A stretch of 64,000 nucleotides of DNA, taken from the IMG/VR virus record IMGVR_UViG_3300049460_000369, one strand, 5' to 3'. Under the pieces are notes generated by a model. That model ran no database searches and was not told where the DNA came from. It saw only the letters and a program-made list of their open reading frames with translations. The position numbers and the translations under genes are program-made. The DNA is from an uncultured virus (IMG/VR IMGVR_UViG_3300049460_000369). Its lineage: Duplodnaviria > Heunggongvirae > Uroviricota > Caudoviricetes. Positions 1 through 64,000 of the stretch are shown here, in pieces; position 1 is the stretch's first letter, and the number at the start of each line of letters is the position of its first letter.

Positions 1-402
1 CCGGACGAAGGTATTGAATCAGCCTGTCAAAACTGCAATGACAGTCTGCGCACTGGCGACATAGTGCTGCATACCAACCTCCGCCGCACTGAAGAAGAAG
101 TGGCCCGTATGATGGCTGCTGTTGATCTCAAATACAACCGTGTAAAGGGTGATGAAATGGCAACTGCAAAACAACTGAAGGCAGCGGATATCTCTGAAGT
201 GAAAGCCGTGAAGACCACGGATGGCAAACTGTTCGAAGACGGAGACGCCGCCCTGAAGCATCAAACCAATCTGAACTTCGAGAAGAAGATCCACGACTTC
301 GCAGAAGAATACGGCTACAGCGAGATGGGCCGTGATGGGCTGCGCACGTTGCTGATCGAACGTGCTGACGAACTGCTGGCTATCTTGTCCACGAAAGGCT
401 GA
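1..402 (+). CDS. hypothetical protein, 5'-partial (frame 1 is open from position 1)
   Basis: Frame 1 has no stop from base 1 to TGA at 400-402; phage-like codon usage. Confidence 0.7.
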   Translation, partial: PDEGIESACQNCNDSLRTGDIVLHTNLRRTEEEVARMMAAVDLKYNRVKGDEMATAKQLKAADISEVKAVKTTDGKLFEDGDAALKHQTNLNFEKKIHDFAEEYGYSEMGRDGLRTLLIERADELLAILSTKG

Positions 403-404
403 TC

Positions 405-674
405 GTGAAAGACTTCCTGGGCAAAGAAATGGCAAAGGATGACATCCTGATCATCCGTATGCCAGATTACGCGGGCTTGTGCCTCGCACGAGTGTTGGCT
501 TTCACGCCGCCGAAGGTGCGCGTTGAATACTTCAATACCTGGAACTACGGTCGTGACAAACCACGTCGCATGACCCGGCTGATCGAGTCGTACATGGTGG
601 CCAAAGTAGACGACGAATCAGCCACCGCCTACCGCACCCAACGGGGCGAACTGTTCAGTGAAGAACTGAATTAA
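405..674 (+). CDS. hypothetical protein
   Basis: 89-aa ORF with GTG start directly after the previous stop. Confidence 0.7.
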   Translation: MKDFLGKEMAKDDILIIRMPDYAGLCLARVLAFTPPKVRVEYFNTWNYGRDKPRRMTRLIESYMVAKVDDESATAYRTQRGELFSEELN

Positions 675-997
675 CGTGTAAAGACCTGATGGCGTTGATT
701 CAACGTCGTCATATTTTCTGTGTCAAGCTTCATACGGTTAAATGCCTGTGTGAGGTTTGGCACTTCACCTTTTACCAACACAATGAATTGATCAAAGCGA
801 TCAATATCCCCAGCATTCTTCAATTGAGACTTCACCAGATAACCGGCAATCTTCTCCATCTTACTCAACGTCTGCAACGCATAGTTGGCATCGATTTCTT
901 CATTGAGCGATAACTGCTCACGAGCACTTGCGAATAAGTTGATGGCTTCATTGACGAAGGCCAGTTTATACCTGTTGTGAATTTCATTATACCGCAT
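671..997 (-). CDS. hypothetical late protein, possible internal head protein
   Basis: AGGAG RBS, ATAAATA late-type box at 1016-1022 (-), N-terminus MRYNEI. Confidence 0.65.
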   Translation of the reverse strand: MRYNEIHNRYKLAFVNEAINLFASAREQLSLNEEIDANYALQTLSKMEKIAGYLVKSQLKNAGDIDRFDQFIVLVKGEVPNLTQAFNRMKLDTENMTTLNQRHQVFTR

Positions 998-1026
998 GAT
1001 GTCTCCTTGAAGTCGTATTTATCAAC

Positions 1027-1055
1027 TTGACTAAATGAACATTTGGCTTTATACT
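1027..1055 (+). promoter_or_regulatory. sigma70-type early promoter TTGACT-N17-TATACT
   Basis: Consensus -35/-10 with 17-nt spacer containing AAATGAAC. Confidence 0.7.
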
Positions 1056-1077
1056 ATGGCATCTAAAGGAGGAAGCC

Positions 1078-1248
1078 ATGCTGTCTGCATTGATTGATGA
1101 AATGATTGACTTGAAACTGGCTGGCGAACCGCGCGAAAGCGATTGGATATCAATTGACGAACGCTCGGCCCGACGCAAAGCCTACTGGGCACGTCTGGAA
1201 GAACTGAAGGTTCTGATTGACAACATCGTGGCGGCGGTGGAAAAATGA
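1078..1248 (+). CDS. small hypothetical protein (56 aa, MLSALIDEMIDLKLAGEP...), below ORF-track cutoff
   Basis: AAGGAGG RBS, follows promoter, stop overlaps next ATG. Confidence 0.75.
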   Translation: MLSALIDEMIDLKLAGEPRESDWISIDERSARRKAYWARLEELKVLIDNIVAAVEK

Positions 1249-1499
1249 AGGCCGGCTCTGTGGTGAAAATTCCCGGCTGGCGCCGCCGGGGTGTGATCCT
1301 GCAAGTAACCCAGGCTGACATCCTGAAGGGCATTGACGTAAAGACTCCTGGTTTATACCTGTTTTCAGGTATGTGGTACGGGAAAGATCCCAATAATCAC
1401 ATGTCGTTCGGCAAAATCCAGACACCGTTCGGCCGGGTAATTGGCAACCTGCGAGGCACCAAAGCACTCACGGGCTACCGGCATACCAAGTTCACGTAA
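1245..1499 (+). CDS. hypothetical protein
   Basis: ATGA overlap with upstream gene. Confidence 0.65.
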   Translation: MKAGSVVKIPGWRRRGVILQVTQADILKGIDVKTPGLYLFSGMWYGKDPNNHMSFGKIQTPFGRVIGNLRGTKALTGYRHTKFT

Positions 1500-1558
1500 G
1501 AAATATTGCACTCAGGAATAATGGCACCTACCATGGTGCCATTATTTTTGGAGTTGTC

Positions 1559-1891
1559 ATGGAATTCATTCTCTGGTTCGTCATTACGGTATTCACTTGT
1601 TCATTGACCTTGGCCGGGTTGCTGATGCCTTGGGCATTATGGGCATGGATCATTCGCGACATTTATGATCAAACTTATTGGCCAGGATTCATTTATGTTA
1701 TCGGTGGAATATTCACGGCGTGCATTCCACTAGCATTCAACTTATTGGTTATAGCAAACTTGATGACCAGTCAGATAGCTCCTGTGATCTTCAATGGGCC
1801 GTTTCATATGGTGGAAACTATGCGCCAACAAACTGAAGAGAAGCTCAAGAACGAGCGTGCTGCCCAGAAAGCAACCAGTTGTCATGAATAA
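1559..1891 (+). CDS. hypothetical membrane protein (2 TM)
   Basis: GGAG RBS, two hydrophobic segments. Confidence 0.7.
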   Translation: MEFILWFVITVFTCSLTLAGLLMPWALWAWIIRDIYDQTYWPGFIYVIGGIFTACIPLAFNLLVIANLMTSQIAPVIFNGPFHMVETMRQQTEEKLKNERAAQKATSCHE

Positions 1892-2050
1892 CATTTGGTG
1901 ACTACTGGTGACTGCCTAGTCAGCCCCATGACGTAATAACCATGGACTGAATATTAGAGGCCACATTCACTCTGTAATGAATATATTCGCTTGACTTATG
2001 GCGTATGGCGCTATAGAGTGTGAATGCTTTTATTACTTAAATGACATTCA

Positions 2051-2542
2051 ATGGCTGCTAAACGCAACAAGAAATACCAACCTCGCGGTGAAAATCCCAA
2101 TCCCCTGAACCCGTTTTTGACCCAAGTTGAACTTGTTGGTCTGAAACGCTTAGGCCAAAACGCGATCGGCAACTTCATTATGGGCACGGGTACCCAACGA
2201 CACTGGTGCGATTTGGCTTGTCGCCTTATCGTTGGTCGCAAACTGGTGATGAGTTACTTCAATGAACACGAAGTAGCGGCTCAGATTCATAACAACATCG
2301 CCCGGCTGATTCAGCTGTACGATGTTGAAGGTAAGAAGCCAAATGGCACCTGGTCGTTGACCGAATTTGATATCGATTGTATCAAGGCCAACTTGGATGT
2401 GATCGACGATATCCTGCCGCAAGTGACCCGCAAAGAATACGGCAACATCTACGGCCCAATCGCGAAGATCCAGATCAACGAACTGGTAAGCGAGAACTGC
2501 ACCTGGGAAGAATACCAAGAGATGAATGCAGTAACCAAGTAA
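2051..2542 (+). CDS. hypothetical protein
   Basis: 163-aa ORF with basic N-terminus. Confidence 0.75.
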   Translation: MAAKRNKKYQPRGENPNPLNPFLTQVELVGLKRLGQNAIGNFIMGTGTQRHWCDLACRLIVGRKLVMSYFNEHEVAAQIHNNIARLIQLYDVEGKKPNGTWSLTEFDIDCIKANLDVIDDILPQVTRKEYGNIYGPIAKIQINELVSENCTWEEYQEMNAVTK

Positions 2543-2614
2543 GCCCGTTGGAGTTGATTGGCTTTACACCATTCATCCAGTGTAGTATCATATGAGAATC
2601 TAAGGAGGATCATT

Positions 2615-2935
2615 ATGTCGTCTTATACAATCAATTGGGTTGGACACGTCCTGAACCCAGCCGAACACCACGACAAGATCTGGGGCTACATGACGACCTC
2701 AGGTGGTGGCGTGTACACGTTCTGGGCCGGTCGTGGTAAGCCCATTCAGTTCAAACGCATGCCGTCGACCTGGACAGCCCAGGAGGTGCGCGATACCAAA
2801 GCAAGCAAGCGCAAAGATCCATATCGCGTCAAGTCTGTTGAACAGATGAGCATTCTCTGGCCGGAGTTCAATGAACATCTGGAAAGCTGCTACGCGATGG
2901 CCAAACTGTCCGGAAAAATACGCACGGACGAGTAA
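2615..2935 (+). CDS. hypothetical protein (WGR-like W/G-rich motifs)
   Basis: AAGGAGG RBS before ATG 2615; DKIWG...FWAGRG. Confidence 0.7.
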   Translation: MSSYTINWVGHVLNPAEHHDKIWGYMTTSGGGVYTFWAGRGKPIQFKRMPSTWTAQEVRDTKASKRKDPYRVKSVEQMSILWPEFNEHLESCYAMAKLSGKIRTDE

Positions 2936-2960
2936 CACAATAGCTATTTAGGAGATAAAA

Positions 2961-3653
2961 ATTCGAATCCTCGGAAAACAACACGACTTCTATGACAGTG
3001 CATTGGCGCACGGCGCCGACAACCGCGTCGTATTCATGCGCGAGCTGCAAGAATTCAAAAGCGAACAAGTGCCAGTAACTGCCGTCAGCCGTGTTCATGG
3101 TTTGAACCACGCCCGCAAGACCAACCACCTGGAGATGAATTTCACCTGTGTGACGGTGGGACTCTGCGGTAAGGTTTATCGCGGGATCAACATTGATGTT
3201 GTCCCCAAAATGTTCAATGACGGCGGATTTGAACGCGTCAACAAAACGGTCTACGACTTCGACACCTTCATGGCTATCGTCAATGAACATGAAGTTGAGC
3301 TGACCCAAACCCGGTACAAATGGCAGAGGCTGCCAGAGCTGGTGGATCAGATTAAAGCCTACTTTGCTGCTCAGGGCACCAATGAATGGGAAGACTTCAT
3401 GGTCACCAACAAGCTGGTGACTTTGGCACACGGCATTGGCCCTCACTACCAAGGCAACGGCACTCTGAAGCAGTACGAATTTTACCGCGTCATGGATGCG
3501 TTCCAGACGTATCAGGAAATTGACATGTATGTTTCCGGCACGCTTACCACACCGGATGCACCAATGATCGAACTGACTGAAAAGGATCGCGTCCAGCAGC
3601 ACGGCTTCGACAAATATTCGTTCCGGCACAAACCACAAGTGAAAAAAGCTTGA
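2961..3653 (+). CDS. phage hypothetical protein with probable ATT (AUU) start
   Basis: TAGGAG at 2949-2954, in-frame ATT 6 nt later; reads (M)RILGKQHDFYD...HGFDKYSFRH. Confidence 0.65.
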   Translation: MRILGKQHDFYDSALAHGADNRVVFMRELQEFKSEQVPVTAVSRVHGLNHARKTNHLEMNFTCVTVGLCGKVYRGINIDVVPKMFNDGGFERVNKTVYDFDTFMAIVNEHEVELTQTRYKWQRLPELVDQIKAYFAAQGTNEWEDFMVTNKLVTLAHGIGPHYQGNGTLKQYEFYRVMDAFQTYQEIDMYVSGTLTTPDAPMIELTEKDRVQQHGFDKYSFRHKPQVKKA

Positions 3654-3678
3654 ATCTTGTACCATATGAATATATAAT
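3650..3678 (+). promoter_or_regulatory. early promoter TTGAAT-N17-TATAAT with CATATGAA spacer box
   Basis: Direct reading of sequence. Confidence 0.7.
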
Positions 3679-3707
3679 GTTCGTATGTTAAGCTAAGGAG
3701 CAACTCG

Positions 3708-3950
3708 TTGAACGATAAAGTGAAAGCATCAATCCGAACTGTGCTATACCGTGAGAACGGCAAAACCACTATCTCGAATATGCTGGGCGTTCTGCGCAAC
3801 ATGGGGCATACTCACTTGGGCACTGCTGATGAGTTTGCTCGCTACTGCCAGGCTGACGGCTACCGTATTGAATATCAGTATAAGAAGAGCCAGCCTAACG
3901 GCAAGCCCTCGCGCACCTACATTCTCCTCCCCGAAATGGAAATGGCATAA
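3708..3950 (+). CDS. hypothetical protein
   Basis: AAGGAG RBS, TTG start. Confidence 0.7.
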   Translation: MNDKVKASIRTVLYRENGKTTISNMLGVLRNMGHTHLGTADEFARYCQADGYRIEYQYKKSQPNGKPSRTYILLPEMEMA

Positions 3951-4225
3951 TGCTGACCCGTCTCTTCCCTCGCCGCGCCGCACCATTGCGTCAAAGCGGC
4001 AAATCCAATCAGCCACACATGATCAATACCTGGCGTGGTTTCGTGAACGACATTGGCAACGAAATCCGGTTCACGAGCGACAGCCGTATGGCAAGCGTGT
4101 ATCCCACCTTCGAGGCTGCCGATGCGTTTGCTAAAGACGTCGTGATGCCAATGCTCTTGGCCCAGGCCAAAGCTGAAGGGCGCAATATTCACAAGCAATA
4201 CTTCGCCATCCTCATCACTGCATGA
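3950..4225 (+). CDS. hypothetical protein
   Basis: Coupled to upstream stop. Confidence 0.65.
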   Translation: MLTRLFPRRAAPLRQSGKSNQPHMINTWRGFVNDIGNEIRFTSDSRMASVYPTFEAADAFAKDVVMPMLLAQAKAEGRNIHKQYFAILITA

Positions 4226-4638
4226 GCATATGCTGTCCAGCATGTTCAACACTGACCGTTGATAAGTCACTCCAACGGTCAATCACCTCCCGGGGTGTAA
4301 AATATCCATTCACTTGGTGGCATACTGTATGCCCCAATTGCAGCCTGGATGTCATCCCAAGTGACCTATCTCAAATCAATCGCAATGCGTATGATCAAGT
4401 ATGCCTCACCATACCTGATTTTATCAACCCAAGTTTAATCCTGACCATCCGGGAAATTTACGACTTCACTCAGAGCGAAGCTGGTGAATACTTTGGCGTA
4501 TCGCTTGTGGTCTGGCAAGCATTTGAGCTTGGGAATCTGGAGCCAGAACCAACACTGGTTGCCACCATGAAAGCGGCCTTGGCATCATGCGATGCAATGA
4601 TTGACATCATTCTGGCCTCTCGCCCAATATCCGCTTGA
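4222..4638 (+). CDS. MqsA-like zinc-ribbon + XRE HTH protein (orphan antitoxin-like)
   Basis: CPAC...CPNC zinc ribbon then IREIYDFTQSEAGEYFG...WQAFELG..EP HTH. Confidence 0.7.
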   Translation: MSICCPACSTLTVDKSLQRSITSRGVKYPFTWWHTVCPNCSLDVIPSDLSQINRNAYDQVCLTIPDFINPSLILTIREIYDFTQSEAGEYFGVSLVVWQAFELGNLEPEPTLVATMKAALASCDAMIDIILASRPISA

Positions 4639-4663
4639 TCTTTTATTCATTTGAACCTATACT
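4635..4663 (+). promoter_or_regulatory. early promoter TTGATC-N17-TATACT with TTCATTTGAA box
   Basis: Direct reading of sequence. Confidence 0.75.
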
Positions 4664-4689
4664 TGAGTTATCTAACTTGGGAGGTTTAA

Positions 4690-4896
4690 ATGGCAAAATC
4701 CAAAGATCCACTGGCAAACCTGCAAAAGCAGATCGAAGCCAGCAAAAAACGCATCGCCAGCGAACGCGACAAACTGCGCGGCCTGGTGGAGGATGCGCAG
4801 ATGATCCTCGACAACGCTGACCGTGCCACCGAAGAGCTGGAAGAAGCACGTCGCTCCATCGAACGCGCCGCCGACACGCTGAGCGAGCACCTGTGA
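4690..4896 (+). CDS. small coiled-coil protein
   Basis: GGAGG RBS; heptad-rich helix. Confidence 0.75.
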   Translation: MAKSKDPLANLQKQIEASKKRIASERDKLRGLVEDAQMILDNADRATEELEEARRSIERAADTLSEHL

Positions 4897-5195
4897 TGCG
4901 CACCGTTAACCCATGGGCACAGGCCATCCTCGACGTCATCCGCGTCGTCACCCCACACGTCGTTGCTGAGCTGGAAGACGACATGGGCGAGGGAGTCGAA
5001 ATCAAGAAAGTCGATGGCGACAAGATCCGCCAAGCTCTCAAGAAAGTTGGTTACAAGCCAACCGAATCCGAACACAACATGTGGATCATCCCAAGCTCCG
5101 CAATGAAACAGACTGGCATCACGATCGACTACCGGAACGACATGGACTATGAACCAGATCACTGCCTGATCGTGTTCTACGACCTCAGCATGTAA
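4893..5195 (+). CDS. hypothetical protein
   Basis: Coupled ORF ending before terminator. Confidence 0.7.
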   Translation: MMRTVNPWAQAILDVIRVVTPHVVAELEDDMGEGVEIKKVDGDKIRQALKKVGYKPTESEHNMWIIPSSAMKQTGITIDYRNDMDYEPDHCLIVFYDLSM

Positions 5196-5215
5196 AACGT
5201 CACCAGTTGTCACGC

Positions 5216-5244
5216 AAGGGCCCAGTATATACTGGGCCCTTTTC
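5216..5244 (+). terminator. intrinsic terminator
   Basis: Perfect palindrome AAGGGCCCAGTATATACTGGGCCCTT followed by T-run. Confidence 0.75.
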
Positions 5245-5384
5245 TTATCGAACGTCGACCATATGACAACGTGGCTTGTGCCATGCGAGTAACTGATTAT
5301 CATAAAATTATGTAAACTATTTTGATTGCCGAAAAACTTGCAGTAATATTAAGACTCTACTAACAAGCAATCAACTTTTCACAT

Positions 5385-5795
5385 ATGAAGAAACTTGATT
5401 TAACCGATGACGAACGCAAAGAGCATATTCGTCAACAAAGACGTGAATGGCGTAAAAACAATCCTGAAAAGGTGAAAGAACAGCGCGATCGCTATCGTGC
5501 AAAAGTCCGTGACAAACGCGACGAGTTGCGCGCTGCTGGTGAACCTATCACTGGACGCTGGTCTACTGGCTATGGGCGTGGCCGTCCAAAGCTTGGCGAA
5601 AATCGCCCACCAAGTAAAAACGCCCAGGATGCCAAAAAGTATCGTGAAAATAACGAGAAGTGGCGTGAGTACAATCGCAATAAGCAAGCCGAATGGTCTG
5701 AGAAGAATCCAGAGCGTCGTCGTGAGATTTCACGCGAGTATTATAAGCGTCGCAAAGCCAGATCGGCGGAGAAAGACAAGGACGATAGTCAATAA
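5385..5795 (+). CDS. basic helical-repeat (WxxxNPEK) protein with AT-hook-like GRGRPK; putative DNA-binding
   Basis: Repeats WRKNNPEKV, WSEKNPER; GRGRPK. Confidence 0.65.
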   Translation: MKKLDLTDDERKEHIRQQRREWRKNNPEKVKEQRDRYRAKVRDKRDELRAAGEPITGRWSTGYGRGRPKLGENRPPSKNAQDAKKYRENNEKWREYNRNKQAEWSEKNPERRREISREYYKRRKARSAEKDKDDSQ

Positions 5796-5861
5796 ACCAG
5801 CTTATATTTGCCATTTTGTTTCCGCCTGCTACTATGCCATTTTTAACTCGAAGGAAACAAA

Positions 5862-6299
5862 ATGGCGCAGTTCACTCCAGAAGAAAAACAAGAATTCACC
5901 CGCCTGAAAATGAAAGCATATCGCATCAAGAATGCGACCAAGCTTTCCATGCAAGCTGCTGCTCGTTATCAAGAAAATCGCGAGCATATGTTGAACACCG
6001 TTAAGGCATATGCTACCGCCAATCCTGAAAAGGTACGGGCTTCGGTTGCTCGTTGGCAAGCAGCGAATCCAGAAAAGGTTCGTGAGTATTCCAAGCAATG
6101 GCGCCAAAACAATCCGGAAAAAGCAAAGGCCGCCGTAGCTGCATGGCGTGCTGCAAATCCAGAGAAAGTAAAGGAATACAACGAACGTTCGCGTCTGAAA
6201 CGTCAAGCAGCCAAGAAAACCCAAGTGGTTGTTTCGGCACCAACGTCCTTCACCAGTCTGGCTGATCTGAACGCCTTGGTTAAAAACATTACCAAGTAA
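5862..6299 (+). CDS. basic helical-repeat (W/YxxxNPEK x4) protein; putative DNA-binding
   Basis: Four tandem 15-aa NPEK repeats; AAGGA RBS. Confidence 0.7.
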   Translation: MAQFTPEEKQEFTRLKMKAYRIKNATKLSMQAAARYQENREHMLNTVKAYATANPEKVRASVARWQAANPEKVREYSKQWRQNNPEKAKAAVAAWRAANPEKVKEYNERSRLKRQAAKKTQVVVSAPTSFTSLADLNALVKNITK

Positions 6300-6315
6300 T
6301 CGTTTCGCGACATCA

Positions 6316-6347
6316 GAAAGCCGTCAGATTTATTTTTGACGGCTTTC
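6316..6347 (+). terminator. probable intrinsic terminator
   Basis: GAAAGCCGTCA...TGACGGCTTTC hairpin followed by T-rich tract. Confidence 0.6.
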
Positions 6348-6449
6348 ACTTTTTCTATATCCTAAATATTGTCATGGCAATGATGCCATGCAAAAGAAGG
6401 CAGAAGTCCTCGCAAGTCGGCGGGGCAGAAGACCTTCAGGAGAAAATTT

Positions 6450-7121
6450 ATGTCGCAAGCTTTTGAGATCAACGGATCTACCGCAGTATCTACCACCACG
6501 GCAATCGAGTTCCTGCTCGACGAAACTGGTTCCATGATGTCAGTCTGGGATCAAACCATCGGTGGCTTCAATGAGTATGTAAACAGCCAGAAACTTCAAC
6601 CTGGTAACTGTTTGCTGACCCTCACCAAATTTGATAGCTCAGGCGTCAACACCGTCTATCAAGACAGCAACATCCAATCCGTACCTATGCTGGATCGTAA
6701 CACCTACCGTCCAGGCGCAAGCACCAATCTGTATGATGCAATTGGCCAACGCATCAAAGCCCTGGAAGCTCGTGTGGCAACCATGCCTGCTGATACATCG
6801 GCATTGATCGTTATCATGACTGATGGTCAAGACAATGCAAGCCGCGAACACAGCGCAGAAACGATCAAAGTTCTGATCAAGGACAAAGAAGCAGCAGGTT
6901 GGACTTTCGTATTCTTGGGTTCAAACCAAGACGCATGGTCGGTCGGCCAGACGTTTGGTATGTCAAAGGGCAATACGATGACCTATGACGCATTTGACGT
7001 CAAGGGCGCAATGGGCACGCTGAGCAATGCCACCACGGCATATCGTGGCCTTCGTGCAAGCGGTATGGTTGCGAGTGCCAGTGCATCGCATGACTTCTTC
7101 AGCAAAGCTGACAAGGAGTAA
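6450..7121 (+). CDS. von Willebrand factor A (vWA) domain protein
   Basis: MIDAS LLDETGSM, T in GASTNLYDAI, IMTDGQDN. Confidence 0.9.
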   Translation: MSQAFEINGSTAVSTTTAIEFLLDETGSMMSVWDQTIGGFNEYVNSQKLQPGNCLLTLTKFDSSGVNTVYQDSNIQSVPMLDRNTYRPGASTNLYDAIGQRIKALEARVATMPADTSALIVIMTDGQDNASREHSAETIKVLIKDKEAAGWTFVFLGSNQDAWSVGQTFGMSKGNTMTYDAFDVKGAMGTLSNATTAYRGLRASGMVASASASHDFFSKADKE

Positions 7122-7124
7122 TGT

Positions 7125-7994
7125 ATGTTCACCAATAATTGCGAACTGCGCGTTCTTGTCAAAGGACGTCCCATCACTGAATATTTCCATGAAGCCCAAA
7201 ACTTCATCGAAGGTCGTGAAGGTACTGAATTCGAAATCCAGGTACGCAACAAAACTGGCAACCGCATCATGGCGGTTGTTAGTGTCGATGGCCTGAGTGT
7301 AACTGAAGGTACGGCAGCTGGTCCCGATAGCTCTGGCTATGTGATCAATGCCTATCAGACGATTACTATTCCTGGTTGGAAATTAACCGGCGATCAAGCA
7401 GCCAAATTTACGTTTGGTTCCAAGTCGTCCAGCTATGTTGCCCAAGCTTCGGGCGATGCTTCCAATGCTGGTGTGATTGGCCTGATGCTTTGGAGTGAAA
7501 AGAAACCAGAAGTACGCTACGTCAAAGATGCGGTATACGGTGGTGCCCGCACTCCTTGGGATTACATCAAGGGTGGTGATCGCACCGTATGTGGTAGTGG
7601 CCTTGGTGATTATTTTGGCGCTACTCGTGGTATGGCTGGGTCTTTGCCCAACAGTATCATGAGCAATTCCACAGTGTCCAGCACTATGGCTTCCGCAAGC
7701 GCAGCGTCAATGGATAGCGATGTGACCTATGGTGCATCAGCGGCATCGATGTCAACTACAGTAGCCATCAATAACCTGGGTACTGAATTCGGCGCTGCCA
7801 CGACATTTAATACCACGTCTACAACCTTTAACAAGGATGTAGTTTTGGACACGCTGGCGATGTTCTACGACGATGCCAGGGGATTGAAGTCAAGAGGCAT
7901 TGTGCTGGCACAACCAGTACAAACACGAGCGACGCCTACGCCTAACCCATTCCCGGCAATGGGTTGCACTCCACCTAAAGGCTGGAAAGGCTAA
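7125..7994 (+). CDS. hypothetical protein downstream of vWA gene
   Basis: 289 aa; VVSVDG...GYVI...IPGW motif; Ser/Ala-rich linker. Confidence 0.75.
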   Translation: MFTNNCELRVLVKGRPITEYFHEAQNFIEGREGTEFEIQVRNKTGNRIMAVVSVDGLSVTEGTAAGPDSSGYVINAYQTITIPGWKLTGDQAAKFTFGSKSSSYVAQASGDASNAGVIGLMLWSEKKPEVRYVKDAVYGGARTPWDYIKGGDRTVCGSGLGDYFGATRGMAGSLPNSIMSNSTVSSTMASASAASMDSDVTYGASAASMSTTVAINNLGTEFGAATTFNTTSTTFNKDVVLDTLAMFYDDARGLKSRGIVLAQPVQTRATPTPNPFPAMGCTPPKGWKG

Positions 7995-7996
7995 TG

Positions 7997-8022
7997 AAAA
8001 GGGAGCAACTGCTCCCTTTTTT
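7997..8022 (+). terminator. intrinsic terminator
   Basis: AAAAGGGAGCA-AC-TGCTCCCTTTTTT. Confidence 0.8.
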
Positions 8023-8027
8023 CAAAT

Positions 8028-8303
8028 ATGAATATTGTAATCAAACCTGAATGCAGTGGCACTCATCAGAATGAACGCTATACTGAAATGATCTATATGT
8101 ATGTCAACGATGATGATTACCTGCTCGCTGTCATAGATGGGATCGAAGTCTTTCCAGTATTGAAAGCTGGAAAGTGGTGGATCATTCCCAACAATGCTAA
8201 GAACGATGATGCGTTTGACGCCATAGGTCCATATGACAACGCAGAGGAGGTGGTTGTCATGCTCAGATTGATGGCTACTGAATATGAATTATATTCCAAT
8301 TGA
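8028..8303 (+). CDS. WWIIP-GPYD paralog family member 1
   Basis: KWWIIP...IGPYDNAEEVVVMLRL. Confidence 0.75.
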   Translation: MNIVIKPECSGTHQNERYTEMIYMYVNDDDYLLAVIDGIEVFPVLKAGKWWIIPNNAKNDDAFDAIGPYDNAEEVVVMLRLMATEYELYSN

Positions 8304-8353
8304 CTAACTGGTAAGTCGCATGTAGAATTCGGCCCTTTTACGAACATACTCAT

Positions 8354-8515
8354 ATGAACACGATCATCAAACTACTACTCGACTTCTTCCCAGACAACAA
8401 ACATTCGCCACTGGAAAAATATATTCTGGATGGACAACCGCAAAATACCGGCGATGTTGATATACTGACTCGTCAATTTCACAGATCATCGACCGGCTCG
8501 CCTGTTCGCTATTAA
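8354..8515 (+). CDS. small hypothetical protein (53 aa)
   Basis: MNTIIKLLLDFFPDNKHSPLEKYI...; fills the intergenic gap. Confidence 0.5.
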   Translation: MNTIIKLLLDFFPDNKHSPLEKYILDGQPQNTGDVDILTRQFHRSSTGSPVRY

Positions 8516-8892
8516 CGAATTTTAAACGGCTTACTGGTTGTCTGAAAGTCGTCTTTCCTCATCACAGATTTGGTAACTAATTCAGTATCAAGTCCATCGT
8601 GATTCACAACGAACGGCAAGTTGATGTGTGTCATAACATCCATCATTACGCCTTGTGTCTCATTTGGTAAGTCCATAATCTCTTTCCCGTAGAGTTGATA
8701 CTCTTTGCGGAACAGGCGAATCAATTCGCCCGGTGTGATCTTCTTTCCATTACGAATGTCTTCCAAACGTTCAATGAAGTGGGTAGTGAAGGTCACACTC
8801 ACACCAAGACGACCCCAAAGTTCGTCACAAAACTGCTTGACGGAATCCAATTCCGCCGATGTCATTTCAAAAATAAATTCACTTGCTCGCAT
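8512..8892 (-). CDS. hypothetical late protein, possible internal head protein
   Basis: GGGAG RBS, ATAAATA at 8914-8920 (-), N-terminus MRASEFIFE. Confidence 0.7.
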   Translation of the reverse strand: MRASEFIFEMTSAELDSVKQFCDELWGRLGVSVTFTTHFIERLEDIRNGKKITPGELIRLFRKEYQLYGKEIMDLPNETQGVMMDVMTHINLPFVVNHDGLDTELVTKSVMRKDDFQTTSKPFKIR

Positions 8893-8954
8893 AGCTGATC
8901 TCCCGACAACTGGTATTTATTGACTCAGACTGTTGGACGCCATAACATACACGC

Positions 8955-9197
8955 ATGTTGAAATTATTAGAATGTACTGCTGCCCATCGTACTACCACCA
9001 TAACTCAATATGTTGAACTGGACGGTTTTTCATATTATGACGGGTTCGATCGTGCGGTTGTAAAATTGCAGAATGATGACAAATGGTGGATTATACCAAA
9101 TGATCCGTTTGACGATTACGATTGCGATGACGTCGGGCCGTATGATACCCCAGAAGATGCACTTATGATGCTTAAATTATCCTTTGAACGATCATGA
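8955..9197 (+). CDS. WWIIP-GPYD paralog family member 2
   Basis: KWWIIP...VGPYDTPEDALMMLKL. Confidence 0.75.
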   Translation: MLKLLECTAAHRTTTITQYVELDGFSYYDGFDRAVVKLQNDDKWWIIPNDPFDDYDCDDVGPYDTPEDALMMLKLSFERS

Positions 9198-9487
9198 CCT
9201 ATAATGTTTTCAATTGGGACTATCCTAACCTGTCGTATAGTGACATAGTTGGCCCCCATCGAGGCGTAACGTACTATAACCTGCTTATCGACAAACGTAC
9301 AGGCGAAACCGTTAAGGGTATAATTGATAACGATCGCTGGGTAGTTTGTCAACTATCTGGTGACGATAACTGGTGGATCGTACCGTTATATGAAGAAAGC
9401 GAAGCGTTGGTTGACGATATAGGACCATTTGACACAATGGAAGAAGCTTTGATCCATATGAAACTTTGCAGCACTAAAATAGAATGA
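9194..9487 (+). CDS. WWIIP-GPYD paralog family member 3
   Basis: NWWIVP...IGPFDTMEEALIHMKL. Confidence 0.75.
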   Translation: MTYNVFNWDYPNLSYSDIVGPHRGVTYYNLLIDKRTGETVKGIIDNDRWVVCQLSGDDNWWIVPLYEESEALVDDIGPFDTMEEALIHMKLCSTKIE

Positions 9488-9765
9488 CAATTAAAATTTC
9501 ACACAGCACCCGTGGCAAACACCGCGACACCCAATATACTGCCACGGCCAAAGTCTACCATAACGATACCCACTTCTACGACTTCTTCATGAACGACATC
9601 CCAGTGACGATTGCAGAGCTGGCAGACACACGGTGGTGGCTAATCCCAAGTTGGGATGACCATGAGAAAGATTTTGTTGATGTGGGGCCATTTGATACGG
9701 TGGATCAAGCTGCGGTTATGTTGCGTCTTCAGAGCACGGGTAGTGAATTGATCAAAGTGGTGTGA
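9484..9765 (+). CDS. WWIIP-GPYD paralog family member 4
   Basis: RWWLIP...VGPFDTVDQAAVMLRL. Confidence 0.75.
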   Translation: MTIKISHSTRGKHRDTQYTATAKVYHNDTHFYDFFMNDIPVTIAELADTRWWLIPSWDDHEKDFVDVGPFDTVDQAAVMLRLQSTGSELIKVV

Positions 9766-9779
9766 TTGCCAGATTGTAC

Positions 9780-9808
9780 TTGATTAGTTGAACAAATGAA
9801 CCTATACT
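9780..9808 (+). promoter_or_regulatory. early promoter TTGATT-N17-TATACT with CAAATGAA box
   Basis: Direct reading of sequence. Confidence 0.7.
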
Positions 9809-9840
9809 AGGAACACGTTAAACAAACAGGGGTTCACAAA

Positions 9841-10254
9841 ATGACCATCACCAAATTCGACCGTTCCAACCTGGCTATCCTGCAAGCTGATATCGAGGCA
9901 GCACTGAAAGCTGTCGGCGAAAAACATGGCGTAAAAATCGGCGCCGGCTCGGGTAAGTTCAGCGCCACCAACTTCTCACTGAAAGTGGAATGCTTCGTGG
10001 CTGGTGCAGGTACCGGCGATGACGACGCTTCCGTGCGCCTCGACAAGTTCGCAGAAGCGTTCAAGCGTTACCAACCCCTGTACTTCAGCGATCTGACCAT
10101 GGAAGCCGTCTACCAGATCGGCACTGCCAAATACAAAATCGTGGGCTACAATAGCCGCGCCCGCGAATATCCTTTCCTGCTGAAAGATCAAGCAAGCGGC
10201 AAAGTGTTCAAGTTCCCTGAAGACCGCGTAAAAGCTGCCAAAGTCATCAGCTAA
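9841..10254 (+). CDS. hypothetical protein
   Basis: 137 aa, strongly biased codon usage, follows promoter. Confidence 0.8.
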   Translation: MTITKFDRSNLAILQADIEAALKAVGEKHGVKIGAGSGKFSATNFSLKVECFVAGAGTGDDDASVRLDKFAEAFKRYQPLYFSDLTMEAVYQIGTAKYKIVGYNSRAREYPFLLKDQASGKVFKFPEDRVKAAKVIS

Positions 10255-10336
10255 ACCTCGCGCAGTAATTCAACTATGGCCTCCTTCGTGGAGGCCATAT
10301 GCTATACTGGCACCATTACAACTTCTCGGAGCAACC

Positions 10337-10615
10337 ATGCCTCGCAGCACTGTTATCGTCGAACCCCATGAACTGTGTGACTTCGCCGAAGAGCACTACA
10401 AGATCAACAACGATCTGGCTAGCAGTCTTACCTGGTGGGTAACACCAGAATGTGAAGTACGCACGCGCACCTACGATCTCGCTGACGTGCGTCAAGAAAT
10501 CATCGACGAACCAGAGGAAGAGGCGGCTTACCCAGAATTCCCAGTTTCGCCCAACCAGCTGCTGGTCGACTACATGGTTGCAAACAACCTCACGTCCTTC
10601 ACACTCACGCAATAA
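10337..10615 (+). CDS. acidic hypothetical protein
   Basis: GGAG RBS; 92 aa. Confidence 0.7.
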   Translation: MPRSTVIVEPHELCDFAEEHYKINNDLASSLTWWVTPECEVRTRTYDLADVRQEIIDEPEEEAAYPEFPVSPNQLLVDYMVANNLTSFTLTQ

Positions 10616-10619
10616 ATAT

Positions 10620-10670
10620 ACGAACCTGCAAGAAAGTGAAATATTTTTCAAAAAGTTCTTGCAGGTTCGT
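10620..10670. repeat. 15-bp perfect inverted repeat upstream of pth2
   Basis: ACGAACCTGCAAGAA (10620-10634) / TTCTTGCAGGTTCGT (10656-10670). Confidence 0.8.
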
Positions 10671-10730
10671 TTAAGATATGTAATCATGCAGTTGTGGTGA
10701 ATAAACGCCACATTCACTTAGGAGCACATC

Positions 10731-11162
10731 ATGTTGCCACATACGTAGATTTCTGAATTTGTTCTTCCAACCCCTTCCGAGGCAATTGCTGATCCGTACC
10801 GTTTGTACGCGATTATGCGTCAAGACCTCGACATGCCAGCGGGCAAACTGTCCTCGCAAACTGGCCATGCGTATGTAAACGCAATTCTTCAGAGCCTGAA
10901 GCTGCGTCCCGAAATCGTCACCGAATATCAGGGTGATGCTGACATCGGTACGAAATGCTGCTTGGCTGCAAAAAACGAAGCAAAAATTCTCGAAGCATAT
11001 GAACGTGCTCAGGAAGCTGGTATTCCTTGTTCACTCATTATCGACGAGCATCACATCCTTCCACCGCACTTCGACGGCAAACCGATCATCACTGGTCTGG
11101 GCATTGGCCCTGCACGACGTCACGAAGTACCGTTCCTCAAGAGGTTTTCCGTATGGAAATGA
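10731..11162 (+). CDS. pth2: peptidyl-tRNA hydrolase type 2 (Pth2 family) with in-frame amber codon at codon 6
   Basis: MRQDLDMPAGKLSSQTGHA...KCCL...GIGP motifs; TAGGAG RBS before ATG 10731; TAG at 10746-10748 in frame with the Pth2 domain. Confidence 0.8.
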
Positions 11163-11443
11163 AAACTTACTGGGAAGTGGCTACCCGTTACGATCGCACC
11201 GTGATGGATGACTGGCAAGCTCGTTCACATTTCCACACTATTGCCCATCGCCTGGGTATACGAGTGAAATGGATGTCAGCCCAATCAACTCCAACTCACT
11301 GGATTGGTTATACGGCCAACAACCCATCTCCAGGATATCCAATCGATCAACATTTTTGGAAGATCGAAGATGAAGATCAGGCTGCATTGTTTCACCTCAC
11401 TTGCGGAAGCAAGATCAGGAAAGTAGAGGTGAATGATGGCTGA
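11159..11443 (+). CDS. FKL-motif paralog family member
   Basis: C-terminal IEDEDQAALFHLTC. Confidence 0.7.
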   Translation: MKTYWEVATRYDRTVMDDWQARSHFHTIAHRLGIRVKWMSAQSTPTHWIGYTANNPSPGYPIDQHFWKIEDEDQAALFHLTCGSKIRKVEVNDG

Positions 11444-11699
11444 TTACTACTCAGCTTGGGAAGTAAGAACCCCTTACGCGGATGACGAAACATTCGCAAG
11501 TGCAAAACGCCGTGTTATGCAACACGCAGAAACTCTTGGGATTGACCTCAAGTGGCGCAAGAGTAAGGGACAGAAGGGATACAAACGTTATCACTTTTGG
11601 GAAATCAACACTGAAGCAGAAGCGGCACTCTTGGTGATCGCCTGCGGAGACAAAGTAAGCAATAAGACTTACGCGGAGAGAAAGGATGAATGCAGTTGA
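11433..11699 (+). CDS. FKL-motif paralog family member
   Basis: Similar to upstream gene (WEVxTxY...LGI..KW...HFWxI..E.EAALL). Confidence 0.7.
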   Translation: MMADYYSAWEVRTPYADDETFASAKRRVMQHAETLGIDLKWRKSKGQKGYKRYHFWEINTEAEAALLVIACGDKVSNKTYAERKDECS

Positions 11700-11973
11700 T
11701 TTAGATGACGACTACGAAGATTTCGTGGGCGAAGATGAATGGGAAGATGAGAAAGCCGCAGAGGATATTTTGGATGCTCACCCAGGTTGGTTCCTGGTAA
11801 AGATCACAAATTATACCAGCAAGAAGATGGACGAAATTCTGGAATGGTGCAATGACAATTGTACAGATTCTTGGGAAAAAGTCGGCTGGTACTCTGGATG
11901 TGCTTATACCGTCGGTGTGATCCTCGAAGGTCATGTTGATGCAGTGTTGTTTCGTTTAACTTGGAGTGATTAA
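11686..11973 (+). CDS. FKL-motif paralog family member
   Basis: ILEWCNDN...W...HVDAVLFRLTW. Confidence 0.75.
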   Translation: MNAVDLDDDYEDFVGEDEWEDEKAAEDILDAHPGWFLVKITNYTSKKMDEILEWCNDNCTDSWEKVGWYSGCAYTVGVILEGHVDAVLFRLTWSD

Positions 11974-11975
11974 TC

Positions 11976-12518
11976 ATGGCAGTATATGGACTGAAACCAG
12001 CCTTCAAAGACCTGGCTGGATACAAACAATGGCGTAAAGTGTGGGCAGAAACTTACACGGTGCTGACCAGCAAGATCCGCAAAAACAAAATGAAGCTGAT
12101 CGAACTGCAACGCACGCTTGGCACGCAAGATGCATCAACCCGTAAAGCCCAGCAGATTCTGCGGGGTGAGCGTGCAATGGCCTTCAAGCTGAATAGCCTG
12201 TTGGATGAGGCAAAGATCCGAATGCAGAACATCACGAAGATGCGCAAAGAGATCCAGGATCATGTGGCTCAATTCCCACTCGAAATGGAATGCTGTAAGA
12301 ATGTTGACTTCCATTTCAACAAGAAGCATCTGGAACATGACTTTGTTCCAATGTGGATCGTGAAGGCCAAAGGCCAAAGTTTTTATGTGCAGCATGTTGA
12401 ATCGCGAGCAACATGGACAACTCGTGAAACGCCGGATCATCCGGCGACCAAAGGCGCAATTCGTTTTAAATCGTGTAATGTCAGCATCTCTGCTGACGGC
12501 GTAGCAACTATCTATTAA
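11976..12518 (+). CDS. hypothetical protein
   Basis: 180 aa, GGAG RBS. Confidence 0.75.
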   Translation: MAVYGLKPAFKDLAGYKQWRKVWAETYTVLTSKIRKNKMKLIELQRTLGTQDASTRKAQQILRGERAMAFKLNSLLDEAKIRMQNITKMRKEIQDHVAQFPLEMECCKNVDFHFNKKHLEHDFVPMWIVKAKGQSFYVQHVESRATWTTRETPDHPATKGAIRFKSCNVSISADGVATIY

Positions 12519-12536
12519 TTGAAAAGGAAGAACATC

Positions 12537-12818
12537 ATGAACGCAATCACTATCAACTTCACCACCCGTGCAACCTACCTGGAATTCAAGGCCGAATGGT
12601 CTGCCCAATACAAGGACACGGTCAACGCTATCCGTCAGGCGAAGCTGGACCTGAAGGAATGTCACCGTAAAAACCAGGACACGTATGCGACGCACAAAGC
12701 TCTGCGTGAGCTGCGTCAGGATATTGTGGATTTGGCTGCATTGAAAGCCGAAGCGAAGGTTGAAGCAAACCGTCAGTACCACGAGCAAAATACGGTTGAA
12801 GTAGCAGTCGCGGCTTAA
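12537..12818 (+). CDS. hypothetical helical protein
   Basis: AAGGAAG RBS before ATG 12537. Confidence 0.75.
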   Translation: MNAITINFTTRATYLEFKAEWSAQYKDTVNAIRQAKLDLKECHRKNQDTYATHKALRELRQDIVDLAALKAEAKVEANRQYHEQNTVEVAVAA

Positions 12819-13198
12819 CGTGATTGGCGGAGGTGCTTGATCATAGGCACCCCGCCATTTTCGTATATGTTCAATTCAGGTTCTGAGTACAGTCTCACGA
12901 AACCCATATGTCTCCAGAATGCCTCAGCATCTGGAGATTTTGCTCGTAAGTAGGCTCGTTTGATAAACTGTGGAAGTGAATTTTCCCATTCAGTATAGAG
13001 CTGGCGACCCCGACCACAGCGACGCTTTGACTCATCATAGATGATGAGGTTGGTGACGAGCGCGGTATCTGCCTCGGTAGTGCTCAGACTGGTGTTAAAC
13101 GTATAACCACATTCAGGAACTACAAATAGCATTGCGCTCTCCAAGTTTGGTTCATATGATAGCATATAAATTACACAAATGCAACTTGAAATCTTCAT
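12815..13198 (-). CDS. GNAT-family N-acetyltransferase
   Basis: Acetyl-CoA motif RRCGRGRQL and AEAFWRHMGF; start uncertain. Confidence 0.6.
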   Translation of the reverse strand: MKISSCICVIYMLSYEPNLESAMLFVVPECGYTFNTSLSTTEADTALVTNLIIYDESKRRCGRGRQLYTEWENSLPQFIKRAYLRAKSPDAEAFWRHMGFVRLYSEPELNIYENGGVPMIKHLRQSR

Positions 13199-13239
13199 CT
13201 ATTAACAAATAGATATAATCAACACTGGCTTCTATCCTT

Positions 13240-13605
13240 ATGGGTATTACAACCATGAGGCTCACTATGCTTTACCCAACTGACGACAACGTTGACACCT
13301 TCCCGGAACGCGATATGGTCCCACTCCAGATCATTATGAGTGCTCACGACATTCCAGACGGATCCACGATCACCAAGAAGACAGGCCAGAAGCCATATGT
13401 GATCAAGAGTAAGATTAAGATCTATGCGGAACAGAAGAGTGGTCTCGCTCCACAAATCCTGGAAGCACCTGGTGTGAAATACTTGATTGACGATAGTGGC
13501 AACATCAATGCTGTATCCAGCGAAGCAGAAGTAATGTGGCACACCACCACTGGAGAACTGTTGCGATTCTTGGACGAGTTTGTCAACCCAGAAGAAGACA
13601 AATAA
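13240..13605 (+). CDS. hypothetical protein
   Basis: 121-aa ORF; start may be slightly downstream. Confidence 0.65.
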   Translation: MGITTMRLTMLYPTDDNVDTFPERDMVPLQIIMSAHDIPDGSTITKKTGQKPYVIKSKIKIYAEQKSGLAPQILEAPGVKYLIDDSGNINAVSSEAEVMWHTTTGELLRFLDEFVNPEEDK

Positions 13606-13608
13606 TAG

Positions 13609-13637
13609 TTGATCGTTTGTTCATTTGCCCCTATAAT
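13609..13637 (+). promoter_or_regulatory. early promoter TTGATC-N17-TATAAT with GTTCATTTG box
   Basis: Direct reading of sequence. Confidence 0.75.
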
Positions 13638-13669
13638 AGGAACAACTTAAACGAACACGGAGCAACAAA

Positions 13670-14059
13670 ATGACCGCAGCAGCTAAGCCAACCTTCAACA
13701 AAGTACAACTGGCCTTCCTGAAAACCATCGCCGAACTGTGCAATGGCTCGCGTCCTTCGGTAAAAAACACCCGTGAAACCTCTGATGGCCTGTCGTACAC
13801 CGTTCGGGTAACCGATACCAACGACTACGGCGCACAACGCTACCTGCTGTCGCTGGGCTTTACCTCCGCAAACGTTAAATCGACCGGTGGCAGCACTCGC
13901 GGTGACTTCTCCAGCGATGCTTACGGTATTAACCTGTCACACCCAAGCGGTGTGAACGTAACCTGCGGTTCGTGGTTCGGTGGCAAGAAGCCAACCTTCA
14001 GCATCTCGATCACGGGCACCGAAGCGCAAATCGCTGCACTGACCGCGGAGGCGAAATGA
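13670..14059 (+). CDS. hypothetical protein
   Basis: GGAG RBS, follows promoter. Confidence 0.8.
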   Translation: MTAAAKPTFNKVQLAFLKTIAELCNGSRPSVKNTRETSDGLSYTVRVTDTNDYGAQRYLLSLGFTSANVKSTGGSTRGDFSSDAYGINLSHPSGVNVTCGSWFGGKKPTFSISITGTEAQIAALTAEAK

Positions 14060-14340
14060 GCTATATGCTAGTTGATGGCGTGGAAATGAATCGTAATCAT
14101 CCACGCACCTTCCAGATCCCATCCGCGATTGCCAAGGCGGGCGTCAAGGTTGGCGACTATGTGAAACTGGGCTTCTGCGAGGTTGGTCATGACAGTAACG
14201 AACGCATGTGGGTCAAGGTAACCAAGCGCGATGGCGACAAGTTTGAAGGGTACCTTGACAATGACCCAGCGTTCCTGACCTGCATCAAGTGGCAGGATAA
14301 AGTGGTGTTCGAATCGCGCCACATCATTAATTTGCCTTGA
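14056..14340 (+). CDS. DUF2314/YegJ-like protein
   Basis: GDYVKLGF...ERMWVKV...GYLDNDP; GGAGG RBS. Confidence 0.65.
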   Translation: MSYMLVDGVEMNRNHPRTFQIPSAIAKAGVKVGDYVKLGFCEVGHDSNERMWVKVTKRDGDKFEGYLDNDPAFLTCIKWQDKVVFESRHIINLP

Positions 14341-14365
14341 CAAAAAGTTTTCGTTCGTTTAATAT
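14337..14365 (+). promoter_or_regulatory. sigma70 promoter for the tRNA (TTGACA-N17-TAATAT)
   Basis: Perfect -35, 17-nt spacer, about 10 nt upstream of tRNA. Confidence 0.7.
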
Positions 14366-14374
14366 AGACGACAT

Positions 14375-14453
14375 GGGGATATAGCTCAATTGGTTAGAGC
14401 AGGGGGCACTCTAAACCCCAAGGTCTCCGGTTCGATTCCGGATATCCTCACCA
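14375..14453 (+). tRNA. tRNA with CUA (amber-suppressor) anticodon and atypical anticodon arm
   Basis: Acceptor GGGGATA/TATCCTC, D arm GCTC/GAGC, T arm TCCGG-TTCGATT-CCGGA, encoded ACCA; anticodon region GGGGG-CA-CT-CTA-AA-CCCC. Confidence 0.85.
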
Positions 14454-14476
14454 CCGACACTTTTGCACGTTTTATA

Positions 14477-14503
14477 GAGCCCGCGCCTTGCGGGCTTCTT
14501 TTT
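14477..14503 (+). terminator. intrinsic terminator after tRNA
   Basis: AGCCCGC-GCCTT-GCGGGCT followed by T-run. Confidence 0.75.
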
Positions 14504-14507
14504 GACC

Positions 14508-14966
14508 ATGATAACAATAAAACCGCTCACCTATAATCCCTTCGCAGTTCATGATGGCTTCCGCGACATTTGGCCGCAACGTGACAATGCCCCAGAGGAG
14601 GATGTGCTGTATTACCTGGAAGCCAGCCCACCAGAATTCAAATTTCTGATCTGTTTGAATGATCAGCCAATTGGCCTTACCGGCTATTGGCCGCTAACCG
14701 TAGATTCGATGGGAATGGCGTGGAGTGGTTTAATCAAAAGCCAGCAGGGCAAGGGATACTGGCCCCAAGCATTCAAACTGGTACTTGATCACATGCGCGC
14801 CGCTTACCCTGAGATCAAATACGCTATCGAGCCCATGCCACAAGAACGAGTCAACGAACTTGGCCCATACTATGAGAAACTGGGCTTCGTAAACATGAAT
14901 GTAATCATGGACCACCCAGAGCTCTATGATGCAGTAACATGGATCGAATACCGCTACACCCTGTAA
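14508..14966 (+). CDS. GNAT-family N-acetyltransferase
   Basis: PIGLTG, QQGKGYW, YYEKLGF motifs. Confidence 0.7.
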   Translation: MITIKPLTYNPFAVHDGFRDIWPQRDNAPEEDVLYYLEASPPEFKFLICLNDQPIGLTGYWPLTVDSMGMAWSGLIKSQQGKGYWPQAFKLVLDHMRAAYPEIKYAIEPMPQERVNELGPYYEKLGFVNMNVIMDHPELYDAVTWIEYRYTL

Positions 14967-14977
14967 TCAAGTTTCGC

Positions 14978-15006
14978 TTGATCTGGCGTTCATTTGAATG
15001 TATCAT
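14978..15006 (+). promoter_or_regulatory. early promoter TTGATC-N17-TATCAT with GTTCATTTGAA box
   Basis: Direct reading of sequence. Confidence 0.75.
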
Positions 15007-15031
15007 GTCTGTACGGTAAACAGAGGAGTAA

Positions 15032-15373
15032 ATGATGAATATGACGAATGAAGAACTGGACAAAGGCCTGAAGCCAAAAGAGAAAGAGTTCCTGGACAAA
15101 GTTCGCGAACTGACTCGTGCTGAAAAAAACGGCTACCGGTTCTTCATCCATCGCCGCATCGTCGGCGCGATTTGCTTCCAGCCGTTCAACGATGCTGGTA
15201 TCATTCAGTTCCCGGATAAAGACAAGTTCCGTGACCCCGAAGTGATCGCCCAAGCTGTAGAATTGTACCGTCAAGGTGCGTTCACGGCACGGCGCGATGC
15301 GATCGCGGAACAGCAAGCCAAGCTCCGCGAACTGTGCGGTCTGCCTGTCGAAAACAAGAGCGAGGACGAATAA
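15032..15373 (+). CDS. hypothetical protein
   Basis: GAGGAG RBS. Confidence 0.75.
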   Translation: MMNMTNEELDKGLKPKEKEFLDKVRELTRAEKNGYRFFIHRRIVGAICFQPFNDAGIIQFPDKDKFRDPEVIAQAVELYRQGAFTARRDAIAEQQAKLRELCGLPVENKSEDE

Positions 15374-15582
15374 TGAGCAACACTCATAAAATCCAAAAAG
15401 CATGGGAACATCACCATATCGATGGCCCTTCGCCAGACCCAAGCAATGCCGGTGGCTCGAATGCTGCTCTGCGTCACGGCAACAATCGCAAGATGTACTC
15501 CAAATTGAAGGTGACCGAACGTCGTATTGATCGGGCGCGTGATCGTGTGGAAGCACGGCAAGCAATACGGAGTGACGAATGA
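15373..15582 (+). CDS. small basic hypothetical protein
   Basis: GAGGA RBS; coupled to upstream stop. Confidence 0.6.
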   Translation: MSNTHKIQKAWEHHHIDGPSPDPSNAGGSNAALRHGNNRKMYSKLKVTERRIDRARDRVEARQAIRSDE

Positions 15583-15836
15583 CCATGCTATCGTTCAACA
15601 ACGTGTTCGCCATTCTGGGCACCTGGGTTGATGGTGATGTTACGAGCTACGACGAGACCACTTACGATGACGAGATCATGGCTCAACGTGTGGCGCAGTA
15701 TGCCAACAACGAACGCGCAAAACAAGACGACGGTCAGCCTTTGGTACACTACAAGGCCGTGACGTTGACCGAATACATCAAAGCCCTCACGACACAAGCT
15801 GAACGTGAAGGCTATCGCCAAGGAGCAGACTCGTGA
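15579..15836 (+). CDS. hypothetical protein
   Basis: Coupled ORF. Confidence 0.7.
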   Translation: MTMLSFNNVFAILGTWVDGDVTSYDETTYDDEIMAQRVAQYANNERAKQDDGQPLVHYKAVTLTEYIKALTTQAEREGYRQGADS

Positions 15837-16144
15837 AATTTCCACTCAACCAACTCTTCGTGGTCCTATACCAGAGCAGCATTCTGGATCAGCCCGTCAT
15901 TCACGATGATGAAGTCCATACTACCGAAGTTGATGCTCAGCTGGAATGCCAAAAGCTCAACGAAGACCTGGGCGTGAAACGTCGCTATACTTACATGAGC
16001 CTCAGTCGCTACATGCAGCAAGCGACTGAGGTTGTAAATGACGATCCCATCCCTTGTCCGACCTGCATCGGCTCCCGGGTATTGGGTGAGATTCGTGGCG
16101 TCCCATGCAGCAATTGCGGTGGTCGTGGTCTGATCGACAAGTGA
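15833..16144 (+). CDS. hypothetical protein with DnaJ-type CxxCxGxG zinc-finger pair
   Basis: CPTCIGSR...CSNCGGRG. Confidence 0.65.
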   Translation: MKFPLNQLFVVLYQSSILDQPVIHDDEVHTTEVDAQLECQKLNEDLGVKRRYTYMSLSRYMQQATEVVNDDPIPCPTCIGSRVLGEIRGVPCSNCGGRGLIDK

Positions 16145-16159
16145 CCTAGGAGAATTATC

Positions 16160-16468
16160 ATGCGCGAACACTTGAATTGGTACGAAGTTCAACAGCTAGT
16201 GGCTGGCTTTAGCGACAAGACGTCGTATCAATATTTCAAGGCTGAAATGAAAGCTCGCTTCAACGATTTGTCGCAGCAGATCGTTGAAGCAAAGGCAATC
16301 ATGCACGAAGCCCAGCGCATGGCTGCCGAAGATAATACCAAGCCAAATCGCATCGCTATGTCGATCGCACAGAATCATCGCCGATACCTGCGTCGTCAGG
16401 CAGAAACAATCAACGCTGCCCGCTATACCGCCAAGCAGCGCGCAATCAAACTGGCACAAGCCAAGTAA
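16160..16468 (+). CDS. hypothetical protein
   Basis: AGGAG RBS. Confidence 0.75.
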   Translation: MREHLNWYEVQQLVAGFSDKTSYQYFKAEMKARFNDLSQQIVEAKAIMHEAQRMAAEDNTKPNRIAMSIAQNHRRYLRRQAETINAARYTAKQRAIKLAQAK

Positions 16469-16479
16469 AGGAGCATCAC

Positions 16480-16842
16480 ATGAACGAAGAAAACCAAAAA
16501 TATCTGGCCGATCTACCGCTGCGTCTGATGACCCTGGCTGCTCTCTGCGGGGAGCATCCGGAAGTTACCGTGAAACCGAAAGTGATTCAAGGTCAGCCAG
16601 GATTCGAGTTCACCTTCCCACCAGATCATACCGATCACGACTCAACCTTCCACGCACCGCATCCGCAGGACTACGAATTGCATGTTCTGTCGGCCCAGCA
16701 TTACGTGAAGATTGTTGAAGATGAACTACAACGGCTCATTACCGAAAAACGTGAACACCAGGCTCAACTGGCTCTGGGCCACAAGCTGTTGAGCCAGCTG
16801 TCAACAGCTGACGTCGAGGCACTGAAGCTGGTCATCAAGTAA
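16480..16842 (+). CDS. hypothetical protein
   Basis: AAGGAG RBS. Confidence 0.75.
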   Translation: MNEENQKYLADLPLRLMTLAALCGEHPEVTVKPKVIQGQPGFEFTFPPDHTDHDSTFHAPHPQDYELHVLSAQHYVKIVEDELQRLITEKREHQAQLALGHKLLSQLSTADVEALKLVIK

Positions 16843-16845
16843 TGC

Positions 16846-16874
16846 TTGATTCGTTTATCAAATGAATGTATCAT
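16846..16874 (+). promoter_or_regulatory. early promoter TTGATT-N17-TATCAT with TCAAATGAA box
   Basis: Direct reading of sequence. Confidence 0.75.
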
Positions 16875-16904
16875 GTTTGTATGGTAAACGAGATGGAGCA
16901 AAAC

Positions 16905-17282
16905 ATGAACAAAGTCATCCTGCACACAGGCTACTTCCCTGACATTGAAACCCTGGTGCGTGACTTGGGTTGCAACCTGCAAGTGGCTGGTAACATCCAC
17001 ATGACCCCGAAAGAAATGAGTGAGTACGGATATTACATCCGCCCGCACGTCGGTGACTGGGCAGCTATGGGTGATAACCACGTGTTCACCAACAGCGATC
17101 ATGTTCTGAATGGGCTGCGCCTCGCCCTGAAAAAAGGTGAACTGAACGTTGAACAAGTTCAAGTATTCTTCCACGAATTTGAGACCGCTCCGGTGGAAAT
17201 AAAATTCTCGCAAAACGGTCGTTCGAGCAACTGGCCTGAAGGTTTCATGGACCAGATCGAAAACGATCTGTCGCAACTGTAA
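16905..17282 (+). CDS. stand-alone DUF3696-like C-terminal fragment of AAA15/AAA21-type ABC ATPases
   Basis: TNSDHVLNGLRLALKKG...NG..SNWPEGFMDQIENDL; no Walker A. Confidence 0.65.
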   Translation: MNKVILHTGYFPDIETLVRDLGCNLQVAGNIHMTPKEMSEYGYYIRPHVGDWAAMGDNHVFTNSDHVLNGLRLALKKGELNVEQVQVFFHEFETAPVEIKFSQNGRSSNWPEGFMDQIENDLSQL

Positions 17283-17284
17283 CG

Positions 17285-17614
17285 ATGAATATCATACACC
17301 TCTACTGCGGCGAGCCAACATGGGCGCCGCACAACGTTGAGATCCTGGGTGACCTCAAGTACACGGACATTGAAACGTTCAAGGTTGGCTATGACCTGCG
17401 CGTTTATCAATGGGGCAACGAGGTCCGTAGGGTATTCACCAACAGCAAGTTGATCCTCGATGGCGTACGTCAGGCGATCAAGGAATCCCGCTTGCACAAT
17501 AGTCAAGTGATCCTCAAATACATGGTGGGCGATAAAACCCACGACATCAAATTCTCACCAACGGGCAACTACGTGGGTGAAGCCAAAAAACTCCTCCAGG
17601 CCTCCTTCAAATGA
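17285..17614 (+). CDS. diverged paralog of the DUF3696-like fragment
   Basis: VFTNSKLILDGVRQAIKE...QV...IKFSPTG matches upstream gene. Confidence 0.6.
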   Translation: MNIIHLYCGEPTWAPHNVEILGDLKYTDIETFKVGYDLRVYQWGNEVRRVFTNSKLILDGVRQAIKESRLHNSQVILKYMVGDKTHDIKFSPTGNYVGEAKKLLQASFK

Positions 17615-17615
17615 C

Positions 17616-17644
17616 TTGATTCCTTGTTCAAATGAATGTATAAT
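17616..17644 (+). promoter_or_regulatory. early promoter TTGATT-N17-TATAAT with GTTCAAATGAA box
   Basis: Direct reading of sequence. Confidence 0.75.
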
Positions 17645-17669
17645 CGCATTATTGAACAAGGAGAGAATC

Positions 17670-18008
17670 ATGTCGGACGACAACCTGGAAAACTACGCTC
17701 ACAAGCTCCACCCAAATGGTCACCGTTACGTGGGTACCGTGGGCAACACGCCGGTATGGGCGGTGGATGTTCAACCAGGTGACGGCAAGATCCGCAACGC
17801 ATGGGGACTAGAAGTTCACGTCACTGACGAATACGTGCATTATACCTATCCTGAAGCTGAAGCCAAGCAACTTATGCGAGATATGCGTGACGTCTGGGAA
17901 CGTGTCGAATCTGGGCGTGCATCTACCGATGATCTCCGTTTCATGATGGAGGCGGCGGCAAAGTATGAACGGCGTTGCGCCGATGAAGCGGCGGCTGGCG
18001 ATGCCTAA
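17670..18008 (+). CDS. hypothetical protein
   Basis: AAGGAG RBS before ATG 17670. Confidence 0.75.
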   Translation: MSDDNLENYAHKLHPNGHRYVGTVGNTPVWAVDVQPGDGKIRNAWGLEVHVTDEYVHYTYPEAEAKQLMRDMRDVWERVESGRASTDDLRFMMEAAAKYERRCADEAAAGDA

Positions 18009-18231
18009 TTATCAGACCGACACTGACGGCAAGACTCCACTGCGAATGTGGAGCAATGCCCGTGATTGGAATGGTGACTTCACGTCAGCCATCCATCTTG
18101 TTCACCCAGTTACGGGCGACTCACTCTGTGGGCTGTTGAAAAACAGCGGCGTGGGTTTCCCTGAAGATAGTAGTCTGGATTACGATCAAGTAATCTCCTG
18201 CAAACGTTGCCTCAAGATAGCGAAACCATAA
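18001..18231 (+). CDS. small Zn-binding hypothetical protein
   Basis: HLV...SLCG...SCKRC. Confidence 0.6.
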   Translation: MPNYQTDTDGKTPLRMWSNARDWNGDFTSAIHLVHPVTGDSLCGLLKNSGVGFPEDSSLDYDQVISCKRCLKIAKP

Positions 18232-18455
18232 TGTCATTATACATCTGCGTCACAAATCCACGCCACCTGCAAGAACGTCGCGGCTATAGCTTACCTGCCC
18301 CAGAAGTGTTAGGCTGGTTGAAAACTAACCTCGATGGTGAATACGACGTCGAGCCCTATAGCAGTGGTTGTGATATTCATTTCAGCTCTGAAGCCGCTGC
18401 TGCATTTTATAAGCTGACCTGGTTTGGTCGCGAACCTGAAGCAATCTGTGAATAA
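18231..18455 (+). CDS. FKL-motif paralog family member
   Basis: VLGWLKTN...HFSSEAAAAFYKLTW. Confidence 0.7.
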   Translation: MSLYICVTNPRHLQERRGYSLPAPEVLGWLKTNLDGEYDVEPYSSGCDIHFSSEAAAAFYKLTWFGREPEAICE

Positions 18456-19680
18456 ACTATACGACGAGCTTTTTGCTCCAACGATTAACTGGTCCAACTT
18501 GTGCGAGATCATCCCTGACCTTGCCAAGCTGAACCAGACTCCCCAAGACGTACGCCATCATACCGAAGGCGACGTGGGCATCCACACACGCATGTGCCTT
18601 GACGAGCTGCGCAATGACGTCAAATGGCAAGCATTGACTTCTGTCGACCAATACAAATGCTTGTTGGCCGTATTGATGCACGACATCGCAAAGCCACAGC
18701 GCACCGTGTTGGAAGATGATGGCACCATTTCGTCCAAGGGCCACAGTGCAGCTGGTAACATCCAGACCCGAGGCATCTTGTGGCAGCTTGGGGTTGATCC
18801 TGCAATCCGTGAGTTTGCTTGCCGTGTTGCCAATTATCACCAACTTCCATTCTATCTGGAGAATCATCCAGCCCGTGACTACGAAATGCGCAAGCTGTCG
18901 TTGACATTGCCATTGAATCTGCTGTCGATTTGCAGTCGTGCCGATGCCGCTGGGCGTTTGACCACGCCACCAGAGAACAGGCAAAAGACTTTCGATGCTA
19001 TTGATATGTTCGATCTGTATGCCGAGGATCTTGGCCTCTGGAATAAACCGATGGTGCATGACAGTTTGACTGAACGCGGCATCTACCTGGAGAAACGCGG
19101 CGCGATTGATCCGTCGTACCCTTGGCCTACTGCCCACAAACGTGGTCTCCTGATCGCCATGTGTGGTTTGCCATGTTCAGGCAAAAGCACCATTTCAACT
19201 GCTTGGGACATTCCGGTAATCGGATTGGACTGGGCCCGAGAAGAATTGGATGTCGGCCACGGTGATGCAAAGGGTGAAGGTCAAGCCAAACAAAAAGCGT
19301 CTGCTGAACTGAAAGCACTTCTTGGCGCCGGTTCGTCTGTTGTGTTTGATGCAACCAACTTGGAGAAAGACAAACGTGATCGTTTGGTCTCCACCGCTTC
19401 GGCATACTTAGCCGACACGGTGTTCATTCATGTGGAGTCCACATATGAAATGTGGTTGAAACAGATCAAGAGCCGGGGCGATACTAGCCCAAGTGATAAA
19501 ACGCTTCAGGGCATGATACGTCGCTGGGGAGCACCGTTGGGTGACGAGGGTTCGGCCCAAGTGTTTATTAATGATGGAAGCGTCATAGATGTCTGGGGAT
19601 CGCTTAAAATGTCAGCGGCGGCGTCAGTTATCGCACGGGCGGAATACTTGAACAAGAATCCATTGGGGAAGCCCATCTAG
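18448..19680 (+). CDS. HD-domain phosphohydrolase fused to AAA_33 P-loop kinase (polynucleotide kinase/phosphatase-like)
   Basis: HHTEGDV..HT, MHDIAK, AD..GR; GLPCSGKST Walker A, VFDATNL. Confidence 0.85.
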   Translation: MNKLYDELFAPTINWSNLCEIIPDLAKLNQTPQDVRHHTEGDVGIHTRMCLDELRNDVKWQALTSVDQYKCLLAVLMHDIAKPQRTVLEDDGTISSKGHSAAGNIQTRGILWQLGVDPAIREFACRVANYHQLPFYLENHPARDYEMRKLSLTLPLNLLSICSRADAAGRLTTPPENRQKTFDAIDMFDLYAEDLGLWNKPMVHDSLTERGIYLEKRGAIDPSYPWPTAHKRGLLIAMCGLPCSGKSTISTAWDIPVIGLDWAREELDVGHGDAKGEGQAKQKASAELKALLGAGSSVVFDATNLEKDKRDRLVSTASAYLADTVFIHVESTYEMWLKQIKSRGDTSPSDKTLQGMIRRWGAPLGDEGSAQVFINDGSVIDVWGSLKMSAAASVIARAEYLNKNPLGKPI

Positions 19681-19689
19681 GAGAACAGC

Positions 19690-19806
19690 ATGGATAAGAG
19701 CAAACCGTTTTTTCAACATGGATTTTGGTGGTGGTGGGACGAAGCGCGCAATGATTGGTTCGTTGCAAATGCTCCATGCTTTGGTAAGCCAGCCTTCGTC
19801 AAATAG
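19690..19806 (+). CDS. 38-aa Trp-rich peptide
   Basis: TAGGAG RBS; MDKSKPFFQHGFWWWWDEARNDWF... Confidence 0.55.
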   Translation: MDKSKPFFQHGFWWWWDEARNDWFVANAPCFGKPAFVK

Positions 19807-19835
19807 TTGACTTCCACTTCATTTGACTATACACT
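19807..19835 (+). promoter_or_regulatory. early promoter TTGACT-N17-TACACT with TTCATTTGA box
   Basis: Direct reading of sequence. Confidence 0.65.
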
Positions 19836-19864
19836 CAATGTATTGTCAACGAACTGGAATAATC

Positions 19865-20203
19865 ATGAATCTCGTATCGTCTGCTATCGGTGAAGGCACT
19901 CAGTTCAGTAACCTGGGCTATCTGTATGGTCTCATGGGCGAACTGCGCGGTGTAAACGCCCAGAAACAAACCATCTACCTGCTGCAAGAATACAAATGCG
20001 GCAAGCCAGAATCCTCCAAATTCTATCAAGCCACGATGTTCACCAGTGGTGAATTTGGCTGGGAGTTGACGTTCTATCTGGACATCATGACCCACGACAC
20101 CAGCCGTCCTGAAGGCGACCAAGTCCAGATCTTCCGGCTGACCGCCAAACCCGATGGTACTCGCACAGGCGAAATCCTCCCTTACCCTTACAGCCGCCCA
20201 TAA
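19865..20203 (+). CDS. hypothetical protein
   Basis: ATG after promoter. Confidence 0.7.
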   Translation: MNLVSSAIGEGTQFSNLGYLYGLMGELRGVNAQKQTIYLLQEYKCGKPESSKFYQATMFTSGEFGWELTFYLDIMTHDTSRPEGDQVQIFRLTAKPDGTRTGEILPYPYSRP

Positions 20204-20204
20204 T

Positions 20205-20477
20205 ATGTGCAAACTGACCCAAGACGAACGCGAACAAATTCAACGCGATACCATTCGTGCGATGTTGAATTTGTTCCAGGTAGACGGCTCGGACTTCCGT
20301 GAGAATTCCAACAACGGCGTCATCCGTCTTACTCTCTACACTGATGTGGTTGATCCATGGAAAGTGTATCGTGGCGATGAGGTGATGGCCAACTTCCATA
20401 ATGGCTATCGTGGAACTGGATCGTTTAAGTTGAACGAGGCCACCGTCGATCTCGTGCTGAACCAGATCAAAGAGTAG
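20205..20477 (+). CDS. hypothetical protein
   Basis: Coupled ORF. Confidence 0.65.
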   Translation: MCKLTQDEREQIQRDTIRAMLNLFQVDGSDFRENSNNGVIRLTLYTDVVDPWKVYRGDEVMANFHNGYRGTGSFKLNEATVDLVLNQIKE

Positions 20478-20506
20478 TTGATCTCTAGTTCATATGAACT
20501 TATAAT
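20478..20506 (+). promoter_or_regulatory. early promoter TTGATC-N17-TATAAT with perfect 14-bp palindrome AGTTCATATGAACT in the spacer
   Basis: Palindrome at 20487-20500. Confidence 0.8.
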
Positions 20507-20537
20507 CGCCACAAGTTAAACGAAACGGAGTAAATTC

Positions 20538-21044
20538 ATGCCTGCACAGACCGCCGCCAAGGCCGCAGTTAAAAAAGTGGCCACCAAACCAGTACTGAGC
20601 GCTGATGAAAAGAAAGCAGCTCGTCTGGCAAAAAAAGCACGTGAAGAAGCTGAGGCCGCCGCCGCCCAAGCAGAACGTCAAGCAGCACAGGCCAAGTTCA
20701 TGGCTGAACTGCCATTGGTCACGTTGAAGCTGATGGCACGCTTCCAGCGTCGCTTTTCCGATGGTTGCTCGGTCGAAGGCAAGGCCACGCCTGACGATTT
20801 GCTGCGGGTTGAATTCTGCTTCCCAGACCCAACCGATCATCGCGGTCGTACAGACGACGTCTGCATCTACCTGGATTCGTTCTCCTGGAATGTCGAAAAC
20901 GATCTGCACGACATCACTCGTCGGCTGGACGACCTGGATGCAGCCGATGCTGAAGAAGCGCGTCTGCGTGCAATCGCCCAAGAAACGTACGACAACTTGA
21001 CCGAAGAACAACGCAAGGCCCTGGGCCTGAATCGTCGCCCATAA
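20538..21044 (+). CDS. hypothetical protein with Ala/Lys-rich N-terminus
   Basis: GGAG RBS; 168 aa. Confidence 0.8.
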   Translation: MPAQTAAKAAVKKVATKPVLSADEKKAARLAKKAREEAEAAAAQAERQAAQAKFMAELPLVTLKLMARFQRRFSDGCSVEGKATPDDLLRVEFCFPDPTDHRGRTDDVCIYLDSFSWNVENDLHDITRRLDDLDAADAEEARLRAIAQETYDNLTEEQRKALGLNRRP

Positions 21045-21079
21045 TCGGTGGGGCACAATGCCCCATCTCAGGAGAAATC

Positions 21080-21418
21080 ATGAAAGTATTCATTGCCACT
21101 CTGGCTAATACCTGGAAGTTCCACGAAACCAGCATTGCGGAAACGCATAAGAAAGTGGCAGAACTGGCCACCAAGCTGTTGAATGCCTTCGACGGCAACC
21201 GGCTGACTGGCTTGCCGCAGATGCTGAACAACAATCACCACTCCTGGTCGATCGACGGCAACAACGACTGGTGGCTGATCTTCAACGAAGATGAACCGTA
21301 TTCGTTCGAATTCCGCCATCGCTACGGTACGGCTGAAAACGAACACGTTCGCAAAGCACTGACCGACTGGTTCGCTTACCGCATTGGCGGTACAGTCGTG
21401 ACCGAAGTTGAACGTTAA
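21080..21418 (+). CDS. hypothetical protein
   Basis: AGGAG RBS. Confidence 0.75.
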   Translation: MKVFIATLANTWKFHETSIAETHKKVAELATKLLNAFDGNRLTGLPQMLNNNHHSWSIDGNNDWWLIFNEDEPYSFEFRHRYGTAENEHVRKALTDWFAYRIGGTVVTEVER

Positions 21419-21421
21419 GAC

Positions 21422-21450
21422 TTAATTTCTGGTTCATTTGAGCTTATAAT
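21422..21450 (+). promoter_or_regulatory. early promoter TTAATT-N17-TATAAT with GTTCATTTGA box
   Basis: Direct reading of sequence. Confidence 0.65.
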
Positions 21451-21475
21451 TCAAGTCTACTAACAGGGAGCGAAT

Positions 21476-21823
21476 ATGATCTTTCACGAAATCGATGGCA
21501 AAAAACTGGGCGAAGTCCGTACTGAAGACTTCCTGAACTTCATCACGGATCATATTTTCTTCCGTTTCTTCGACTCGGGGCGCACTGGTATCCAATATGC
21601 CACCACCGACCTGGTTGACTGCCTGATCAAGCTGTTTGAAGATCGTGGCGAACTGAACAAAGGCCAAATCGACGACACCCAATACCAGGAACTGAATCGT
21701 GATGCCCAGAAGCTGATCGTCAACGGCCTAATCGAAGAAGGTACGACCGGCATTTACAATGCGGCCTTCAAGATGTACAACTACATCGGCCAACTGCCCA
21801 AGAAGCCCGCAAAAAAGAAATAA
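21476..21823 (+). CDS. hypothetical protein
   Basis: GGGAG RBS. Confidence 0.75.
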   Translation: MIFHEIDGKKLGEVRTEDFLNFITDHIFFRFFDSGRTGIQYATTDLVDCLIKLFEDRGELNKGQIDDTQYQELNRDAQKLIVNGLIEEGTTGIYNAAFKMYNYIGQLPKKPAKKK

Positions 21824-21886
21824 TCACCTTACCTTGACGGTAAGCCATATTGGCGTAATACTGGCGTTTTGTTCCAGTATTACGCC

Positions 21887-22162
21887 ATGTTCATTACCAC
21901 CACACCATATTCAGCCGATGATGTTTCCCAACTGATTCTCCATAGTTTGATCTCGAAAGGGATTCAGATGGAAGAAGCAACCACGATCATTGGCCGTGGC
22001 AATACAGCTCTTCGTTTGTGGACTCAGGATCGTGACGAGGTCAATCGTTTGATCGAAGACTACACGGACGCTATTGCGAGACTCAAACGATATGCAGGTG
22101 ACGCCCAATTGTCATATGCAATGTTTCTGAGCATGGCTGACAGCATTGCCCGCACCATCTAA
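21887..22162 (+). CDS. hypothetical protein
   Basis: ORF after TTGACG/TAATAC-like promoter. Confidence 0.6.
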   Translation: MFITTTPYSADDVSQLILHSLISKGIQMEEATTIIGRGNTALRLWTQDRDEVNRLIEDYTDAIARLKRYAGDAQLSYAMFLSMADSIARTI

Positions 22163-22165
22163 CCC

Positions 22166-22423
22166 ATGAAACACTTTCTGCTTCGTCCGTTAAGTCACTT
22201 CGTGCATAAAAGTGTTTGGTTCGACTATTGGATGTTTGCAATGTTGTTCACAGGAATTTGGTATTATGTTGACCTGATGTTTTACCTTTTGGGTGATTAT
22301 GTGTTTAATCTGGTAGTCATGTTTGCAAACATATTCGTGATTGGAAACATGATTTCTGGATGGATCAATTTGCAAATCTATATCGAACGTGTAGTCCCCA
22401 AGAAAGTCAGTAACCATGCGTGA
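22166..22423 (+). CDS. small membrane protein
   Basis: Two hydrophobic segments. Confidence 0.6.
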   Translation: MKHFLLRPLSHFVHKSVWFDYWMFAMLFTGIWYYVDLMFYLLGDYVFNLVVMFANIFVIGNMISGWINLQIYIERVVPKKVSNHA

Positions 22424-22631
22424 ATTCATCCACACCCCACTGGCAAAGTTCCTTGAGCTATTGATTGCTGGCTTTATGGGCTTCCAGGTCCCAAGTACCC
22501 TGACTTGGTTGTTTGGTACAGAGCCGGGTAATGGTGCTGTATTGCTGCTCTCCATCTTCGTTGGCTTCATGGCCGGCGTTGGCATTGGTAGAATATGCAA
22601 CAACATCCGCGCCCAATATCCCCTAGAATAA
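22416..22631 (+). CDS. small membrane protein
   Basis: Two hydrophobic segments. Confidence 0.6.
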   Translation: MREFIHTPLAKFLELLIAGFMGFQVPSTLTWLFGTEPGNGAVLLLSIFVGFMAGVGIGRICNNIRAQYPLE

Positions 22632-22634
22632 TGG

Positions 22635-22663
22635 TTGATTTAGTGTTCATTTGAATCTATAAT
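22635..22663 (+). promoter_or_regulatory. early promoter TTGATT-N17-TATAAT with GTTCATTTGAA box
   Basis: Direct reading of sequence. Confidence 0.75.
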
Positions 22664-22685
22664 GGCAACATTACCGGAGACGCAA

Positions 22686-22910
22686 ATGACCACGCAATAC
22701 CTCGTCCTGAACGAAAACACTCTCTGCTATCGCATTGAAGGCGACCCCATGTTGGGCGTACTGGGTGGTAAACCTCAGCTGGGTGGCAAATCCAATTCGC
22801 CGTTGGAAGAACCATTCTACCCCAGCCCGTTGGACAAAGAACGTCCAGCCACTAAGGCCGACTTTGCGTATTTCAGGGTCAGTTCCAAAGGCTACAATCT
22901 CAAGGAGTAA
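22686..22910 (+). CDS. hypothetical protein
   Basis: GGAG RBS; YLVLNENTLCY...RPATKADF..FRV. Confidence 0.7.
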   Translation: MTTQYLVLNENTLCYRIEGDPMLGVLGGKPQLGGKSNSPLEEPFYPSPLDKERPATKADFAYFRVSSKGYNLKE

Positions 22911-22912
22911 TC

Positions 22913-23188
22913 ATGTTCGTAATTCGCAGCGAAAGCTACCCAGGTGGTCCAAACAAGGCATCGGGCAAACCTGATGGCATGATGGTTCGTGAAGACGGCT
23001 GGTTCACGGACAATAAGGCCTCTGCCAAACTGTTCAACACCGTGGATGAAGCAGTCAAGCATCACACTGATGTTTTGGTGCCGCTGTGGGGTCCTGGTGC
23101 TGGCAGTAAAGATGTTCACGTGGTTGAAGTTGAAGTCAAATACGTGGTCGCCAAAGCCAGTAAAGTCAGTCTGGTGGAATTAGCTTGA
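22913..23188 (+). CDS. hypothetical protein
   Basis: AAGGAG RBS. Confidence 0.75.
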   Translation: MFVIRSESYPGGPNKASGKPDGMMVREDGWFTDNKASAKLFNTVDEAVKHHTDVLVPLWGPGAGSKDVHVVEVEVKYVVAKASKVSLVELA

Positions 23189-23214
23189 CTGTGATTCATT
23201 TGACGTGTTATATT
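23185..23214 (+). promoter_or_regulatory. early promoter TTGACT...TATATT with TTCATTTGA box
   Basis: Direct reading of sequence (18-nt spacer). Confidence 0.6.
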
Positions 23215-23242
23215 CCGAACACTTAAATGAACAGGACATATC

Positions 23243-23575
23243 ATGCCAAACGATATCGAAGCAACGCAGAAGCAAAACGATGAAATCCTGGTCGAGCTGC
23301 GTAAGCACTACCCATCGGCACCACGCCTGACCATGACCGCTAGCAACAACCTGGGCTTCCGCGGTCTGCACCTACACCTGGGTTTGGGCAAAGACCACTA
23401 CGTCAACGACGGCATCCGCGACCTGACTGCGCTGCTGGAAATCGTCAAGGGCTTCATGGCCGGCCACACAATCGGTATGGGTGATGGCATGAATGTGGTT
23501 CAAGCCCGTCTGCACAATGCACTGGGCTTCGATGTGGACTCTGACACCAACGCTGTTACCTACTCGGGCAACTAA
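23243..23575 (+). CDS. hypothetical protein
   Basis: AGGA RBS. Confidence 0.75.
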   Translation: MPNDIEATQKQNDEILVELRKHYPSAPRLTMTASNNLGFRGLHLHLGLGKDHYVNDGIRDLTALLEIVKGFMAGHTIGMGDGMNVVQARLHNALGFDVDSDTNAVTYSGN

Positions 23576-23576
23576 G

Positions 23577-23945
23577 ATGAACGGATACTACAACGCTGAC
23601 AAACCAGAAGAACTGGTTGTGATCATCCTAGAAATCAACCACTATCGCGTCGTCAGCCATCTGTACAATCTGACCCCCGAAGTAGTTGATCATTCGGTGC
23701 GGTTCTACCCGAACAATCCCAAGTACGCACAACTGGACGTTCGCGAATACGAGTTCGGCAAAGCACATGATTTGAAAGATCAGCCACCGTTTGAATACCT
23801 GGGTTTCATCATTGACCGGGTTGAAAATGAACAACAGACCCGCGCCAAAGCACGCGAGATCCTGAATGCACAACGTCTGCGCCTCATCGCTGACCTGGCA
23901 ACGCATACCGCGAAACTGTCCCAGATGTCAGTGCTGGACTGGTAA
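23577..23945 (+). CDS. hypothetical protein
   Basis: Coupled ORF. Confidence 0.7.
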   Translation: MNGYYNADKPEELVVIILEINHYRVVSHLYNLTPEVVDHSVRFYPNNPKYAQLDVREYEFGKAHDLKDQPPFEYLGFIIDRVENEQQTRAKAREILNAQRLRLIADLATHTAKLSQMSVLDW

Positions 23946-23968
23946 GACGGAAACATGATTGAAAGCGT

Positions 23969-23997
23969 TTGACTTCTTGGTCAAATGAACGTATCAT
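23969..23997 (+). promoter_or_regulatory. early promoter TTGACT-N17-TATCAT with GTCAAATGAAC box
   Basis: Direct reading of sequence. Confidence 0.75.
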
Positions 23998-24022
23998 GTT
24001 TGAACTAAATGGGAGAACAAAC

Positions 24023-24394
24023 ATGGACAAGATTCGTAAAGCAGTGCTGGAAAAGATTACCGCCAACTATATGGCGTTAAACGACGCCTTCATCAACGGT
24101 AGTCGCATTGCGTTCTTCTATGGTGCCAGAGAAGCATTGGTAATCCGAGTAGGCCATAGATCGTGGCCGCTGCCAATCGACAAAAAGCGTGTAGGTCGTC
24201 CAGTTGGCGAAGCTGTCCTGGCAATCCTGACCGAGACCAAAGTGGGCGCCAAGATCATCAAGCACGCTGAACGTCTGCTGATCCTCGAGCGTGCAGCACA
24301 AGTCAAAGTGCAAGAGGCACAAGCTCGGGCCGGTGCAATCGCCAATCTGGCTGTTCAACTGCGCACCAAAGTTCCAGTCACCTTCCGCGAATAA
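24023..24394 (+). CDS. hypothetical protein
   Basis: GGGAG RBS. Confidence 0.7.
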   Translation: MDKIRKAVLEKITANYMALNDAFINGSRIAFFYGAREALVIRVGHRSWPLPIDKKRVGRPVGEAVLAILTETKVGAKIIKHAERLLILERAAQVKVQEAQARAGAIANLAVQLRTKVPVTFRE

Positions 24395-24396
24395 TC

Positions 24397-24588
24397 ATGA
24401 AGATACGCAATCGTTTTGTCTCAGGTGACCAATACTCGATAGGTGGACGCGTGTTCAAATGCGTCATACTCGTCGAATATGGTCGTCAACTATTTGGTGT
24501 CCAGAAAGCCATTCTGGAGCACGATGGTACTCGCTACGTGGCTATTCGTTGGCCTGATGGCGAAGTCAACCGCATCACAAAGGCCTGA
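24397..24588 (+). CDS. hypothetical protein
   Basis: Coupled ORF. Confidence 0.6.
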   Translation: MKIRNRFVSGDQYSIGGRVFKCVILVEYGRQLFGVQKAILEHDGTRYVAIRWPDGEVNRITKA

Positions 24589-24589
24589 T

Positions 24590-24925
24590 ATGCGCTATAC
24601 TTGTATGCTCAGTAACTTTGGTAAAGAAGTAAGTGCCCATACGTTTGATATTCCATCTGACAATACCCGCTCGTATACCCTGCGGAGCATCCATGCTTTC
24701 CGGAGTCGCGAGCGGGCAGAACTAGTCAAAGCGTTGGAGCAGATGGCGAATACGGCATCAGATAAGATCATTCATCCAGAATGGAGCACGTATGTCCAAG
24801 CTGGTGATGGCATTGATCCCTACATGTATATGTTTCGGGATTGGCCACGGACGCATCATGCTTCCCTCTGGGATCTGTACAAAGCCATCGGCTACGATTA
24901 CAAGAAGCAGCGCTACGTCAAATAA
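24590..24925 (+). CDS. hypothetical protein
   Basis: ATG after previous stop; SLWDLYKAIGYDYKK. Confidence 0.65.
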   Translation: MRYTCMLSNFGKEVSAHTFDIPSDNTRSYTLRSIHAFRSRERAELVKALEQMANTASDKIIHPEWSTYVQAGDGIDPYMYMFRDWPRTHHASLWDLYKAIGYDYKKQRYVK

Positions 24926-24928
24926 TAG

Positions 24929-24957
24929 TTGATCGTTGGTTCATTTGAATCTATAAT
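24929..24957 (+). promoter_or_regulatory. early promoter TTGATC-N17-TATAAT with GTTCATTTGAA box
   Basis: Direct reading of sequence. Confidence 0.8.
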
Positions 24958-24988
24958 TGGAACAAGATAAACGAAACGGAGTAACGAC

Positions 24989-25351
24989 ATGTACGCAAAC
25001 CTGAACGACGCAGCAGCAATTGATCCAATCCTTGCTCCTGGTAAAGTTAAAATCTGGTACGTAAATGACAACGCGGACGGCGCCCGCGATTTCCGTTTCG
25101 GCGCAACCCCAGACAATCTCGTCGCAAATCTGAAAAACACTCACGTGCTGATCGGTTCGATACAAGGCTCCGCCAACATCGACGAAATCTTCGACGTCAT
25201 GCAAGGTGAAAACTGGAGCCCGAACGGCGAAGCACGCGAACTGATTCAGAAAGCCGGCACCTACCACACTAGCATGAGTGTAGGCGACATCATCGAAGAT
25301 GAAAACGGTATCTTCCACGTGGTTTCGGGCATCGGCTTCACCGTATTCTAA
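24989..25351 (+). CDS. YodL-like domain protein
   Basis: IDEIF...HTSMSVGDII.D..G...V..IGF. Confidence 0.6.
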   Translation: MYANLNDAAAIDPILAPGKVKIWYVNDNADGARDFRFGATPDNLVANLKNTHVLIGSIQGSANIDEIFDVMQGENWSPNGEARELIQKAGTYHTSMSVGDIIEDENGIFHVVSGIGFTVF

Positions 25352-25366
25352 TAGAAAGCACACATC

Positions 25367-25657
25367 ATGAAAATCGCACAAAACGCACACCAACTCGACG
25401 ATCTGCTGACCCTGACCATCTTCATGAAGCAAATGCAAGGCAGCGACAACGTGGCCGACTTTGACGCACTGCTGAACAAGTGCGGTTATCTGGAAAACGA
25501 CGACATCCTCAGCATCGAAAATGCTGTCCTGAGTATTGACGCCGACAATGACCCAGTACTGGGAATCGAATTCAAGTTCGAAAACGACGACGGCAACGTG
25601 GAGGTGGGGCACTTCTACGTGCGTGTCAAAGACGGCGCGGTGTCAGGCGACTTCTAA
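25367..25657 (+). CDS. acidic hypothetical protein
   Basis: 96 aa, Asp/Glu-rich. Confidence 0.7.
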   Translation: MKIAQNAHQLDDLLTLTIFMKQMQGSDNVADFDALLNKCGYLENDDILSIENAVLSIDADNDPVLGIEFKFENDDGNVEVGHFYVRVKDGAVSGDF

Positions 25658-25660
25658 ATC

Positions 25661-26446
25661 ATGATCCACTTCCTTTTCCCATCCGACCTGTTCAACAAGC
25701 GGGTCGTAGATGAAGACTATCAGGATGAACTGAATGCCCTCGCCTCGCGGGGGTTTTCTCATTCCTTGTTTTCGTTTGAAGACTTCCAGGACGGAAAGTT
25801 CAAACCGTTCCCCGTCATCCCCACAGACGCGACTGTTATCTATCGCGGATGGATGATGACGCCGGAGGTCTACTCGACCCTGTACGACGCACTGGTGACC
25901 TCTGGTGGGCGTTTGCTGACGAATCCCACGCAGTATCGCCAGGCACACCATATGCCTGAATGGCTGACTGCGCCTGACATGGCTCTGTTTACACCCAGCA
26001 CTATCGTGGTCCCACGCGAGGCTGATTTTGTGGAGGCAGTAAAGGATACTGGTTGGCAACGCTTCTTCGTGAAAGACTACGTGAAATCGTTGTCTACCGG
26101 GCGTGGCCCATTTGCTGACACCCCAGAGCAGATTTCAGAAATAGTTGACCTCATGGAGAAATACCGTGGCTTCGTTGAAGGTGGCGTTTGCATCCGTGAA
26201 TTCGAACGCTTCAAACCTGAATCCGAGACTCGCTATTTCTCGGTTAATCATAAGATCTATGGTCCATATGGGCATGTACCGACCATCGTGGAAGTGATTG
26301 CGAACCGTATCGACAGCCCATTCTTCTCCATTGACATGGCCGCAAGCTTGCACAACGGCCTTCGTTTAATCGAGATTGGCGACGGGCAGGTGTCGTCTCG
26401 CAAACAATGGGACGCTGATGTCTTTGCTGAAATCTTCAAGGACTAA
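25661..26446 (+). CDS. ATP-grasp protein, R2K/DUF4343-like
   Basis: IYRGWM, FFVKDYVKS, GGVCIRE, ETRYF, FSIDMA, LIEIGDGQVS. Confidence 0.8.
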   Translation: MIHFLFPSDLFNKRVVDEDYQDELNALASRGFSHSLFSFEDFQDGKFKPFPVIPTDATVIYRGWMMTPEVYSTLYDALVTSGGRLLTNPTQYRQAHHMPEWLTAPDMALFTPSTIVVPREADFVEAVKDTGWQRFFVKDYVKSLSTGRGPFADTPEQISEIVDLMEKYRGFVEGGVCIREFERFKPESETRYFSVNHKIYGPYGHVPTIVEVIANRIDSPFFSIDMAASLHNGLRLIEIGDGQVSSRKQWDADVFAEIFKD

Positions 26447-26470
26447 ATATCACCAAACAACCGGTGATAT

Positions 26471-26728
26471 ATGTCCTTCCTTTCCAAACTCAAAGCCCGC
26501 ACTCAGCAACTTACCCAAGACTCAATTGATGCTTTGGCAGAACTTAAAGTACCAGAAGAGGTTAGGGAAGAACGCTATGCTGAGTGCCAAGCCTGTCCTC
26601 ATTTTGTTCATACAACTACCACCTGCATGAAGTGTGGTTGTTTCATGTTCGCCAAAACGCACCTATCGACAGCTTCTTGCCCAATCGGGAAGTGGCCAGT
26701 ATTCGAGATTAAAACTGCTCCTAAATAA
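26471..26728 (+). CDS. small Cys-rich protein (DUF6171-like)
   Basis: ERY.ECQACP...CMKCGCFM.AK......CPIGKW; CTAAATA box at 26443-26449. Confidence 0.7.
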   Translation: MSFLSKLKARTQQLTQDSIDALAELKVPEEVREERYAECQACPHFVHTTTTCMKCGCFMFAKTHLSTASCPIGKWPVFEIKTAPK

Positions 26729-26752
26729 TCGCATAAATGGAGTAGCAGTTGA

Positions 26753-27604
26753 ATGTCGTTTTTATCTGTTGACAACCTGAATGTCAATCACAAAGTCATT
26801 ATTAAGCCGCCATCGAGCGGCTTAATGTTTTTGGCGTCGATCAAACGATACGTACATGACATAGTGAGAACAATGCCCGCGCCTTATACACTCTTCGTAT
26901 CTGGTGGAGTTGACAGTCAAGCGATGATGTATGCTTGGCTAATAAGTGGCGTCCCGTTTAAGGTCGTAAACGTGTCGTATAAGGGCCTCAATGATCATGA
27001 CTATATCGAGACCCTTCACTTTGCTGGACGACATGGTATCGTGATAGACCGATTGGTGTTTGACGTCTTGGATTTTCTGGAGACTCGGTTGGACGAATAT
27101 GCGATGCCATACCAATGCTCAAGCCCACAGATTTGTACTCATATGGCCTTCACGGAGTTGGTCACTGAAGGGACAAAAATTCTGTCAGGCAATTTGCCAA
27201 TTCCAGATCAACCTTCAATGAATAATACAATCTTTGGCTTGCAGCGGTATGCAACCATGACCAATGCAAATATGGTTCCATTCTTCCTGATGAGTGATGA
27301 AGAGTCCGCCAGTATTGCTGCCAATGTGGCCATGAGCCTTCCGGTTGGAGAAATGGGACACTATGAGTTCAAGTGTTTGGTCTATCGTGAACTTGGTATT
27401 CCGATCATCCCACAAGACACCAAGCTGACCGGATTTGAAAAGCTGAAAGAACTATATGAAAAACATCATGATAGGGTAACTGCGGCAATGCGATTACGCC
27501 ATAGTGGATTAGTTTCACATGGGGTATTTGACCAGCTTTTTAGAAATAAATACATGATCATTCTGAAGAATGCTTATCAGACTAAATTTGTGGTGCAAAA
27601 ATGA
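26753..27604 (+). CDS. PP-loop adenylating enzyme (asparagine synthetase-like C-terminal domain)
   Basis: LFVSGGVDSQ PP-loop motif; no glutaminase domain. Confidence 0.7.
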   Translation: MSFLSVDNLNVNHKVIIKPPSSGLMFLASIKRYVHDIVRTMPAPYTLFVSGGVDSQAMMYAWLISGVPFKVVNVSYKGLNDHDYIETLHFAGRHGIVIDRLVFDVLDFLETRLDEYAMPYQCSSPQICTHMAFTELVTEGTKILSGNLPIPDQPSMNNTIFGLQRYATMTNANMVPFFLMSDEESASIAANVAMSLPVGEMGHYEFKCLVYRELGIPIIPQDTKLTGFEKLKELYEKHHDRVTAAMRLRHSGLVSHGVFDQLFRNKYMIILKNAYQTKFVVQK

Positions 27605-29154
27605 AATATATAGTAGACTTCCTCAATGATACAGCTGATGCTGACATTACTAAATGGTTGGCCGACAACACGGTAACCACAGTTGAAATCATTGAAACTA
27701 CGGGTAAGGTGTATCTAATTGATACCGCCGTTACCCCAAACCCAACATCAATCGTCGAGACCATCACGCTCGACGTCAATATCTCCAGTCAATTACTTGG
27801 CACGGTTGAGATTATCCCGTTATCTACTGGAACAACCAGCTCGTTCGATCATGAAGCAGACTGGTGGAAAACTGCCAGTTGTGCGAATGTGGACTTCGTT
27901 GCCGAAACCACCACATTCGAATCAAGAGGTGCTGCATCCACGGTTTACATCCTGGACTCTGGCATTGATAAAGCGCATGTGGATCTGGTCAATACCAAGA
28001 TCGTAGATCTCTTTAGCTTCACTGAAGTAAACGCAGATACGAGCGGCCACGGTACCGCCTTGGCTAGTATTGTGGCTGGACAGACCTGCGGTATCACCAA
28101 TAGTACAATCAAGAATGTGAAGATCTTCGATAAGACAACCGAAACTATGTTGTCAGATATCGTTAAGGCATTGGATGCCGTATTGGCCGATATCGTGGCA
28201 AACCAAAATAGCATCTCGGTTGTGAATATGAGTTGGTCGATCCCCAAGAACGACTATGTGGAAACCAAACTGCAACGTCTGATTGATGTTGGTGCTATTT
28301 TGGTGGCAGCAGCAGGCAATAGCGGTGTGGCTATTGAGAACGTCACGCCTGCGTCTATGGATGCGGTTTTGACTGTGGGTGCATACGATGTGAACTTCGC
28401 GCCAGCTGACTTCTCTAATTATACCAGCAGTGTGTCAACCACGCCTAATACAACAAACTACGGGGCGTTGGATGTCTGGGCACCAGGTGTCGATATCAAG
28501 GCTGCGTTGCTGGATGGTACCATGGGTAATATCTCAGGTACCAGTGCCGCAGCAGCCGTAATGACTGCATGCTTGGCTTACAATAGCGACATGAGCTACA
28601 CCAAGACCGGCCCATCACCAAAGGCTGCAATCTTGATGGAACTCAACAGCATGAGTAAACATGGATTGTTGGTATTGAGTGACAAATATGCATCAAGCGT
28701 AAATGTGGCTGCAACCTTCCGCCCGCACCCAACACCAACAATGGAGTTTGGTACTAGCACTATCACGAACCTCATTTATGCTGGTGTCAACAATGCTGTA
28801 TACATTGCACCCAACACTCTCGTGAGCAAAATCGAACTCAGCATTGACCTGCCAGATGGGTTGTCATTGTCGAATGGTTGGATCGTTGGCACACCAACCA
28901 CATCACCAACCGACAAGACCGACCTCTTGCAATTTACAGCATCAGTCACATATACGACAGGATCAGTGAACGATTATACGGTCCGTCTCTATATGTTGAC
29001 TCCTGATGTTGCATTTGGTGATCATCCGGTTGACATTACCTTGTTGGAGTATTGCACGGGCTCAAGTGGATCTTGCTATGGCCTCTGCGAAGCAGCATGT
29101 AATAGCTGCTCCAAGGGCGAACCGTGTTTGTCATGCGGTGCCGATTGCCCATAA
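27601..29154 (+). CDS. subtilisin-like S8 serine protease with propeptide, Ig-like (He_PIG-type) domain and Cys-rich tail
   Basis: Triad YILDSG, GHGT, SGTS; AAAGN; LPDGLSL..G.I.GTPT; 8 Cys in the last ~33 aa. Confidence 0.85.
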   Translation: MKYIVDFLNDTADADITKWLADNTVTTVEIIETTGKVYLIDTAVTPNPTSIVETITLDVNISSQLLGTVEIIPLSTGTTSSFDHEADWWKTASCANVDFVAETTTFESRGAASTVYILDSGIDKAHVDLVNTKIVDLFSFTEVNADTSGHGTALASIVAGQTCGITNSTIKNVKIFDKTTETMLSDIVKALDAVLADIVANQNSISVVNMSWSIPKNDYVETKLQRLIDVGAILVAAAGNSGVAIENVTPASMDAVLTVGAYDVNFAPADFSNYTSSVSTTPNTTNYGALDVWAPGVDIKAALLDGTMGNISGTSAAAAVMTACLAYNSDMSYTKTGPSPKAAILMELNSMSKHGLLVLSDKYASSVNVAATFRPHPTPTMEFGTSTITNLIYAGVNNAVYIAPNTLVSKIELSIDLPDGLSLSNGWIVGTPTTSPTDKTDLLQFTASVTYTTGSVNDYTVRLYMLTPDVAFGDHPVDITLLEYCTGSSGSCYGLCEAACNSCSKGEPCLSCGADCP

Positions 29155-29212
29155 TGTAAAATATAGTGAATGGCTCTTGAACTTAAAGCCATTCACTAGT
29201 ATCCTGGCAACT

Positions 29213-30019
29213 ATGCACTGGATACTTCAACCAAACTTCTTCAATGAATCCGCTTACGAGACTGTTCTTCAGGTACTCGAGCGGTTCAATATCTCATACT
29301 CAATCGAAAAGTGGATTCCCATTTTCCACGTCTTCGAGCATGAGCCCCAACTCCCCAGTAAAAATGTGATGTGCATGGGCACCTATGCACTGCGCCAAGC
29401 CGCTCAAGAGCGTGGCTGGTATCCGGGCGTGTTCGACCTTGAACCATTCGACTTTACGGTTCAGTTGAAACACTGGGGTAACCATATGCTGAATGCGGAT
29501 GCTGATGTGATGGCATTCAAAGATGTTCAGTTCCTCAGTGCTGCATTCTTGCGCCCATTGCAGGACAGCAAGGTTTTTGACGGCAAAGTCTATCATCAAG
29601 AAGACTTCATGAAATGGCAGCACGACGTCTGCGTAAAGGGCGAGAAGGCGAACGGGTCGTCGCTCACCCCTGATACACCCGTGCAAGTATGCTATCCTAA
29701 AACTATCCATGCAGAGTACAGGTTCTGGGTCGTAAAGGGCGAGATCGTCACCGCGTCAATGTATCGTCGTAGCAAGCAAGTATTCTATTCATCTGAAGTT
29801 GATGAATGCTACCACGATTTCGTTCGGGCCCGCATTGCTGAATGGATGCCGCTCGAAACATTTGTCATCGACGTATGCAGTATTCCCGGCACCGGTGAAG
29901 GGCGGCACGATATTAAGATTGTCGAAATCAACACCCTGAATTCAGCTGGGTATTATGCTGCCGACATTCAGAAGTTGATTATGGCATTGCACATGGGATA
30001 CAGCGATGAGATTCGGTGA
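29213..30019 (+). CDS. ATP-grasp protein, R2K-like
   Basis: FLRP..DSKVFDG, I.AEYRFWVV.GEIVTAS.Y, FVIDV, IVEIN.LNSAGYY. Confidence 0.8.
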   Translation: MHWILQPNFFNESAYETVLQVLERFNISYSIEKWIPIFHVFEHEPQLPSKNVMCMGTYALRQAAQERGWYPGVFDLEPFDFTVQLKHWGNHMLNADADVMAFKDVQFLSAAFLRPLQDSKVFDGKVYHQEDFMKWQHDVCVKGEKANGSSLTPDTPVQVCYPKTIHAEYRFWVVKGEIVTASMYRRSKQVFYSSEVDECYHDFVRARIAEWMPLETFVIDVCSIPGTGEGRHDIKIVEINTLNSAGYYAADIQKLIMALHMGYSDEIR

Positions 30020-30314
30020 CTATCGGGGGCCGTTGTCAACCAGGCATGATGTGTTCTTGCATAAAGAATTATGCAAGAACATTCCATCCCCAATGTGGGG
30101 CACCGCATTTGGGATAGTTGTTGGTTGGGGTCACGATATACAGAGAGGCATGATCCCCAACAACGAGTTCGATCGCTGGATGCGCGAGCGTGGTATCGAT
30201 TACCTGGTTCATTGCAGCTTCCCCGATGGCTGCTCTATCTACATCTTCCATCCATTCGAAGAAGACTTGACTCTCCTCAAGTTATCTTGGGATAACAATC
30301 TCCTCCGCGGTTGA
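30006..30314 (+). CDS. FKL-motif paralog family member
   Basis: FDRWM...FEEDLTLLKLSW. Confidence 0.6.
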   Translation: MRFGDYRGPLSTRHDVFLHKELCKNIPSPMWGTAFGIVVGWGHDIQRGMIPNNEFDRWMRERGIDYLVHCSFPDGCSIYIFHPFEEDLTLLKLSWDNNLLRG

Positions 30315-30380
30315 GTTTGCCAGCTTAAATTGCAGGGTGGTATACTTGCCAGTAGAATAGGCTTCTTAGTGGAGCTTATT

Positions 30381-30632
30381 ATGCTGACCCCAACTCTTAA
30401 ACGATCATACAACGTTCACTGGTTCGATTGCAAGACATATTGGCGTATGCTTGGTACACCAGAACCTGGTAAACCATATCCCCCGCCGCCAACTAAAAAA
30501 CGTCTAGACTATGTTACGCTGCATGAGGGCAAACCATGCCAGATGCAACTGTGCATCGGCGTATGGGATGATGACAAATATACTGAATTGCACAGAGACG
30601 AACTGGCATTTCATCAAAGGAGCTATAAATGA
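30381..30632 (+). CDS. hypothetical protein
   Basis: GGAG RBS. Confidence 0.65.
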   Translation: MLTPTLKRSYNVHWFDCKTYWRMLGTPEPGKPYPPPPTKKRLDYVTLHEGKPCQMQLCIGVWDDDKYTELHRDELAFHQRSYK

Positions 30633-30793
30633 ACAATAAAGTAATCCTCGCTATCCTGGGCCTCGTGGCCTTGTATATGGTTATCAGTGCCGTTGTGGCA
30701 CTGTTCCACTTCAACCCTATCGGCTTCGTCATCGACCTGGTATTGGCCGCACTGGCTGGTTACTCGGCCTGGAACATTTTTAAGAAATCGTAA
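30629..30793 (+). CDS. 54-aa 2-TM membrane protein (below ORF-track cutoff)
   Basis: AAGGAG RBS; MNNKVILAILGLVALYMVISAVV... Confidence 0.65.
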   Translation: MNNKVILAILGLVALYMVISAVVALFHFNPIGFVIDLVLAALAGYSAWNIFKKS

Positions 30794-31230
30794 TGTGGCA
30801 TTGGTTCAATAAAAATATTCTTCAGCCGCTAGTACGGGGCCATAACCAAGGACATCGTGTGGGCACTATTCGCATTGGCAACAAAACTTATCAGGGCAAT
30901 GATCTGTCGATCATCAATGGGGTAGTACGCATTGACGGCAACCTGGTCGAAGATGTGGAAGACGCCACCAAGAACAAGATCCTGGAAGTTCGCGTGGTAG
31001 AAGGCACTATCGAAAATCTGCGCACTGATGCCGCAGTCACATGCCAGAATGTCACTGGCAACGTGGATGCTGGTGGCTCAGTAACATGCAAGAATGTGGG
31101 TGGCGGAGTCGATGCTGGTGGTTCTGTTCGCTGCGACGATGTGACGGGTGGCGTCGACGCCGGTGGATCGGTAACTTGCGGTAAAGTGGCTGGCAGTATT
31201 GATGCTGGTGGATCGGTGCGTCACGGATGA
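30793..31230 (+). CDS. beta-helix repeat protein (adhesin/DUF4097-like VDAGGSVxC repeats)
   Basis: Four V/IDAGGSV repeats with 15-aa period. Confidence 0.65.
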   Translation: MWHWFNKNILQPLVRGHNQGHRVGTIRIGNKTYQGNDLSIINGVVRIDGNLVEDVEDATKNKILEVRVVEGTIENLRTDAAVTCQNVTGNVDAGGSVTCKNVGGGVDAGGSVRCDDVTGGVDAGGSVTCGKVAGSIDAGGSVRHG

Positions 31231-31574
31231 AAGCATTGACAAAATACCAGGTGCCATTCAGTGTTCAGAATGGCAATCAAATGCGCGAAGCCAATACTTG
31301 GGGCGGCAAGCTAGATCCAAGTGCCGTCATGAAGGATAATATACCCTTCACCGATACTCTGAAGTACATCGAATACGATGAGAACTACCGCACCAAAAGC
31401 GTGTATGTGAAAATGCAACGTATGGTCGATGGCTCGCATGTGTATCTGTTCTTCTCGGACTTCTCGACCCTTATCCCCTTGCTGAACAACGGCGAAGTTA
31501 CGGGTGAATGGGCATTCATCAAACGCGGCCCGAAATATGGCTGCTACATGATCCAACACATACCAAAACCATAA
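31227..31574 (+). CDS. hypothetical protein
   Basis: Coupled ORF. Confidence 0.7.
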   Translation: MKALTKYQVPFSVQNGNQMREANTWGGKLDPSAVMKDNIPFTDTLKYIEYDENYRTKSVYVKMQRMVDGSHVYLFFSDFSTLIPLLNNGEVTGEWAFIKRGPKYGCYMIQHIPKP

Positions 31575-31581
31575 AATAATC

Positions 31582-31911
31582 ATGTTCCAATTTAACCTCC
31601 TGCCACTCAACACCGAAGCCGAACTGATTGAAGATTGGGTATTTGAGTACAAATATGACTACTGGAATCAACCAGACCTGATTGATGTTCTGGGAACCTA
31701 TATCGATCGCGATGTAAATGGTAATATCACTTATGGGGCGACTGCAACTGTAGTTGTTCCGGCCGGTACCAAGTTCTTGATCCGCAAGTACGATCTTAAT
31801 CAGGGCAATATCAATGGGCGTATTACAGTAACGATTCGTATTCTGGGCCGTTCGCCTAAAGTTAAGGTCGAAATTCCAGAGTTGAATAAACTCAAATACA
31901 TCTTACCATAA
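31582..31911 (+). CDS. hypothetical protein (similar N-terminal pattern to 35862-36293)
   Basis: L.EDW.F...Y...N...PAGT. Confidence 0.65.
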   Translation: MFQFNLLPLNTEAELIEDWVFEYKYDYWNQPDLIDVLGTYIDRDVNGNITYGATATVVVPAGTKFLIRKYDLNQGNINGRITVTIRILGRSPKVKVEIPELNKLKYILP

Positions 31912-32003
31912 GTGTTGTTTAGAGTAACTCAACTCTAGATTTCGCTTGCAAATGAACATCCTTCATGTTACCATGTTTACATTACTGGAACTTGGAGGAT
32001 GTT

Positions 32004-32585
32004 ATGCAAACCATGAAACGTATCGCTTTCGTTGCAATGATGGCCCTGAGCCTGTCCGCAAGTGCGCAAAACCGCACTGATAACATCCTCGGAACTCTGA
32101 TCGGTGGCGCCGTCGGTGGCGCCGCAGGTAGCCAGGTTGGCAAAGGCAATGGGCGTACCGCAGCGATCATTGGCGGTACCATGCTGGGGGCTTACGTGGG
32201 TGATCGTGTTACCAGCCCAAGTCAACCACAGCCGCAACAGCAACGCGGCTACCAGCAATCCAGCTACCAACAAGCTTACCAGCAACCAACGCGCTCGCAG
32301 CCGATCATGAGCTCCCGCGACGCACAACAGTCGTACGACAACAACGAAGTGATCACTGACGATCAGTACAACGATCGCCGCGTGGTACGTCAACCAGTAC
32401 GTCAGGTTCGTCAAGTGCGCGAGGTTCAACACCGTGCCGAGAAATACTACTACACCGTGCAAACCGAATCCGGCCGCACCGTTCAAATGGTTGGCTGCGC
32501 GGCATACGATGAACGTGAAGGGGCAAGTCGCCCAGTTGACATGCGGCAATGCGAAGGCCCGCAGACCGCCTACCAGAACTACTAA
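32004..32585 (+). CDS. secreted glycine-zipper 2TM protein
   Basis: Signal peptide; GTLIGGAVGGAAGSQVGKGNGRTAAIIGGTMLGAYVG. Confidence 0.8.
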   Translation: MQTMKRIAFVAMMALSLSASAQNRTDNILGTLIGGAVGGAAGSQVGKGNGRTAAIIGGTMLGAYVGDRVTSPSQPQPQQQRGYQQSSYQQAYQQPTRSQPIMSSRDAQQSYDNNEVITDDQYNDRRVVRQPVRQVRQVREVQHRAEKYYYTVQTESGRTVQMVGCAAYDEREGASRPVDMRQCEGPQTAYQNY

Positions 32586-32601
32586 AAGTTCATTCGTCCA
32601 C

Positions 32602-32630
32602 AAAAAGCGCCTAGTGTTAGGCGCTTTTTT
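32602..32630 (+). terminator. intrinsic terminator
   Basis: AAAAAGCGCCTA...TAGGCGCTTTTT. Confidence 0.75.
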
Positions 32631-32667
32631 GCCATATAATGGCAACAATATTCACACGAAAGTTCAT

Positions 32668-33903
32668 ATGAACATCATCATCACTGGTAATATTGGCTGT
32701 GGCAAAAGTACAGTCGTGAACGAACTGCGCAAGCATTTCCCCAACCACACCGTCCACAGCTTTGACGAGATGGTGCATGCCCTGTATGACAACGACGATT
32801 TTTGCCAGTTTCTGATGGACAACTTTGGTACCATCGTACGTGCGCAAGTCAGCGACCGCGTATTCAAGGATCCCGACCTGAAAGAAGCCTTGGAGCAATT
32901 CTCGCTGGGCATTCTGAATCAAGAAGTTGCCAAAGTACTGAATACCCGCAATGCAATTCTGGAATGGCCACTCTACTACGAAATGCGCGGAAACCATCGC
33001 TACTCATTCCATGCTAAATCGATTGCCATATCGTGTTCAGACGAAACCCAATTGGCACGGATCAAAGCCCGCGATGATTTCTCGGATGAAAAGATTGCAG
33101 CCATTCGCGCCAGCCAATACAGCACTGACCTTAAAGTTGCAATGAGCGACTACCGCTTCGTTAATGAAGACGGCAACCTGGTGAATGACATCAAACACCT
33201 GGCTATGAAACTGAAAGTGGTGCTGCTGGAAGAGCGGGCACTCAAGTTCTTCAACAGCCCGCTCGTGTGGCCAAGTATCAAAACTCATTACACGGAAGAA
33301 CATCGCCACTATCACACGTTGGAACACCTGGCGGCAATGTTCGATAAGTTCGATGAGGTCAAGGACCAAATCCCTCATGCGTGGGAAGTTGAACTGGCAA
33401 TCTGGTTCCATGACTACATCTACGATACGGATGAAGGTTATCAGAACAACGAAATCAACAGTGTCCGCCACATGATGCATGTGCTGGCTGGCATGACTAC
33501 TACCTGGCCAGTTGAAGATCGTAATGGCGAAACCATCCCGGCCACGCAGGCAAGTAATTACGCGAAGGTTATTCTCGCTGCCGAATTCATCCTGTCCACC
33601 AAAGGCCACAAGGTCAAAGCTCCTAGCGTCATGGTCGACGCTACCAAGCGTTTGAGCAACGAATACATGCTGGACATTGACCTGAGCATTTTGGGCGCTT
33701 CCCAGACTGCCTGTGACGTCTTTGACGATAATATTCGCAAAGAGTTCTCGCAATACCCAGATGATCAATTCGCCAAAAGCCGTGTCCAAGCGATGCGTGA
33801 ATTTAAAGATCGCCAACGCATCTTCTACACCGATCACTTCCACGAGCAATATAACAGCAATGCTCGTGTCAATCTCAAAAACATCATCAAGAAATGGAGC
33901 TAA
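32668..33903 (+). CDS. coaE: dephospho-CoA kinase fused to COG4339-like HD phosphohydrolase
   Basis: ITGNIGCGKST, Q.ARI.ARD...I..SQ; then RHYHTLEH, AIWFHD, NE..S, LDIDL.ILG, IRKEF. Confidence 0.8.
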   Translation: MNIIITGNIGCGKSTVVNELRKHFPNHTVHSFDEMVHALYDNDDFCQFLMDNFGTIVRAQVSDRVFKDPDLKEALEQFSLGILNQEVAKVLNTRNAILEWPLYYEMRGNHRYSFHAKSIAISCSDETQLARIKARDDFSDEKIAAIRASQYSTDLKVAMSDYRFVNEDGNLVNDIKHLAMKLKVVLLEERALKFFNSPLVWPSIKTHYTEEHRHYHTLEHLAAMFDKFDEVKDQIPHAWEVELAIWFHDYIYDTDEGYQNNEINSVRHMMHVLAGMTTTWPVEDRNGETIPATQASNYAKVILAAEFILSTKGHKVKAPSVMVDATKRLSNEYMLDIDLSILGASQTACDVFDDNIRKEFSQYPDDQFAKSRVQAMREFKDRQRIFYTDHFHEQYNSNARVNLKNIIKKWS

Positions 33904-33904
33904 T

Positions 33905-34435
33905 ATGTCTCACTGCCTCGTAGCTGGTTCGTATGACCCATTCACCAACGGCCATGCAATCATGGTCAAACAAGCCCTGAAACTGTTCGAACGGGTGGAT
34001 GTGATCGTCGCCGCCAATCCAGCCAAGAAATACTACCTGGGTACTGGCGAGCGCGTGTCGTTGGTGCAACGTGTGCTAGTGGATGAAATCCCGAACGACT
34101 ACTCGCGGGTGCAAGTGGTAGCACTTGGTGCTGACTTCCTGGTGAATCATGCAGCTGATGTTGGTGCCACCCATATCGTTCGTGGTCTACGCAATGGCAT
34201 GGATTTTGAGTACGAGCACAACATGCAGGTGATCAACCAAGATATCAACCCCGATATCGCGACCGTCTACGTGTCGTGCCCACCCGATCTGCAACGCGTC
34301 AGCTCGTCGATGGTCAAGGGCCTGATTGGCTATCCGGGCTGGGAAAAACAGGTTGGCAAATATGTGAATGAGATCGTACTCAAAGCATTGATCCAACAGC
34401 ACATTAGTAACCAAATCATGCGCTCAGTTCGGTGA
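33905..34435 (+). CDS. coaD: phosphopantetheine adenylyltransferase
   Basis: GSYDPFTNGH, NPAK, IVRGLR...DFEYE, VSSS.VK. Confidence 0.9.
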   Translation: MSHCLVAGSYDPFTNGHAIMVKQALKLFERVDVIVAANPAKKYYLGTGERVSLVQRVLVDEIPNDYSRVQVVALGADFLVNHAADVGATHIVRGLRNGMDFEYEHNMQVINQDINPDIATVYVSCPPDLQRVSSSMVKGLIGYPGWEKQVGKYVNEIVLKALIQQHISNQIMRSVR

Positions 34436-34614
34436 CAAATAATATCGTCCTTACCTCCCTTGGTGCATTGATTTTCATCGTGGGTGCATTTAGTATCATG
34501 ACTGGACCATCCATGCGCCATACGACAATTTGGCGCGTTCTACGCGAATACGTGTGGGTGGCCTTAATCATGTGGGGTGGCGTATACTTGCTGCTCCTCG
34601 CTTGGGTGTCTTAA
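34432..34614 (+). CDS. small membrane protein
   Basis: Two hydrophobic segments. Confidence 0.55.
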   Translation: MTNNIVLTSLGALIFIVGAFSIMTGPSMRHTTIWRVLREYVWVALIMWGGVYLLLLAWVS

Positions 34615-34841
34615 TGAAAAAAGAAAAACCGCAGGTAACCACTGAACAGATGCCAGTCCTCAAGACTATCTTTTTCTTCTTCTGTGGATTGGCACTGTTG
34701 TTCTCGTGGCTGATGTATTATAGTTGGACGAGAAACGGTAATTGGTATCTGCTTTGGGCCGCATTGTATTTTTACAACTGCAATATTGCAACCAATATCC
34801 GAGAGCTAATAGAATGGCCATTATATAAAACCGGAGACTGA
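34614..34841 (+). CDS. small membrane protein
   Basis: Hydrophobic aromatic segments. Confidence 0.55.
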   Translation: MKKEKPQVTTEQMPVLKTIFFFFCGLALLFSWLMYYSWTRNGNWYLLWAALYFYNCNIATNIRELIEWPLYKTGD

Positions 34842-34842
34842 C

Positions 34843-35076
34843 ATGTTCGCTTACCTGAAACGGTGTTTGCTGGGAATTCCACTCTATCAAATTACTGTCG
34901 AAGGCGAGACACTAGACGGTCATACGGTACGGCTTCAATACCAGACGCATCACGATCTGACTACTGAGGCACGACTTTCACAGCGTCAGCTGGTGAAACA
35001 CAAACTCGAAAAGTGGTATTGCACGCATATCAAGGCAACGTCGATCCGCTTTGTTGATTCAGAAAAACTAAAATGA
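34843..35076 (+). CDS. hypothetical protein
   Basis: GGAG RBS. Confidence 0.6.
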   Translation: MFAYLKRCLLGIPLYQITVEGETLDGHTVRLQYQTHHDLTTEARLSQRQLVKHKLEKWYCTHIKATSIRFVDSEKLK

Positions 35077-35438
35077 CAATCAATCAACACGAATTAAAAG
35101 GTCTCCAGGTTCAGCTTAAACAAGCAGAAGCTCTGGTCTCCACAAGTGAGATCGAAACCAAATCCTGCCAGAAGCGCGAAGCCGAAGCACGTCGCCAGTT
35201 GAAATCGCTGCAAGAACGAGTGAAACAACTGGAAGCCAATAACGCTGAGCCAATTGTAAGTGAGCATGCCATCCTGCGTTATCTTGAACGAGTCAAGGGC
35301 ATTGATGTTGAAGCCATCAAGCAAGAGATCCTGGATGAAAACGCCAGCAAACATATCAAGTTCGCCAAGAATGGTACTCTGAAACGTGCCGCATATTCAC
35401 TCATCTTCCGCAATAATGTAATCGTCACTGTGGAATAA
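35073..35438 (+). CDS. hypothetical protein (coiled coil + SEHAILRYLERV.G domain)
   Basis: VSEHAILRYLERVKGID...VIVTV. Confidence 0.7.
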   Translation: MTINQHELKGLQVQLKQAEALVSTSEIETKSCQKREAEARRQLKSLQERVKQLEANNAEPIVSEHAILRYLERVKGIDVEAIKQEILDENASKHIKFAKNGTLKRAAYSLIFRNNVIVTVE

Positions 35439-35442
35439 TTTC

Positions 35443-35790
35443 ATGAAAATAGCCCGCGGTGCAACACGACTCGTATTCTTGACTCGTACTCGGGCATATA
35501 AGATCCCAACTTTCAGTTCATGGAAGTTGTTCCTCAACGGCCTCTTAGCCAACATACAAGAACACGAATTTGGCACACTGGGATGGGAAGGTTTCTGCCC
35601 AGTGTTATGGTCAATCCCAGGTGGCTTTTTGGTCACTATGCCACGTGCTGAACCCATTACGGATTATGACTGGGAAGGCTTTGATGCTGACCACTTCATA
35701 CATCGTCCCCATTACACAATCCCCGCTGAACTAAAGCAAAGCAGCTTTGGCTTCCTTGACGGCGAGATAGTAGCCGTCGACTACGGCTAA
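35443..35790 (+). CDS. miniature kinase-like hypothetical protein
   Basis: GATR.V...AYKIP...ELK..SFG...VAVDYG. Confidence 0.5.
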   Translation: MKIARGATRLVFLTRTRAYKIPTFSSWKLFLNGLLANIQEHEFGTLGWEGFCPVLWSIPGGFLVTMPRAEPITDYDWEGFDADHFIHRPHYTIPAELKQSSFGFLDGEIVAVDYG

Positions 35791-35861
35791 CTTGATACAT
35801 TGCTCGTTGCAAAACTGGCACCACTGTGTATCATATGGCATCAATACTATTTGGCGCCATC

Positions 35862-36293
35862 ATGAAATTATATGTACCAGAAATCGGCGATGAACTGACC
35901 ATCGAACAAGACTGGCATTTTGATCTGCATTACGAAGAACGAAATGCTAGCCTCTACGCCCACCTGGGTTTTACTGATGTTGCACTGAAACTGGGCTCGT
36001 ACTCATGGAATACTAAAGATCCATTGCCAACCTCGGTGGCATTACCTGCGGGCACTATTCTGAAAGTTGAACGCATCTACATCCGCAAAGGGCAAGATGA
36101 TTTCAATAGCATGACCTTTGTGGTCCCCGGAATTAAGGTGGCGGTGCCATTTCCCCACCGGGAATATCCCAAGGTCAATGGTAAACCAGATTACAGCGCC
36201 AAGATTATTGAAACTGTTCAGACCAAGAATCGCCCATTACGTTTCTGGGTGAAGCTGGAAGACGCAAACAAAATCGAATTCACAAAACCATAA
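35862..36293 (+). CDS. hypothetical protein
   Basis: LYVPEIGD...W.F.LHYE.RN...RIYIRKG...FWVKL. Confidence 0.75.
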   Translation: MKLYVPEIGDELTIEQDWHFDLHYEERNASLYAHLGFTDVALKLGSYSWNTKDPLPTSVALPAGTILKVERIYIRKGQDDFNSMTFVVPGIKVAVPFPHREYPKVNGKPDYSAKIIETVQTKNRPLRFWVKLEDANKIEFTKP

Positions 36294-36300
36294 AAAGAAC

Positions 36301-36504
36301 ATGACCTATAATAAAAAGAACTTCAATGTCGACGATCGTGTGGTAATTGTTGCAACAAACGGCATCCTGGATGGGATGACTGGTAGTGTGCTGGCAAAAA
36401 TGGCAACGCCAAGTATCACCGATGACTATATCGTGGCTTACGACTTGCCAGTAAATGGTCAAAAGGCACTTGTGATCACCGAAGCTTGCTTGGAGGCCGT
36501 ATAA
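36301..36504 (+). CDS. small KOW/SH3-like hypothetical protein
   Basis: FNVDDRVVI...GMTGSV. Confidence 0.6.
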   Translation: MTYNKKNFNVDDRVVIVATNGILDGMTGSVLAKMATPSITDDYIVAYDLPVNGQKALVITEACLEAV

Positions 36505-37394
36505 TGGTTTGCGTAACTAAGAAACTCGTTGAGCAAAAGCTCATCGCGCCACCTGCCTTCGTACATGAAAATCTCGCCTATGAAACTCTCATGGGCTCGC
36601 AAAGCTATGGCGTAAGTTCAGACGACAGTGACTGGGATATCTACGGCTTCTGTGTACCAGAAAAGGAATTGGTTTTCCCACATTTGAGTGGTGAGATTCT
36701 GGGCTTTGGCCGTCAAGTGCAAGCATTTGGTCAGTATCAGGAACATCATGTGATGAGTATGGATGGTCAGAAAGAGTATGACATCCAGATCTTCAACATC
36801 GTGAAGTTCTTCCAACTGGCAATGGACAACAACCCGAACATCGTGGACTCATTGTTCACGCCTGATCGTTGCATCCTGCACTCAAACAACATCGGCAAGA
36901 TGGTTCGCGATCAACGCGAGATCTTCCTGCATAAAGGCTCATGGCACAAGTTTAAAGGCTATGCCTACAGTCAACTGAGTAAAATTGGACAGAAGGCCAA
37001 TGCCCAAAATCCAAAGCGCCAGGCGTCTATTGTTGAGTTTGGCTACGACGTGAAATTTGCATACCATGTTGTTCGTCTCTTGGATGAATGCGAGCAGATT
37101 TTGATGTCGGGTACTCTGAACCTGGAACAGAATCGCGAACAGCTCAAGAGTATTCGCCGGGGCGAATGGACGCTCCAGGAGATCAACGATCACTTTGCCA
37201 AGAAGGAAAAAGATCTCGAGTCTCTGTACCATTCAAGTTCTTTGCGTTATAGTCCTGACGAAAGCCAGATCAAAGCGCTGTTGCTGCAATGTCTGGAAGA
37301 ACAATACGGTTCATTGAGTGACTTGATTCAGAAAGAGAATCGCACACAAGATATGATCCGCGATATCGAAGCAACTTTGGCAAAATACAAATGA
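36504..37394 (+). CDS. Pol-beta-superfamily nucleotidyltransferase (RlaP/PF10127-like)
   Basis: GSQSYG...SDWDIYG, NPN.VD.LF, YDVKFAYH.VRL, LK.IR.G. Confidence 0.85.
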   Translation: MVCVTKKLVEQKLIAPPAFVHENLAYETLMGSQSYGVSSDDSDWDIYGFCVPEKELVFPHLSGEILGFGRQVQAFGQYQEHHVMSMDGQKEYDIQIFNIVKFFQLAMDNNPNIVDSLFTPDRCILHSNNIGKMVRDQREIFLHKGSWHKFKGYAYSQLSKIGQKANAQNPKRQASIVEFGYDVKFAYHVVRLLDECEQILMSGTLNLEQNREQLKSIRRGEWTLQEINDHFAKKEKDLESLYHSSSLRYSPDESQIKALLLQCLEEQYGSLSDLIQKENRTQDMIRDIEATLAKYK

Positions 37395-37885
37395 TCACCA
37401 ACACCGAATTCGAACACGAAGGACAAATCATCAAGGCCACCATTAATCATGGTGACCAATACTGGCCATTCAAACTGGCGGAGATTGAAGAAACGAAAAA
37501 TTGCATCTACGTGGGCGAGTTCGCGTTGAACAATGGTGCAGGCTGGAGTGAATCACCATATGCGGTCTTCTACCAACTTGAACCGGCGGAAGGCCATAGC
37601 GACCACTTTGGCTTGACCGTGCGTGGCGAATACACGTACATCACGAGTGCGCAGTCTGCGGTTGATACTGAATTCATTGGTATGATGTCCAAGGATGGTG
37701 AAATAGTATACAGCCGCTTCCGTCACGACTACCGCCTGAGTACTGACGGTAACGTTATGGTCGATGGTGGCCGCGACTATCTGAAAACAAATGGCCGTGG
37801 GCGTGCTGTACGGCTTAAAATTGTCAATGACGAAGTCAAAGTGCTTGGCTTTGTCAAATACGATGAAGACGGAAATGTTATCTAA
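37391..37885 (+). CDS. phage hypothetical protein
   Basis: YSRFRHDY...VDGGRDY. Confidence 0.75.
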   Translation: MITNTEFEHEGQIIKATINHGDQYWPFKLAEIEETKNCIYVGEFALNNGAGWSESPYAVFYQLEPAEGHSDHFGLTVRGEYTYITSAQSAVDTEFIGMMSKDGEIVYSRFRHDYRLSTDGNVMVDGGRDYLKTNGRGRAVRLKIVNDEVKVLGFVKYDEDGNVI

Positions 37886-38477
37886 CACGTCGACTATCAA
37901 CTCGAGCTTTGCCGATTATCCTTTGATTGATTGGCAACTGCTCATGCAGGCGTCCCAATACTTCACAGGGTTGGACTATAAGCAAGTTGAGGTGCCGTGG
38001 ATCGTCCCAGAAAGCTTGACTCAGGACACCAAGCCACATGACAATCGCTCATTCGTTATGACGTCTGACATGTTCAAATACCAACCACATGAATTGGTTG
38101 GTTCGGCGGAGCAAGGTTTCATATACGCACTGGCAAACAAAGAGATCAAGCCAGGAGCGTATTGGTCGATCTCGCCGTGTTTCCGGTATGATGCATACGA
38201 TGCTTTGCATTTCCCTTGGTTCATGAAGCTCGAGCTGTGTGTGATTCCAAAACCAGAACAGGACAAGGCCACATTGTTGAAGACATTAATTCAACACTGC
38301 ATGGACCTGTATACTAGTTTCGGTGAAGTGCCCACCCTGGTCCCAATTGGTGATACCTTTGACATTGAAATCAATGGCGACGAGGTTGGATCGTATGGCA
38401 TTCGTGAGATAACCGAAACCCCTTATATCTACGGCACGGGCTTGGCCTTGCCACGTTTTAGCATAGCGAGACGTTAA
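37875..38477 (+). CDS. minimal class II aminoacyl-tRNA synthetase catalytic-domain protein (PylRS/PheRS-alpha/EpmA-like)
   Basis: Motif 1 YF..LDYKQVEVPW.V, motif 2 SPCFR.D..D.LH...FMKLEL, GDTFDIEING.EVGS, motif 3 YGTGLALPRF; no anticodon-binding domain. Confidence 0.75.
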   Translation: MLSNTSTINSSFADYPLIDWQLLMQASQYFTGLDYKQVEVPWIVPESLTQDTKPHDNRSFVMTSDMFKYQPHELVGSAEQGFIYALANKEIKPGAYWSISPCFRYDAYDALHFPWFMKLELCVIPKPEQDKATLLKTLIQHCMDLYTSFGEVPTLVPIGDTFDIEINGDEVGSYGIREITETPYIYGTGLALPRFSIARR

Positions 38478-38923
38478 TGAATCAAGAACTAACAACACAG
38501 TTGACTGAGAAATATCCAAAGCTGTTCAGCAAGACCCAAGGCATCTACTGCGGCGATGGCTGGTATAATCTGATCGACATCATGTGCAATCTGATCCAAG
38601 GCTATGCGAATCGTAACAATACTGATCCAACATCGCAAATGGTCTTCGTGCAGATCAAAGAAAAGTTTGGCACCCTGAACGTCTACTATCAGAGCGCTGG
38701 CAATCACGAATATGTGAAAGGCGTTACTGCCTTTGCTGAACGCATGAGTGCTGAAGTATGCGAAGTGTCCGGTGAAAAGGGGGCATTGCATCGTACCAAA
38801 AATGGCTGGGCAAAAACATTGTCACCCACGGTAGCAAGTGAAATGCTCGCTACCTTAATCGTTCGGCCGGGTTCAGTGGTGGACACCGTCGCCACACCTA
38901 ACGCCGAACAACCAGCACAGTAA
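38477..38923 (+). CDS. phage hypothetical protein
   Basis: CGDGW..LI...QIKEKFGTL..Y...AE.MS..CE..G. Confidence 0.75.
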   Translation: MNQELTTQLTEKYPKLFSKTQGIYCGDGWYNLIDIMCNLIQGYANRNNTDPTSQMVFVQIKEKFGTLNVYYQSAGNHEYVKGVTAFAERMSAEVCEVSGEKGALHRTKNGWAKTLSPTVASEMLATLIVRPGSVVDTVATPNAEQPAQ

Positions 38924-38928
38924 AGATC

Positions 38929-39285
38929 ATGCAAGTCTTCCACGACGAGTTCATAACCATGGGTGATGTCGCAGATCCTCAAATTGGCGAGAGTATCTGG
39001 GCATGGAATGATCGCACGAAAAATTATTATCCAAACAAACGTAATCCAACGGATATGACACGCATATGGTCGAGTTGTTTGATGGTGCCGAATGCCATGG
39101 ATAAGATCCGAAACTCTGAAGAATGGCAAAGTCATCAGAACAATAACGAACATATTATGACTTGGTGTGATTTGGTATTCTTCTCCGACGATGGCGAACT
39201 TGCAATGTTCAAGCTGCAATTTCATGAACACATTGAAGCCATGCGGATACTGGTAAGACAAACTTTCAAATACGTGAACCGATGA
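38929..39285 (+). CDS. FKL-motif paralog family member
   Basis: FSDDGELAMFKLQF. Confidence 0.7.
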   Translation: MQVFHDEFITMGDVADPQIGESIWAWNDRTKNYYPNKRNPTDMTRIWSSCLMVPNAMDKIRNSEEWQSHQNNNEHIMTWCDLVFFSDDGELAMFKLQFHEHIEAMRILVRQTFKYVNR

Positions 39286-39644
39286 AATCAATTGACATCA
39301 TGTTACTGACTCGTCATGAAGGCGAGAACTTTGAAGCCTGGAAGAAACGCTTCCGCGTCTTCATGGGCTATGACCCCAAGGATCAAGATATTGCCTTTGC
39401 ACCATTTCCCATGGTCAAACTACCAGCATGCACCTCACAAGAACGTTTTCGTTGGTGTATGGCAAATGTTGGCATGTACAAATTCCATGAAGTGTCGACG
39501 AATTTTCACAACTATGGATATACCCATAAGCTATGGGTATTCGATGATGAAACAGATTGTGTGATGTTCAAATTGCGTTGGCTCAATACTCGGGAAGACA
39601 CCAACTATCAGTTTGATCCCAAAGACGCCTCGTCATCCTACTGA
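39282..39644 (+). CDS. FKL-motif paralog family member
   Basis: FRWCMAN...FDDETDCVMFKLRW. Confidence 0.75.
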   Translation: MKSIDIMLLTRHEGENFEAWKKRFRVFMGYDPKDQDIAFAPFPMVKLPACTSQERFRWCMANVGMYKFHEVSTNFHNYGYTHKLWVFDDETDCVMFKLRWLNTREDTNYQFDPKDASSSY

Positions 39645-39699
39645 AATTCTCAACGGATTCATCCTAGCCATGCTATAATGAACTTCACAGGAGGTTCAT

Positions 39700-40023
39700 A
39701 TGAGTATGGAAAAGCAAATGTCATTCATGCCACAGCCCAACGAACAGATAAGCGTTTGGGCCGGGCGCTTCTTGCAGCGGTTCAAGATCATGCCGTATGA
39801 TCAACACTTGGCGGCCCCTGGTATGCCATGGGTATCTGTAACCGTCGCTAGCAATTCAGATGGTAAAGAGCAGACTGCATTGCTCCATCGCACTCTGCAA
39901 TTCTTGGCTGAGAAATATCCAGAAGATGTGGCGGCTCCATATGTGTGGACAGGCAAATCTGTATTCTGGTTTACCGACTATGACGAGGCCGTAGTGTTCA
40001 AACTCGCACTGCCCAATATATGA
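39700..40023 (+). CDS. FKL-motif paralog family member
   Basis: FTDYDEAVVFKLAL. Confidence 0.75.
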   Translation: MSMEKQMSFMPQPNEQISVWAGRFLQRFKIMPYDQHLAAPGMPWVSVTVASNSDGKEQTALLHRTLQFLAEKYPEDVAAPYVWTGKSVFWFTDYDEAVVFKLALPNI

Positions 40024-40313
40024 AACCAAAACTGCACAACTGGATTGCCCAGTATCGAGAAGATAATGCGGGTAGCTTGCCCCCAAATCACAAGTTGGTT
40101 ACCGCTGGCTATACGAGCTTCTTGCTCAATCATGGCCATCCGTTGACTGATATACTGCTGGAATGGTTGCTGGAAAACCTTGAATACGAAGACTACTTCG
40201 TGATTCCATTCCTGGCCTACAAGTCGGTAATCTTCGACGATGAACGTCATATGGTTACGTTAAAACTGGCAAACGGTGAAGCATTGGGAAAAGACCCAGT
40301 ACCAGGTTTGTAG
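40020..40313 (+). CDS. FKL-motif paralog family member
   Basis: LEWLLEN...FDDERHMVTLKL. Confidence 0.7.
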   Translation: MKPKLHNWIAQYREDNAGSLPPNHKLVTAGYTSFLLNHGHPLTDILLEWLLENLEYEDYFVIPFLAYKSVIFDDERHMVTLKLANGEALGKDPVPGL

Positions 40314-40374
40314 TTGGCAAAGTGGCACTTTACTGTCAAGTGGTGCCACTTTAAAATAACTCCATATTAACTCT

Positions 40375-40743
40375 ATGGAGTGCCAAATGTTTCGCACCAA
40401 GATTGTCACACGTGACCCCAAGGATTCAATCTCATCTTGGGCCGGTCGTTTTGACCGCGTGACTGGCTCTCCTCCCCTGATCCATGATGCTGAAGCTGCT
40501 GGCTTCCCATCCACCGCGATCAAAGTTGGCTTCTCGATGCTCTATCGAAGCGAAATCAACAAGCTGAAAGCCAAGCTCACCGAATGGTGTGAATCCTCGT
40601 TGCCCTTGGCCGACTTCTTCGTTGGCACTTATGACGAAGGCGTGGTCCTGATGTTCACAGACGAATCGCACATGATGCTATTCAAGCTGTGTCACTCGGA
40701 TGAATACACGATCGGACTCCATTCAATTGGCAACATCAAATGA
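40375..40743 (+). CDS. FKL-motif paralog family member
   Basis: LTEWCE...FTDESHMMLFKL; N-terminal IS.WAGRF shared with 39700. Confidence 0.75.
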   Translation: MECQMFRTKIVTRDPKDSISSWAGRFDRVTGSPPLIHDAEAAGFPSTAIKVGFSMLYRSEINKLKAKLTEWCESSLPLADFFVGTYDEGVVLMFTDESHMMLFKLCHSDEYTIGLHSIGNIK

Positions 40744-40805
40744 ACAAAAAGTCTTGCACTCTGGTAAGTTTTTCAGTATACTAGGTGCTTGATAAGAGGA
40801 TTCAT

Positions 40806-41381
40806 ATGCTTGAACTTGCAGAACAACCAACAATAATTGTACCGACCGAGCAGCCATTCGTCCGTATCTTCCAGGATAAGGATGGTTGTTTGTCCGACTT
40901 CCTGAAAGGCTTTTGGAATCTGTTCAAAAAGGATTTCGACGCGCTGCCCATCGGCGTGGCCTGGAAGCTGATCAATAGCGTGCCAAAGTTCTACGCCACG
41001 CTCCCCCACATGGCAGACGTCGATATCTACTGGAAGGAAGCACGCAAGTATAGGCCGACGATCTTGACCGGTTGCCCACCTGCAAACTTCGAGATCCACA
41101 AAGCTGCCAAGTTGGAATGGCACGCAGACAACCACTACCTGAGCGATGGTAGCGTGTTCCTGCGCGACACTGAAGAAATTGTGTGCTTGACCAAAGACAA
41201 GCCACTGCACATGGTCAACCCAGGCGACATTCTGGTCGATGACACGTTGAAAAACTGTCAAAAATGGAAAGACGCCGGTGGCCGTGCAATTCACTTCAAA
41301 CATGCTCGTCAAGCGGCTGCTGAACTGCGCGATCTGGTCACCGAACTGAAAGCACAAGGTCATCGCTTCAATGATGACTAA
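40806..41381 (+). CDS. HAD-superfamily 5'(3')-deoxyribonucleotidase-like
   Basis: FQDKDGCLSDF, ILTG, K..W, ILVDD..KN...W..AGG. Confidence 0.85.
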   Translation: MLELAEQPTIIVPTEQPFVRIFQDKDGCLSDFLKGFWNLFKKDFDALPIGVAWKLINSVPKFYATLPHMADVDIYWKEARKYRPTILTGCPPANFEIHKAAKLEWHADNHYLSDGSVFLRDTEEIVCLTKDKPLHMVNPGDILVDDTLKNCQKWKDAGGRAIHFKHARQAAAELRDLVTELKAQGHRFNDD

Positions 41382-41598
41382 AGTCTGGGCGTGGTTGCTT
41401 GCCCGCACCAGCATGGAGATCAATATCTTCCAGCTGGTGGTGTGGCTCCCATGTTGTGCGGTGGGTTGTATTGCCATCGCCAATGTCAACATCCACCTGC
41501 AACTCTACCAATTCATGTTGTTTGCATTGGTGCTCACTTATGTGTTCTTCCTGCCGTTGATTTTCGACTGTGTGAAAGACTATCTGAAGTCGAAATAA
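41371..41598 (+). CDS. small membrane protein
   Basis: Two hydrophobic segments. Confidence 0.55.
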   Translation: MMTKVWAWLLARTSMEINIFQLVVWLPCCAVGCIAIANVNIHLQLYQFMLFALVLTYVFFLPLIFDCVKDYLKSK

Positions 41599-41655
41599 TT
41601 TTCTTGCGAGTGGCACCGAGACGCCGTATTCTTATGGTTTTAAGGTACCACTTGC

Positions 41656-42777
41656 ATGAAAATCGAAAATGAAATCAAGCTCGACTTCAAAGATGTCTTG
41701 ATTCGCCCACAACGTAGTTCCTTGGTAAGCCGCTCAGAAGTCTCCATCGAGCGCACATTCACCTTCAAACACTCGCCACAGACGTGGACCGGCATTCCTA
41801 TCGTGGCCGCAAACATGGACACGGTTGGTACTCTGAACATGCACAACGCACTCCATCAGCACACTATGCTTACTGCACTGCATAAGCACTACAGCGTGGA
41901 AGAGCTGATTGCGCATTTCAGAACTCCAGGTGCTTCCCAATACAGCTTCTATAGCATGGGCATCGGCGCAGCCGACTACGACAAATTCCAGCACGTTTTC
42001 AATATGCTGAGTGAAGTCAAAAAAGCACCATCGACCAACCCAATCCAGATGGTATGCGTTGACGTGGCGAACGGTTACACGGATGCTTTCTCGACATTCA
42101 TTCGTCGTCTGCGTACTGACTACCCACATCTGGTCATCATGGCTGGTAATGTTGTCACCTACGAGATGACTCAAGAGTTGATTAATGCTGGTGCGGACAT
42201 CGTCAAGATTGGCATTGGTCCTGGTTCAGTATGCACCACTCGCAAGATGACTGGCGTGGGCTATCCGCAACTGAGTGCCATTATTGAATGTGCTGATGCT
42301 GCGCACGGCCTGAAGGCTCTGGTGTGTAGTGATGGTGGCTGTACGGTTCCTGGTGATATCGCAAAGGCTTTCGGCGCCAATGCTGACTTCGTGATGCTTG
42401 GTGGTATGCTGGCCGGGCATGACCAATCAGGCGGTGAACTGGATTCGCGTTGGATCAAGACCAATGAAGTGATTGTTGCCGACGGCAATGAACACGGCTG
42501 TCTGAGTGTTGAGCAGAAGTACAAGCGCTTCTACGGCATGTCCAGTGACACCGCGATGAACAAGCACAATGGCGGCGTGGCAAAGTATCGTGCCAGCGAA
42601 GGCAAGACTGTGGAGGTTCCTTATCGCGGCGACGTACAGGCGACAATCCAAGACGTTCTGGGCGGTCTCCGCAGTGCTTGCACCTACGTGGGCGCAGATA
42701 CCTTGAAGCATCTGAGCAAACGCACCACGTTCATTCGTGTGACTCAACAACTCAACGAAGTGTTCGGCAAGTCATGA
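41656..42777 (+). CDS. guaC: GMP reductase
   Basis: [55 protein letters not shown]. Confidence 0.95.
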
Positions 42778-43043
42778 AAGCAAGAGACTGGTTGGATGGC
42801 AAGGCGGTAACGACTTGGTATAGTAAAACTGTAGATGATGCCAAGCTCATCTATCCGCACGTCAATATCAAGAACGGATTGAAAGGTCTTTCAACCAGTC
42901 TCTGGCAGGAAAAACTGATCGAAGAGATCATCGACCTTGAACCTGAGTGGGGATTCGAACGAGCGGATTGGTTCGTTATGGGTGGCTTTCTGTTCTGCAC
43001 GGATGAAAGTATCGCAGCAATGTTTAAAATGATGCAAACATGA
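42774..43043 (+). CDS. FKL-motif paralog family member
   Basis: DWF...[12 protein letters not shown]. Confidence 0.65.
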
Positions 43044-43324
43044 CAATGTCAATACGTCAGTGGATTTGGAAAGATCCAGACTATGTTTTGCGAATGGAGA
43101 AATACTATCGCACACCCAGACATTTGACTGATGCTGACCTCGATTTTCTGAATGAGAACTATCACATATTGATCAATGATCCACATCGTGATGACTGGTA
43201 TTCGGTTACGATGAAAGCCATAAGTCAAGTTGGAATTGATGGTATAGACTGGTGGTATGCCAATGGAGTGTTCGTGTTCACACATGAAAGCGACAAAGCA
43301 TTGGTGTATCTTACTACCAAATAG
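43040..43324 (+). CDS. FKL-motif paralog family member
   Basis: DWW...FTHESDKALVYL. Confidence 0.6.
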   Translation: MTMSIRQWIWKDPDYVLRMEKYYRTPRHLTDADLDFLNENYHILINDPHRDDWYSVTMKAISQVGIDGIDWWYANGVFVFTHESDKALVYLTTK

Positions 43325-43327
43325 TTG

Positions 43328-43356
43328 TTGACTTAATGAACCACTTGTCACATAAT
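43328..43356 (+). promoter_or_regulatory. sigma70-type promoter TTGACT-N17-CATAAT
   Basis: Spacer contains AATGAAC half-site. Confidence 0.6.
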
Positions 43357-43383
43357 GGCGTCACTTTACAACTAGGAGTAAGA

Positions 43384-43851
43384 ATGAAAAAGACTTTGAT
43401 GGTAATTGTACTGGCAGCAGTAGCACTGACCGGTTGCGTTGAACGAGGCACCGGCGAGAAAATGGGTGTTGTCACCAAACTGGCCAAGCAAGGCCTGTTC
43501 TGCAAAACCTGGGAAGCTGAAATTGTGCGCGGTGGTCTGGTCGGCGGTTCGGGCGTGAATGGCCAATCGTTCCACTTCACCATCGAAAACGACGACCTGG
43601 CGAAGAAGCTGCAAGACGCCATGGAAAACCAGAAAGAAGTGAAGATCGAATACCGCACCGAAGTGTTCACCTTCTGCCGTTCGGAAAGCGATGGCCACTT
43701 CCTGACCAAACTGGAAGTCGTCGAGCCCAAGAAAGCTGAAGCAGCAACGGGCGGCACCCCGGTTACCGGCAATCGCCTGGAACAGATCGCCGAGCTGCTG
43801 AAAGTTCAGGCCAAGATCCTGGAACTGATGAACAAACCAGACGTCAAGTAA
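43384..43851 (+). CDS. putative lipoprotein
   Basis: Lipobox LTGC after signal peptide; AGGAG RBS. Confidence 0.8.
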   Translation: MKKTLMVIVLAAVALTGCVERGTGEKMGVVTKLAKQGLFCKTWEAEIVRGGLVGGSGVNGQSFHFTIENDDLAKKLQDAMENQKEVKIEYRTEVFTFCRSESDGHFLTKLEVVEPKKAEAATGGTPVTGNRLEQIAELLKVQAKILELMNKPDVK

Positions 43852-43893
43852 GCGTCAACGCTCCAAAGAGGCCCGGCTCGTCCGGGCTTTTCT

Positions 43894-44262
43894 ATGACTG
43901 AATTATTTTCATTCACCGATATCAAGGTGATACACTATCGCCAATATATTGGCCAACCGCATCAAGTGTATTGCGCACGCACCAATGCCCATTACAAGCT
44001 CGTGGCATCGCCCCTGGCAAACATCTTCCACGCAGATACCGAATCAGACCGTGACCGCGTGTGTGACCTCTACGAGCAATACTTTGACGTTCAGGTAAAA
44101 CTACATGATAAACTGTTCATGGATGAACTTGAACGTCTATTGGCTTTATATTTGGAACACGGTAAACTGGAACTTATGTGCTGGTGCAAGCCAAAACGTT
44201 GCCATTGCGACACCATTCAACGCTACCTAGTTAATCGAATAAATGAACAAGCAATACTATGA
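43894..44262 (+). CDS. DUF4326-like protein
   Basis: VYCAR...SPLANIF...R..V...Y...L.CWCKPK.CH.D. Confidence 0.75.
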   Translation: MTELFSFTDIKVIHYRQYIGQPHQVYCARTNAHYKLVASPLANIFHADTESDRDRVCDLYEQYFDVQVKLHDKLFMDELERLLALYLEHGKLELMCWCKPKRCHCDTIQRYLVNRINEQAIL

Positions 44263-44461
44263 TGTGACCTTCAACGCCTTACAGGCTCATTTCCCTGAGC
44301 ACTATAGCCGTTTGATTGGCTTAGCTGACCAATTGGGGTTTCCAATAAACGATGTGACTGATTGGGTTCTTGCTTTATACTTGAAAGATCATACGATTGA
44401 CGAGGCCACCGACTCCGTTATTGCTGACCTGAGGTGGAGTATTATCTCAACCAGACGATAA
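44243..44461 (+). CDS. hypothetical protein
   Basis: Overlapping short ORF. Confidence 0.5.
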   Translation: MNKQYYDVTFNALQAHFPEHYSRLIGLADQLGFPINDVTDWVLALYLKDHTIDEATDSVIADLRWSIISTRR

Positions 44462-44813
44462 ACGATCCACCAGTTGATTCTATGTGAATCTTCCTGATGT
44501 GTAGTGACAATCGAGACGTTTGCATCCATGCAGGAAACTCTTGCCTAATCTGTCCACTCTTGCCCGTAATAATCCGCACAACACCATAGTTGTGATTCTG
44601 GAGCTCATCCAGAAGGGCCACCATATAACGATAAGCTCCCTCCACGGTAAACCCATGTAAGTCATGTGTGTGCGGCATCCATTCCGCATGCGGATAAGAT
44701 CGTACGACGCTTGGCTGACTGCTGGTGACGTCGGTGGGCATGTCTAACGAGGTCACACCCTTGACTGCTTCCTGCCAGATTACCAGGTCTTCCTTGGATA
44801 TATTTTGTGTCAT
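44442..44813 (-). CDS. Smr-domain endonuclease (SmrA/SmrB-like)
   Basis: D..IW...V.GV N-terminus; DLHGFTVE.A, IITGKSG, P.W, GGSF.V.LR. Confidence 0.8.
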   Translation of the reverse strand: MTQNISKEDLVIWQEAVKGVTSLDMPTDVTSSQPSVVRSYPHAEWMPHTHDLHGFTVEGAYRYMVALLDELQNHNYGVVRIITGKSGQIRQEFPAWMQTSRLSLHIRKIHIESTGGSFIVWLR

Positions 44814-44857
44814 GGCTAAATAATTATATACTGCTATAAACCATTTAGGATGGCACC

Positions 44858-45043
44858 GTGAAAGAGAAAATTCGAGTTCTCAAAACTATCTATTTGGATC
44901 CAGACCTGGATCATAAACTGACCGTTGAAGCATTTGATACCAATACACCAAAAGTCGAATTGTATAATCGATATTTGCGTCTTGGTATGGCTGAAGCAAA
45001 AAAGAGAAAACTTCGTAGACAGAAACTAAAATCTAATGAATGA
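44858..45043 (+). CDS. small ribbon-helix-helix-like protein
   Basis: KTIYLDPDLDHKL..EA...K.EL.NRYLRLG. Confidence 0.55.
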   Translation: MKEKIRVLKTIYLDPDLDHKLTVEAFDTNTPKVELYNRYLRLGMAEAKKRKLRRQKLKSNE

Positions 45044-45308
45044 TTCAATACCCTTGACAGCAGTCAAAGATCTGTTAAAGCAAATCCCCAGTGTTACCCT
45101 AATACCAGACATGACTGAACCTGTGCATGTTACCGAACATGGTGACGTGGTCGAAGTGGTTACTCGACTAGTAAGACCAGATCAATTCAACGTTAAGGCT
45201 TTCACGTTGGAATTTGGCAATCACAAAGTGGCACTGCATGACGCCAAATCGTGGTCACTCGACAATAAAACCACATATCTGGTACGATACGCCAAAATTC
45301 CTAAATGA
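45036..45308 (+). CDS. hypothetical protein
   Basis: Coupled ORF. Confidence 0.6.
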   Translation: MNDSIPLTAVKDLLKQIPSVTLIPDMTEPVHVTEHGDVVEVVTRLVRPDQFNVKAFTLEFGNHKVALHDAKSWSLDNKTTYLVRYAKIPK

Positions 45309-45376
45309 TCCAAGAGGCCTTGTGCTCATCCCTCTCTAAAATTCTGCGCAACAACCACAACAATAAAGGCAATGAC

Positions 45377-45562
45377 ATGACAACTAAATTCTCAATCGGC
45401 GGCATCAAAGTAGAAATCGACACCAGTGTTATCGAAGAACTGGCGAAGAAGAATATCGATGCGGTAACGGAAACCGCCAACGCGGTGGCCAAAGATCTTA
45501 TCACCAACATTGAGAAGGAGTTGGCTACCCTCAAAGCCAAGTTGAATAAAGAAAAACAATAA
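45377..45562 (+). CDS. small hypothetical protein
   Basis: AAGG RBS. Confidence 0.55.
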   Translation: MTTKFSIGGIKVEIDTSVIEELAKKNIDAVTETANAVAKDLITNIEKELATLKAKLNKEKQ

Positions 45563-45572
45563 GAGAGGAAAC

Positions 45573-46076
45573 ATGCAACATCCAGCAATAACTTACCAAT
45601 ACACATCGACGAAAGAGTACGTTGATGCTTTTCCATGCGCGTACCGTCAATGGCGCGCCGACTCGCACTGCAACCTGATCCATGGCTACGCATTCAGTAT
45701 GAAGTTCTACTTTGGAACCAATGACCTGGACGTGCGTAACTGGGCAGCTGACTACGGTGGTTTGAAAGACCTCAAGGAAGTTCTTCAAACTCAGTTCGAT
45801 CATACTCTCCTTGTAGCCGAAGATGATCCACATCTGAATCTCTACAAAGAACTGGAAAAGAACAACCTCGCCAAGCTGACCATTTTGCCAAAATTGGGTT
45901 GCGAAGGCTTGGCTGATCAACTGTACAAATTCATCAACGGCGTGTATATCCCAGACTACTGGGGCCCAGGTGAAGCAGGTCGACTTTGGTGCTATCGTGT
46001 CGAAGTACGTGAAACCCAATCGAATATGGCCTTCCGCGATGGCCATCGCGAGTGGAACGAAGACTTGTTTGCCTAA
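45573..46076 (+). CDS. queD: 6-carboxy-5,6,7,8-tetrahydropterin synthase (QueD/PTPS family)
   Basis: AYRQWRADSHC.LIHGY, DYG.LK, FDH, GCEGLA, VEVRET. Confidence 0.85.
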   Translation: MQHPAITYQYTSTKEYVDAFPCAYRQWRADSHCNLIHGYAFSMKFYFGTNDLDVRNWAADYGGLKDLKEVLQTQFDHTLLVAEDDPHLNLYKELEKNNLAKLTILPKLGCEGLADQLYKFINGVYIPDYWGPGEAGRLWCYRVEVRETQSNMAFRDGHREWNEDLFA

Positions 46077-46119
46077 CAAACCAAGCTGGGATCACTCCCA
46101 GCTTATCAAAGAGGACTAT

Positions 46120-46785
46120 ATGTTCAATTCAATCTCAGCATCAAACGTGGCAACCAATGCCATGGCAAAAGTATATGGCGTAATGGGAATCGGCTTGCTG
46201 ATTTCGTTCGTGATCGCTTTCCTGGTTGGTACCAACCCAGAAGCACTTCATGCAATCTATGGAACCGCATTGAAATGGCCAGTTATCCTGGCCCCCTTGG
46301 GTCTGATTCTGATCATGGGGTTCGGGCGAAATTCGCTCAGCAGTGAAGCAATGACCATCCTCTACGGCCTATTCACTGCATTGGAAGGCTTGAGTCTTGC
46401 TACCATCTTTGTGAAATACGATGGCGCCAATATTGCAGGTACCTTATTGACTACCGGCGTATTGTTCGGTGCAATGTCAGCATGGGGTTACAAGACTGGT
46501 AAAGACCTGACCCACTTGGGCACTTTCCTGTTCATGGCCTTGATTGGTATTATCCTGGCAATGATCCTGAATATCTTCCTACAAAGTGGTGTATTCGCAT
46601 TCATCATCAACGTGGTGGGCATTCTGCTGTTCCTGGCGTTGACCGCGTATGACACGCAACAGATCAAATACAACATCGCAAATGGCGGCGTAACTTGGAA
46701 CTTCATCATCTGGGGTGCCTTGGATCTGTATCTGGACTTCATCAACTTGTTCTTGTTCTTGCTTGGCCTGAAAAAGAACGACTGA
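46120..46785 (+). CDS. Bax inhibitor-1/YccA family membrane protein
   Basis: Seven TM segments; TAYDTQ.IK, ALDLYLDFINLF. Confidence 0.9.
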   Translation: MFNSISASNVATNAMAKVYGVMGIGLLISFVIAFLVGTNPEALHAIYGTALKWPVILAPLGLILIMGFGRNSLSSEAMTILYGLFTALEGLSLATIFVKYDGANIAGTLLTTGVLFGAMSAWGYKTGKDLTHLGTFLFMALIGIILAMILNIFLQSGVFAFIINVVGILLFLALTAYDTQQIKYNIANGGVTWNFIIWGALDLYLDFINLFLFLLGLKKND

Positions 46786-46805
46786 TCGTTTTCGATCATG
46801 AAAAT

Positions 46806-46832
46806 AAAAGGGGAGCAATTGCTCCCCTTTTT
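46806..46832. terminator. bidirectional intrinsic terminator between convergent genes
   Basis: AAAAGGGGAGCAATTGCTCCCCTTTT. Confidence 0.8.
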
Positions 46833-46859
46833 GCTAGTAGGGGCATATTGCCCCTTACC

Positions 46860-49800
46860 TTATGCTGACTGGATAGTCTGCCAAGTACCAGCTACGCATA
46901 CGCACAGCTTACCCAGAGTCGAGTCAAATACAACCAGACCAGTTGCTGGTGATACAATCGCGTTCTTCTGAGCAGTAGTCATAACAGGTGGCAGGAAACC
47001 TTGAGTTGTCGAAACAACTTGCAGCTTCGCACTTGACACTGTTGTGGAAGTACCAATATTGAGATTACCCAATTGGTCAATACGAGCACGTTCATTCAGA
47101 ACGTTCAGACCACCACCTGACGTTGTAGTACCAGCAGTCTGGAAGATGATCGAACCACCACCAGCAGTACCAGTACCGCGACCGCCACCCAGCTTCAGAT
47201 CTGGGCCAACAATGTTTGTACCTGCTGAAGATGGAGCACGGATGATCTGGCTTGATGGAGCAGCGGTAAGTTCGCCACCACCAATAATCACTTCGTTGAG
47301 AGTGATTCGCATCGTTTCAACTTGACCTGGAACAGCCGAACCGTTACCTTGGAACGATACTGCATCACAACCATACAGAGCCAGCGAGTTACCACCAGTA
47401 GTACGAAGACCGGCAGTATTGGAACGACCAAGACCAACAGTTTCTTGAGTGATAGTACCATCTCCGAAGAACAAGCCGCCGGTATTACCACTTGGACCAG
47501 CAATTTTTACAGTAGCATTGGCGATAGTGGTACCAACAACCAGCAAACGTCCACCAGCTGAGTTGACACCAGCATAGCCGATGTTCAATGAACCGGTTGG
47601 ATCAATACGAACACGTTCTACCATTGAGTTGGCAGACGAAGACGAGCCAGCCGGTGGAGCAGTGTTGAAAATAATCGAACCAGAACCACCAGCACCTGTA
47701 CCATTACCCGCCTGGATGTTGAAGTTCACACCAGTAGCATCACCGCCAGTAACGTTTGGCGAACGGATACCGTATGCGGTTACCGAAGCAGTTGCCTCAC
47801 CATTACCAAAGATGGTCCAACCTGAGCTATGCAGACGCACGGTTTCGGTTGTTGAGTTGATACCCAGAGACAAGTTACTTTGCTCTGAGTTGATACGTGG
47901 GATGGCAACACCAGTTAGTTTACCCAAGATCAACGTTGCGGTAGTACCATCAGAGATACGCATATAATTGTCCGATGCTGCGCGAGTAGCGGCAGTACCG
48001 TAAATCACAACTTGGGCTGATGCATCTGCGACGTTACCGAGGTAGAAGCGGCTGTCCTTATCGAACATTGCGCGCTGTTGACCACCGCCAATAGCAGCAG
48101 AACCACTGTAGATCATCAACGCTTGTGTGGTTGGTACCGCGAGGTAAGCATTGGTATCAGTTCCCAAGCTCGACGCGGTCATTGTGATGTGACCGGTACC
48201 GTCAATCGATTGTGCCGAGACAGATGCACGATCGGCGTTACCTTTGACTGTCAACTGAGTACCAAGAGTAGCCGTTGGCGTAGTTGTTGCATTACCAACA
48301 TATACGTTATTAGCAAAGCGAGTGTTCAGTGCAGTGTCAAGAGTTTGAACCAAAGTACCGCCACCAGCACCACCGTTAACAGCAAAGTTGATACCACTAG
48401 TACCGTTCAAGTTAAGAGCGTTACCGCCAGTTGACAAGCTATTCTGGGCACCACGCCAAACAGCAGCATTATAGGTCTGACCAGCATAGTCACCGAACGC
48501 AATCATACCGCTGTTCTGTGCCGAACCGGAAACTTTAATAATTGCTGAATGAACAGCAGCCGAGTATACGTTCAGCTGGGCGCCGTTAGACGATGCGACG
48601 TATTCATTTACCGCAGAACCGATGTTGACGTTACCAGCGGTAACGTTGATGTTACCAGTTGGAACCGTCAACGTATTATTGGATGTAGTCAACGTTGGTG
48701 TAATCAACATCTTCTGAACATCGGCCACCAAGAAGCGGTGGCCACCAACAGAAGGAACTGTTGAGTCACCAGCGTGATAGCCCAATATTGAAGTATTGCT
48801 GATCGAGAAACCAAAGTTTTCAGTTGCCGTATTGCGATACAGCGACAGCTTCAATTGTTGGTTAGTTGGGGTGCCCGTATTGGCAAACGAACCGTCAAAC
48901 CAAATATTGGTTGGAGTAGCAACACCTGCCACGCCAAGCGTACCCATCTTAATAACGTTACCAACTGCCGCGATGGTATTAGATGCAGCCGCCATGGTAA
49001 TACCACCAGAAGTACCAGTTACGGTCAATCCTGCTGAGTTAACACGCAAGCGTTCAACGTTAGCAGTGGCAAACACGTGGTTGCCGGTTCCGGCAATTGC
49101 AGAATCGCCAGTATGGAACCAAAGACCGCGATTGTTGTCAGTCGTCAAACCAGAGCGTTCAGTTGTTGATGTTGAATTACGGTATACTTCCAACTTCAAT
49201 TGCTGGTTGGTTGGGGTTCCAGTGTTTGGATATGATCCATCAGCTTGTAACTGGGTTGGAGTCGCTGTCGCAGTAGACGTAGTGACCGAACCGATACGAA
49301 CAACTTGCGAACCAGCCGTGTCAGTGATAATGTTCAGTGCAGCCGAACCAGACAACACGCCAGCATTGTTAAACTGAACCTGGGTTGTTGAACCGCCGAC
49401 ACTTGCACCACCACCAGAAACAGTTGCCCATGACAGAACCGTGCCGTCAGTAGTAAGGAACTTACCGCCATTACCAGCTTGTGCTGGTAATGTGCCGCTA
49501 CCGGAAACAGCAGCAGTCACAAACGCAGTAGTGGCGAGTTGTGTAGTGTTGGTTCCTGCCGTGGCCGTTGGGGCCGTTGGAACGCCAGTCAAAACAGGCG
49601 AAGCTAAAGTAGCTGCATCCGTGATGCCAAAACCAGCCAACGTTGTTGGCTTGCTTGTGATACCAGACCAAGCAACCGCACTCGCAATACCAGCCGTCAA
49701 GCTAGAGGCAGTACCTGTCAGACCAGTGCCAGCACCAATAAAGTTACTAGCAGTCAATGCGCCGGTATGACGAGCAGTGCCATCTTGGTTAAATTGGTGA

Positions 49801-52800
49801 AGTGATGACGCCGCCGTTGCTCCCGCGAAGTGAATACCGACCGTGTCAGCCAAACCTGGGTTTGTACTCGATGATCCTTGGAAGTACGAAATACCAACGT
49901 TGTCATTGCTGACAAAGCTCCACACGGGGTTACGGGCGTTACCAATCAAAGTGCTGTTGATACCCGTACCAGCAGTCACCTTACCAGTCGTTGACACTGC
50001 TGTAAAGCTTGGTGAACTAGCGGTAGTCAAACCAGAAATATCAGCTTGTGCCAATACAACAGCGCCAGTACGACCAGCAACCGAACTAACCGCGCCACTA
50101 CCACCACCTGCTGATACAGCCGCAGTCACGAATGCAGTAGTTGCAAGTTGGGTTGTATTTGTGCCAGCAGTTGCGGTCGGTGCTGTAGGAACACCAGTGA
50201 ATGCTGGAGCTGCGAGCGGTGCATATGCTTGATTCTTAACGAAAGCCGTAGTGGCAATCGAGGTAGAGGAATCAGCAGTTGCTACAGTAGGAGCAGTCGG
50301 TGTGCCGGTCAAAGCAGGCGAAGCCAATGGAGCAGCACCAGTAACACCAGCCACCGGAATAGTGATATTCGCGGTACCGTCAAACGAAACACCCGAGATA
50401 GTGCGGGCAGTTGCTAGTTTAGTTGCATTACCAACCGTCAAGCTCGCCGCAGTACCAGTCAAGCTTGTGCCTGCACCCGAGAATGTACCCGCCGTTACTG
50501 TACCGGTAAAGGTTGGATTGGTTGAACCTACTGCATCAGTAATGCCGTAGCCAGCAACAGTTGTTGGCTTGCTTGTGATACCAGACCAAGCAACCGCATT
50601 GGCAGTACCAGCAGTCAGGTTGGCAGCAGTACCAGTCAGACCAGTACCAGCACCGTTGAAGCTTGTTGCGTCAAAGGAACCGTCAATCGAGTTGAACGAG
50701 AAGTTACTACCAGCAGCCGTGGCATTACCGAAGTGAATACCAATCGAATCACCGCCGCGTTTACCACCAGAGCCCTGGAAGTACGAAATACCGTAAGTTG
50801 CCGAATCAGAGAAACGCCAAATATTGTTACGACCAGCAGCATATGATGCATTTTGGAAACCACCACTTACACCTGTGCCAGCGGTAATCAGACCAGTTGC
50901 CTGCACGGCGCCAGTCACAGTCAATGCGCCACTCAACGCACCACCAGTCAATGGCAAACCGTTCAATGCAGCCAGACCAGCAGCAGCCGTTGTCGCACCC
51001 GTACCGCCACGATTGATTGGCAATGTAGCTGACAGACCAGCAGCAGTACCCGTGATATTACCGGTCACTGTACCTGTAAAGTTACCCTGGAAACCACCAG
51101 TTGCTGTGATTGTACCACTTGCCGTAATATTGTTGGTTACGGTCAAATTACCGCTTGGAACACGAAGACCCGTAGCATCAACCTGGGCCATTGTTGTACC
51201 CTGCGACTGCAATTGAACAAAGCCGCCGCCTGCATTGATGTACAGACCAGCATTCGTGTAAATGGTCGATTGCGAATAGCTGGAATACATGTTAATCGTT
51301 GATGCATAACCATTTGCAGCACCAATGTTCAACGTGGTCGAACCCCAGTTACCACCAGGGCCACCGCCCGAGCGGAGAGCATCAAGGCTAAAGTTACCGA
51401 AGTTTGCCAACTTACCATTGCCGTCATATACTGGAATGACACCAGTTGGAGCTTGACCCGTAGTAGCAGCACCAACATAGTTCTGATTCTTAACGAATGC
51501 AGTAGTGGCAATCTGCGTTGTACTTGTTGCAGTAGCGGCAGTCGGAGCAGTTGGCGTACCTGACAAAGCAGCATCAACACGTGGTGCAGCACCCAAACTC
51601 ACCAGAGCATCAGCTGCCGTGGTTGCATTTGTACCGCCTCGGGAAATTGGTTGAACAGCAACCGAACTCGATGCATCAGTGATGCCGTAACCAGCCAGAG
51701 TTGTTGGACGCGATGTGATGTTTGTCCATGCAACCGAACCTGCCGAACCAGTAATCGAACCACTGATTGGGTTGGTGACAGTCAATGACGTCAATGAGCC
51801 GGCGGTAACACCGTAACCAGCGAAGGTTGTTGGTTTGCCAGTAACGTTTGCAAAAGTAACCGAACCAGCGGTGCCGGTCACATTACCAGTCACGTTACCT
51901 GTGATATTACCCACGATCGTATTCGCAGTCAAAGTGCCGTAAACTGTGGTGCCAGTATTGGTTGTGACCAGACGATCAGTGCCACCAACACGCAAATTAA
52001 TCGAACCCAAGCCATCATTACGAATAGCATTCAGAGCCAGTGTTTGACCAGTTGCGATCGTTGCTGAAGTAGGCAGCCCAAATTGACCCATTACACTGCC
52101 GCCCAAGTTCATATTAACTTGCAAGCCGCCAGCTGTGCCGATGTTCAAATTGCTAACCGAGTAACCAGCACCTGGTCCTGCACCAATACCAGTCGTGAAT
52201 GTGAATTCAGGATTACCAACATAAGCCGAACCGTTCGAGTATGGAACTTGATTGACCGTTGCGGTAACCAATGCTACTTTATCGGTAATACCATAGCCAG
52301 CCAAAGTTGTTGGCTTGCTCGTTACGCCAGACCATGGCACACTAGCAGCCGTGCTTGCATTTGTGGCATTGGCGACAGTACCGGACGTTTTCAAATACCC
52401 TTGCGATTGAACATACGCGGTAGTTGCAATAGTCGTGCTATTGTCTGCAACCGCAGCGGTAGGTGCTTTAGGGGCACCGGTGAATGTTGGGCTTGCTAAC
52501 GGAGCATATCCCTGGCCTTTCACAAAGGCCGTGGTTGCAATGGTAGTGCTGTTGTCAGTCAGGGCAGCAGTTGGAGCAGTAGGAGCACCAGTAAAGGCTG
52601 GTGACGCCAATGTAGCAGCACCCAAAGCACTTACCAATTGAGCATTCGAGGTTGCAGCAATGCCAGTACCGCCTTTAGCCAACGCAACCACGCCGGTAAC
52701 ATTGGTGGCAGTACCACTTACCGAACCCTGAATTGTATTGGTGACAGTCAAATTCGTTACCGTGCCACCAGTCAGTTGCAAATAACGTGCATCTGCGGCA

Positions 52801-54113
52801 GTCTGGGAAATACCAGTAACCATTGTGTCCAATTTCGACTTATCGGCAGACGACATGAAACCAGCATTACTTGCTGTGGCCAATGAGTGAGCTGAACCAC
52901 CAGAACCGGCGTGAGCTGTTGGCACCGTATTGGCAGTCACCCATGGCTGTGTGGCGATCAAACCAGACAAAGCCGCAGTGCCGACTTTCCAGCCACCAGC
53001 TGCTTCGTCAAATACCAAACGAGCTTGCGAGGCAGTACCACGATCGATCAACAACCCAGCTGAACCAGCCGTGATGCCGTTACCAATTTCACCAGTATTC
53101 AGAGTGAAGGTAGTATCAGTGGTGGTTGTATGCGTGGTATCAACTTCAAATGCTTGACCCGCAATGAACAAATTGCCACCAATATTCACATCGGCGGAGA
53201 AATTACCATTGACGGCCGTCAATGTCTTGGCTGCAAAATCTTGGGTTGAACTACCAGTCGTGGTACCAGGTGGACCAGTTTCGCCAATTGGACCCTGGAT
53301 GCCTTGTGGGCCCTGAATGCCTTGCTCACCAGTATCACCTTTAAGGCCTGGAATACCTTGTGCGCCATCAGCGCCATTTACACCGTCGATACCATCACGA
53401 CCGGGAGCACCGTCTGCACCTGCTGGTCCCATGGCACCATCAACGCCGTCAGCACCTGCTGGACCGGCTGCGCCATCGTTACCGGCAGGGCCAACCGCAC
53501 CATCGTTACCAGGAACGCCTTGAGCACCAGGCGCGCCGTCGGCACCTGCTGGACCTTGAGCGCCAGGTGCGCCGTCGGCACCTGCTGGACCGGGCAAACC
53601 TTGTGGGCCTTGCTCGCCTTGCGGGCCTTGAGCGCCAGTGTCGCCTTTTTGACCATCAGCACCTGCTGGACCTTGAGCACCGGCAGCTCCCGGAATACCT
53701 TGTGGGCCTGGTTCGCCTTGTGGGCCTGGTTCACCAGCACCCGCAGCGGTGCCCGTGTATGAAATTACACCCGTAGATGGATCGACATTGATGTCGCCAC
53801 TACCAGTAAACAATGCACGCCCACGGCTCACCGTGAAGTACAAATTAGAACCTTCCGCGATATCGGAAGTTGTCAGTGTGGCCCATTCCAATTGATTGGA
53901 AACGCCAACACGCAGGTACGCACCTACGGTGGCTTCAGCAGTGGGCCATGTTACGCCATTCAGCGAAATTTGTGTCAACGAGAGTGACAGAGGTGAAATT
54001 GAACCCTTACCATCTCCGAGTTCGTGGAGTGCGGGGCCAATGCCACCGCTATCATTTATTGTGAGGAGTTCCTGGTAGGAACTTTTTGGTGATCGACCAA
54101 ATAAAGAAGCCAT
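46860..54113 (-). CDS. long tail fibre protein with collagen-like (Gly-X-Y) segment and repeated fibre modules
   Basis: 2417 aa; ~50 GXY triplets; repeats SPxFTGxPTAPT...IATTAFV and WxxITSKPTTLAGYGITD; late promoter upstream. Confidence 0.85.
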   Translation of the reverse strand: MASLFGRSPKSSYQELLTINDSGGIGPALHELGDGKGSISPLSLSLTQISLNGVTWPTAEATVGAYLRVGVSNQLEWATLTTSDIAEGSNLYFTVSRGRALFTGSGDINVDPSTGVISYTGTAAGAGEPGPQGEPGPQGIPGAAGAQGPAGADGQKGDTGAQGPQGEQGPQGLPGPAGADGAPGAQGPAGADGAPGAQGVPGNDGAVGPAGNDGAAGPAGADGVDGAMGPAGADGAPGRDGIDGVNGADGAQGIPGLKGDTGEQGIQGPQGIQGPIGETGPPGTTTGSSTQDFAAKTLTAVNGNFSADVNIGGNLFIAGQAFEVDTTHTTTTDTTFTLNTGEIGNGITAGSAGLLIDRGTASQARLVFDEAAGGWKVGTAALSGLIATQPWVTANTVPTAHAGSGGSAHSLATASNAGFMSSADKSKLDTMVTGISQTAADARYLQLTGGTVTNLTVTNTIQGSVSGTATNVTGVVALAKGGTGIAATSNAQLVSALGAATLASPAFTGAPTAPTAALTDNSTTIATTAFVKGQGYAPLASPTFTGAPKAPTAAVADNSTTIATTAYVQSQGYLKTSGTVANATNASTAASVPWSGVTSKPTTLAGYGITDKVALVTATVNQVPYSNGSAYVGNPEFTFTTGIGAGPGAGYSVSNLNIGTAGGLQVNMNLGGSVMGQFGLPTSATIATGQTLALNAIRNDGLGSINLRVGGTDRLVTTNTGTTVYGTLTANTIVGNITGNVTGNVTGTAGSVTFANVTGKPTTFAGYGVTAGSLTSLTVTNPISGSITGSAGSVAWTNITSRPTTLAGYGITDASSSVAVQPISRGGTNATTAADALVSLGAAPRVDAALSGTPTAPTAATATSTTQIATTAFVKNQNYVGAATTGQAPTGVIPVYDGNGKLANFGNFSLDALRSGGGPGGNWGSTTLNIGAANGYASTINMYSSYSQSTIYTNAGLYINAGGGFVQLQSQGTTMAQVDATGLRVPSGNLTVTNNITASGTITATGGFQGNFTGTVTGNITGTAAGLSATLPINRGGTGATTAAAGLAALNGLPLTGGALSGALTVTGAVQATGLITAGTGVSGGFQNASYAAGRNNIWRFSDSATYGISYFQGSGGKRGGDSIGIHFGNATAAGSNFSFNSIDGSFDATSFNGAGTGLTGTAANLTAGTANAVAWSGITSKPTTVAGYGITDAVGSTNPTFTGTVTAGTFSGAGTSLTGTAASLTVGNATKLATARTISGVSFDGTANITIPVAGVTGAAPLASPALTGTPTAPTVATADSSTSIATTAFVKNQAYAPLAAPAFTGVPTAPTATAGTNTTQLATTAFVTAAVSAGGGSGAVSSVAGRTGAVVLAQADISGLTTASSPSFTAVSTTGKVTAGTGINSTLIGNARNPVWSFVSNDNVGISYFQGSSSTNPGLADTVGIHFAGATAASSLHQFNQDGTARHTGALTASNFIGAGTGLTGTASSLTAGIASAVAWSGITSKPTTLAGFGITDAATLASPVLTGVPTAPTATAGTNTTQLATTAFVTAAVSGSGTLPAQAGNGGKFLTTDGTVLSWATVSGGGASVGGSTTQVQFNNAGVLSGSAALNIITDTAGSQVVRIGSVTTSTATATPTQLQADGSYPNTGTPTNQQLKLEVYRNSTSTTERSGLTTDNNRGLWFHTGDSAIAGTGNHVFATANVERLRVNSAGLTVTGTSGGITMAAASNTIAAVGNVIKMGTLGVAGVATPTNIWFDGSFANTGTPTNQQLKLSLYRNTATENFGFSISNTSILGYHAGDSTVPSVGGHRFLVADVQKMLITPTLTTSNNTLTVPTGNINVTAGNVNIGSAVNEYVASSNGAQLNVYSAAVHSAIIKVSGSAQNSGMIAFGDYAGQTYNAAVWRGAQNSLSTGGNALNLNGTSGINFAVNGGAGGGTLVQTLDTALNTRFANNVYVGNATTTPTATLGTQLTVKGNADRASVSAQSIDGTGHITMTASSLGTDTNAYLAVPTTQALMIYSGSAAIGGGQQRAMFDKDSRFYLGNVADASAQVVIYGTAATRAASDNYMRISDGTTATLILGKLTGVAIPRINSEQSNLSLGINSTTETVRLHSSGWTIFGNGEATASVTAYGIRSPNVTGGDATGVNFNIQAGNGTGAGGSGSIIFNTAPPAGSSSSANSMVERVRIDPTGSLNIGYAGVNSAGGRLLVVGTTIANATVKIAGPSGNTGGLFFGDGTITQETVGLGRSNTAGLRTTGGNSLALYGCDAVSFQGNGSAVPGQVETMRITLNEVIIGGGELTAAPSSQIIRAPSSAGTNIVGPDLKLGGGRGTGTAGGGSIIFQTAGTTTSGGGLNVLNERARIDQLGNLNIGTSTTVSSAKLQVVSTTQGFLPPVMTTAQKNAIVSPATGLVVFDSTLGKLCVCVAGTWQTIQSA

Positions 54114-54142
54114 GTATTTCTCCCTAGAATACTTTTCATGGC

Positions 54143-54150
54143 TATTTATA
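54143..54150 (-). promoter_or_regulatory. T4-type late promoter TATAAATA
   Basis: Exact match 30 nt upstream of tail fibre ATG. Confidence 0.75.
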
Positions 54151-54355
54151 CGAAAGGCTTCACAGAATGAAGCTTCACTTAATAGATTCTATAAAATTGT
54201 AACAACGTGACAAAAATATATACACGTTCGTGCCAGTTTCCGTTATTATCTTTTTGTGGCTGGAGCAACACAGCTTGTTCTGAGGCAGTAAATATTCCAC
54301 TGCACTCAGTCCTAATAATAAAGTGAATATCCCTTCGTTGTAAAAGAGAACTAGC

Positions 54356-54640
54356 ATGGCAAAAAGCACCGCACTGAACGACCTGGAAAACTACCTGGGT
54401 ACCCTGAAACTGAAAGCCAAACCAGGCATCCATGTAAATGGCAAAGACCATCCGATGGCCCTGGTTGTTGTTGACTTTGGTACCCCGATTGAATCCATCC
54501 GTCTGACGTCTGATCAGAGCCAAGAACTGGCAAGCAAACTGCGCAAGTTTGCTCGCGAACTGGTATCGAAAGATGCCAACATTCGTGTAATGTCGGATCA
54601 CTATAGTGGGCTTGTATATTGGGCTTCGTTCAGCTACTAA
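54356..54640 (+). CDS. hypothetical protein
   Basis: 94 aa, biased codon usage, ends at terminator. Confidence 0.75.
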   Translation: MAKSTALNDLENYLGTLKLKAKPGIHVNGKDHPMALVVVDFGTPIESIRLTSDQSQELASKLRKFARELVSKDANIRVMSDHYSGLVYWASFSY

Positions 54641-54652
54641 GCTGAAGGTGGT

Positions 54653-54683
54653 AAAAGGGGAAGCTTCGTGCTTCCCCTTTTTT
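54653..54683. terminator. bidirectional intrinsic terminator
   Basis: AAAAGGGGAAGC...GCTTCCCCTTTT. Confidence 0.75.
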
Positions 54684-55008
54684 ATTTCTCGGTAATCGTT
54701 ACAGTGTCAGTAACGATCTTCTCCAAGCATAAGTCGGAGAATTTGGTGTTGACAACGTAGCGCCAAGTTGTACCGCGCTCGTCTTGTATTTGGAAGATGG
54801 TTTTACGAAAATCCTGAGCAACAATCAGTGCATGCTTGCCATCTACATACACCCAGTCACCCGGCTCAAACGCCCTACTCAAATAGATCCGTATCCCCAC
54901 AATACTGTCAGCCACAATGTCTTTGATCATCAACGTGACGATCATACCAAGCATTGACAGAAGGATTACGCCTAGCTTCTCAGCGTCAAACAACAAAGTT
55001 AAGTCCAT
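54682..55008 (-). CDS. small MscS-like membrane protein (late)
   Basis: TM helix then KDIVAD...G...FEPGDWVYVDG...T.F...V.N; TATAAATA at 55030-55037 (-). Confidence 0.65.
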   Translation of the reverse strand: MDLTLLFDAEKLGVILLSMLGMIVTLMIKDIVADSIVGIRIYLSRAFEPGDWVYVDGKHALIVAQDFRKTIFQIQDERGTTWRYVVNTKFSDLCLEKIVTDTVTITEK

Positions 55009-55029
55009 AATGATACCCCATGATATCAT

Positions 55030-55037
55030 TATTTATA
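55030..55037 (-). promoter_or_regulatory. T4-type late promoter TATAAATA
   Basis: Exact match upstream of MscS-like gene. Confidence 0.7.
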
Positions 55038-55042
55038 TGAAT

Positions 55043-55303
55043 CTACTGTTCCCACTGCAATTTAAACAGAACCGCGTCAGCATCTGACTCAAAAATCAAC
55101 TGGATGTGGAAGTTGTAAAACTTGTCAAAGTATTCAACATCGAGCCGCATTTCTGGTGACAAGCCGATCTCATCTAATAAAGCTTGCAGCTTTTCAGATG
55201 GCTCAACTTTCACATCCTTGACTTGGTTAATCTCAACATCGTTTGCGAACTCAGGTAGTACAAACTCATACGAACCAGGTGGGGCTTGAATGATACAGGT
55301 CAT
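55043..55303 (-). CDS. FKL-motif paralog family member
   Basis: FESDADAVLFKLQW. Confidence 0.75.
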   Translation of the reverse strand: MTCIIQAPPGSYEFVLPEFANDVEINQVKDVKVEPSEKLQALLDEIGLSPEMRLDVEYFDKFYNFHIQLIFESDADAVLFKLQWEQ

Positions 55304-55599
55304 TAGTGTTGAAGCTTAAAGGTAAAGTTGATACAATCAAAAGCATCAGTGATTTGAATCACATCGCCAGTTGAATAATGAATGATCTGGGCACTTGGAA
55401 ACATGCCCTTGAATGCAGCCCAGAACGGACTTTGATCGAATGGCATGTACCGACATTTCAATGTCAGTAGCTCAATGGTGTCGGGCGTTACTTCATCACC
55501 AGTAATACGACGCAACACATGGGAGTAATGCGCCATATCATGGAGTTTGATGGGCCTTGGCGAATCCACTATTAGGCCATTTGCTATTTTGAAATACAT
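55303..55599 (-). CDS. FKL-motif paralog family member (divergent)
   Basis: ITDAFDCINFTFKL. Confidence 0.55.
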   Translation of the reverse strand: MYFKIANGLIVDSPRPIKLHDMAHYSHVLRRITGDEVTPDTIELLTLKCRYMPFDQSPFWAAFKGMFPSAQIIHYSTGDVIQITDAFDCINFTFKLQH

Positions 55600-55627
55600 A
55601 GATGGGGGATTGCTCCCCCTCCTTTCA

Positions 55628-57019
55628 TCAGTACTTGAGCTTCTTCAGATCTTCCAACTCACCATTGAAAATGTCTTTCAGTTTCTGTGGCGACTTCAAG
55701 GTAGCCTTATACTCCTTGATGTTGGCTTGGAGACGAGCAATGTTGTCCTTGATGGTCTGATAGTAGTCTTTCGCCCATCGGAACGTACTCAAACTAACAA
55801 TGCTGTCGAGCTGTTTGGCATCCAGACCAATCGAAGCGGTGATCGTTGCCACATCAGACAGTATAGCATCTTTGTCGATTTTCTTAATCAAACGTTCTGG
55901 TAATTTGTCATCGAAACATGCCTTCAAACCCTGCCAATATTTCAACTCGTATGAATCGTCGTCCAGCATCTTCTGATAACGATTGGTGTACCAGCTCAGA
56001 CGCCATGCCACAAACTCTTTAACGACCGTGGTGGCACTATCGTATTGACGAATACTTTGACCATTCCAGTCAATGACCACAATACGTTCAGTTGCCCGTT
56101 GACGCAGTTTGAAGAAGTCAATCGCTTGAGTGTCAGTCCATGCCGAGATAGTACCACGCTTGAATTTTACAGTTATTTTGATTTCACTGGTGCTCTTGTC
56201 AGTATAGCTGTGGATCTTGTCTTCCTCTTCCAGCTTGTTCAAACGCTTCTTGAAAGCCTCCAAAGTCATACCAGGTGGCAATTCGCTAACAAGTACGGTC
56301 GAAGAGTCGACTACCTTTGCAACACCGCTGAACTCCCAAACGTTATCTTCCAGTTGCTTGACAGCACACTTCAGATAGTCATACGATGGTTCCAGACCTT
56401 TTGGCTCTTCGCCATTCAAAGCCGCTTGTGTGGCTGCAATGATTTTCTTCAAACTACGTGGCAGAATTTCAGTACTCCAACCAACCGCAATACCCGAGAT
56501 ACCGTTCAACAATACCAATGGGATGATCGGCAAGAAGTGTTCTGGTTCCTTGACTGATCCGTCATAGTTGTCCTTGAGCGGAATGATGTCCTTGTCTTGA
56601 TAGACCAATGATTCAGTGAGTGCGGTTTTCTTCACATATGTGTAACGCGGAGCACCGATGCCCTCGACTGGAGCTACTCGAGTGCCGAATGCACCAATGC
56701 CGTGGATCAGGGGAACGTTATTGACATAGGGCGCAGCCAGCATACTGATGGCCATACTGGCACTCATGTCGCCTGACAAGTAAATGCCCTCAGAGATCAT
56801 TTCACCAGACAGCGAAACCGTTTTGATCTTCTCGCCTTTATTGCGAAGCATCCAAAGTGCTTTGCGCTGACTATCCTTGAGACCATCTGAGATATTTGGA
56901 ATTGCACGTGACGAGCAAACATAGATTGAATACTCCCTCGAAGTGCTGCGAACATAGTCGCTTGATGCCGAAATTTCAATTGATGCTTGTGGTTCAGCTT
57001 GTTGTTTTGTTTTTTTCAT
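55628..57019 (-). CDS. type IIA DNA topoisomerase, GyrA/ParC/T4 gp52-like subunit
   Basis: RAIPNISDGLK.SQRK, active-site APRY, P.VLLNG.SGIAVGWST.I.P, ELPP. Confidence 0.92.
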   Translation of the reverse strand: MKKTKQQAEPQASIEISASSDYVRSTSREYSIYVCSSRAIPNISDGLKDSQRKALWMLRNKGEKIKTVSLSGEMISEGIYLSGDMSASMAISMLAAPYVNNVPLIHGIGAFGTRVAPVEGIGAPRYTYVKKTALTESLVYQDKDIIPLKDNYDGSVKEPEHFLPIIPLVLLNGISGIAVGWSTEILPRSLKKIIAATQAALNGEEPKGLEPSYDYLKCAVKQLEDNVWEFSGVAKVVDSSTVLVSELPPGMTLEAFKKRLNKLEEEDKIHSYTDKSTSEIKITVKFKRGTISAWTDTQAIDFFKLRQRATERIVVIDWNGQSIRQYDSATTVVKEFVAWRLSWYTNRYQKMLDDDSYELKYWQGLKACFDDKLPERLIKKIDKDAILSDVATITASIGLDAKQLDSIVSLSTFRWAKDYYQTIKDNIARLQANIKEYKATLKSPQKLKDIFNGELEDLKKLKY

Positions 57020-57020
57020 G

Positions 57021-57248
57021 TTATGATTTAGTTGGATGTTGTGTTGAAAGTTTGAACATCACTGCAATATCAGCATCGTCAAACATAATGCCAATCAGTT
57101 TGCCACGCCACCAATGTGGCGTCATGTGCTTACTCGAACCTTCCGTAACAGCAGCTTGTTTGATTTCGAGCCAGTCTCGCATTGAAAGGTGTGGCTCGAA
57201 CTTTACTAGTAGGTATTCGATTGAATTTGGACTACTTTGCATTGACAT
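57021..57248 (-). CDS. FKL-motif paralog family member
   Basis: FDDADIAVMFKL. Confidence 0.7.
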   Translation of the reverse strand: MSMQSSPNSIEYLLVKFEPHLSMRDWLEIKQAAVTEGSSKHMTPHWWRGKLIGIMFDDADIAVMFKLSTQHPTKS

Positions 57249-57250
57249 AT

Positions 57251-57577
57251 TTACGACCAGGTTAGTTTGAATAGGACCGCATCAGTCTCATTCTGGAAAT
57301 GCCAAATACGTTCATCCCAGCTGTTTCTGATCAGTATCGAATCAGTCCAATAGCCCGTGCAATAGGCAGCACACCAATTCGTGATACGTCTAGTCTCATC
57401 GAATGAGACTACTTTGTTAGGCAGTGACGCCCAATGTGGGCAAGTCTCTTTGAATAGCTCGCTCAATTGCTTGATGTTGACATTGGTTTCGCCAATTGCC
57501 TTATAGGACGACAAGCGATTGCCATTCAGATAATCGCTTGCGTTCAAATTAGAGGCCGATCCAGGTTTTACGGTCAT
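57251..57577 (-). CDS. FKL-motif paralog family member
   Basis: ITNWCAAYC...W...FQNETDAVLFKLTWS. Confidence 0.75.
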   Translation of the reverse strand: MTVKPGSASNLNASDYLNGNRLSSYKAIGETNVNIKQLSELFKETCPHWASLPNKVVSFDETRRITNWCAAYCTGYWTDSILIRNSWDERIWHFQNETDAVLFKLTWS

Positions 57578-59420
57578 TTGCTCGTTTTGGATTGAAGATC
57601 AGGTCAAGCGTTTCTTTCATCTTACCATCGTCGACGATCGGGAATAATTTAGGATTAGCCAAACTGTGTTCCCAGTCTTCTTTCGTCAGAGTGCCAAGAC
57701 CTTTCGCACGAGTGATCGACCAGCCCTTGTAGTCTTCTGGTTTGAAGTCATCCACGTTATCCGAATACCAATACTTACGGGTCTTACCCTTCTCAGCAAT
57801 GATGAATGGAGTCATGAATACATTGATGACTGGTGGCTTGGTGGGATCAAACAATTCAGGCCAATACTTGTAGAAGAAATTGATCAGCAGAGCGCCAATG
57901 TTCAAACCGTCTGGGTCCATGTCGTGTGCAATGAACACTTGGTTATATCGCATGGTGTGACGATTTGCCGTCATGCCAGGGATGATACCAATACTATTCA
58001 TAACATCGCGCAAGGCTCCGTCTTCCATTACTTCTTTGGCCAATGCCTCGAAGACGTTCATGACCTTACCTTTCAGACCAAGACCGCCGTGGATTTCAGG
58101 ATCACGCACACTTGCCATACCCGAGATAGCACTCAGACCCTCAGCTAGGAACAAGATGCACTTACTACGATCCAAACCGGTTGCATCCATGAGGCCTGGT
58201 ACTTTCTCGCGCAGCAGCTTCTTGGCTTCCTTGTTGATATCACTGGCGTCTTTTTTCATAGTGCGCTCAGCACAACGCTCATAGATCTCGTTGATCCAAT
58301 CAGGATATTTCTTGATCACGTTCTTGAAGAACTCTGGATCGTCCAATGCCTTCTTGATGTACTTACCAGTCTCTTCATTGTTCAATCGAGTCTTACTCTG
58401 ACTGTTAAAGTTTGGTGCGTCCATGGTAGTAATGTTGAAGATCAGAATACCTTCAGAGATATCACTACGATTTGGCGTCAGCTTGCGCTTCTTGGATTCA
58501 CGGGTTAGTGCTTCGATCAGGCCGCTAAAGAAGAAACGCTTCAGCGTGTCAATGTGAATACCGCCGTCAAATGCCGGAATACGATTGACCAACGAGTGTT
58601 GATGTTCACCAGATTCCATGAAGTTTGGCAACAACCAGAAGTTGGAGTCAAACGTTTCTTCCTTGACTTCAATGTGAATTGGCTTCAGACCAGCAAACAA
58701 ACTCTTCTCAACCGATTTTGGCTGAATGCGTTCGCCGTTGTAGTAGACCTTGATCTTAGGGCAGCACAACGCAATCTCATACATGCGCGAATGAATGAAC
58801 TCGTCTGGCAATGTCATGTCTTTGAACACTTTCGGGCTCAACTTAAATTCAATCTTGGTGCCATGCTTTGCAGTTGCCTTGGCCTTCACTACTGCGGGCT
58901 TGATCACCAGTGCATCAGTGCCTTCAACAAATTCTTGTTTGAAGGATTGACCATCGCGCTCTACAAAGATCGTGAAGTATTCAGAACAGAAGTTAACACC
59001 TGAAGCACCGATACCATTAGTACCAGCTACTTGACCACGCTCTTGGAAGTTACGACCAGCACGCGCTTGACTCAATGCCAAGGTGGCCATATAGGTCTGA
59101 TGTTCTTCCGAGAACTTAATTGGGATACCGCGCCCGTTATCTTCAACACTGAAGATCATATTAGCCGGGTCATACGTTACATCGATGCGATCACCATAAC
59201 CGTGACCCACTACTTCATCCAGTGCATTATCCAAAATTTCGCGGAAGGCCGTAAACACTGCCGGAATCCAGGTCATTTCTTTAGGAGTTGGTTTGCCTTC
59301 AGGATATGTCAGAATAGTCTGGGTATGTGCGTCTCGAGATCCATAGTACATCTCAAGGCGCAAGCGAGTATGGGCCCAGTCTGATAATTTGATAATTTCT
59401 TCGCTTGGTTTTGTTGTCAT
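57549..59420 (-). CDS. type IIA DNA topoisomerase, GyrB/ParE/T4 gp39+60-like subunit
   Basis: GHKL EILDNA.DE, DNGRGIP, GTNGIG; TOPRIM EGLSA, LKGK..N, DMDPDG, KGLG. Confidence 0.93.
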   Translation of the reverse strand: MTTKPSEEIIKLSDWAHTRLRLEMYYGSRDAHTQTILTYPEGKPTPKEMTWIPAVFTAFREILDNALDEVVGHGYGDRIDVTYDPANMIFSVEDNGRGIPIKFSEEHQTYMATLALSQARAGRNFQERGQVAGTNGIGASGVNFCSEYFTIFVERDGQSFKQEFVEGTDALVIKPAVVKAKATAKHGTKIEFKLSPKVFKDMTLPDEFIHSRMYEIALCCPKIKVYYNGERIQPKSVEKSLFAGLKPIHIEVKEETFDSNFWLLPNFMESGEHQHSLVNRIPAFDGGIHIDTLKRFFFSGLIEALTRESKKRKLTPNRSDISEGILIFNITTMDAPNFNSQSKTRLNNEETGKYIKKALDDPEFFKNVIKKYPDWINEIYERCAERTMKKDASDINKEAKKLLREKVPGLMDATGLDRSKCILFLAEGLSAISGMASVRDPEIHGGLGLKGKVMNVFEALAKEVMEDGALRDVMNSIGIIPGMTANRHTMRYNQVFIAHDMDPDGLNIGALLINFFYKYWPELFDPTKPPVINVFMTPFIIAEKGKTRKYWYSDNVDDFKPEDYKGWSITRAKGLGTLTKEDWEHSLANPKLFPIVDDGKMKETLDLIFNPKRANDRKTWIGL

Positions 59421-59532
59421 TTGTGATACCAGTTAATTGTGAGTGTGAGTATATGGCATATTAGACTTGACGCAAAATATACCACCAGACCATTTATGCA
59501 ACCATAAATATCCAAAACTCTTGGAGTCATTT

Positions 59533-60081
59533 ATGACATACACCACCTATAAAGTAACTATCACCCCGTACACGGTTTCTGGGGCCAATCAAGGCGGTTT
59601 TCTGGACAACGTATTGGTACAACAGTATGGCCTCAAGTCAGGTCTGACCTTTGAACAATGTCAAGACAAACGTCGTGCTAATCTACGTTGGGCTGACATC
59701 ATGGAATCGTTGGCATTTGAAGCCAATCCAAACTTCCAGAACATTCAAGCTATTGGGGCCGCCGTTGATACGCCAGCAACTAGCTTCTACTTTGAAGTGA
59801 TCTATGCCGCAGCTGGCATGCCCGCAACTTACCGCAACGGCGTACGCATTGAAGGCGCGGAATGTGTGAAGCAATGGATCGCTGAAGCACTTGTGAATGA
59901 TTCGAAGGATCAGTGTGAAGTATTCGATCCCACGCTCACAGAAGAGATTGCAGAAAAATTCCACACTGGTGGCGTAGTAGAAGCACACATCGCAGTGGGT
60001 CCACGCTTTATGATTCTGAATGTGGATCACTTGGCTGATACCATTGCTGCCGCTAAGGCAAACATCGCCGTTACGGTATAA
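59533..60081 (+). CDS. hypothetical late protein
   Basis: GGAG RBS; ATAAATA at 59504-59510. Confidence 0.7.
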   Translation: MTYTTYKVTITPYTVSGANQGGFLDNVLVQQYGLKSGLTFEQCQDKRRANLRWADIMESLAFEANPNFQNIQAIGAAVDTPATSFYFEVIYAAAGMPATYRNGVRIEGAECVKQWIAEALVNDSKDQCEVFDPTLTEEIAEKFHTGGVVEAHIAVGPRFMILNVDHLADTIAAAKANIAVTV

Positions 60082-60174
60082 GGTAAGCGCTGAGGTTGTG
60101 TGAGTTTAGAAACCATAAATATGGCTACGGCACGAATGCCGTTATACTAAACTTACAAATATCACCTCAATAAT

Positions 60175-61530
60175 ATGAAAACAATCTCAGCACTTTTTAC
60201 ACTCCTAGTAGCACTAACTGTCTCAGCAGTGGCAGCATACTTCTCGGTTGTGGGCTTGGCCGCGTTGTTCGCCGCAACATTCGTCCCCGTTGTTATTATG
60301 GGCACGACTCTCGAAATCGGTAAACTAGTGGCCGTGCAATGGCTGCACATGAACTGGTCCAATCCCAACGTCAATTGGCTACACCGTACCTACAAAACTC
60401 TTGCCATCATCGCACTGATGCTCATCACTAGTATTGGTATCTATGGCTTCCTGTCTAAGGGCCATCTGGAACAAGAAGCACCACTTGAAGGTATTGAACT
60501 CCAGATTGGACAACGTGAGCAGCAAATCAAAGTATTGACTGACTCCAATACAGCACTCCAAACTAAGCTTACTCAGTTGGATAAAAGCATTGACTCGTTC
60601 TTGAGCAAAGACAAAGCATCGCAGGGTCTCAAAGCACGAAACAGCCAGAAAGGCGAACGTGCGACCATCGATAACCAAATCGCCACCAACAACGAACAAA
60701 TCAATAAACTGAACTCCGAAATCCTGCCACTCAAAATGCAGTCTAGCGAAGTTCATGCAAAGTTGGGCCCGATCAAATACGTGGCCGAATTGCTGGGTTG
60801 GCAAGACACCAATTCCGCTGTACGTCTAGTCATCTTGATTCTGATGTTTGCGTTCGATCCATTCGCAATCGTTATGCTAATCAGTGCAACGATTACGTTC
60901 AAGGAACTAGGTGAAGAACGCGAAGCTAAACAGGCTCAAGCAAAACAAGAAGCCAAGGAAGCACAAATGGCAGCAGCTCTTATTGCTGATGTTCAAATCC
61001 AAGAAGCTAAACCAGACGAACTCAGGGCGCAATCGATCATACAGACACATACTTTGCCTCAGGTTGAAGAAGAAGTTGTGCCAGACGTCGACCTCGTCAG
61101 TGAGCAGACAACCGTGGAGCCAGTACTCCATATTGAACACGACGATGAGCATCACGAACTAGAAGATGAGCCAGAAGAGTTCGTGGAAGAAGATCACATC
61201 ATTGAAGCACCAATCGCCGAAGCACCAGTTGAAGACCCGCAATTGGCCGAGTATCGTGCTGCATTGGAAAAATTTGTAAGTGAAGCTTACAAACAAGATA
61301 AATCACCAGCTGTTGATGTAGTGCCGACGCCTACCGAGAAGCAACAGTTGATCGAATTGTTGGAGAAGCAACCAGGTTTGTTGGAAGTAATGATCGACGT
61401 TATTAGCACCTATAAACAACCAGAAGCAGCAATTGAAACCCCTGAACTGACAAACGAAGAACCTCTCGATACCGAAACACCGTCGACATTGGATCCAACA
61501 CCAACAAAGCCTCGTAACGGATGGCTGTAA
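60175..61530 (+). CDS. membrane protein with coiled coil and acidic C-terminal tail
   Basis: N-terminal TMs (AAYFSVVGL..LF, LE.GKLV, LITSIGIYGFLSK.H), coiled coil, TM FDP.A; ATAAATA at 60115-60121. Confidence 0.8.
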   Translation: MKTISALFTLLVALTVSAVAAYFSVVGLAALFAATFVPVVIMGTTLEIGKLVAVQWLHMNWSNPNVNWLHRTYKTLAIIALMLITSIGIYGFLSKGHLEQEAPLEGIELQIGQREQQIKVLTDSNTALQTKLTQLDKSIDSFLSKDKASQGLKARNSQKGERATIDNQIATNNEQINKLNSEILPLKMQSSEVHAKLGPIKYVAELLGWQDTNSAVRLVILILMFAFDPFAIVMLISATITFKELGEEREAKQAQAKQEAKEAQMAAALIADVQIQEAKPDELRAQSIIQTHTLPQVEEEVVPDVDLVSEQTTVEPVLHIEHDDEHHELEDEPEEFVEEDHIIEAPIAEAPVEDPQLAEYRAALEKFVSEAYKQDKSPAVDVVPTPTEKQQLIELLEKQPGLLEVMIDVISTYKQPEAAIETPELTNEEPLDTETPSTLDPTPTKPRNGWL

Positions 61531-61594
61531 TTGCAGTATTTAAACGAAAAGTCCGGTTCATAAATATTTGACACCGGACTATAAGGAAATTCTA

Positions 61595-62866
61595 ATGTCA
61601 GAAGCCGATAAAAATCTTCACTGCTCTTTCTGCTCTAAAAATGCGCAGGAAGTGAAAAAATTGATCGCTGGACCAAGTGTATACATTTGCGACGAATGTG
61701 TTAGCCTGTGCCACGATATCTTGTCCGTTGATCCATCAACAGGTCAAGTTACAACCTCCGAGACCATGGCCTCTGACGCCCATGGTTTGCCTAGCCCTAG
61801 TAAAATCAAAGAGTTCATGGACCAATACATCATTGGTCAAGACTACGCCAAAATGGTAGTCAGCGTGGCAGTGCATAATCACTACCTCCGACTCAACCAT
61901 GCAGCTGACTCTGATGTGGAAATTGACAAGAGTAATATCTTGATCTTCGGCCCATCAGGTTCAGGTAAGACTTTGATCGCACAAACAATCGCCAAATATC
62001 TGGATGTTCCCTTTGCAATCGTAGACGCAACCTCATTGACCGAAGCTGGTTATGTGGGCGACGACGTTGAAAGTATCCTGACCAAGCTCCTCACAAGTGC
62101 AGGTGGCGATGTACAAAAAGCCGAACGCGGTATCATCTACTTGGATGAGATCGACAAGAAGCATAAGAAAGAAGGCGGTGGCAATAAAGACGTATCAGGT
62201 GAAGGCGTTCAGCAATCATTGCTGAAGATCATCGAAGGATCTGAAGTCTTGATCCCAGCTTCTGGTAACAAGAAAAATCCAAATGCCGAACTCGTTAAGA
62301 TCAACACCAAGAATATTCTGTTCATGGTCGGTGGTGCTTTCGTGGGCCTTGACAAAGTAGTGGAGAAATCCATGAACAAAAACAAAGGCATTGGCTTTGG
62401 CTCGACCATAGCAAAAGAACGAGAAATCAATGACATCCTGCGTCATACACTGCCAGAACACTTGGTACAGTTTGGTATCATCCCAGAACTGATCGGTCGT
62501 CTTCCAATCAGTGCCCCCTTGGAAGAACTTACTACCACTCAATTGGTTAAAGTATTGACAGAACCCAAGAATGCAGTTATAAAACAGTTCATAAAGATCT
62601 TCCGTTATTCTGATATTGAACTTGAATTCTCCCCTGAAGCACTCGAAGCAATTGCAAGCACTGCGAAAACTCGCAAAACTGGTGCTCGCGGTCTCCGTAG
62701 CGTCATCGAAGCAAAACTTATCAAGACGCAATATCACTTACAAGAACTTAAAGACTCAGGTGTCACTAAGGTGGTGATGACTCGTGAGTCAATCATGGAA
62801 GACGCTGAGCCAGTTGTTTACCGTGAAGTAAAAGTTGAACCACCACAATCAAACGAAAACCCTTAA
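61595..62866 (+). CDS. clpX: ATP-dependent Clp protease ATP-binding subunit ClpX
   Basis: CSFC zinc-binding domain, GPSGSGKT, TEAGYVG, DEIDK, DVSGEGVQQ, IGF loop, TGARGLR. Confidence 0.95.
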   Translation: MSEADKNLHCSFCSKNAQEVKKLIAGPSVYICDECVSLCHDILSVDPSTGQVTTSETMASDAHGLPSPSKIKEFMDQYIIGQDYAKMVVSVAVHNHYLRLNHAADSDVEIDKSNILIFGPSGSGKTLIAQTIAKYLDVPFAIVDATSLTEAGYVGDDVESILTKLLTSAGGDVQKAERGIIYLDEIDKKHKKEGGGNKDVSGEGVQQSLLKIIEGSEVLIPASGNKKNPNAELVKINTKNILFMVGGAFVGLDKVVEKSMNKNKGIGFGSTIAKEREINDILRHTLPEHLVQFGIIPELIGRLPISAPLEELTTTQLVKVLTEPKNAVIKQFIKIFRYSDIELEFSPEALEAIASTAKTRKTGARGLRSVIEAKLIKTQYHLQELKDSGVTKVVMTRESIMEDAEPVVYREVKVEPPQSNENP

Positions 62867-62876
62867 GAGGAAGTAA

Positions 62877-63407
62877 TTGCAAAAAACTTTAGAGATTAAC
62901 GATCGTATCAAAGCAACACAGGTACGTTTCATTGATGAAAACGGCGTGCAAAAAGGCATCATCAGTTTGCGTGAAGCACTGTATCACGCAAATGCCGCAA
63001 ATCTGGATCTGGTTAAGATCGCGGAATCCAACCCACCAGTTTGCAAAGTGCTCGATGCTGGCAAATACCAGTATGAACAACAAAAGCTGCAAAAGCTGCA
63101 AGCCAAAAAACAACGTGAAGCAATCGTTGAATTGAAAGAAGTACAATTGCGTCCTGCTATTGATACCCATGACCTGGAGATCAAAGCACGTAAGGCTCGA
63201 GGCTTCTTGGACGACGGCAACAAAGTGAAAGTTGTTGTCCGACTCCATGGCCGCGAACGCTCAATGAAACACAAAGGCCACGAAGTCATCAACACGTTCA
63301 TTACCGCAATGGGCGAATGCAAGAAAGATGGCAACGTGACAGAGAACGGTAACCAGATTACCGTGATCCTAACAGCCAATACCCCCAAAGCAGTAAAGCC
63401 TGCTTGA
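62877..63407 (+). CDS. infC: translation initiation factor IF-3 (TTG start)
   Basis: IN.RI....VR.I, A...LDLV.I...PPVCK, KEVQLRP.ID.HD, KVKV...GRE. Confidence 0.92.
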   Translation: MQKTLEINDRIKATQVRFIDENGVQKGIISLREALYHANAANLDLVKIAESNPPVCKVLDAGKYQYEQQKLQKLQAKKQREAIVELKEVQLRPAIDTHDLEIKARKARGFLDDGNKVKVVVRLHGRERSMKHKGHEVINTFITAMGECKKDGNVTENGNQITVILTANTPKAVKPA

Positions 63408-63504
63408 TCAAATGGGCCCTAGTGGCCCATTCCTTTTACCACCTTCCAACTACCTAGCATCCAAACCGTGTATAGTGGCACCATTACCATCTATATAGAC
63501 TATC

Positions 63505-63903
63505 ATGATCCTGCTACCAATTGAAAGCGTCGCACCATTCATCAACGACTACTACATGAAATATAGCGATGGCGAACTTCTGGGGTTCATGCCATGCAGT
63601 ACAGTTGAGAACAACTACGCGAAATATTTCAGCGTCGAAACCACCAAGGGATCACGCGTCGTGCCAGTCTTCTACATGAAGTCATTCGTGTTTGACTCAG
63701 ATAAAAGCGATGATGACCGGGGCCCAGCACTTTTCTTCAAAGGGTGTGACGACGGGCATATGGGTCTCCACTTCAAAGATCGCGATGAGGCACTCAAGTG
63801 GATCGACGAACAGCCAATCACCGACTTCGAATTCCTGGTACAAATCGATACCATGAACTATCGCGCAGGTCAACGTAGCATCCCATTTTGCTACCATAAC
63901 TGA
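63505..63903 (+). CDS. hypothetical protein
   Basis: 132-aa ORF. Confidence 0.65.
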   Translation: MILLPIESVAPFINDYYMKYSDGELLGFMPCSTVENNYAKYFSVETTKGSRVVPVFYMKSFVFDSDKSDDDRGPALFFKGCDDGHMGLHFKDRDEALKWIDEQPITDFEFLVQIDTMNYRAGQRSIPFCYHN

Positions 63904-63910
63904 CACACGC

Positions 63911-63939
63911 TTGACTAAGTGAACAAATGAATATATCCT
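63911..63939 (+). promoter_or_regulatory. early promoter TTGACT-N17-TATCCT with AACAAATGAA box
   Basis: Spacer nearly identical to promoter at 9780. Confidence 0.65.
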
Positions 63940-63961
63940 CATAAGCTTATGAGGAGTTCAA

Positions 63962-64000
63962 ATGATCACTCGAGACCAAATCGTAGAAGCTTTGCTGGAT
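63962..64000 (+). CDS. hypothetical protein, 3'-partial
   Basis: GAGGAG RBS then ATG; runs off the window. Confidence 0.6.
   Translation, partial: MITRDQIVEALLD

What the first reader, a model, noticed from the sequence alone, without database searches (positions are those of the whole stretch)
10719..38477. Candidate phage amber-readthrough system: CUA tRNA + PylRS-like mini synthetase + amber-gated pth2
Seen: (1) a promoter- and terminator-flanked tRNA with a CTA anticodon (14375-14453); (2) a pth2 gene with an in-frame TAG at codon 6; (3) a 200-aa class II aaRS catalytic core with no anticodon-binding domain (37875-38477). Known: the pyrrolysine system pairs a class II synthetase with a structurally odd tRNA-CUA. 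The conserved genes here (guaC, clpX, topoisomerases) read normally in code 11 and TAG still ends a few genes, so the genome is not globally recoded. Inference: the phage may carry an orthogonal synthetase/suppressor pair that switches on selected amber-interrupted genes, with Pth2 cleaning up the resulting peptidyl-tRNA drop-off. The three parts are not adjacent, so their link is hypothetical.
Basis: partly seen in the sequence, partly recalled or inferred. Interest (0 to 1): 0.92.

Follow-up and report, generated by a model that had tools for sequence, protein, structure and literature searches.

The report
Stop-codon-gated phage pth2 with suppressor tRNA
In a group of giant phages that use the normal genetic code, one peptidyl-tRNA hydrolase gene starts with a tiny reading frame that ends in a stop codon matching a stop-reading tRNA carried by the same phage, so the enzyme is probably made only when that tRNA is active; the small synthetase-like protein is unrelated.

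Summary
All three observed objects exist. Only two of them belong together.

**pth2 gate.** The window's pth2 has a strong SD, ATG 10731, five codons and TAG 10746, then continues in frame. The same design occurs in Sinorhizobium phage Phosso, Agrobacterium phage Atu_ph07 and 25 of 27 IMG/VR relatives.

**Stop and tRNA covary.**
- 19 TAG genomes carry a tRNA-CUA.
- 3 TGA genomes carry a tRNA-UCA.
- None is mismatched.
- 5 TAG cases are unresolved: one complete genome, three fragments and the window.

**Other support.** In 20 of 25 gated loci no ATG, GTG or TTG lies between the stop and the Pth2 core. Codon-level constraint runs on both sides of an invariant TAG. Five distant phage pth2 genes and four paralogues in the same genomes are not gated.

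**The window's tRNA (14375-14453).** It is atypical. A 9-nt loop holds the clade's CUCUAAA plus two extra bases. ARAGORN reads it as Arg-UCU and Rfam places CUA at 34-36. Whether it suppresses is open.

**The 200-aa class II core.** It belongs to a widespread phage family (phrog_4806) and is no closer to PylRS than to SerRS. It is absent from most gated-pth2 phages, and 5 of 5 phages that carry it have no suppressor tRNA.

**Prior notice.** I found no paper linking pth2 to these tRNAs. This scan noted the same pairing earlier on other DNA (e1-3412305).

The parts
10720..10724 (+). Shine-Dalgarno AGGAG, 6 nt before ATG 10731
   Evidence: read directly. SD-like motifs precede the mini-ORF ATG in the relatives.
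10731..10745 (+). mini-ORF codons 1-5 (M L P H T), in frame with pth2
   Evidence: A ~90% identical relative in run X2 differs here only by T>C at 10734 and 10742; I read both as synonymous, Leu and His.
10746..10748 (+). in-frame TAG (codon 6), the proposed gate; followed by A (UAG-A)
   Evidence: The same placement occurs in Phosso, Atu_ph07 (TGA there) and 25 of 27 IMG/VR loci.
10749..11162 (+). pth2 body: 137 codons plus TGA stop. The Pfam PTH2 domain starts at residue 17 of this stretch.
   Evidence: PF01981 E 5.2e-17, 62.5 bits. NCBIfam Pth2 models match with E 2.6e-15 but below their cut-offs. phrog_1866 matches.
10803..10805 (+). TTG (Leu of 'RLY'), the first canonical start codon after the TAG. 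It is a possible reinitiation site, and no SD precedes it.
   Evidence: The SD absence was read by eye.
14337..14365 (+). sigma-70-like promoter match TTGACA-17-TAATAT upstream of the tRNA
   Evidence: 10 of 12; a consensus match only
14375..14453 (+). tRNA with a 9-nt anticodon loop (14407-14415, CACUCUAAA). CUA lies at 14411-14413 and UCU at 14410-14412. It is the candidate amber suppressor.
   Evidence: The loop contains the CUCUAAA heptamer shared by 14 of 15 tRNA-CUA of the clade. A suppressor tRNA lies 3.1-4.3 kb downstream of pth2 in the four closest relatives.
14477..14497 (+). terminator-like hairpin followed by a T-run, after the tRNA
37875..38477 (+). 200-aa stand-alone class II aaRS-like core (phrog_4806), judged NOT part of the pth2/tRNA system
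36486..37394 (+). RlaP-like nucleotidyltransferase, in the same tightly packed gene run as the class II core
   Evidence: PF10127 E 1.2e-19. Homologous nucleotidyltransferases lie 1-2 kb upstream of the class II core in phiTE and CR3.

Best explanation
This is a translational gate that depends on a suppressor tRNA and controls one Pth2 paralogue.

How it works: ribosomes start at a strong SD and ATG, translate 1-9 codons (five in the window) and meet an in-frame stop. Release factor ends most attempts. When the phage's own stop-reading tRNA (CUA for TAG, UCA for TGA) decodes the stop, translation continues in the same frame into Pth2. In most relatives Pth2 has no start codon of its own. Pth2 output therefore follows the activity of the phage suppressor tRNA.

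What is shown: the anatomy, its conservation, coding constraint across the stop, and covariation of codon and anticodon.

What is inferred: that read-through actually happens, which amino acid is inserted, and the purpose. The most likely purpose is to couple peptidyl-tRNA recycling capacity to the level of read-through, or to the timing of phage tRNA expression.

In this window the partner is most likely the tRNA at 14375-14453. Its loop carries two extra bases, so suppression may be weak. A canonical tRNA-CUA elsewhere in the unseen part of the genome is also possible.
For: Anatomy in the window.

Same design in relatives: Phosso has ATG AAG TAT TAG. Atu_ph07 has ATG plus 5 codons, then TGA. 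The IMG/VR relative L053 has ATG plus 3 codons, then TAG. In all, 25 of 27 IMG/VR loci found with the Pth2 alignment are gated. The two exceptions are the most distant (30% and 26% identity) and have ordinary ATG starts.

No other start: in 20 of 25 gated loci there is no ATG, GTG or TTG between the stop and the beta1 region. The Pfam domain begins 12 residues upstream of the Met that GenBank annotators used.

Codon and anticodon covary:
- 19 TAG genomes carry tRNA-CUA.
- 3 TGA genomes carry tRNA-UCA. In L063 and L064 it lies 4.3 kb downstream of pth2; in their TAG relatives L061 and L062 a tRNA-CUA lies 3.1-3.4 kb downstream.
- There are 0 mismatches.
- Phosso's full set of 60 ARAGORN tRNAs holds CUA twice and no UCA. 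Atu_ph07's set of 31 holds UCA once and no CUA.

Proximity: the suppressor tRNA lies within 10 kb of pth2 in 18 of the 25 gated loci, and directly upstream of it in L079, L083 and L084.

Coding constraint, from 8 loci:
- Mini-ORF: 64 synonymous against 25 non-synonymous pairwise differences.
- 33 codons after the stop: variable sites 7, 6 and 22 by codon position.
- 30 nt upstream: 19 against 199.
- TAG is invariant.

Stop context: the base after the stop is a purine in 24 of 25 loci, in the window and in Phosso.

Controls: 5 of 5 distant phage pth2 genes have ordinary starts. 0 of 4 second Pth2 paralogues in the same genomes are gated.

Not an assembly error.
Against: - No expression, proteomic or aminoacylation data exist, and no RNA run was available.
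- One complete 543-kb genome (G002, locus L065) has two gated pth2 copies, yet no canonical tRNA-CUA was found among its 65 ARAGORN tRNAs.
- The window's tRNA has a 9-nt loop. ARAGORN reads it as Arg-UCU. Engineered tRNAs with one extra base 5' of CUA read UAG about 20-fold less well (PMC4764823, passages read).
- Five of 25 gated loci, and the window, do have a canonical start codon between the stop and beta1: GTG or TTG right after the stop in L063, L064 and L082; TTG or ATG at the edge of beta1 in L065, L074 and the window.
- The genomes are related, so the 22 concordant pairs amount to at least two independent TAG/TGA switches, not 22 events.
- Atu_ph07 ends 267 genes with UGA (PMC6102473, passage read), so the suppressor must be weak or the phage must tolerate read-through.
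Confidence: 0.7

Rival explanations
1. Leader ORF with termination and reinitiation. The mini-ORF is a coupled upstream ORF, and Pth2 starts independently just downstream: at TTG 10803 or ATG 10815 in the window, or at a non-canonical codon elsewhere. The tRNA plays no part.
For: The window has TTG 18 codons after the TAG, at the edge of the Pfam domain. L065, L074, L063, L064 and L082 also have a canonical start codon in this interval. The one complete genome with no canonical suppressor (G002) is one of these.
Against: 20 of 25 gated loci have no ATG, GTG or TTG before beta1. Coding constraint begins at the first codon after the stop and also covers the mini-ORF. This model does not explain why the stop and the anticodon switch together. 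No SD precedes TTG 10803 (read by eye).
Confidence: 0.14
2. The 200-aa class II core is an orthogonal synthetase that charges the odd tRNA, and that tRNA then opens pth2.
For: The core keeps the motif 2 and motif 3 arginines (R104 and R194 are invariant in 35 sequences) and has no anticodon-binding domain. Foldseek's top solved matches are PylRS. The window and G002, the two cases with no canonical tRNA-CUA found, both carry a member of this family.
Against: The family has 963 relatives and occurs in 247 phage records. It was not found in Phosso or Atu_ph07. Among the 12 near-complete gated genomes only G002 has a strong match; G014 has a weak one to a 431-aa ORF. In 5 of 5 phages that carry it no suppressor tRNA was found. 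In other phages it sits among nucleotide-metabolism or nucleotidyltransferase genes. The G002 and window copies are only 35% identical. VIA ranks SerRS (Z 20.4) and HisZ (17.6) above PylRS (17.0). In the window it lies 23 kb from the tRNA.
Confidence: 0.05
3. The tRNA at 14375 is an ordinary or decaying tRNA (Arg-UCU as ARAGORN reads it, or a disabled suppressor). Gated pth2 in this phage is read by another tRNA outside the window, or is no longer expressed in full.
For: ARAGORN calls Arg-UCU. The loop has 9 nt, whereas all 17 compared clade suppressors have 7. Only 64 kb of a probably much larger genome is visible. Phosso has two tRNA-CUA far apart.
Against: The UCU reading needs C at position 33, a C.A pair and an extra base at position 26 (read by eye). 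The loop contains the clade's CUCUAAA heptamer. Only 1 of the 40 most similar tRNA bodies is Arg-UCU, while 11 are CUA suppressors. The gene has its own promoter-like and terminator-like flanks. A suppressor lies downstream of pth2 in the same way in the four closest relatives.
Confidence: 0.3
4. The TAG is a sequencing error or pth2 is a pseudogene.
For: None beyond the stop itself.
Against: An independent contig reproduces the stretch with 0 differences, and the relative in run X2 keeps the TAG. The stop is conserved at this place in 27 genomes, with purifying selection on both sides.
Confidence: 0.01

Closest known systems
Stop-codon recoding in phages that carry suppressor tRNAs (TAG or TGA reassigned; crAss-like, Lak and others). 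Sources: bioRxiv 10.1101/2021.08.26.457843 and PMC9523058, of which I saw only the search listings and abstract starts.
   Same: A phage that infects a standard-code host carries its own stop-reading tRNA, and in-frame stops make expression depend on it.
   Different: In those phages many genes, mostly late ones, hold many in-frame stops and the stop is effectively reassigned. Here the code is standard, one gene in 64 kb is affected, and the stop always sits in the first ten codons behind a mini-ORF.
Autoregulation of release factor 2 (prfB) through an early in-frame UGA (recalled; no call)
   Same: A translation-factor gene carries an early in-frame stop, so its synthesis reports on the balance between termination and competing events at that stop.
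   Different: prfB needs a +1 frameshift and senses its own product. Here the frame is unchanged, and the competing agent is a dedicated phage tRNA.
Synthetic suppressor-tRNA feed-forward 'leak dampener' in E. coli (PMC7969014; search listing and abstract start seen)
   Same: An amber codon in a gene combined with a co-expressed suppressor tRNA controls whether the protein is made.
   Different: That system is engineered. The one here is natural, conserved across dozens of giant phages, and tied to pth2.
Pyrrolysine system (PylRS with tRNAPyl-CUA)
   Same: A class II core without anticodon recognition, and a CUA tRNA, both exist in the window.
   Different: The two do not co-occur across genomes. 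The core is no closer to PylRS than to SerRS. The tRNA has a 9-nt D-loop and a 5-nt variable loop, unlike the compact tRNAPyl (features recalled).
   Same: The same pairing, seen on other DNA. Locus L083 here has that layout.
   Different: This report adds the TAG/TGA and CUA/UCA covariation, the ungated paralogue controls, the codon-level test and the atypical 9-nt-loop tRNA.

Membership tests
Pth2 (PF01981, peptidyl-tRNA hydrolase 2) | Profile match above the curated cut-off | tested here: met
   Pfam gives 62.5 bits against a cut-off of 23, covering profile positions 1-105 of 115.
Pth2 (PF01981, peptidyl-tRNA hydrolase 2) | Equivalog-level match to archaeal or bacterial Pth2 (NCBIfam) | tested here: not met
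   NF003314 gives 56.5 bits against a cut-off of 126, and TIGR00283 gives 47.5 against 82. This is a divergent phage branch.
Pth2 (PF01981, peptidyl-tRNA hydrolase 2) | Hydrolysis of peptidyl-tRNA | not testable with these tools
   Needs an enzyme assay.
Amber suppressor tRNA | Cloverleaf tRNA gene | tested here: met
   RF00005 gives 57.8 bits. ARAGORN calls it. The minimum-energy fold is a cloverleaf.
Amber suppressor tRNA | CUA at positions 34-36 of a 7-nt anticodon loop | tested here: inconclusive
   The loop has 9 nt. cmscan puts CUA at 34-36 with a 2-nt insert. ARAGORN reads UCU. All 17 compared clade suppressors have 7-nt loops.
Amber suppressor tRNA | A cognate in-frame UAG in a gene of the same genome | tested here: met
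   pth2 codon 6.
Amber suppressor tRNA | Aminoacylation and decoding of UAG | not testable with these tools
   Needs a reporter or a charging assay.
Stop-codon-recoded phage (TAG reassigned) | Many genes with in-frame TAG, and ORFs that lengthen or merge when TAG is read as sense | tested here: not met
   There is one convincing case in 64 kb. Conserved large genes are intact in code 11.
PylRS / pyrrolysine system | Specific similarity of the enzyme to PylRS rather than to other class II cores | tested here: inconclusive
   phmmer against PDB gives E 0.01-0.56 to PylRS. Foldseek's top 44 are PylRS, with E about 1e-11. VIA gives SerRS Z 20.4, HisZ 17.6 and PylRS 17.0.
PylRS / pyrrolysine system | Enzyme and tRNA-CUA inherited together | tested here: not met
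   0 of 2. 3 of 20 records matched (strong in G002 and G021, weak in G014), and G021 has an ungated pth2. 0 of 5 carriers have a suppressor tRNA.
PylRS / pyrrolysine system | Pyrrolysine biosynthesis genes pylBCD | not tested
   No search was made for them.
Class II aminoacyl-tRNA synthetase catalytic core | Class II fold with the motif 2 and motif 3 arginines | tested here: met
   pLDDT 92.6. Z 20.4, rmsd 2.7 over 196 residues to SerRS. R104 and R194 are invariant in 35 sequences. Assigning them to motifs 2 and 3 is my reading.
Class II aminoacyl-tRNA synthetase catalytic core | An anticodon- or tRNA-binding domain | tested here: not met
   The protein has 200 residues and the core fold spans residues 3-200. 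Homologues listed are 158-272 aa within a searched range of 110-350. Longer forms were not searched.

The most novel reading that the evidence does not exclude
The suppressor tRNA and this Pth2 paralogue form a read-through homeostat. Pth2 can be made only through suppression. In turn it acts on the products of suppression: peptidyl-tRNA from read-through stalls, or the acylated suppressor tRNA itself. This would hold phage-induced stop-codon read-through at a set level, as the RF2 loop does for termination, but built from a tRNA and a hydrolase. A side branch that the evidence does not exclude: in the two lineages where no canonical tRNA-CUA was found (the window and G002), an expanded-loop or otherwise odd tRNA does the reading, and the class II mini-enzyme present in both serves it.
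Probability: 0.15. Interest if true: 0.9.

Novelty: new variant of a known kind. Interest (0 to 1): 0.76.

Why it matters
Suppressor tRNAs in phages that use the standard code have had no known target. The Atu_ph07 paper says only that many UGA-ending genes are potential targets (PMC6102473). The AP-J-162 paper calls its CUA tRNA 'tRNA-Pyl' (PMC11242549).

This finding gives them a specific, conserved client gene, with covariation between codon and anticodon. A cultured phage-host pair (Atu_ph07 or Phosso) can test it directly.

It also corrects annotation. GenBank records start this pth2 at an internal Met that removes the first 12 residues of the domain. Gene callers will miss the true start in every such phage.

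It shows a natural single-gene use of nonsense suppression as a regulatory switch. This could be a stepping stone towards full stop-codon reassignment in phages.

Tried and rejected
- **Whole genome of the window:** none is held.
- **DNA-level relatives in GenBank phages:** none.
- **Exact search for the window's tRNA arm:** 0 hits in viral contigs and 0 in metagenome contigs. I could not reach the rest of this genome to look for a second tRNA-CUA.
- **Pattern scan for other tRNAs with two extra bases before CUCUAAA:** Uninformative.
- **Quadruplet reading:** UAGA read by UCUA was considered, because UCUA is in the loop and the TAG is followed by A. Rejected: a +1 shift leaves the pth2 frame (read by eye).
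- **Phosso's 250-aa 'serine-tRNA synthetase' against the window's mini-enzyme:** no significant BLASTP similarity.
- **Flanks of the window's tRNA:** not homologous to those of the relatives' tRNAs. Synteny holds only from pth2 to about 12518.
- **Sequencing runs:** no RNA holder is listed. Run X2's differences in the tRNA region were cut from the output, so I could not see whether the ~90% relative has the 2-nt insert.
- **Other gated genes:** a scan of 498 kb of loci found 23 TAG, 2 TAA and 2 TGA patterns. Nearly all the TAG cases are pth2 itself, because the loci were chosen around it. One lies inside a tRNA gene (L077), and three others were not followed up (L079, L082, window 63421 minus strand).
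- **Literature:** (PMC and bioRxiv full text) returned no title, abstract start or passage that I read linking pth2 to a suppressor tRNA. Subscription journals are not covered.
- **Supplements:** not opened.

Full report
**What is in the window.**

ARAGORN finds one tRNA in the 64 kb, at 14375-14453(+), and calls it Arg(UCU). Rfam's tRNA model matches the same place at 57.8 bits. It aligns the anticodon arm as five pairs (one of them a mismatch) around a 9-nt loop, C-ac-U-CUA-A-A, which puts CUA at positions 34-36. Read directly, the arm is four G-C pairs closing CACUCUAAA. ARAGORN's UCU reading needs C at position 33, a C.A pair and an extra base at position 26. A TTGACA-17-TAATAT match lies upstream and a 9-pair hairpin with a T-run lies downstream.

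For pth2, AGGAG is at 10720-10724, ATG at 10731 and TAG at 10746-10748. The frame stays open to 11162. Pfam PTH2 matches with E 5e-17, and the domain begins at residue 17 after the TAG. The first canonical start after the TAG is TTG 10803, with no SD before it.

The protein at 37875-38477 is a 200-residue class II core.

The genome is not recoded. Making TAG a sense codon does not merge long ORFs. GMP reductase, ClpX and the topoisomerase subunits are intact. pth2 is the only convincing case of SD, ATG, a short frame, TAG and a long ORF.

**The pth2 stop is conserved, not an accident.**

No GenBank phage matches at the DNA level. By protein, the nearest relatives are the giant phages Phosso (469 kb) and Atu_ph07 (490 kb). 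Both records annotate pth2 from an internal Met, although homology extends upstream of it.

Upstream of that Met, Phosso has AGGAG, ATG AAG TAT TAG in frame. Atu_ph07 has an SD, ATG, five codons and TGA in frame. An IMG/VR relative with 62% identical Pth2 has ATG AAC AAG CAA TAG.

A search with the four-protein alignment returned 27 IMG/VR loci. One of them is Atu_ph07 itself, and one is the contig already seen. Of the 27, 25 have an SD-like motif, ATG, 1-7 further codons and an in-frame stop (TAG in 22, TGA in 3). The other two, at 30% and 26% identity, start normally. In 20 of the 25 there is no ATG, GTG or TTG between the stop and the beta1 region.

In a subgroup of eight loci:
- The mini-ORF peptide M(L/I)xNSFL is conserved, with 64 synonymous against 25 non-synonymous pairwise differences.
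- The 33 codons after the stop vary mostly at third positions (7, 6 and 22 variable sites by codon position).
- The 30 nt upstream look non-coding (19 against 199).
- The TAG is invariant.

A Logan contig of the probable source sample reproduces 10600-14600 with 0 differences. A relative about 90% identical, from another study, differs within the mini-ORF only by T>C at 10734 and 10742, both synonymous by my reading, and shows no listed difference at the TAG.

**The stop matches the phage's own suppressor tRNA.**

ARAGORN was run on every region of Phosso and Atu_ph07 that gave an Rfam tRNA hit. Phosso, whose gate is TAG, has two tRNA-CUA and no UCA. Atu_ph07, whose gate is TGA, has one tRNA-UCA and no CUA.

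Within 10 kb of pth2:
- 16 TAG loci have a tRNA-CUA.
- Both TGA loci other than Atu_ph07 (L063, L064) have a tRNA-UCA 4.3 kb downstream of pth2.
- Their TAG relatives L061 and L062 have a tRNA-CUA 3.1-3.4 kb downstream.

Contig-wide checks were made for four of the six TAG loci that had no local suppressor:
- G005: a tRNA-CUA is present.
- G006: a tRNA-CUA is present.
- G003, a 54% fragment: none found.
- G002, a complete 543-kb genome: none found among 65 tRNAs.

G004, a 5% fragment, has no tRNA hit. L081 was checked only within its own 11-kb locus.

| Gate and tRNA | Count |
|---|---|
| TAG with tRNA-CUA | 19 |
| TGA with tRNA-UCA | 3 |
| Mismatched | 0 |
| TAG, unresolved (G002, three fragments, the window) | 5 |

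Because the genomes are related, this amounts to at least two independent switches, not 22 events.

In L079, L083 and L084 the tRNA lies directly upstream of the mini-ORF. The base after the stop is a purine in 24 of 25 loci, in the window and in Phosso. From memory, this is the context that favours suppression over termination.

**Controls.**

Five more distant phage pth2 genes (A4, RaK2, XacN1, Kikimora, Milchi) each have a canonical start directly before beta1. Phosso, Atu_ph07, G005 and G007 each carry a second, divergent Pth2 paralogue, and 0 of these 4 is gated. The tandem extra copy in G002 is gated by TAG.

**The window's tRNA.**

All 17 suppressors aligned with it have 7-nt loops, and 14 of the 15 tRNA-CUA read CUCUAAA. 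The window's loop is that heptamer preceded by CA. Its body is not specifically Arg-like. Among the 40 most similar of 349 phage tRNAs, 11 are CUA suppressors, 6 are Lys and 1 is Arg-UCU. Its flanking genes are not homologous to those of the relatives' tRNAs.

Engineered tRNAs with one extra base 5' of CUA still read UAG, about 20-fold less well than the parent (PMC4764823, passages read). The tRNA may therefore be a weak suppressor, a disabled one, or not the partner at all. I put its being the working partner at roughly even odds.

**The class II mini-enzyme.**

- It has 963 relatives of 110-350 aa, matches phrog_4806 'histidyl tRNA synthetase', and occurs in 247 GenBank phage records, 84 of them Escherichia and 61 Acinetobacter phages.
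- The model is confident, with pLDDT 92.6.
- Foldseek's top solved matches are PylRS, with E about 1e-11 and TM 0.63-0.69. A search over cluster representatives ranks SerRS first (Z 20.4), then HisZ (17.6) and PylRS (17.0). It is a generic class II core.
- R104 and R194 are invariant, so ATP-dependent activation of a carboxylate is plausible.
- It was not found in Phosso or Atu_ph07. It matched in 3 of 20 relatives' records: strongly in G002 and in G021, whose pth2 is ungated, and weakly in G014.
- CcrColossus, phiTE, MP1, CR3 and RXM all carry it, and none has a suppressor tRNA among 62 ARAGORN tRNAs.
- Its neighbours elsewhere are a nucleotidyltransferase in phiTE and CR3, which is homologous to the window's RlaP-like gene; frd and td in MP1; and thyX, MazG and RNR in RXM.

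One coincidence remains unexplained: the window and G002, the two cases with no canonical tRNA-CUA found, both have this family, though the two copies are only 35% identical.

**Mechanism and purpose.**

Shown: the anatomy, its conservation, coding constraint through the stop, covariation with the tRNA, and ungated controls. Inferred: that read-through occurs. The purpose is open. Three ideas fit:
- Pth2 capacity is made in proportion to suppressor activity, to recycle the peptidyl-tRNAs that read-through of normal terminators creates. It fits the phage tmRNA genes near pth2 in L061, L063 and L064.
- Pth2 synthesis is timed to follow expression of the phage's tRNAs.
- A feedback loop limits suppression.

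From memory, release at very short ORFs is slow and peptidyl-tRNA drop-off is frequent. That would make codons 2-10 a good place for a tRNA to compete with the release factor.

**Comparison and novelty.**

The nearest described phenomenon is stop-codon recoding in phages with suppressor tRNAs (listings and abstract starts only). Here a single gene is affected and the code is otherwise standard.

The Atu_ph07 paper reports the UCA tRNA and two Pth genes separately and leaves the tRNA's targets open. The AP-J-162 paper reports a 'tRNA-Pyl'. Three full-text searches found no paper that joins them.

This scan noted the same pairing earlier on other DNA (e1-3412305), and similar gates on other genes (e1-4040081, e1-4046722, e1-5749954, e1-5362900; e1-3412305). 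I checked the pairing claim independently here. I did not check the other notes.

Noticed in passing
L089 3142-3253(-) and 2180-2290(-) (IMG/VR record G002): Two tRNAs (58.9 and 53.3 bits) carry 43-44-nt insertions in the anticodon loop. The insertions share a hairpin, AAGCCTAT...ATAGGCTT. ARAGORN misses both. They may be intron-bearing or two-armed tRNAs, in the one complete gated-pth2 genome where no canonical tRNA-CUA was found.
   Followed up: partly
L089 19426-19506(-) (G002): A tRNA-like gene below the Rfam cut-off (26.3 bits), with a truncated D-arm, a long variable arm and the loop CUUCUAC. Like the window's loop, it contains UCUA.
   Followed up: partly
L052 3984-5143 (Phosso); also L068, L070, L073, L075, L076, L077, L080, L085: A different mini class II core (250-271 aa, PF00587, nearest solved sequence GlyRS) lies 50 nt to 1.9 kb downstream of the tRNA-CUA in Phosso and eight IMG/VR loci, between CysRS and pth2. 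The block of tRNA, small ORF and this gene is missing from L071, where the two flanking genes lie about 50 nt apart; L069 also lacks it. The gene is present in 11 of 22 records.
   Followed up: partly
L061 1882-2274; L063 7736-8245; L064 6774-7277: Permuted tmRNA genes (tag ANDNV(Y/F)(A/S)(A/M)AA) lie 2-8 kb upstream of gated pth2. None was found in the window.
   Followed up: no
L065 about 9080-9840 (G002): A second pth2-like ORF of 243 codons lies in tandem. It is also preceded by SD, ATG, nine codons and TAG.
   Followed up: partly
L086 4666-4739; L083 10402-10480: ARAGORN reports tRNAs with 8-nt anticodon loops (uuca and gcaa) in related giant phages.
   Followed up: no
window 13599-13662: A 40-60-nt element is matched by many separate contigs in both runs, and depth triples there. 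It is probably a short repeat scattered through the phage genome. It overlaps promoter-like matches at 13580-13637.
   Followed up: no
window 36486-38923: A tightly packed run of genes: an RlaP-like nucleotidyltransferase, a 164-aa protein with a weak DUF7695 match, the class II core, and a 148-aa ORF. The nucleotidyltransferase and class II core recur together in phiTE and CR3.
   Followed up: partly
window 46860-54113(-): A 2417-aa ORF with collagen triple-helix repeats, probably a fibre or decoration protein.
   Followed up: no
window 18424-19680(+): A 418-aa protein with an AAA_33/KTI12-type kinase domain. It is one of only two plus-strand ORFs of 80 aa or more that end in TAG under my crude ORF picker.
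   Followed up: no
L001 4055 and L002 4046 (GenBank annotations): Phosso and Atu_ph07 annotate pth2 from the internal Met of the DLxM motif, which removes the first 12 residues of the Pfam domain. Atu_ph07 labels the gene hypothetical.
   Followed up: yes

Follow-up and report, generated by a model that had tools for sequence, protein, structure and literature searches.

The pth2 locus and its surroundings

The window, by which we mean the whole 64,000-nt stretch of uncultured caudoviral DNA analysed here (IMG/VR record IMGVR_UViG_3300049460_000369), carries a gene for peptidyl-tRNA hydrolase 2 (pth2) that opens with a Shine-Dalgarno (SD) sequence, an ATG, four further sense codons and an in-frame TAG (Table 1). 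Beyond this TAG the frame stays open until a TGA at 11160–11162, and the opening ATG and the Pth2 domain share one frame, no frameshift being needed to join them. The 3′ end of the gene overlaps the ATG (11156) of the next ORF. This succession of SD, minigene, in-frame TAG and Pth2 frame had been described in a first-pass annotation and is confirmed here to the base. The same annotation had doubted the annotated start, TTG 10803, which lies in the same frame 72 nt from ATG 10731; the doubt is upheld, as no SD was found for this codon and the closest purine-rich stretch (GAGG, 10779–10782) lies 20 nt upstream. The window also has an in-frame ATG at 10815; most relatives are devoid of such conceivable starts as these two. 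Ahead of the leader, an inverted repeat lies directly 3′ of the stop of the upstream gene and is separated from the pth2 SD by about 45 nt. It is a possible terminator or operator; a scan for promoters and terminators returned nothing over shuffle expectation.

Table 1. Sequence features in and around pth2 and the single tRNA gene of the window
Feature	Position	Strand	Remarks
18-nt inverted repeat (hairpin)	arms 10617–10634 / 10656–10673	+	94% complementary, 21-nt loop
Shine-Dalgarno AGGAG	10720–10724	+	6-nt spacer (10725–10730) to ATG 10731; T at 10719
Five opening sense codons, M L P H T (ATG TTG CCA CAT ACG)	10731–10745	+	
In-frame TAG	10746–10748	+	gate codon for the proposed suppressor reading
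N-terminal extension, 16 codons	10749–10796	+	from the stop to the Pth2 core
Pth2 core domain and stop codon	10797–11162	+	matches PF01981, PDB 2zv3 / 1q7s
tRNA, candidate amber suppressor	14375–14453	+	3.2 kb downstream of pth2; only tRNA in the window

Residues 17–127 of the frame after the stop match the Pfam family PTH2 (PF01981) with 62.5 bits against a cut-off of 23 (E 5.2e-17), over profile positions 1–105 of 115. Among solved Pth2 chains, 2zv3 is matched with an E value of 2.7e-11 (query 19–126, chain 3–104) and 1q7s with 8.8e-7. The archaeal and human chains align from post-stop residues 17–20, that is, from chain residue 3 onwards, and the homology to the solved structures covers the whole core, strand β1 included. 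The GK..Q..HA and D..H stretches, which we take to hold the catalytic residues, are conserved and align with those of the solved chains. Judged from these matches, the gene product is Pth2 and not a release factor.

The ORFs around pth2 are small and mostly without Pfam matches. Two groups of small tandem paralogous ORFs, neither with a Pfam match, flank the gene: one at 8955–9765, in which three members share a WW(I/L)IP...D(V/I)GP(Y/F)DT motif, and one at 11156–11699, in which two share an HFW.I...AAL motif. On the opposite strand, a 127-aa ORF (12815–13198) gives sub-threshold matches to GNAT acetyltransferases (E 0.002–0.003), too weak to rely on. It is perhaps of interest because N-acetyl-aminoacyl-tRNA is a substrate of Pth.

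An early in-frame stop recurs in homologous phage genes

The locus has no megablast match among isolate phages. By tblastn, its closest isolate relatives are Sinorhizobium phage Phosso (48%) and Agrobacterium phage Atu_ph07 (46%), both of which have a leader of the same build. In Phosso, an AGGAG is followed by ATG, two codons, TAG and then the Pth2 frame; in Atu_ph07, the ATG is followed by five codons, TGA and the Pth2 frame. The pth2 starts deposited for these two genomes (L001:1555 and L002:1546) correspond to the Met within the conserved DLxM motif, so that they remove strand β1 and leave about 160–230 nt upstream apparently non-coding.

We collected 107 loci from scans of viral and metagenome contigs and 4 from a genome scan. 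Classification covered 115 rows, made up of the window itself, 110 loci and 4 isolate phages of distant kinship; once 17 duplicate rows and 3 truncated at contig ends had been set aside, 95 non-redundant rows remained. We defined as type I those loci with an SD 4–10 nt before an ATG, 1–8 further codons and an in-frame stop, followed by the Pth2 frame. Comparison of the homologue 5′ ends revealed the conserved early stop that had been envisaged at first pass: it recurs in the 44 type I loci among the 95, as TAG in 40, TGA in 3 and TAA in 1. Their minigenes are 2–9 codons long, counting the ATG, and the presence of an SD at 4–10 nt in 44/44 of them is true by the classification rule. The TAA case (L037:1399–1407; AGGAG, ATG TTG TAA) would need an ochre suppressor. 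A further 20 of the 95 loci are of type II, in which Pth2 can be reached from the minigene only through a +1 shift. Ordinary starts account for 12 loci and 19 are unclear, 10 of the latter being type II on inspection, which brings this class to 30 in all.

The early stop or shift is confined to a clade with at least 35% identity to the window protein (lowest, L103, 35%). Ordinary starts are found in the distant phages XacN1, Xoo-sp13 and RaK2 (~28–31% identity) and in an Achromobacter bacterial chromosomal homologue, which begins with ATG; the phiM19 pth2 probably has one too. A quick tree unites the recoded forms in an ingroup with good support (SH-aLRT 96) and places the ordinary distant forms outside it.

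Both flanks of the stop are selected as coding sequence

Within an 8-member subclade, pN/pS is 0.15 over the six minigene codons and 0.22 over the first 31 codons after the stop (the pairs not being independent), and the TAG is invariant despite a synonymous divergence of 0.4–0.6 in the flanking codons. The minigene of L031 reads M Q P H T where that of the window reads M L P H T. Conservation and coding selection thus extend to both flanks of the in-frame stop, as in suppressor-tRNA-dependent recoding of phage genes. No in-frame ATG, GTG or TTG occurs between the stop and the DLxM Met in 24 of the 43 scored type I loci, so in these no canonical downstream start could supply the core β1 strand. 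Nor is the codon that follows the stop conserved as any start codon (ATT, GTT, GAA, CAA, GAC, AAC, ACT and others). By these comparative measures, both sides of the early stop are translated in one frame. Taken together, the start-free loci, the unconserved post-stop codon and the pN/pS values point to a single readthrough polypeptide and not to a leader peptide followed by reinitiation.

The latter alternative, in which the minigene would be a leader ORF of its own, serving to load or couple ribosomes, and Pth2 would start at TTG 10803, ATG 10815 or the non-canonical ATT 10749, is in our estimation improbable. It can call on the two in-frame start codons of the window, on an ATG or GTG immediately 3′ of the stop in five loci (L085, L088, L110, L006 and L007) and on the beginning of the Pfam domain near 10797. 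Against it stand, beside the loci without a canonical start ahead of the motif and the variable post-stop codon, the maintenance of frame while minigene length varies over 2–9 codons and the amino-acid-level selection on the minigene codons. Reinitiation would, moreover, leave the co-variation with tRNA anticodons described below unexplained.

Stop identity tracks the suppressor tRNA of the same phage

Among 18 genomes or contigs examined beyond the immediate flank of pth2, 14 contain a suppressor tRNA that matches the gate (TAG with CUA in 11, TGA with UCA in 3), and a tRNA(CUA) lies within the 1.5-kb upstream flank in 12 further distinct TAG loci. Both anticodon types were sought in 8 genomes: 7 have the matching type only and one, G003, has neither. 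These phages are rich in tRNA genes, with 31–67 tRNA matches. Atu_ph07, which has a TGA gate, has a tRNA(UCA), in agreement with the accessible text of its genome report, which gives one UCA (opal) suppressor among 33 tRNAs (PMC6102473). Phosso, with a TAG gate, has two tRNA(CUA), one of them about 4.4 kb upstream of pth2. In G001, a related complete phage genome with a TAG gate, a single tRNA(CUA) lies 3 kb downstream of pth2 and no UCA was found in the whole record. A pattern search followed by ARAGORN yielded CUA in G004, G006–G011, G013 and G015, and UCA in G002 and G005, both of which have TGA gates. Because these genomes share ancestry, the co-variation rests on few independent events; the TGA/UCA state arose perhaps only twice in the quick tree (once in Atu_ph07 and once in G002 and G005). 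The first-pass annotation had proposed that Pth2 is made only when the UAG is decoded, either through an active suppressor or under RF1 limitation. The comparison supports this requirement for decoding, and the co-variation of stop and anticodon strongly supports the suppressor branch.

The matching suppressor was not found in four cases. The complete genome G003 (543 kb, 66 tRNAs) has no canonical tRNA(CUA) by whole-genome ARAGORN and a relaxed stem-loop scan, and three contig fragments (34–54% completeness) gave no matching suppressor in a pattern search only. G003, the record of locus L008, carries two neighbouring pth2 copies on its minus strand (at ~352.5 kb and 353.77 kb), both with minigene and TAG. 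Its sole unusual tRNA (c96422–96505) combines an 8-nt loop (CGCUUAAC) with a long variable arm, and could be a UUA-type suppressor.

In L026 (1395–1980), the 3′ acceptor strand of the upstream tRNA(CUA) contains the AGGAG of the minigene, and pth2 is followed by another tRNA(CUA) as well as by an odd tRNA whose anticodon has four bases, ‘gcaa’; in L022 (1387–1477) the tRNA(CUA) ends 15 nt before the minigene ATG. In both, tRNA and pth2 are probably co-transcribed. Another tRNA-like gene, 88 nt long and with a 4-base anticodon ‘caca’ according to ARAGORN, occurs in G001 (215231–215318; L156:19231–19318). Similarity of the suppressors to other phage tRNAs gave no clear identity for the amino acid inserted at UAG.

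The tie between suppressor tRNAs and pth2 is not universal: XacN1 has CUA suppressors and a distant pth2 with an ordinary start. We had predicted an early TAG in this gene; the prediction failed, an SD and ATG in the ordinary arrangement being found instead.

A candidate amber suppressor in the window

The tRNA gene of the window folds as a cloverleaf (RF00005, 57.8 bits against a cut-off of 29) and is also found by ARAGORN. Its anticodon arm has a 4-bp G-C stem and an abnormal 9-nt loop (CACUCUAAA), which the two programs read differently. In the Infernal alignment, two extra bases follow position 32, on the 5′ side of the loop, which leaves U33-CUA-A37-A38; ARAGORN settles on the central triplet of the loop, UCU, and calls Arg(UCU). 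From general tRNA structure, the 3′ side of the anticodon loop should fix the position of the anticodon. Canonical type I suppressors have two bases between CUA and the stem, whereas the tRNAs of type II loci have one base there, so the window loop, with two bases after CUA, fits an in-frame (triplet) site. The suppressors of the four nearest large relatives, with CUA in G001 and G004 and UCA in G002 and G005, are found on the strand of pth2, 2.7–3.9 kb downstream of it; genes between pth2 and tRNA are common to these relatives and the window. In sequence, the window tRNA is unlike the suppressors of the relatives, and overall it is nearest to the tRNA-Lys(UUU) of G001. Its assignment is ambiguous; loop geometry and position nonetheless make it likely that it would serve as the amber suppressor (CUA) for the window pth2.

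Alternatively, a shortage of RF1 might let host near-cognate tRNAs read the UAG, in a feedback like that of prfB and with no dedicated tRNA; RF1 limitation was the second branch of the first-pass reading. We judge this to be of low probability. In its favour, the early in-frame stop lies in a translation-related gene, and TAA is nearly absent as a gate (1/44), as would befit a leaky or release-factor-specific stop; the early-TAG pth2 genes of G003 without a canonical CUA tRNA and the ambiguous tRNA of the window also speak for it. Yet the type of stop tracks the suppressor anticodon of the same genome, both in the 14 of 18 genomes or contigs and in the 12 loci with an adjacent tRNA, and Pth2 does not recognise stop codons, so that no feedback loop is obvious. 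Neither is a stimulatory RNA structure predicted at the window stop beyond what shuffles give (z −0.84). As stop identity follows the tRNA gene and not a release factor, and as the product is no release factor and the window has no shift site, the termination-sensing feedback proposed at first pass finds no support.

Sister loci with a +1 shift

Thirteen type II loci (L044, L047, L052, L053, L055, L058, L074, L090, L094–L096, L098 and L103) have a same-strand tRNA about 20–1050 nt upstream of pth2. In 13/13 of them, tRNA bases 34–37 complement the quadruplet at the shift point; in the cross-class control, in which tRNAs were set against minigenes of a different class, 3 of 122 pairings match. 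The pairs, written as quadruplet/anticodon, are UAGC/GCUA in 5 loci, CAUU with AAUG or GAUG in 4, UAAC/AUUA in 2, and CACC/GGUG and UUGC/GCAA in one each. These upstream tRNAs are candidates for natural quadruplet-decoding tRNAs. Engineered tRNAs that decode UAGN quadruplets are reported (PMC4764823); the pairing of a UAGC site with a G-CUA loop is common to both systems, with the difference that the type II pairs would be natural. The likeness does not apply to the window, which needs triplet reading.

A conserved motif (ACGG, 3–6 nt, GACCGCAC) follows the type II quadruplet at a fixed spacing of 7–8 nt, as seen in the anchored print only. Its codon phase differs between loci (e.g., L044, L074 and L095) and it is followed by a hairpin of variable sequence; it may be a frameshift stimulator. 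Type II would represent the same gate logic as type I with another key. More generally, we lean slightly towards the view that jumbo phages carry a family of natural lock-and-key pairs of tRNA and mRNA, in which only a dedicated and often adjacent phage tRNA would unlock the translation of Pth2, either as a suppressor (amber, opal or ochre) or as a four-base reader (of UAGC, UAAC, CAUU, CACC or UUGC) that shifts the frame by +1 with the help of the downstream element. If true, this would amount to programmed natural quadruplet decoding and would provide a physiological target for jumbo-phage suppressor tRNAs. Homologous loci also turned up in bacterial assemblies (L279–L281): a Psychromonas contig has a UAAC-type locus with an adjacent tRNA, a 1.6-Mb Pararhizobium contig has a UAGC-type leader, and the third is the Achromobacter homologue with its ordinary start.

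Genome-wide reassignment, chance and error

Phage CUA tRNAs and reassignment of TAG are known in other phage groups, as stated in the accessible part of a preprint (bioRxiv 10.1101/2021.08.26.457843), and pth2 could be one of many genes affected by a genome-wide, code-15-like sense reading of TAG. We hold this to be very improbable. The window has no other convincing early-stop frame. Three TAG-bridged frames on its + strand look like shadows of genes on the − strand, and of the 131 ORFs on that + strand with a length of 80 aa or more, 11 end in TAG. Of the 19 early-stop hits in G001, none but pth2 convinces, and three long TAG-bridged frames in G001 and G003 have no Pfam match. A crude screen for internal sites as other readthrough targets gave only candidates resembling shadow frames. 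For Atu_ph07, TGA is the stop of 267 genes in the accessible text of the genome report (PMC6102473), which likewise argues against reassignment.

The crAss-like, Lak and other code 15 or code 4 phages resemble the present case in that a phage tRNA(CUA) or tRNA(UCA) decodes in-frame stops under a standard host code. Recoding of that type, proposed there as a means of expression timing, involves many, mostly late genes with many recoded stops, whereas here it would concern one gene with one stop in its first 10 codons, TAG and TGA being otherwise ordinary stops in the pth2 phages.

In the window, 3 of the 184 frames of at least 100 codons are preceded by an SD and an ATG minigene (up to 10 codons) abutting a stop. 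The other two cases are weak, and pth2 is the sole one on the + strand and the sole one with an AGGAG at good spacing. The same anatomy occurs in 19 of the 1275 frames of at least 90 codons in G001. Chance is excluded as the source of the early-stop anatomy of pth2. That the gene is a pseudogene or its TAG an assembly error, the usual interpretation of a stop so early in a gene (codon 6), is a notion of negligible probability that is refuted by the conservation of the anatomy, which is repeated in 44 loci with the remainder of the gene intact and conserved. The TAG is present in assembled contigs identical to the window (possibly its source run; contigs, not raw reads) and is kept in a ~93% identical assembled contig from another study, in which both minigene changes (TTG to CTG and CAT to CAC) are synonymous (2/2).

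Discussion

As far as sequence comparison can tell, the anatomy of the pth2 leader is conserved, minigene and Pth2 are translated in one frame, and stop and suppressor co-vary. The mechanism that we propose, and consider likely as a whole, is that the window pth2 would be translated from ATG 10731 and would yield full-length Pth2 only via decoding of its UAG by a phage-encoded amber suppressor tRNA. In this jumbo-phage-like contig, ribosomes would thus start at the first ATG and arrive at a UAG at codon 6. Where the suppressor decoded it as an amino acid, full-length Pth2 would follow; where the release factor won, only a pentapeptide would be made. Pth2 synthesis would consequently be gated by, and probably scaled to, the mature charged recoding tRNA, the likely key in the window being the tRNA downstream of pth2. 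The position of the stop within the first 10 codons would imply that little is lost with a failed attempt, namely a tiny peptide. Minigene studies report poor release-factor activity on peptidyl-tRNAs that are very short, so that an early stop may favour the tRNA in its competition with release factors. The gate may in this way couple the dose or timing of Pth2 to recoding-tRNA activity. Since recoding tRNAs may themselves raise the load of dropped-off peptidyl-tRNA, Pth2 would be a plausible target for such control.

Several known systems share parts of this design. The gene prfB, which encodes RF2, is autoregulated at an early in-frame UGA, recognised by RF2 itself, through +1 slippage at CUU-U, aided by an SD-like stimulator. 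Like pth2, it has an early in-frame stop in a translation-factor gene and needs failed termination to give the full product. Unlike it, the window pth2 requires no frameshift, Pth2 is not a reader of stops, and the gate tracks a tRNA gene. The bar minigenes of phage lambda stand alone, have 2–3 codons, sequester tRNA in Pth-deficient cells and are toxic on expression when Pth is limiting. Very short ORFs of this sort cause peptidyl-tRNA drop-off, a link raised at first pass that is hypothetical for the pth2 leader. They have in common with the pth2 leader the succession of SD, very short ORF and stop and a functional tie to peptidyl-tRNA hydrolase. By contrast, the short ORF of the window runs on into Pth2 without a change of frame, and purifying selection acts on its codons; as they are selected and continue into a protein, it is not a stand-alone minigene of the bar type. 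Readthrough in the Q-beta A1 protein and in retroviral gag-pol relies on host near-cognate tRNAs and on a stop at the end of a complete protein, which thereby gains a C-terminal extension. There too a stop read as sense gives a longer protein, but in pth2 the stop comes right at the beginning of the gene and implies a dedicated suppressor encoded by the virus.

The tRNA-gated start of pth2 is conserved and apparently undescribed. Among open-access papers and bioRxiv preprints, we found none that links phage suppressor tRNAs to pth2 or describes the early stop. Jumbo phages have been reported to carry suppressor tRNAs for which no target is known. In the accessible part of the XacN1 paper, no target was found for its suppressor tRNAs (PMC5852040), and in that of the AP-J-162 paper a ‘tRNA-Pyl(CUA)’ and peptidyl-tRNA hydrolases are given separately (PMC11242549).

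The proposed gate would give jumbo-phage suppressor tRNAs a specific and conserved target, namely the phage's own peptidyl-tRNA hydrolase, and would functionally link recoding tRNAs to the recycling of peptidyl-tRNA. It would correct the annotated pth2 starts of the deposited Phosso and Atu_ph07 genomes, and these phages, Phosso with its Sinorhizobium host and Atu_ph07, would offer a culturable model in which tRNA-gated translation can be followed at a single gene. Provided that the sister loci hold, they would add natural pairs of quadruplet-decoding tRNAs and sites to those that have so far been evolved in the laboratory for synthetic biology.

Follow-up and report, generated by a model that had tools for sequence, protein, structure and literature searches.

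The stretch of DNA analysed here, 64,000 nucleotides of an uncultured virus of the Caudoviricetes (IMG/VR IMGVR_UViG_3300049460_000369) and called the window throughout, contains a tRNA gene whose CUA anticodon lies in a loop enlarged to nine nucleotides by an inserted CA dinucleotide, and 3.2 kb upstream a gene for a predicted peptidyl-tRNA hydrolase of the canonical Pth2 type whose sixth codon is TAG (Table 1). That the former is a real and conserved tRNA gene was confirmed by sequence comparison. On balance, we lean towards the reading that this tRNA is a weakened amber suppressor and, as a key, opens a stop-codon gate in the Pth2 gene of the same phage.

Table 1. Positions of the tRNA gene, the Pth2 gene and associated features in the window
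Feature	Position	Strand	Remarks
tRNA gene, CUA anticodon, A73, encoded CCA, 9-nt anticodon loop	14375..14453	+	79 nt
CA dinucleotide inserted between G31 and C32	14407..14408	+	Site of the single C31.5 in SufJ, according to PMC4238358
CUA anticodon, preceded by C32-U33, followed by A37-A38	14411..14413	+	Sequence
Putative sigma70-like promoter, TTGACA-17-TAATAT	14337..14365	+	Ends 9 nt before the tRNA gene; by consensus match (10/12)
Intrinsic-terminator-like hairpin (14477-14497) and T run	14477..14504	+	By consensus match
Predicted Pth2-type peptidyl-tRNA hydrolase gene	10731..11162	+	TAG at codon 6, domain wholly 3' of the stop; similarity
Putative amber gate: AGGAG, ATG (10731), four codons, TAG (10746-10748), then A	10720..10748	+	Sequence
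GNAT-like gene	14508..14966	+	Pfam matches below cut-off; directly after the terminator
Short class II synthetase-like protein, 228 aa	37791-38477		Similarity; 23 kb from the tRNA gene

The tRNA gene matched the Rfam tRNA model (RF00005) with 57.8 bits (E = 7e-10, cut-off 29), the anticodon loop being longer than in the model by 2 nt, and its pair table contains the acceptor stem, the D and T arms and the CCA end of a cloverleaf. The acceptor with G2.U71, A73 and encoded CCA and the canonical D and T arms had been described correctly in the first-pass annotation of this DNA; the acceptor also contains G1-C72, and its G2.U71 wobble is private to the window and absent from the three other tRNAs described below. 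The anticodon arm, given there as A-GGGGG-CA-CT-CTA-AA-CCCC-A with a 4-bp stem and a 9-nt loop, was also found as stated. A26 is followed by GGGGG (14402-14406), the inserted CA, CU-CUA-AA (14409-14415) and CCCCA (14416-14420), which form a stem of four G-C pairs with a G27.A43 mismatch and the loop CACUCUAAA. A canonical elongator tRNA with a 5-bp stem and a 7-nt loop is excluded by this arrangement. The 7-mer CU-CUA-AA is identical to that of amber tRNAs with a normal arm, and it places U33, CUA and a purine at position 37 as in an amber suppressor.

ARAGORN, proposed as a check in the first-pass annotation, detected this gene as the sole tRNA in the window, but missed the amber anticodon and, reading the middle of the 9-nt loop, reported Arg(tct). 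In a tRNA-Arg(UCU), U33 ahead of UCU and A20 would be expected; here, UCU follows a C and position 20 is occupied by U, and the call was rejected. Another label given to CUA tRNAs by ARAGORN and in GenBank is tRNA-Pyl, which shares the CUA anticodon and an A-rich 3' side of the loop. However, in tRNA-Pyl the anticodon stem has 6 bp, the D and variable loops are short, and G18G19 and TTC are missing, while the window tRNA keeps G18G19, TTC, two bases at positions 8-9 and a 5-nt variable loop and has no 6-bp stem; this identity was ruled out as well. Promoter and terminator both match their consensus, although "near-perfect", the wording of the first annotation, was generous for the promoter. 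One Logan contig spans the tRNA at a depth of 11.6 without variant letters or indels, and the run behind it may be the window's own source.

The loop CACUCUAAA recurs in three other phage contigs, L158, L164/L174 (G001/G002) and L199 (G003), and tRNAs with this loop are referred to as CA-loop tRNAs. A metagenome scan that left the two inserted letters free gave one match, L158, carrying CA in a different tRNA body, and IMG/VR scans added the other two sequence types. An IMG/VR scan with free inserted letters gave 64 loci; with the window and L158 counted in, 18 tRNA-like sequences were parsed, and all four carriers of a 2-nt 5' insert among them have CA; another IMG/VR scan had CACTCTAAA forced in its pattern and is therefore uninformative on the choice of CA. 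Across the four members, 80 of 84 stem cells are paired, and 15 of 21 pairs are altered on both sides, with a stem identity of 14-23 out of 42. G1-C72, G31-C39, A73 and the loop are constant, and the acceptor stems differ. Decay of the gene, doubted from the outset, is unlikely because the same loop recurs with stems that differ and yet still pair. The first-pass annotation would have been refuted by homologues that combine a normal arm with a sense anticodon, the mark of a local pseudo-tRNA; instead, the identical CUA loop recurred. The four members may share an ancestor or have converged, 79 nt being compatible with either.

CUA tRNAs with normal arms are far more common, accounting for about 30 of 37 sequences in a set biased by the search patterns. 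Among the matches listed for a scan with any anticodon, 97 tRNA-like sequences were parsed; the arm was normal in 92 of them, and a single 2-nt insert other than CA turned up, in the non-amber loop of L275. Other inserts may occur at other anticodons. Blastn searches against cultured phages, with the tRNA region and 10.5-18 kb or with the tRNAs of L158, L164 and L199 as queries, yielded no CA-loop member among the matches listed; "tRNA-Arg" matches, found in Serratia phage BF and in Kaldavass, turned out to be ordinary Arg(UCU) genes. Two narrow patterns gave no match in IMG/VR, and a GTDB scan gave three matches, none of them tRNA-like. An antisense function of the loop was discarded, as the + strand of the window, the gene itself left aside, does not contain its complement.

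The beginning of the Pth2 gene reads AGGAG..ATG TTG CCA CAT ACG TAG ATT, with a strong predicted RBS ahead of the ATG and the whole Pth2 domain in frame behind the stop. The predicted protein matched four PDB sequences of solved Pth2 (best 2zv3, E = 2.7e-11), contains the GKxxxQxxHA motif as GKLSSQTGHA, and is 48% and 46% identical to its counterparts in Sinorhizobium phage Phosso and Agrobacterium phage Atu_ph07, respectively. Under the SD rule used, no other combination of SD, ATG, up to nine codons and TAG in frame with a long ORF was detected in the 64 kb. In-frame start codons past the TAG are present at residues 19, 23 and 29, all without SD, and they lie inside the first strand of the fold, which aligns with the start of solved Pth2. 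Since the sixth codon is a stop, synthesis of Pth2 probably needs a stop-reading tRNA, and codon 6 provides an in-frame UAG, a candidate target for an amber suppressor, in the genome that encodes the tRNA. Phosso carries two CUA tRNAs with normal arms, and therefore another tRNA could open the gate in the window phage: the contig is at least 205 kb long, the window covers 64 kb of it, and a normal CUA tRNA may be located on the remainder.

The window belongs to a jumbo phage from soil, with a topoisomerase subunit 62% identical to that of Phosso and 56% to that of Atu_ph07. TAG recoding (translation table 15) was ruled out for this phage, as TAG ends four of the 90 called genes in the window and table 15 barely lifts the coding cover (0.756 versus 0.768; G002 and G003 behave alike). 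Targets for C-terminal readthrough were not found. The GNAT-like gene begins four bases past the T run of the terminator and has no SD; it has one other homologue among nine candidates, with no shared context, and none in IMG/VR. In other systems, Pth reportedly undoes tRNA acetylation by GNAT toxins. The window also encodes a set of proteins for translation and RNA repair, an HD-kinase (18424-19680), an RlaP nucleotidyltransferase (36486-37394), the class II synthetase-like protein and an IF3-like protein (62877-63407), as well as three small ORFs (11976-12518, 12519-12818, 16160-16468) that look like paralogues of one helical family and have no library match.

Gates of the same pattern, in which an RBS and ATG are separated by one to six codons from a TAG and the domain continues in frame behind it, were recognized in many Pth2-like genes of cultured phages; the sample comprised 13 of 37 records, the others being mostly close relatives, and 5 of 67 records in a second listing. 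Of 36 Pth2 or Pth2-like genes listed, three ran off the locus and were left out of scoring. ATG..TAG gates were predicted in 17 of the 33 scorable genes, with a purine after the TAG in all 17, and there were no TAA or TGA gates among the 33. In L158, L164 and L199, a divergent Pth2-like gene is located 137-652 nt from the CA-loop tRNA. The L158 gene starts with ATG ATG TAG, 215 nt downstream of the tRNA, while those of L164 (652 nt away) and L199 (137 nt) are ungated. A second Pth2 of G003 is also ungated, and no other convincing gate was seen in the L164 and L199 genomes, which are 16% and 32% complete. In L047, a gate is present, yet the adjoining tRNA-like gene has no stop anticodon. A Pth2-like gene lies within 250 nt of two of four CA-loop, three of 25 normal amber, six of 88 "odd arm" and one of 304 "normal sense" tRNA genes, counts to be read with the choice of loci in mind, which were centred by pattern on odd and amber tRNAs, and with an "odd arm" class that is noisy. 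The single "normal sense" neighbour, in L040, is a misclassified 9-nt loop. Most proteins of the divergent Pth2-like family are devoid of the lysine of the GKxxxQ motif, which has a catalytic role, and for this reason their hydrolase activity is uncertain.

Whole phage records revealed a correspondence between gate codon and anticodon. A matching stop-reading tRNA is present in all 13 gated records versus one of seven ungated ones (RaK2, Hallingskeid, phiCbK, phiM12, LR756508, Kikimora and Milchi); the one is Milchi, whose amber tRNA is normal. Divergent tRNAs can escape a search by pattern. With several gated phages related to one another, the independent cases number fewer than 13, and Fisher tests, which disregard relatedness and predate the last five genomes, are given no weight. 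TAG gates coincide with CUA tRNAs in 12 of 12 phages, Phosso, XacN1, RsoM2USA, BF, Kaldavass, CBB, Arash, ME3, pT24, RAS14, Xoo-sp13 and LR756511; the seven from CBB onwards were chosen by protein similarity, and their tRNAs were found after the gene. The gate of Phosso reads ATG-AAG-TAT-TAG. In Atu_ph07, the orthologue of the window Pth2 has a TGA gate at codon 7, a UCA tRNA is present, described as the only suppressor there (PMC6102473), and the CUA tRNA pattern gave no match. Opal-pattern matches were examined in RaK2 (6 of 6), Hallingskeid (7 of 17) and Atu_ph07 (7 of 23). The suppressors of six of the 13 gated phages show a C31.A39 mismatch or C33, and the CA insertion may therefore be one of several ways to weaken a suppressor.

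A number of further unusual tRNA genes were noted in these data. In Atu_ph07 (L157, 23905-24024 and 35106-35214) and L474, tRNA-Tyr, tRNA-Ser(tga) and tRNA-Lys have anticodon-loop inserts of 26-48 nt, and the insert of tRNA-Tyr resembles a nested acceptor stem plus T arm. A 40-nt AAGGAT...ACAGCA element resides in the 5' strand of the anticodon arm of tRNA-like genes in L169 (about 2925-3046; also in L168, L176 and L181) and G003 (117752-117865); the loop of the L169 gene is an 8-nt ACTCTAAA. An amber tRNA-like gene in L161/L172 (2971-3044) has one extra A, again giving an 8-nt ACTCTAAA loop, and C73, in a phage that often stops at TAG. L158 (2810-3145) contains three odd tRNA-like genes in series, with a UUA loop, the CA-loop CUA and a 6-nt loop; the TAG-gated Pth2-like gene follows directly, together with an HD-like gene. 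In L013, L040, L047, L067, L079 and L104, Pth2-like genes adjoin tRNA-like genes whose stems have 6 bp or whose 9-nt loops are scrambled, and many more such arms are present in IMG/VR. The two CUA tRNAs of XacN1 (L407/L410) are identical in their D, anticodon and T-loop regions and differ in acceptor stems and discriminators (A73, G73). In Phosso (L156, 4972-8143), the gene for CysRS is grouped with that of a normal CUA tRNA and with a short SerRS-like core, 4.5 kb from the TAG-gated Pth2.

For the reading of a suppressor acting on a gate, the following course of events is conceivable. The window tRNA would be charged by a host synthetase, perhaps with lysine, a guess based on U35 and A73, which we take to be lysine identity elements. 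U33-CUA-AA would be stacked as usual, with the extra CA looped out on the 5' side as in SufJ, and UAG would be read in frame 0 with low efficiency. At the gate, the suppressor would compete with RF1, and efficient termination would release a peptide of five residues. With RF1 scarce or busy, also when peptidyl-tRNA accumulates, readthrough should increase, Pth2 would be made and tRNA recycled. The CA insertion would set the threshold, leaving a suppressor too poor to disturb normal TAG stops. Excess Pth2 could attack fMet-tRNA, a reason for tight control. According to the literature, an insertion at 31.5 is compatible with 0-frame decoding in the A site, the anticodon residues of SufJ staying in place (PMC4238358), Pth recycles peptidyl-tRNA and N-blocked aminoacyl-tRNA (PMC3488237), and Pth2 of jumbo phages is viewed as a means of ribosome rescue (PMC7824862). 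Like the window tRNA, SufJ has its insertion between 31 and 32; it arose as a selected mutant, has a sense anticodon and gained a single base, whereas the two-base insert around CUA is natural and recurrent. Four ideas on the odd arm had been offered in the first-pass annotation, whose interpretation is partly supported overall; the best fit is a limit on the efficiency of suppression, given that this phage has an in-frame TAG target of its own.

Some observations speak against a simple key. Two of the four CA-loop tRNAs adjoin ungated Pth2-like genes, Milchi combines a normal amber tRNA with an ungated Pth2, and Pth2-like genes are also found beside tRNA-like genes with scrambled, non-stop loops. 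The first of these would suit a look-alike that does not decode but ejects itself, being a substrate or partner of Pth2 or Pth2-like proteins: it would enter a ribosome stalled at UAG, accept the peptide and drop off, because the P site holds its enlarged loop poorly, after which Pth2 would free the peptide, the gate itself being opened by another suppressor or a near-cognate host tRNA. The neighbour counts are in line with this alternative, as are impaired P-site gripping, proposed for the 31.5 insertion (PMC4238358), and the acceptor stems, which are not conserved, so that the amino acid seems not to matter. On the other hand, these counts stem from loci fetched around odd or amber tRNAs and from a noisy class, and the divergent Pth2-like proteins, mostly lacking the GKxxxQ lysine, may not be hydrolases. 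Decoding followed by continued elongation is favoured because U33-CUA-A37-A38 is kept exactly and because gate codon and anticodon switch together in Atu_ph07. We regard the drop-off partner as a serious but clearly less probable explanation than the weakened suppressor. Slightly ahead of it, and still rather doubtful, is a broader proposal that draws on both: jumbo phages would possess a two-part, RNA-keyed termination module, consisting of a weakened stop-codon tRNA and a Pth2 locked behind the same stop, in which the tRNA senses a shortage of release factor and takes over release by peptide acceptance, drop-off and cleavage by Pth2, codon and anticodon being swapped jointly between lineages.

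The remaining explanations appear far less probable. Frameshifting, one of the ideas in the first annotation, would join two frames, either because the 9-nt loop decodes five bases (UAGAG) or through a +1 or +2 slip at UAG. The insertion is at the site of SufJ, which shifts +1 (PMC4238358), and five-base decoding has been reported at low efficiency (PMC11122139). Nevertheless, both gates beside CA-loop tRNAs require frame 0, and no target was found in the window, G002 and G003: none of the 4, 1 and 11 coding TAGs, respectively, is followed by a shifted continuation without its own start, and AG does not directly follow the stop in any of their 20 listed genes that end in TAG. We consider this very unlikely. 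A trifle less credible still is an orthogonal tRNA whose odd arm is an identity element for a phage synthetase, likewise suggested at first. The window does encode the class II synthetase-like protein, and the normal CUA tRNA of Phosso lies between CysRS and the short SerRS-like gene. However, the synthetase-like gene is distant from the tRNA (Table 1), belongs to a family present in 211 phage records, has no detected anticodon-binding domain and gave no significant pairwise match to the Phosso protein; together with the differing acceptor stems of the four members, this leaves the suggestion unsupported. Equally improbable, and largely refuted already, is the view that the amber tRNA has decayed, or that the assembly slipped, and that the other cases are due to chance. 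Odd arms are numerous in phage tRNA arrays, four sequence types were found, and the window may itself derive from the one run that supports it. Against this stand the same two letters at the same site, G31-C39 in all four members, compensated stems, promoter and terminator sequences that match their consensus intact, and the presence of a matching target gene.

TRNAs with a stop anticodon in phages that still stop at that codon have been described in XacN1, RsoM2USA and Atu_ph07, members of the same broad jumbo group, and the CA-loop tRNA is a variant of these: their loops have 7 nt, some with a 31.39 mismatch, whereas the window tRNA has a 2-nt insertion. XacN1 has two CUA tRNAs, and readthrough past 18 amber stops was examined without finding a target (PMC5852040); in the accessible parts of the respective reports, no target is named for the CUA tRNA of RsoM2USA (PMC8504454) or the UCA tRNA of Atu_ph07 (PMC6102473). 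The 5' ends of their Pth2 or Pth2-like genes are the candidate targets predicted here. The TAG-recoded crAss-like and Lak phages resemble the window in that a phage CUA tRNA is needed for in-frame TAG (bioRxiv 10.1101/2021.08.26.457843). Unlike these, the window phage shows no genome-wide recoding, one gene per stretch examined carries the in-frame TAG, at its very beginning, and the tRNA looks weakened. The closest regulatory likeness is prfB, the gene for RF2, which is autoregulated by an early in-frame UGA and escapes by +1 frameshifting without a special tRNA. As in prfB, an early stop in a translation-factor gene would report the supply of release factor, but the escape proposed here works by readthrough in frame 0 and yields Pth2, and a matched tRNA accompanies the gate. 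A synthetic feedforward loop with a suppressor tRNA has reportedly been built. Arrays of mycobacteriophages include a Pth2-like gene and a "Pyl" tRNA (PMC5966550), and the available text of PMC6514570 mentions neither Pth2 nor phages. In the literature searched, subscription papers and supplements apart, no published account of the 9-nt loop or of a Pth2 gate was found, and a stop-codon gate on a single gene is apparently undescribed.

Annotation tends to miss the gate, since Pth2 and Pth2-like genes are started late or left uncalled and the tRNAs are mislabelled as Arg, Pyl or Phe; in phage Arash (L429, 3301-3375), for example, the CUA tRNA is annotated as tRNA-Phe and the Pth2-like gene 1 kb away with a late start. 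If its members decode, a tRNA family that naturally keeps a 9-nt loop would show how far ribosomes tolerate loop expansion, which bears on genetic-code engineering. For the jumbo phages, the Pth2 gate, a stop at codon 2-8 that corresponds to the anticodon of the tRNA, is a candidate target of suppressor tRNAs that have so far been reported without one. Should the module reading be true, such a module would be the function of the suppressor tRNAs in jumbo phages that use the standard code.
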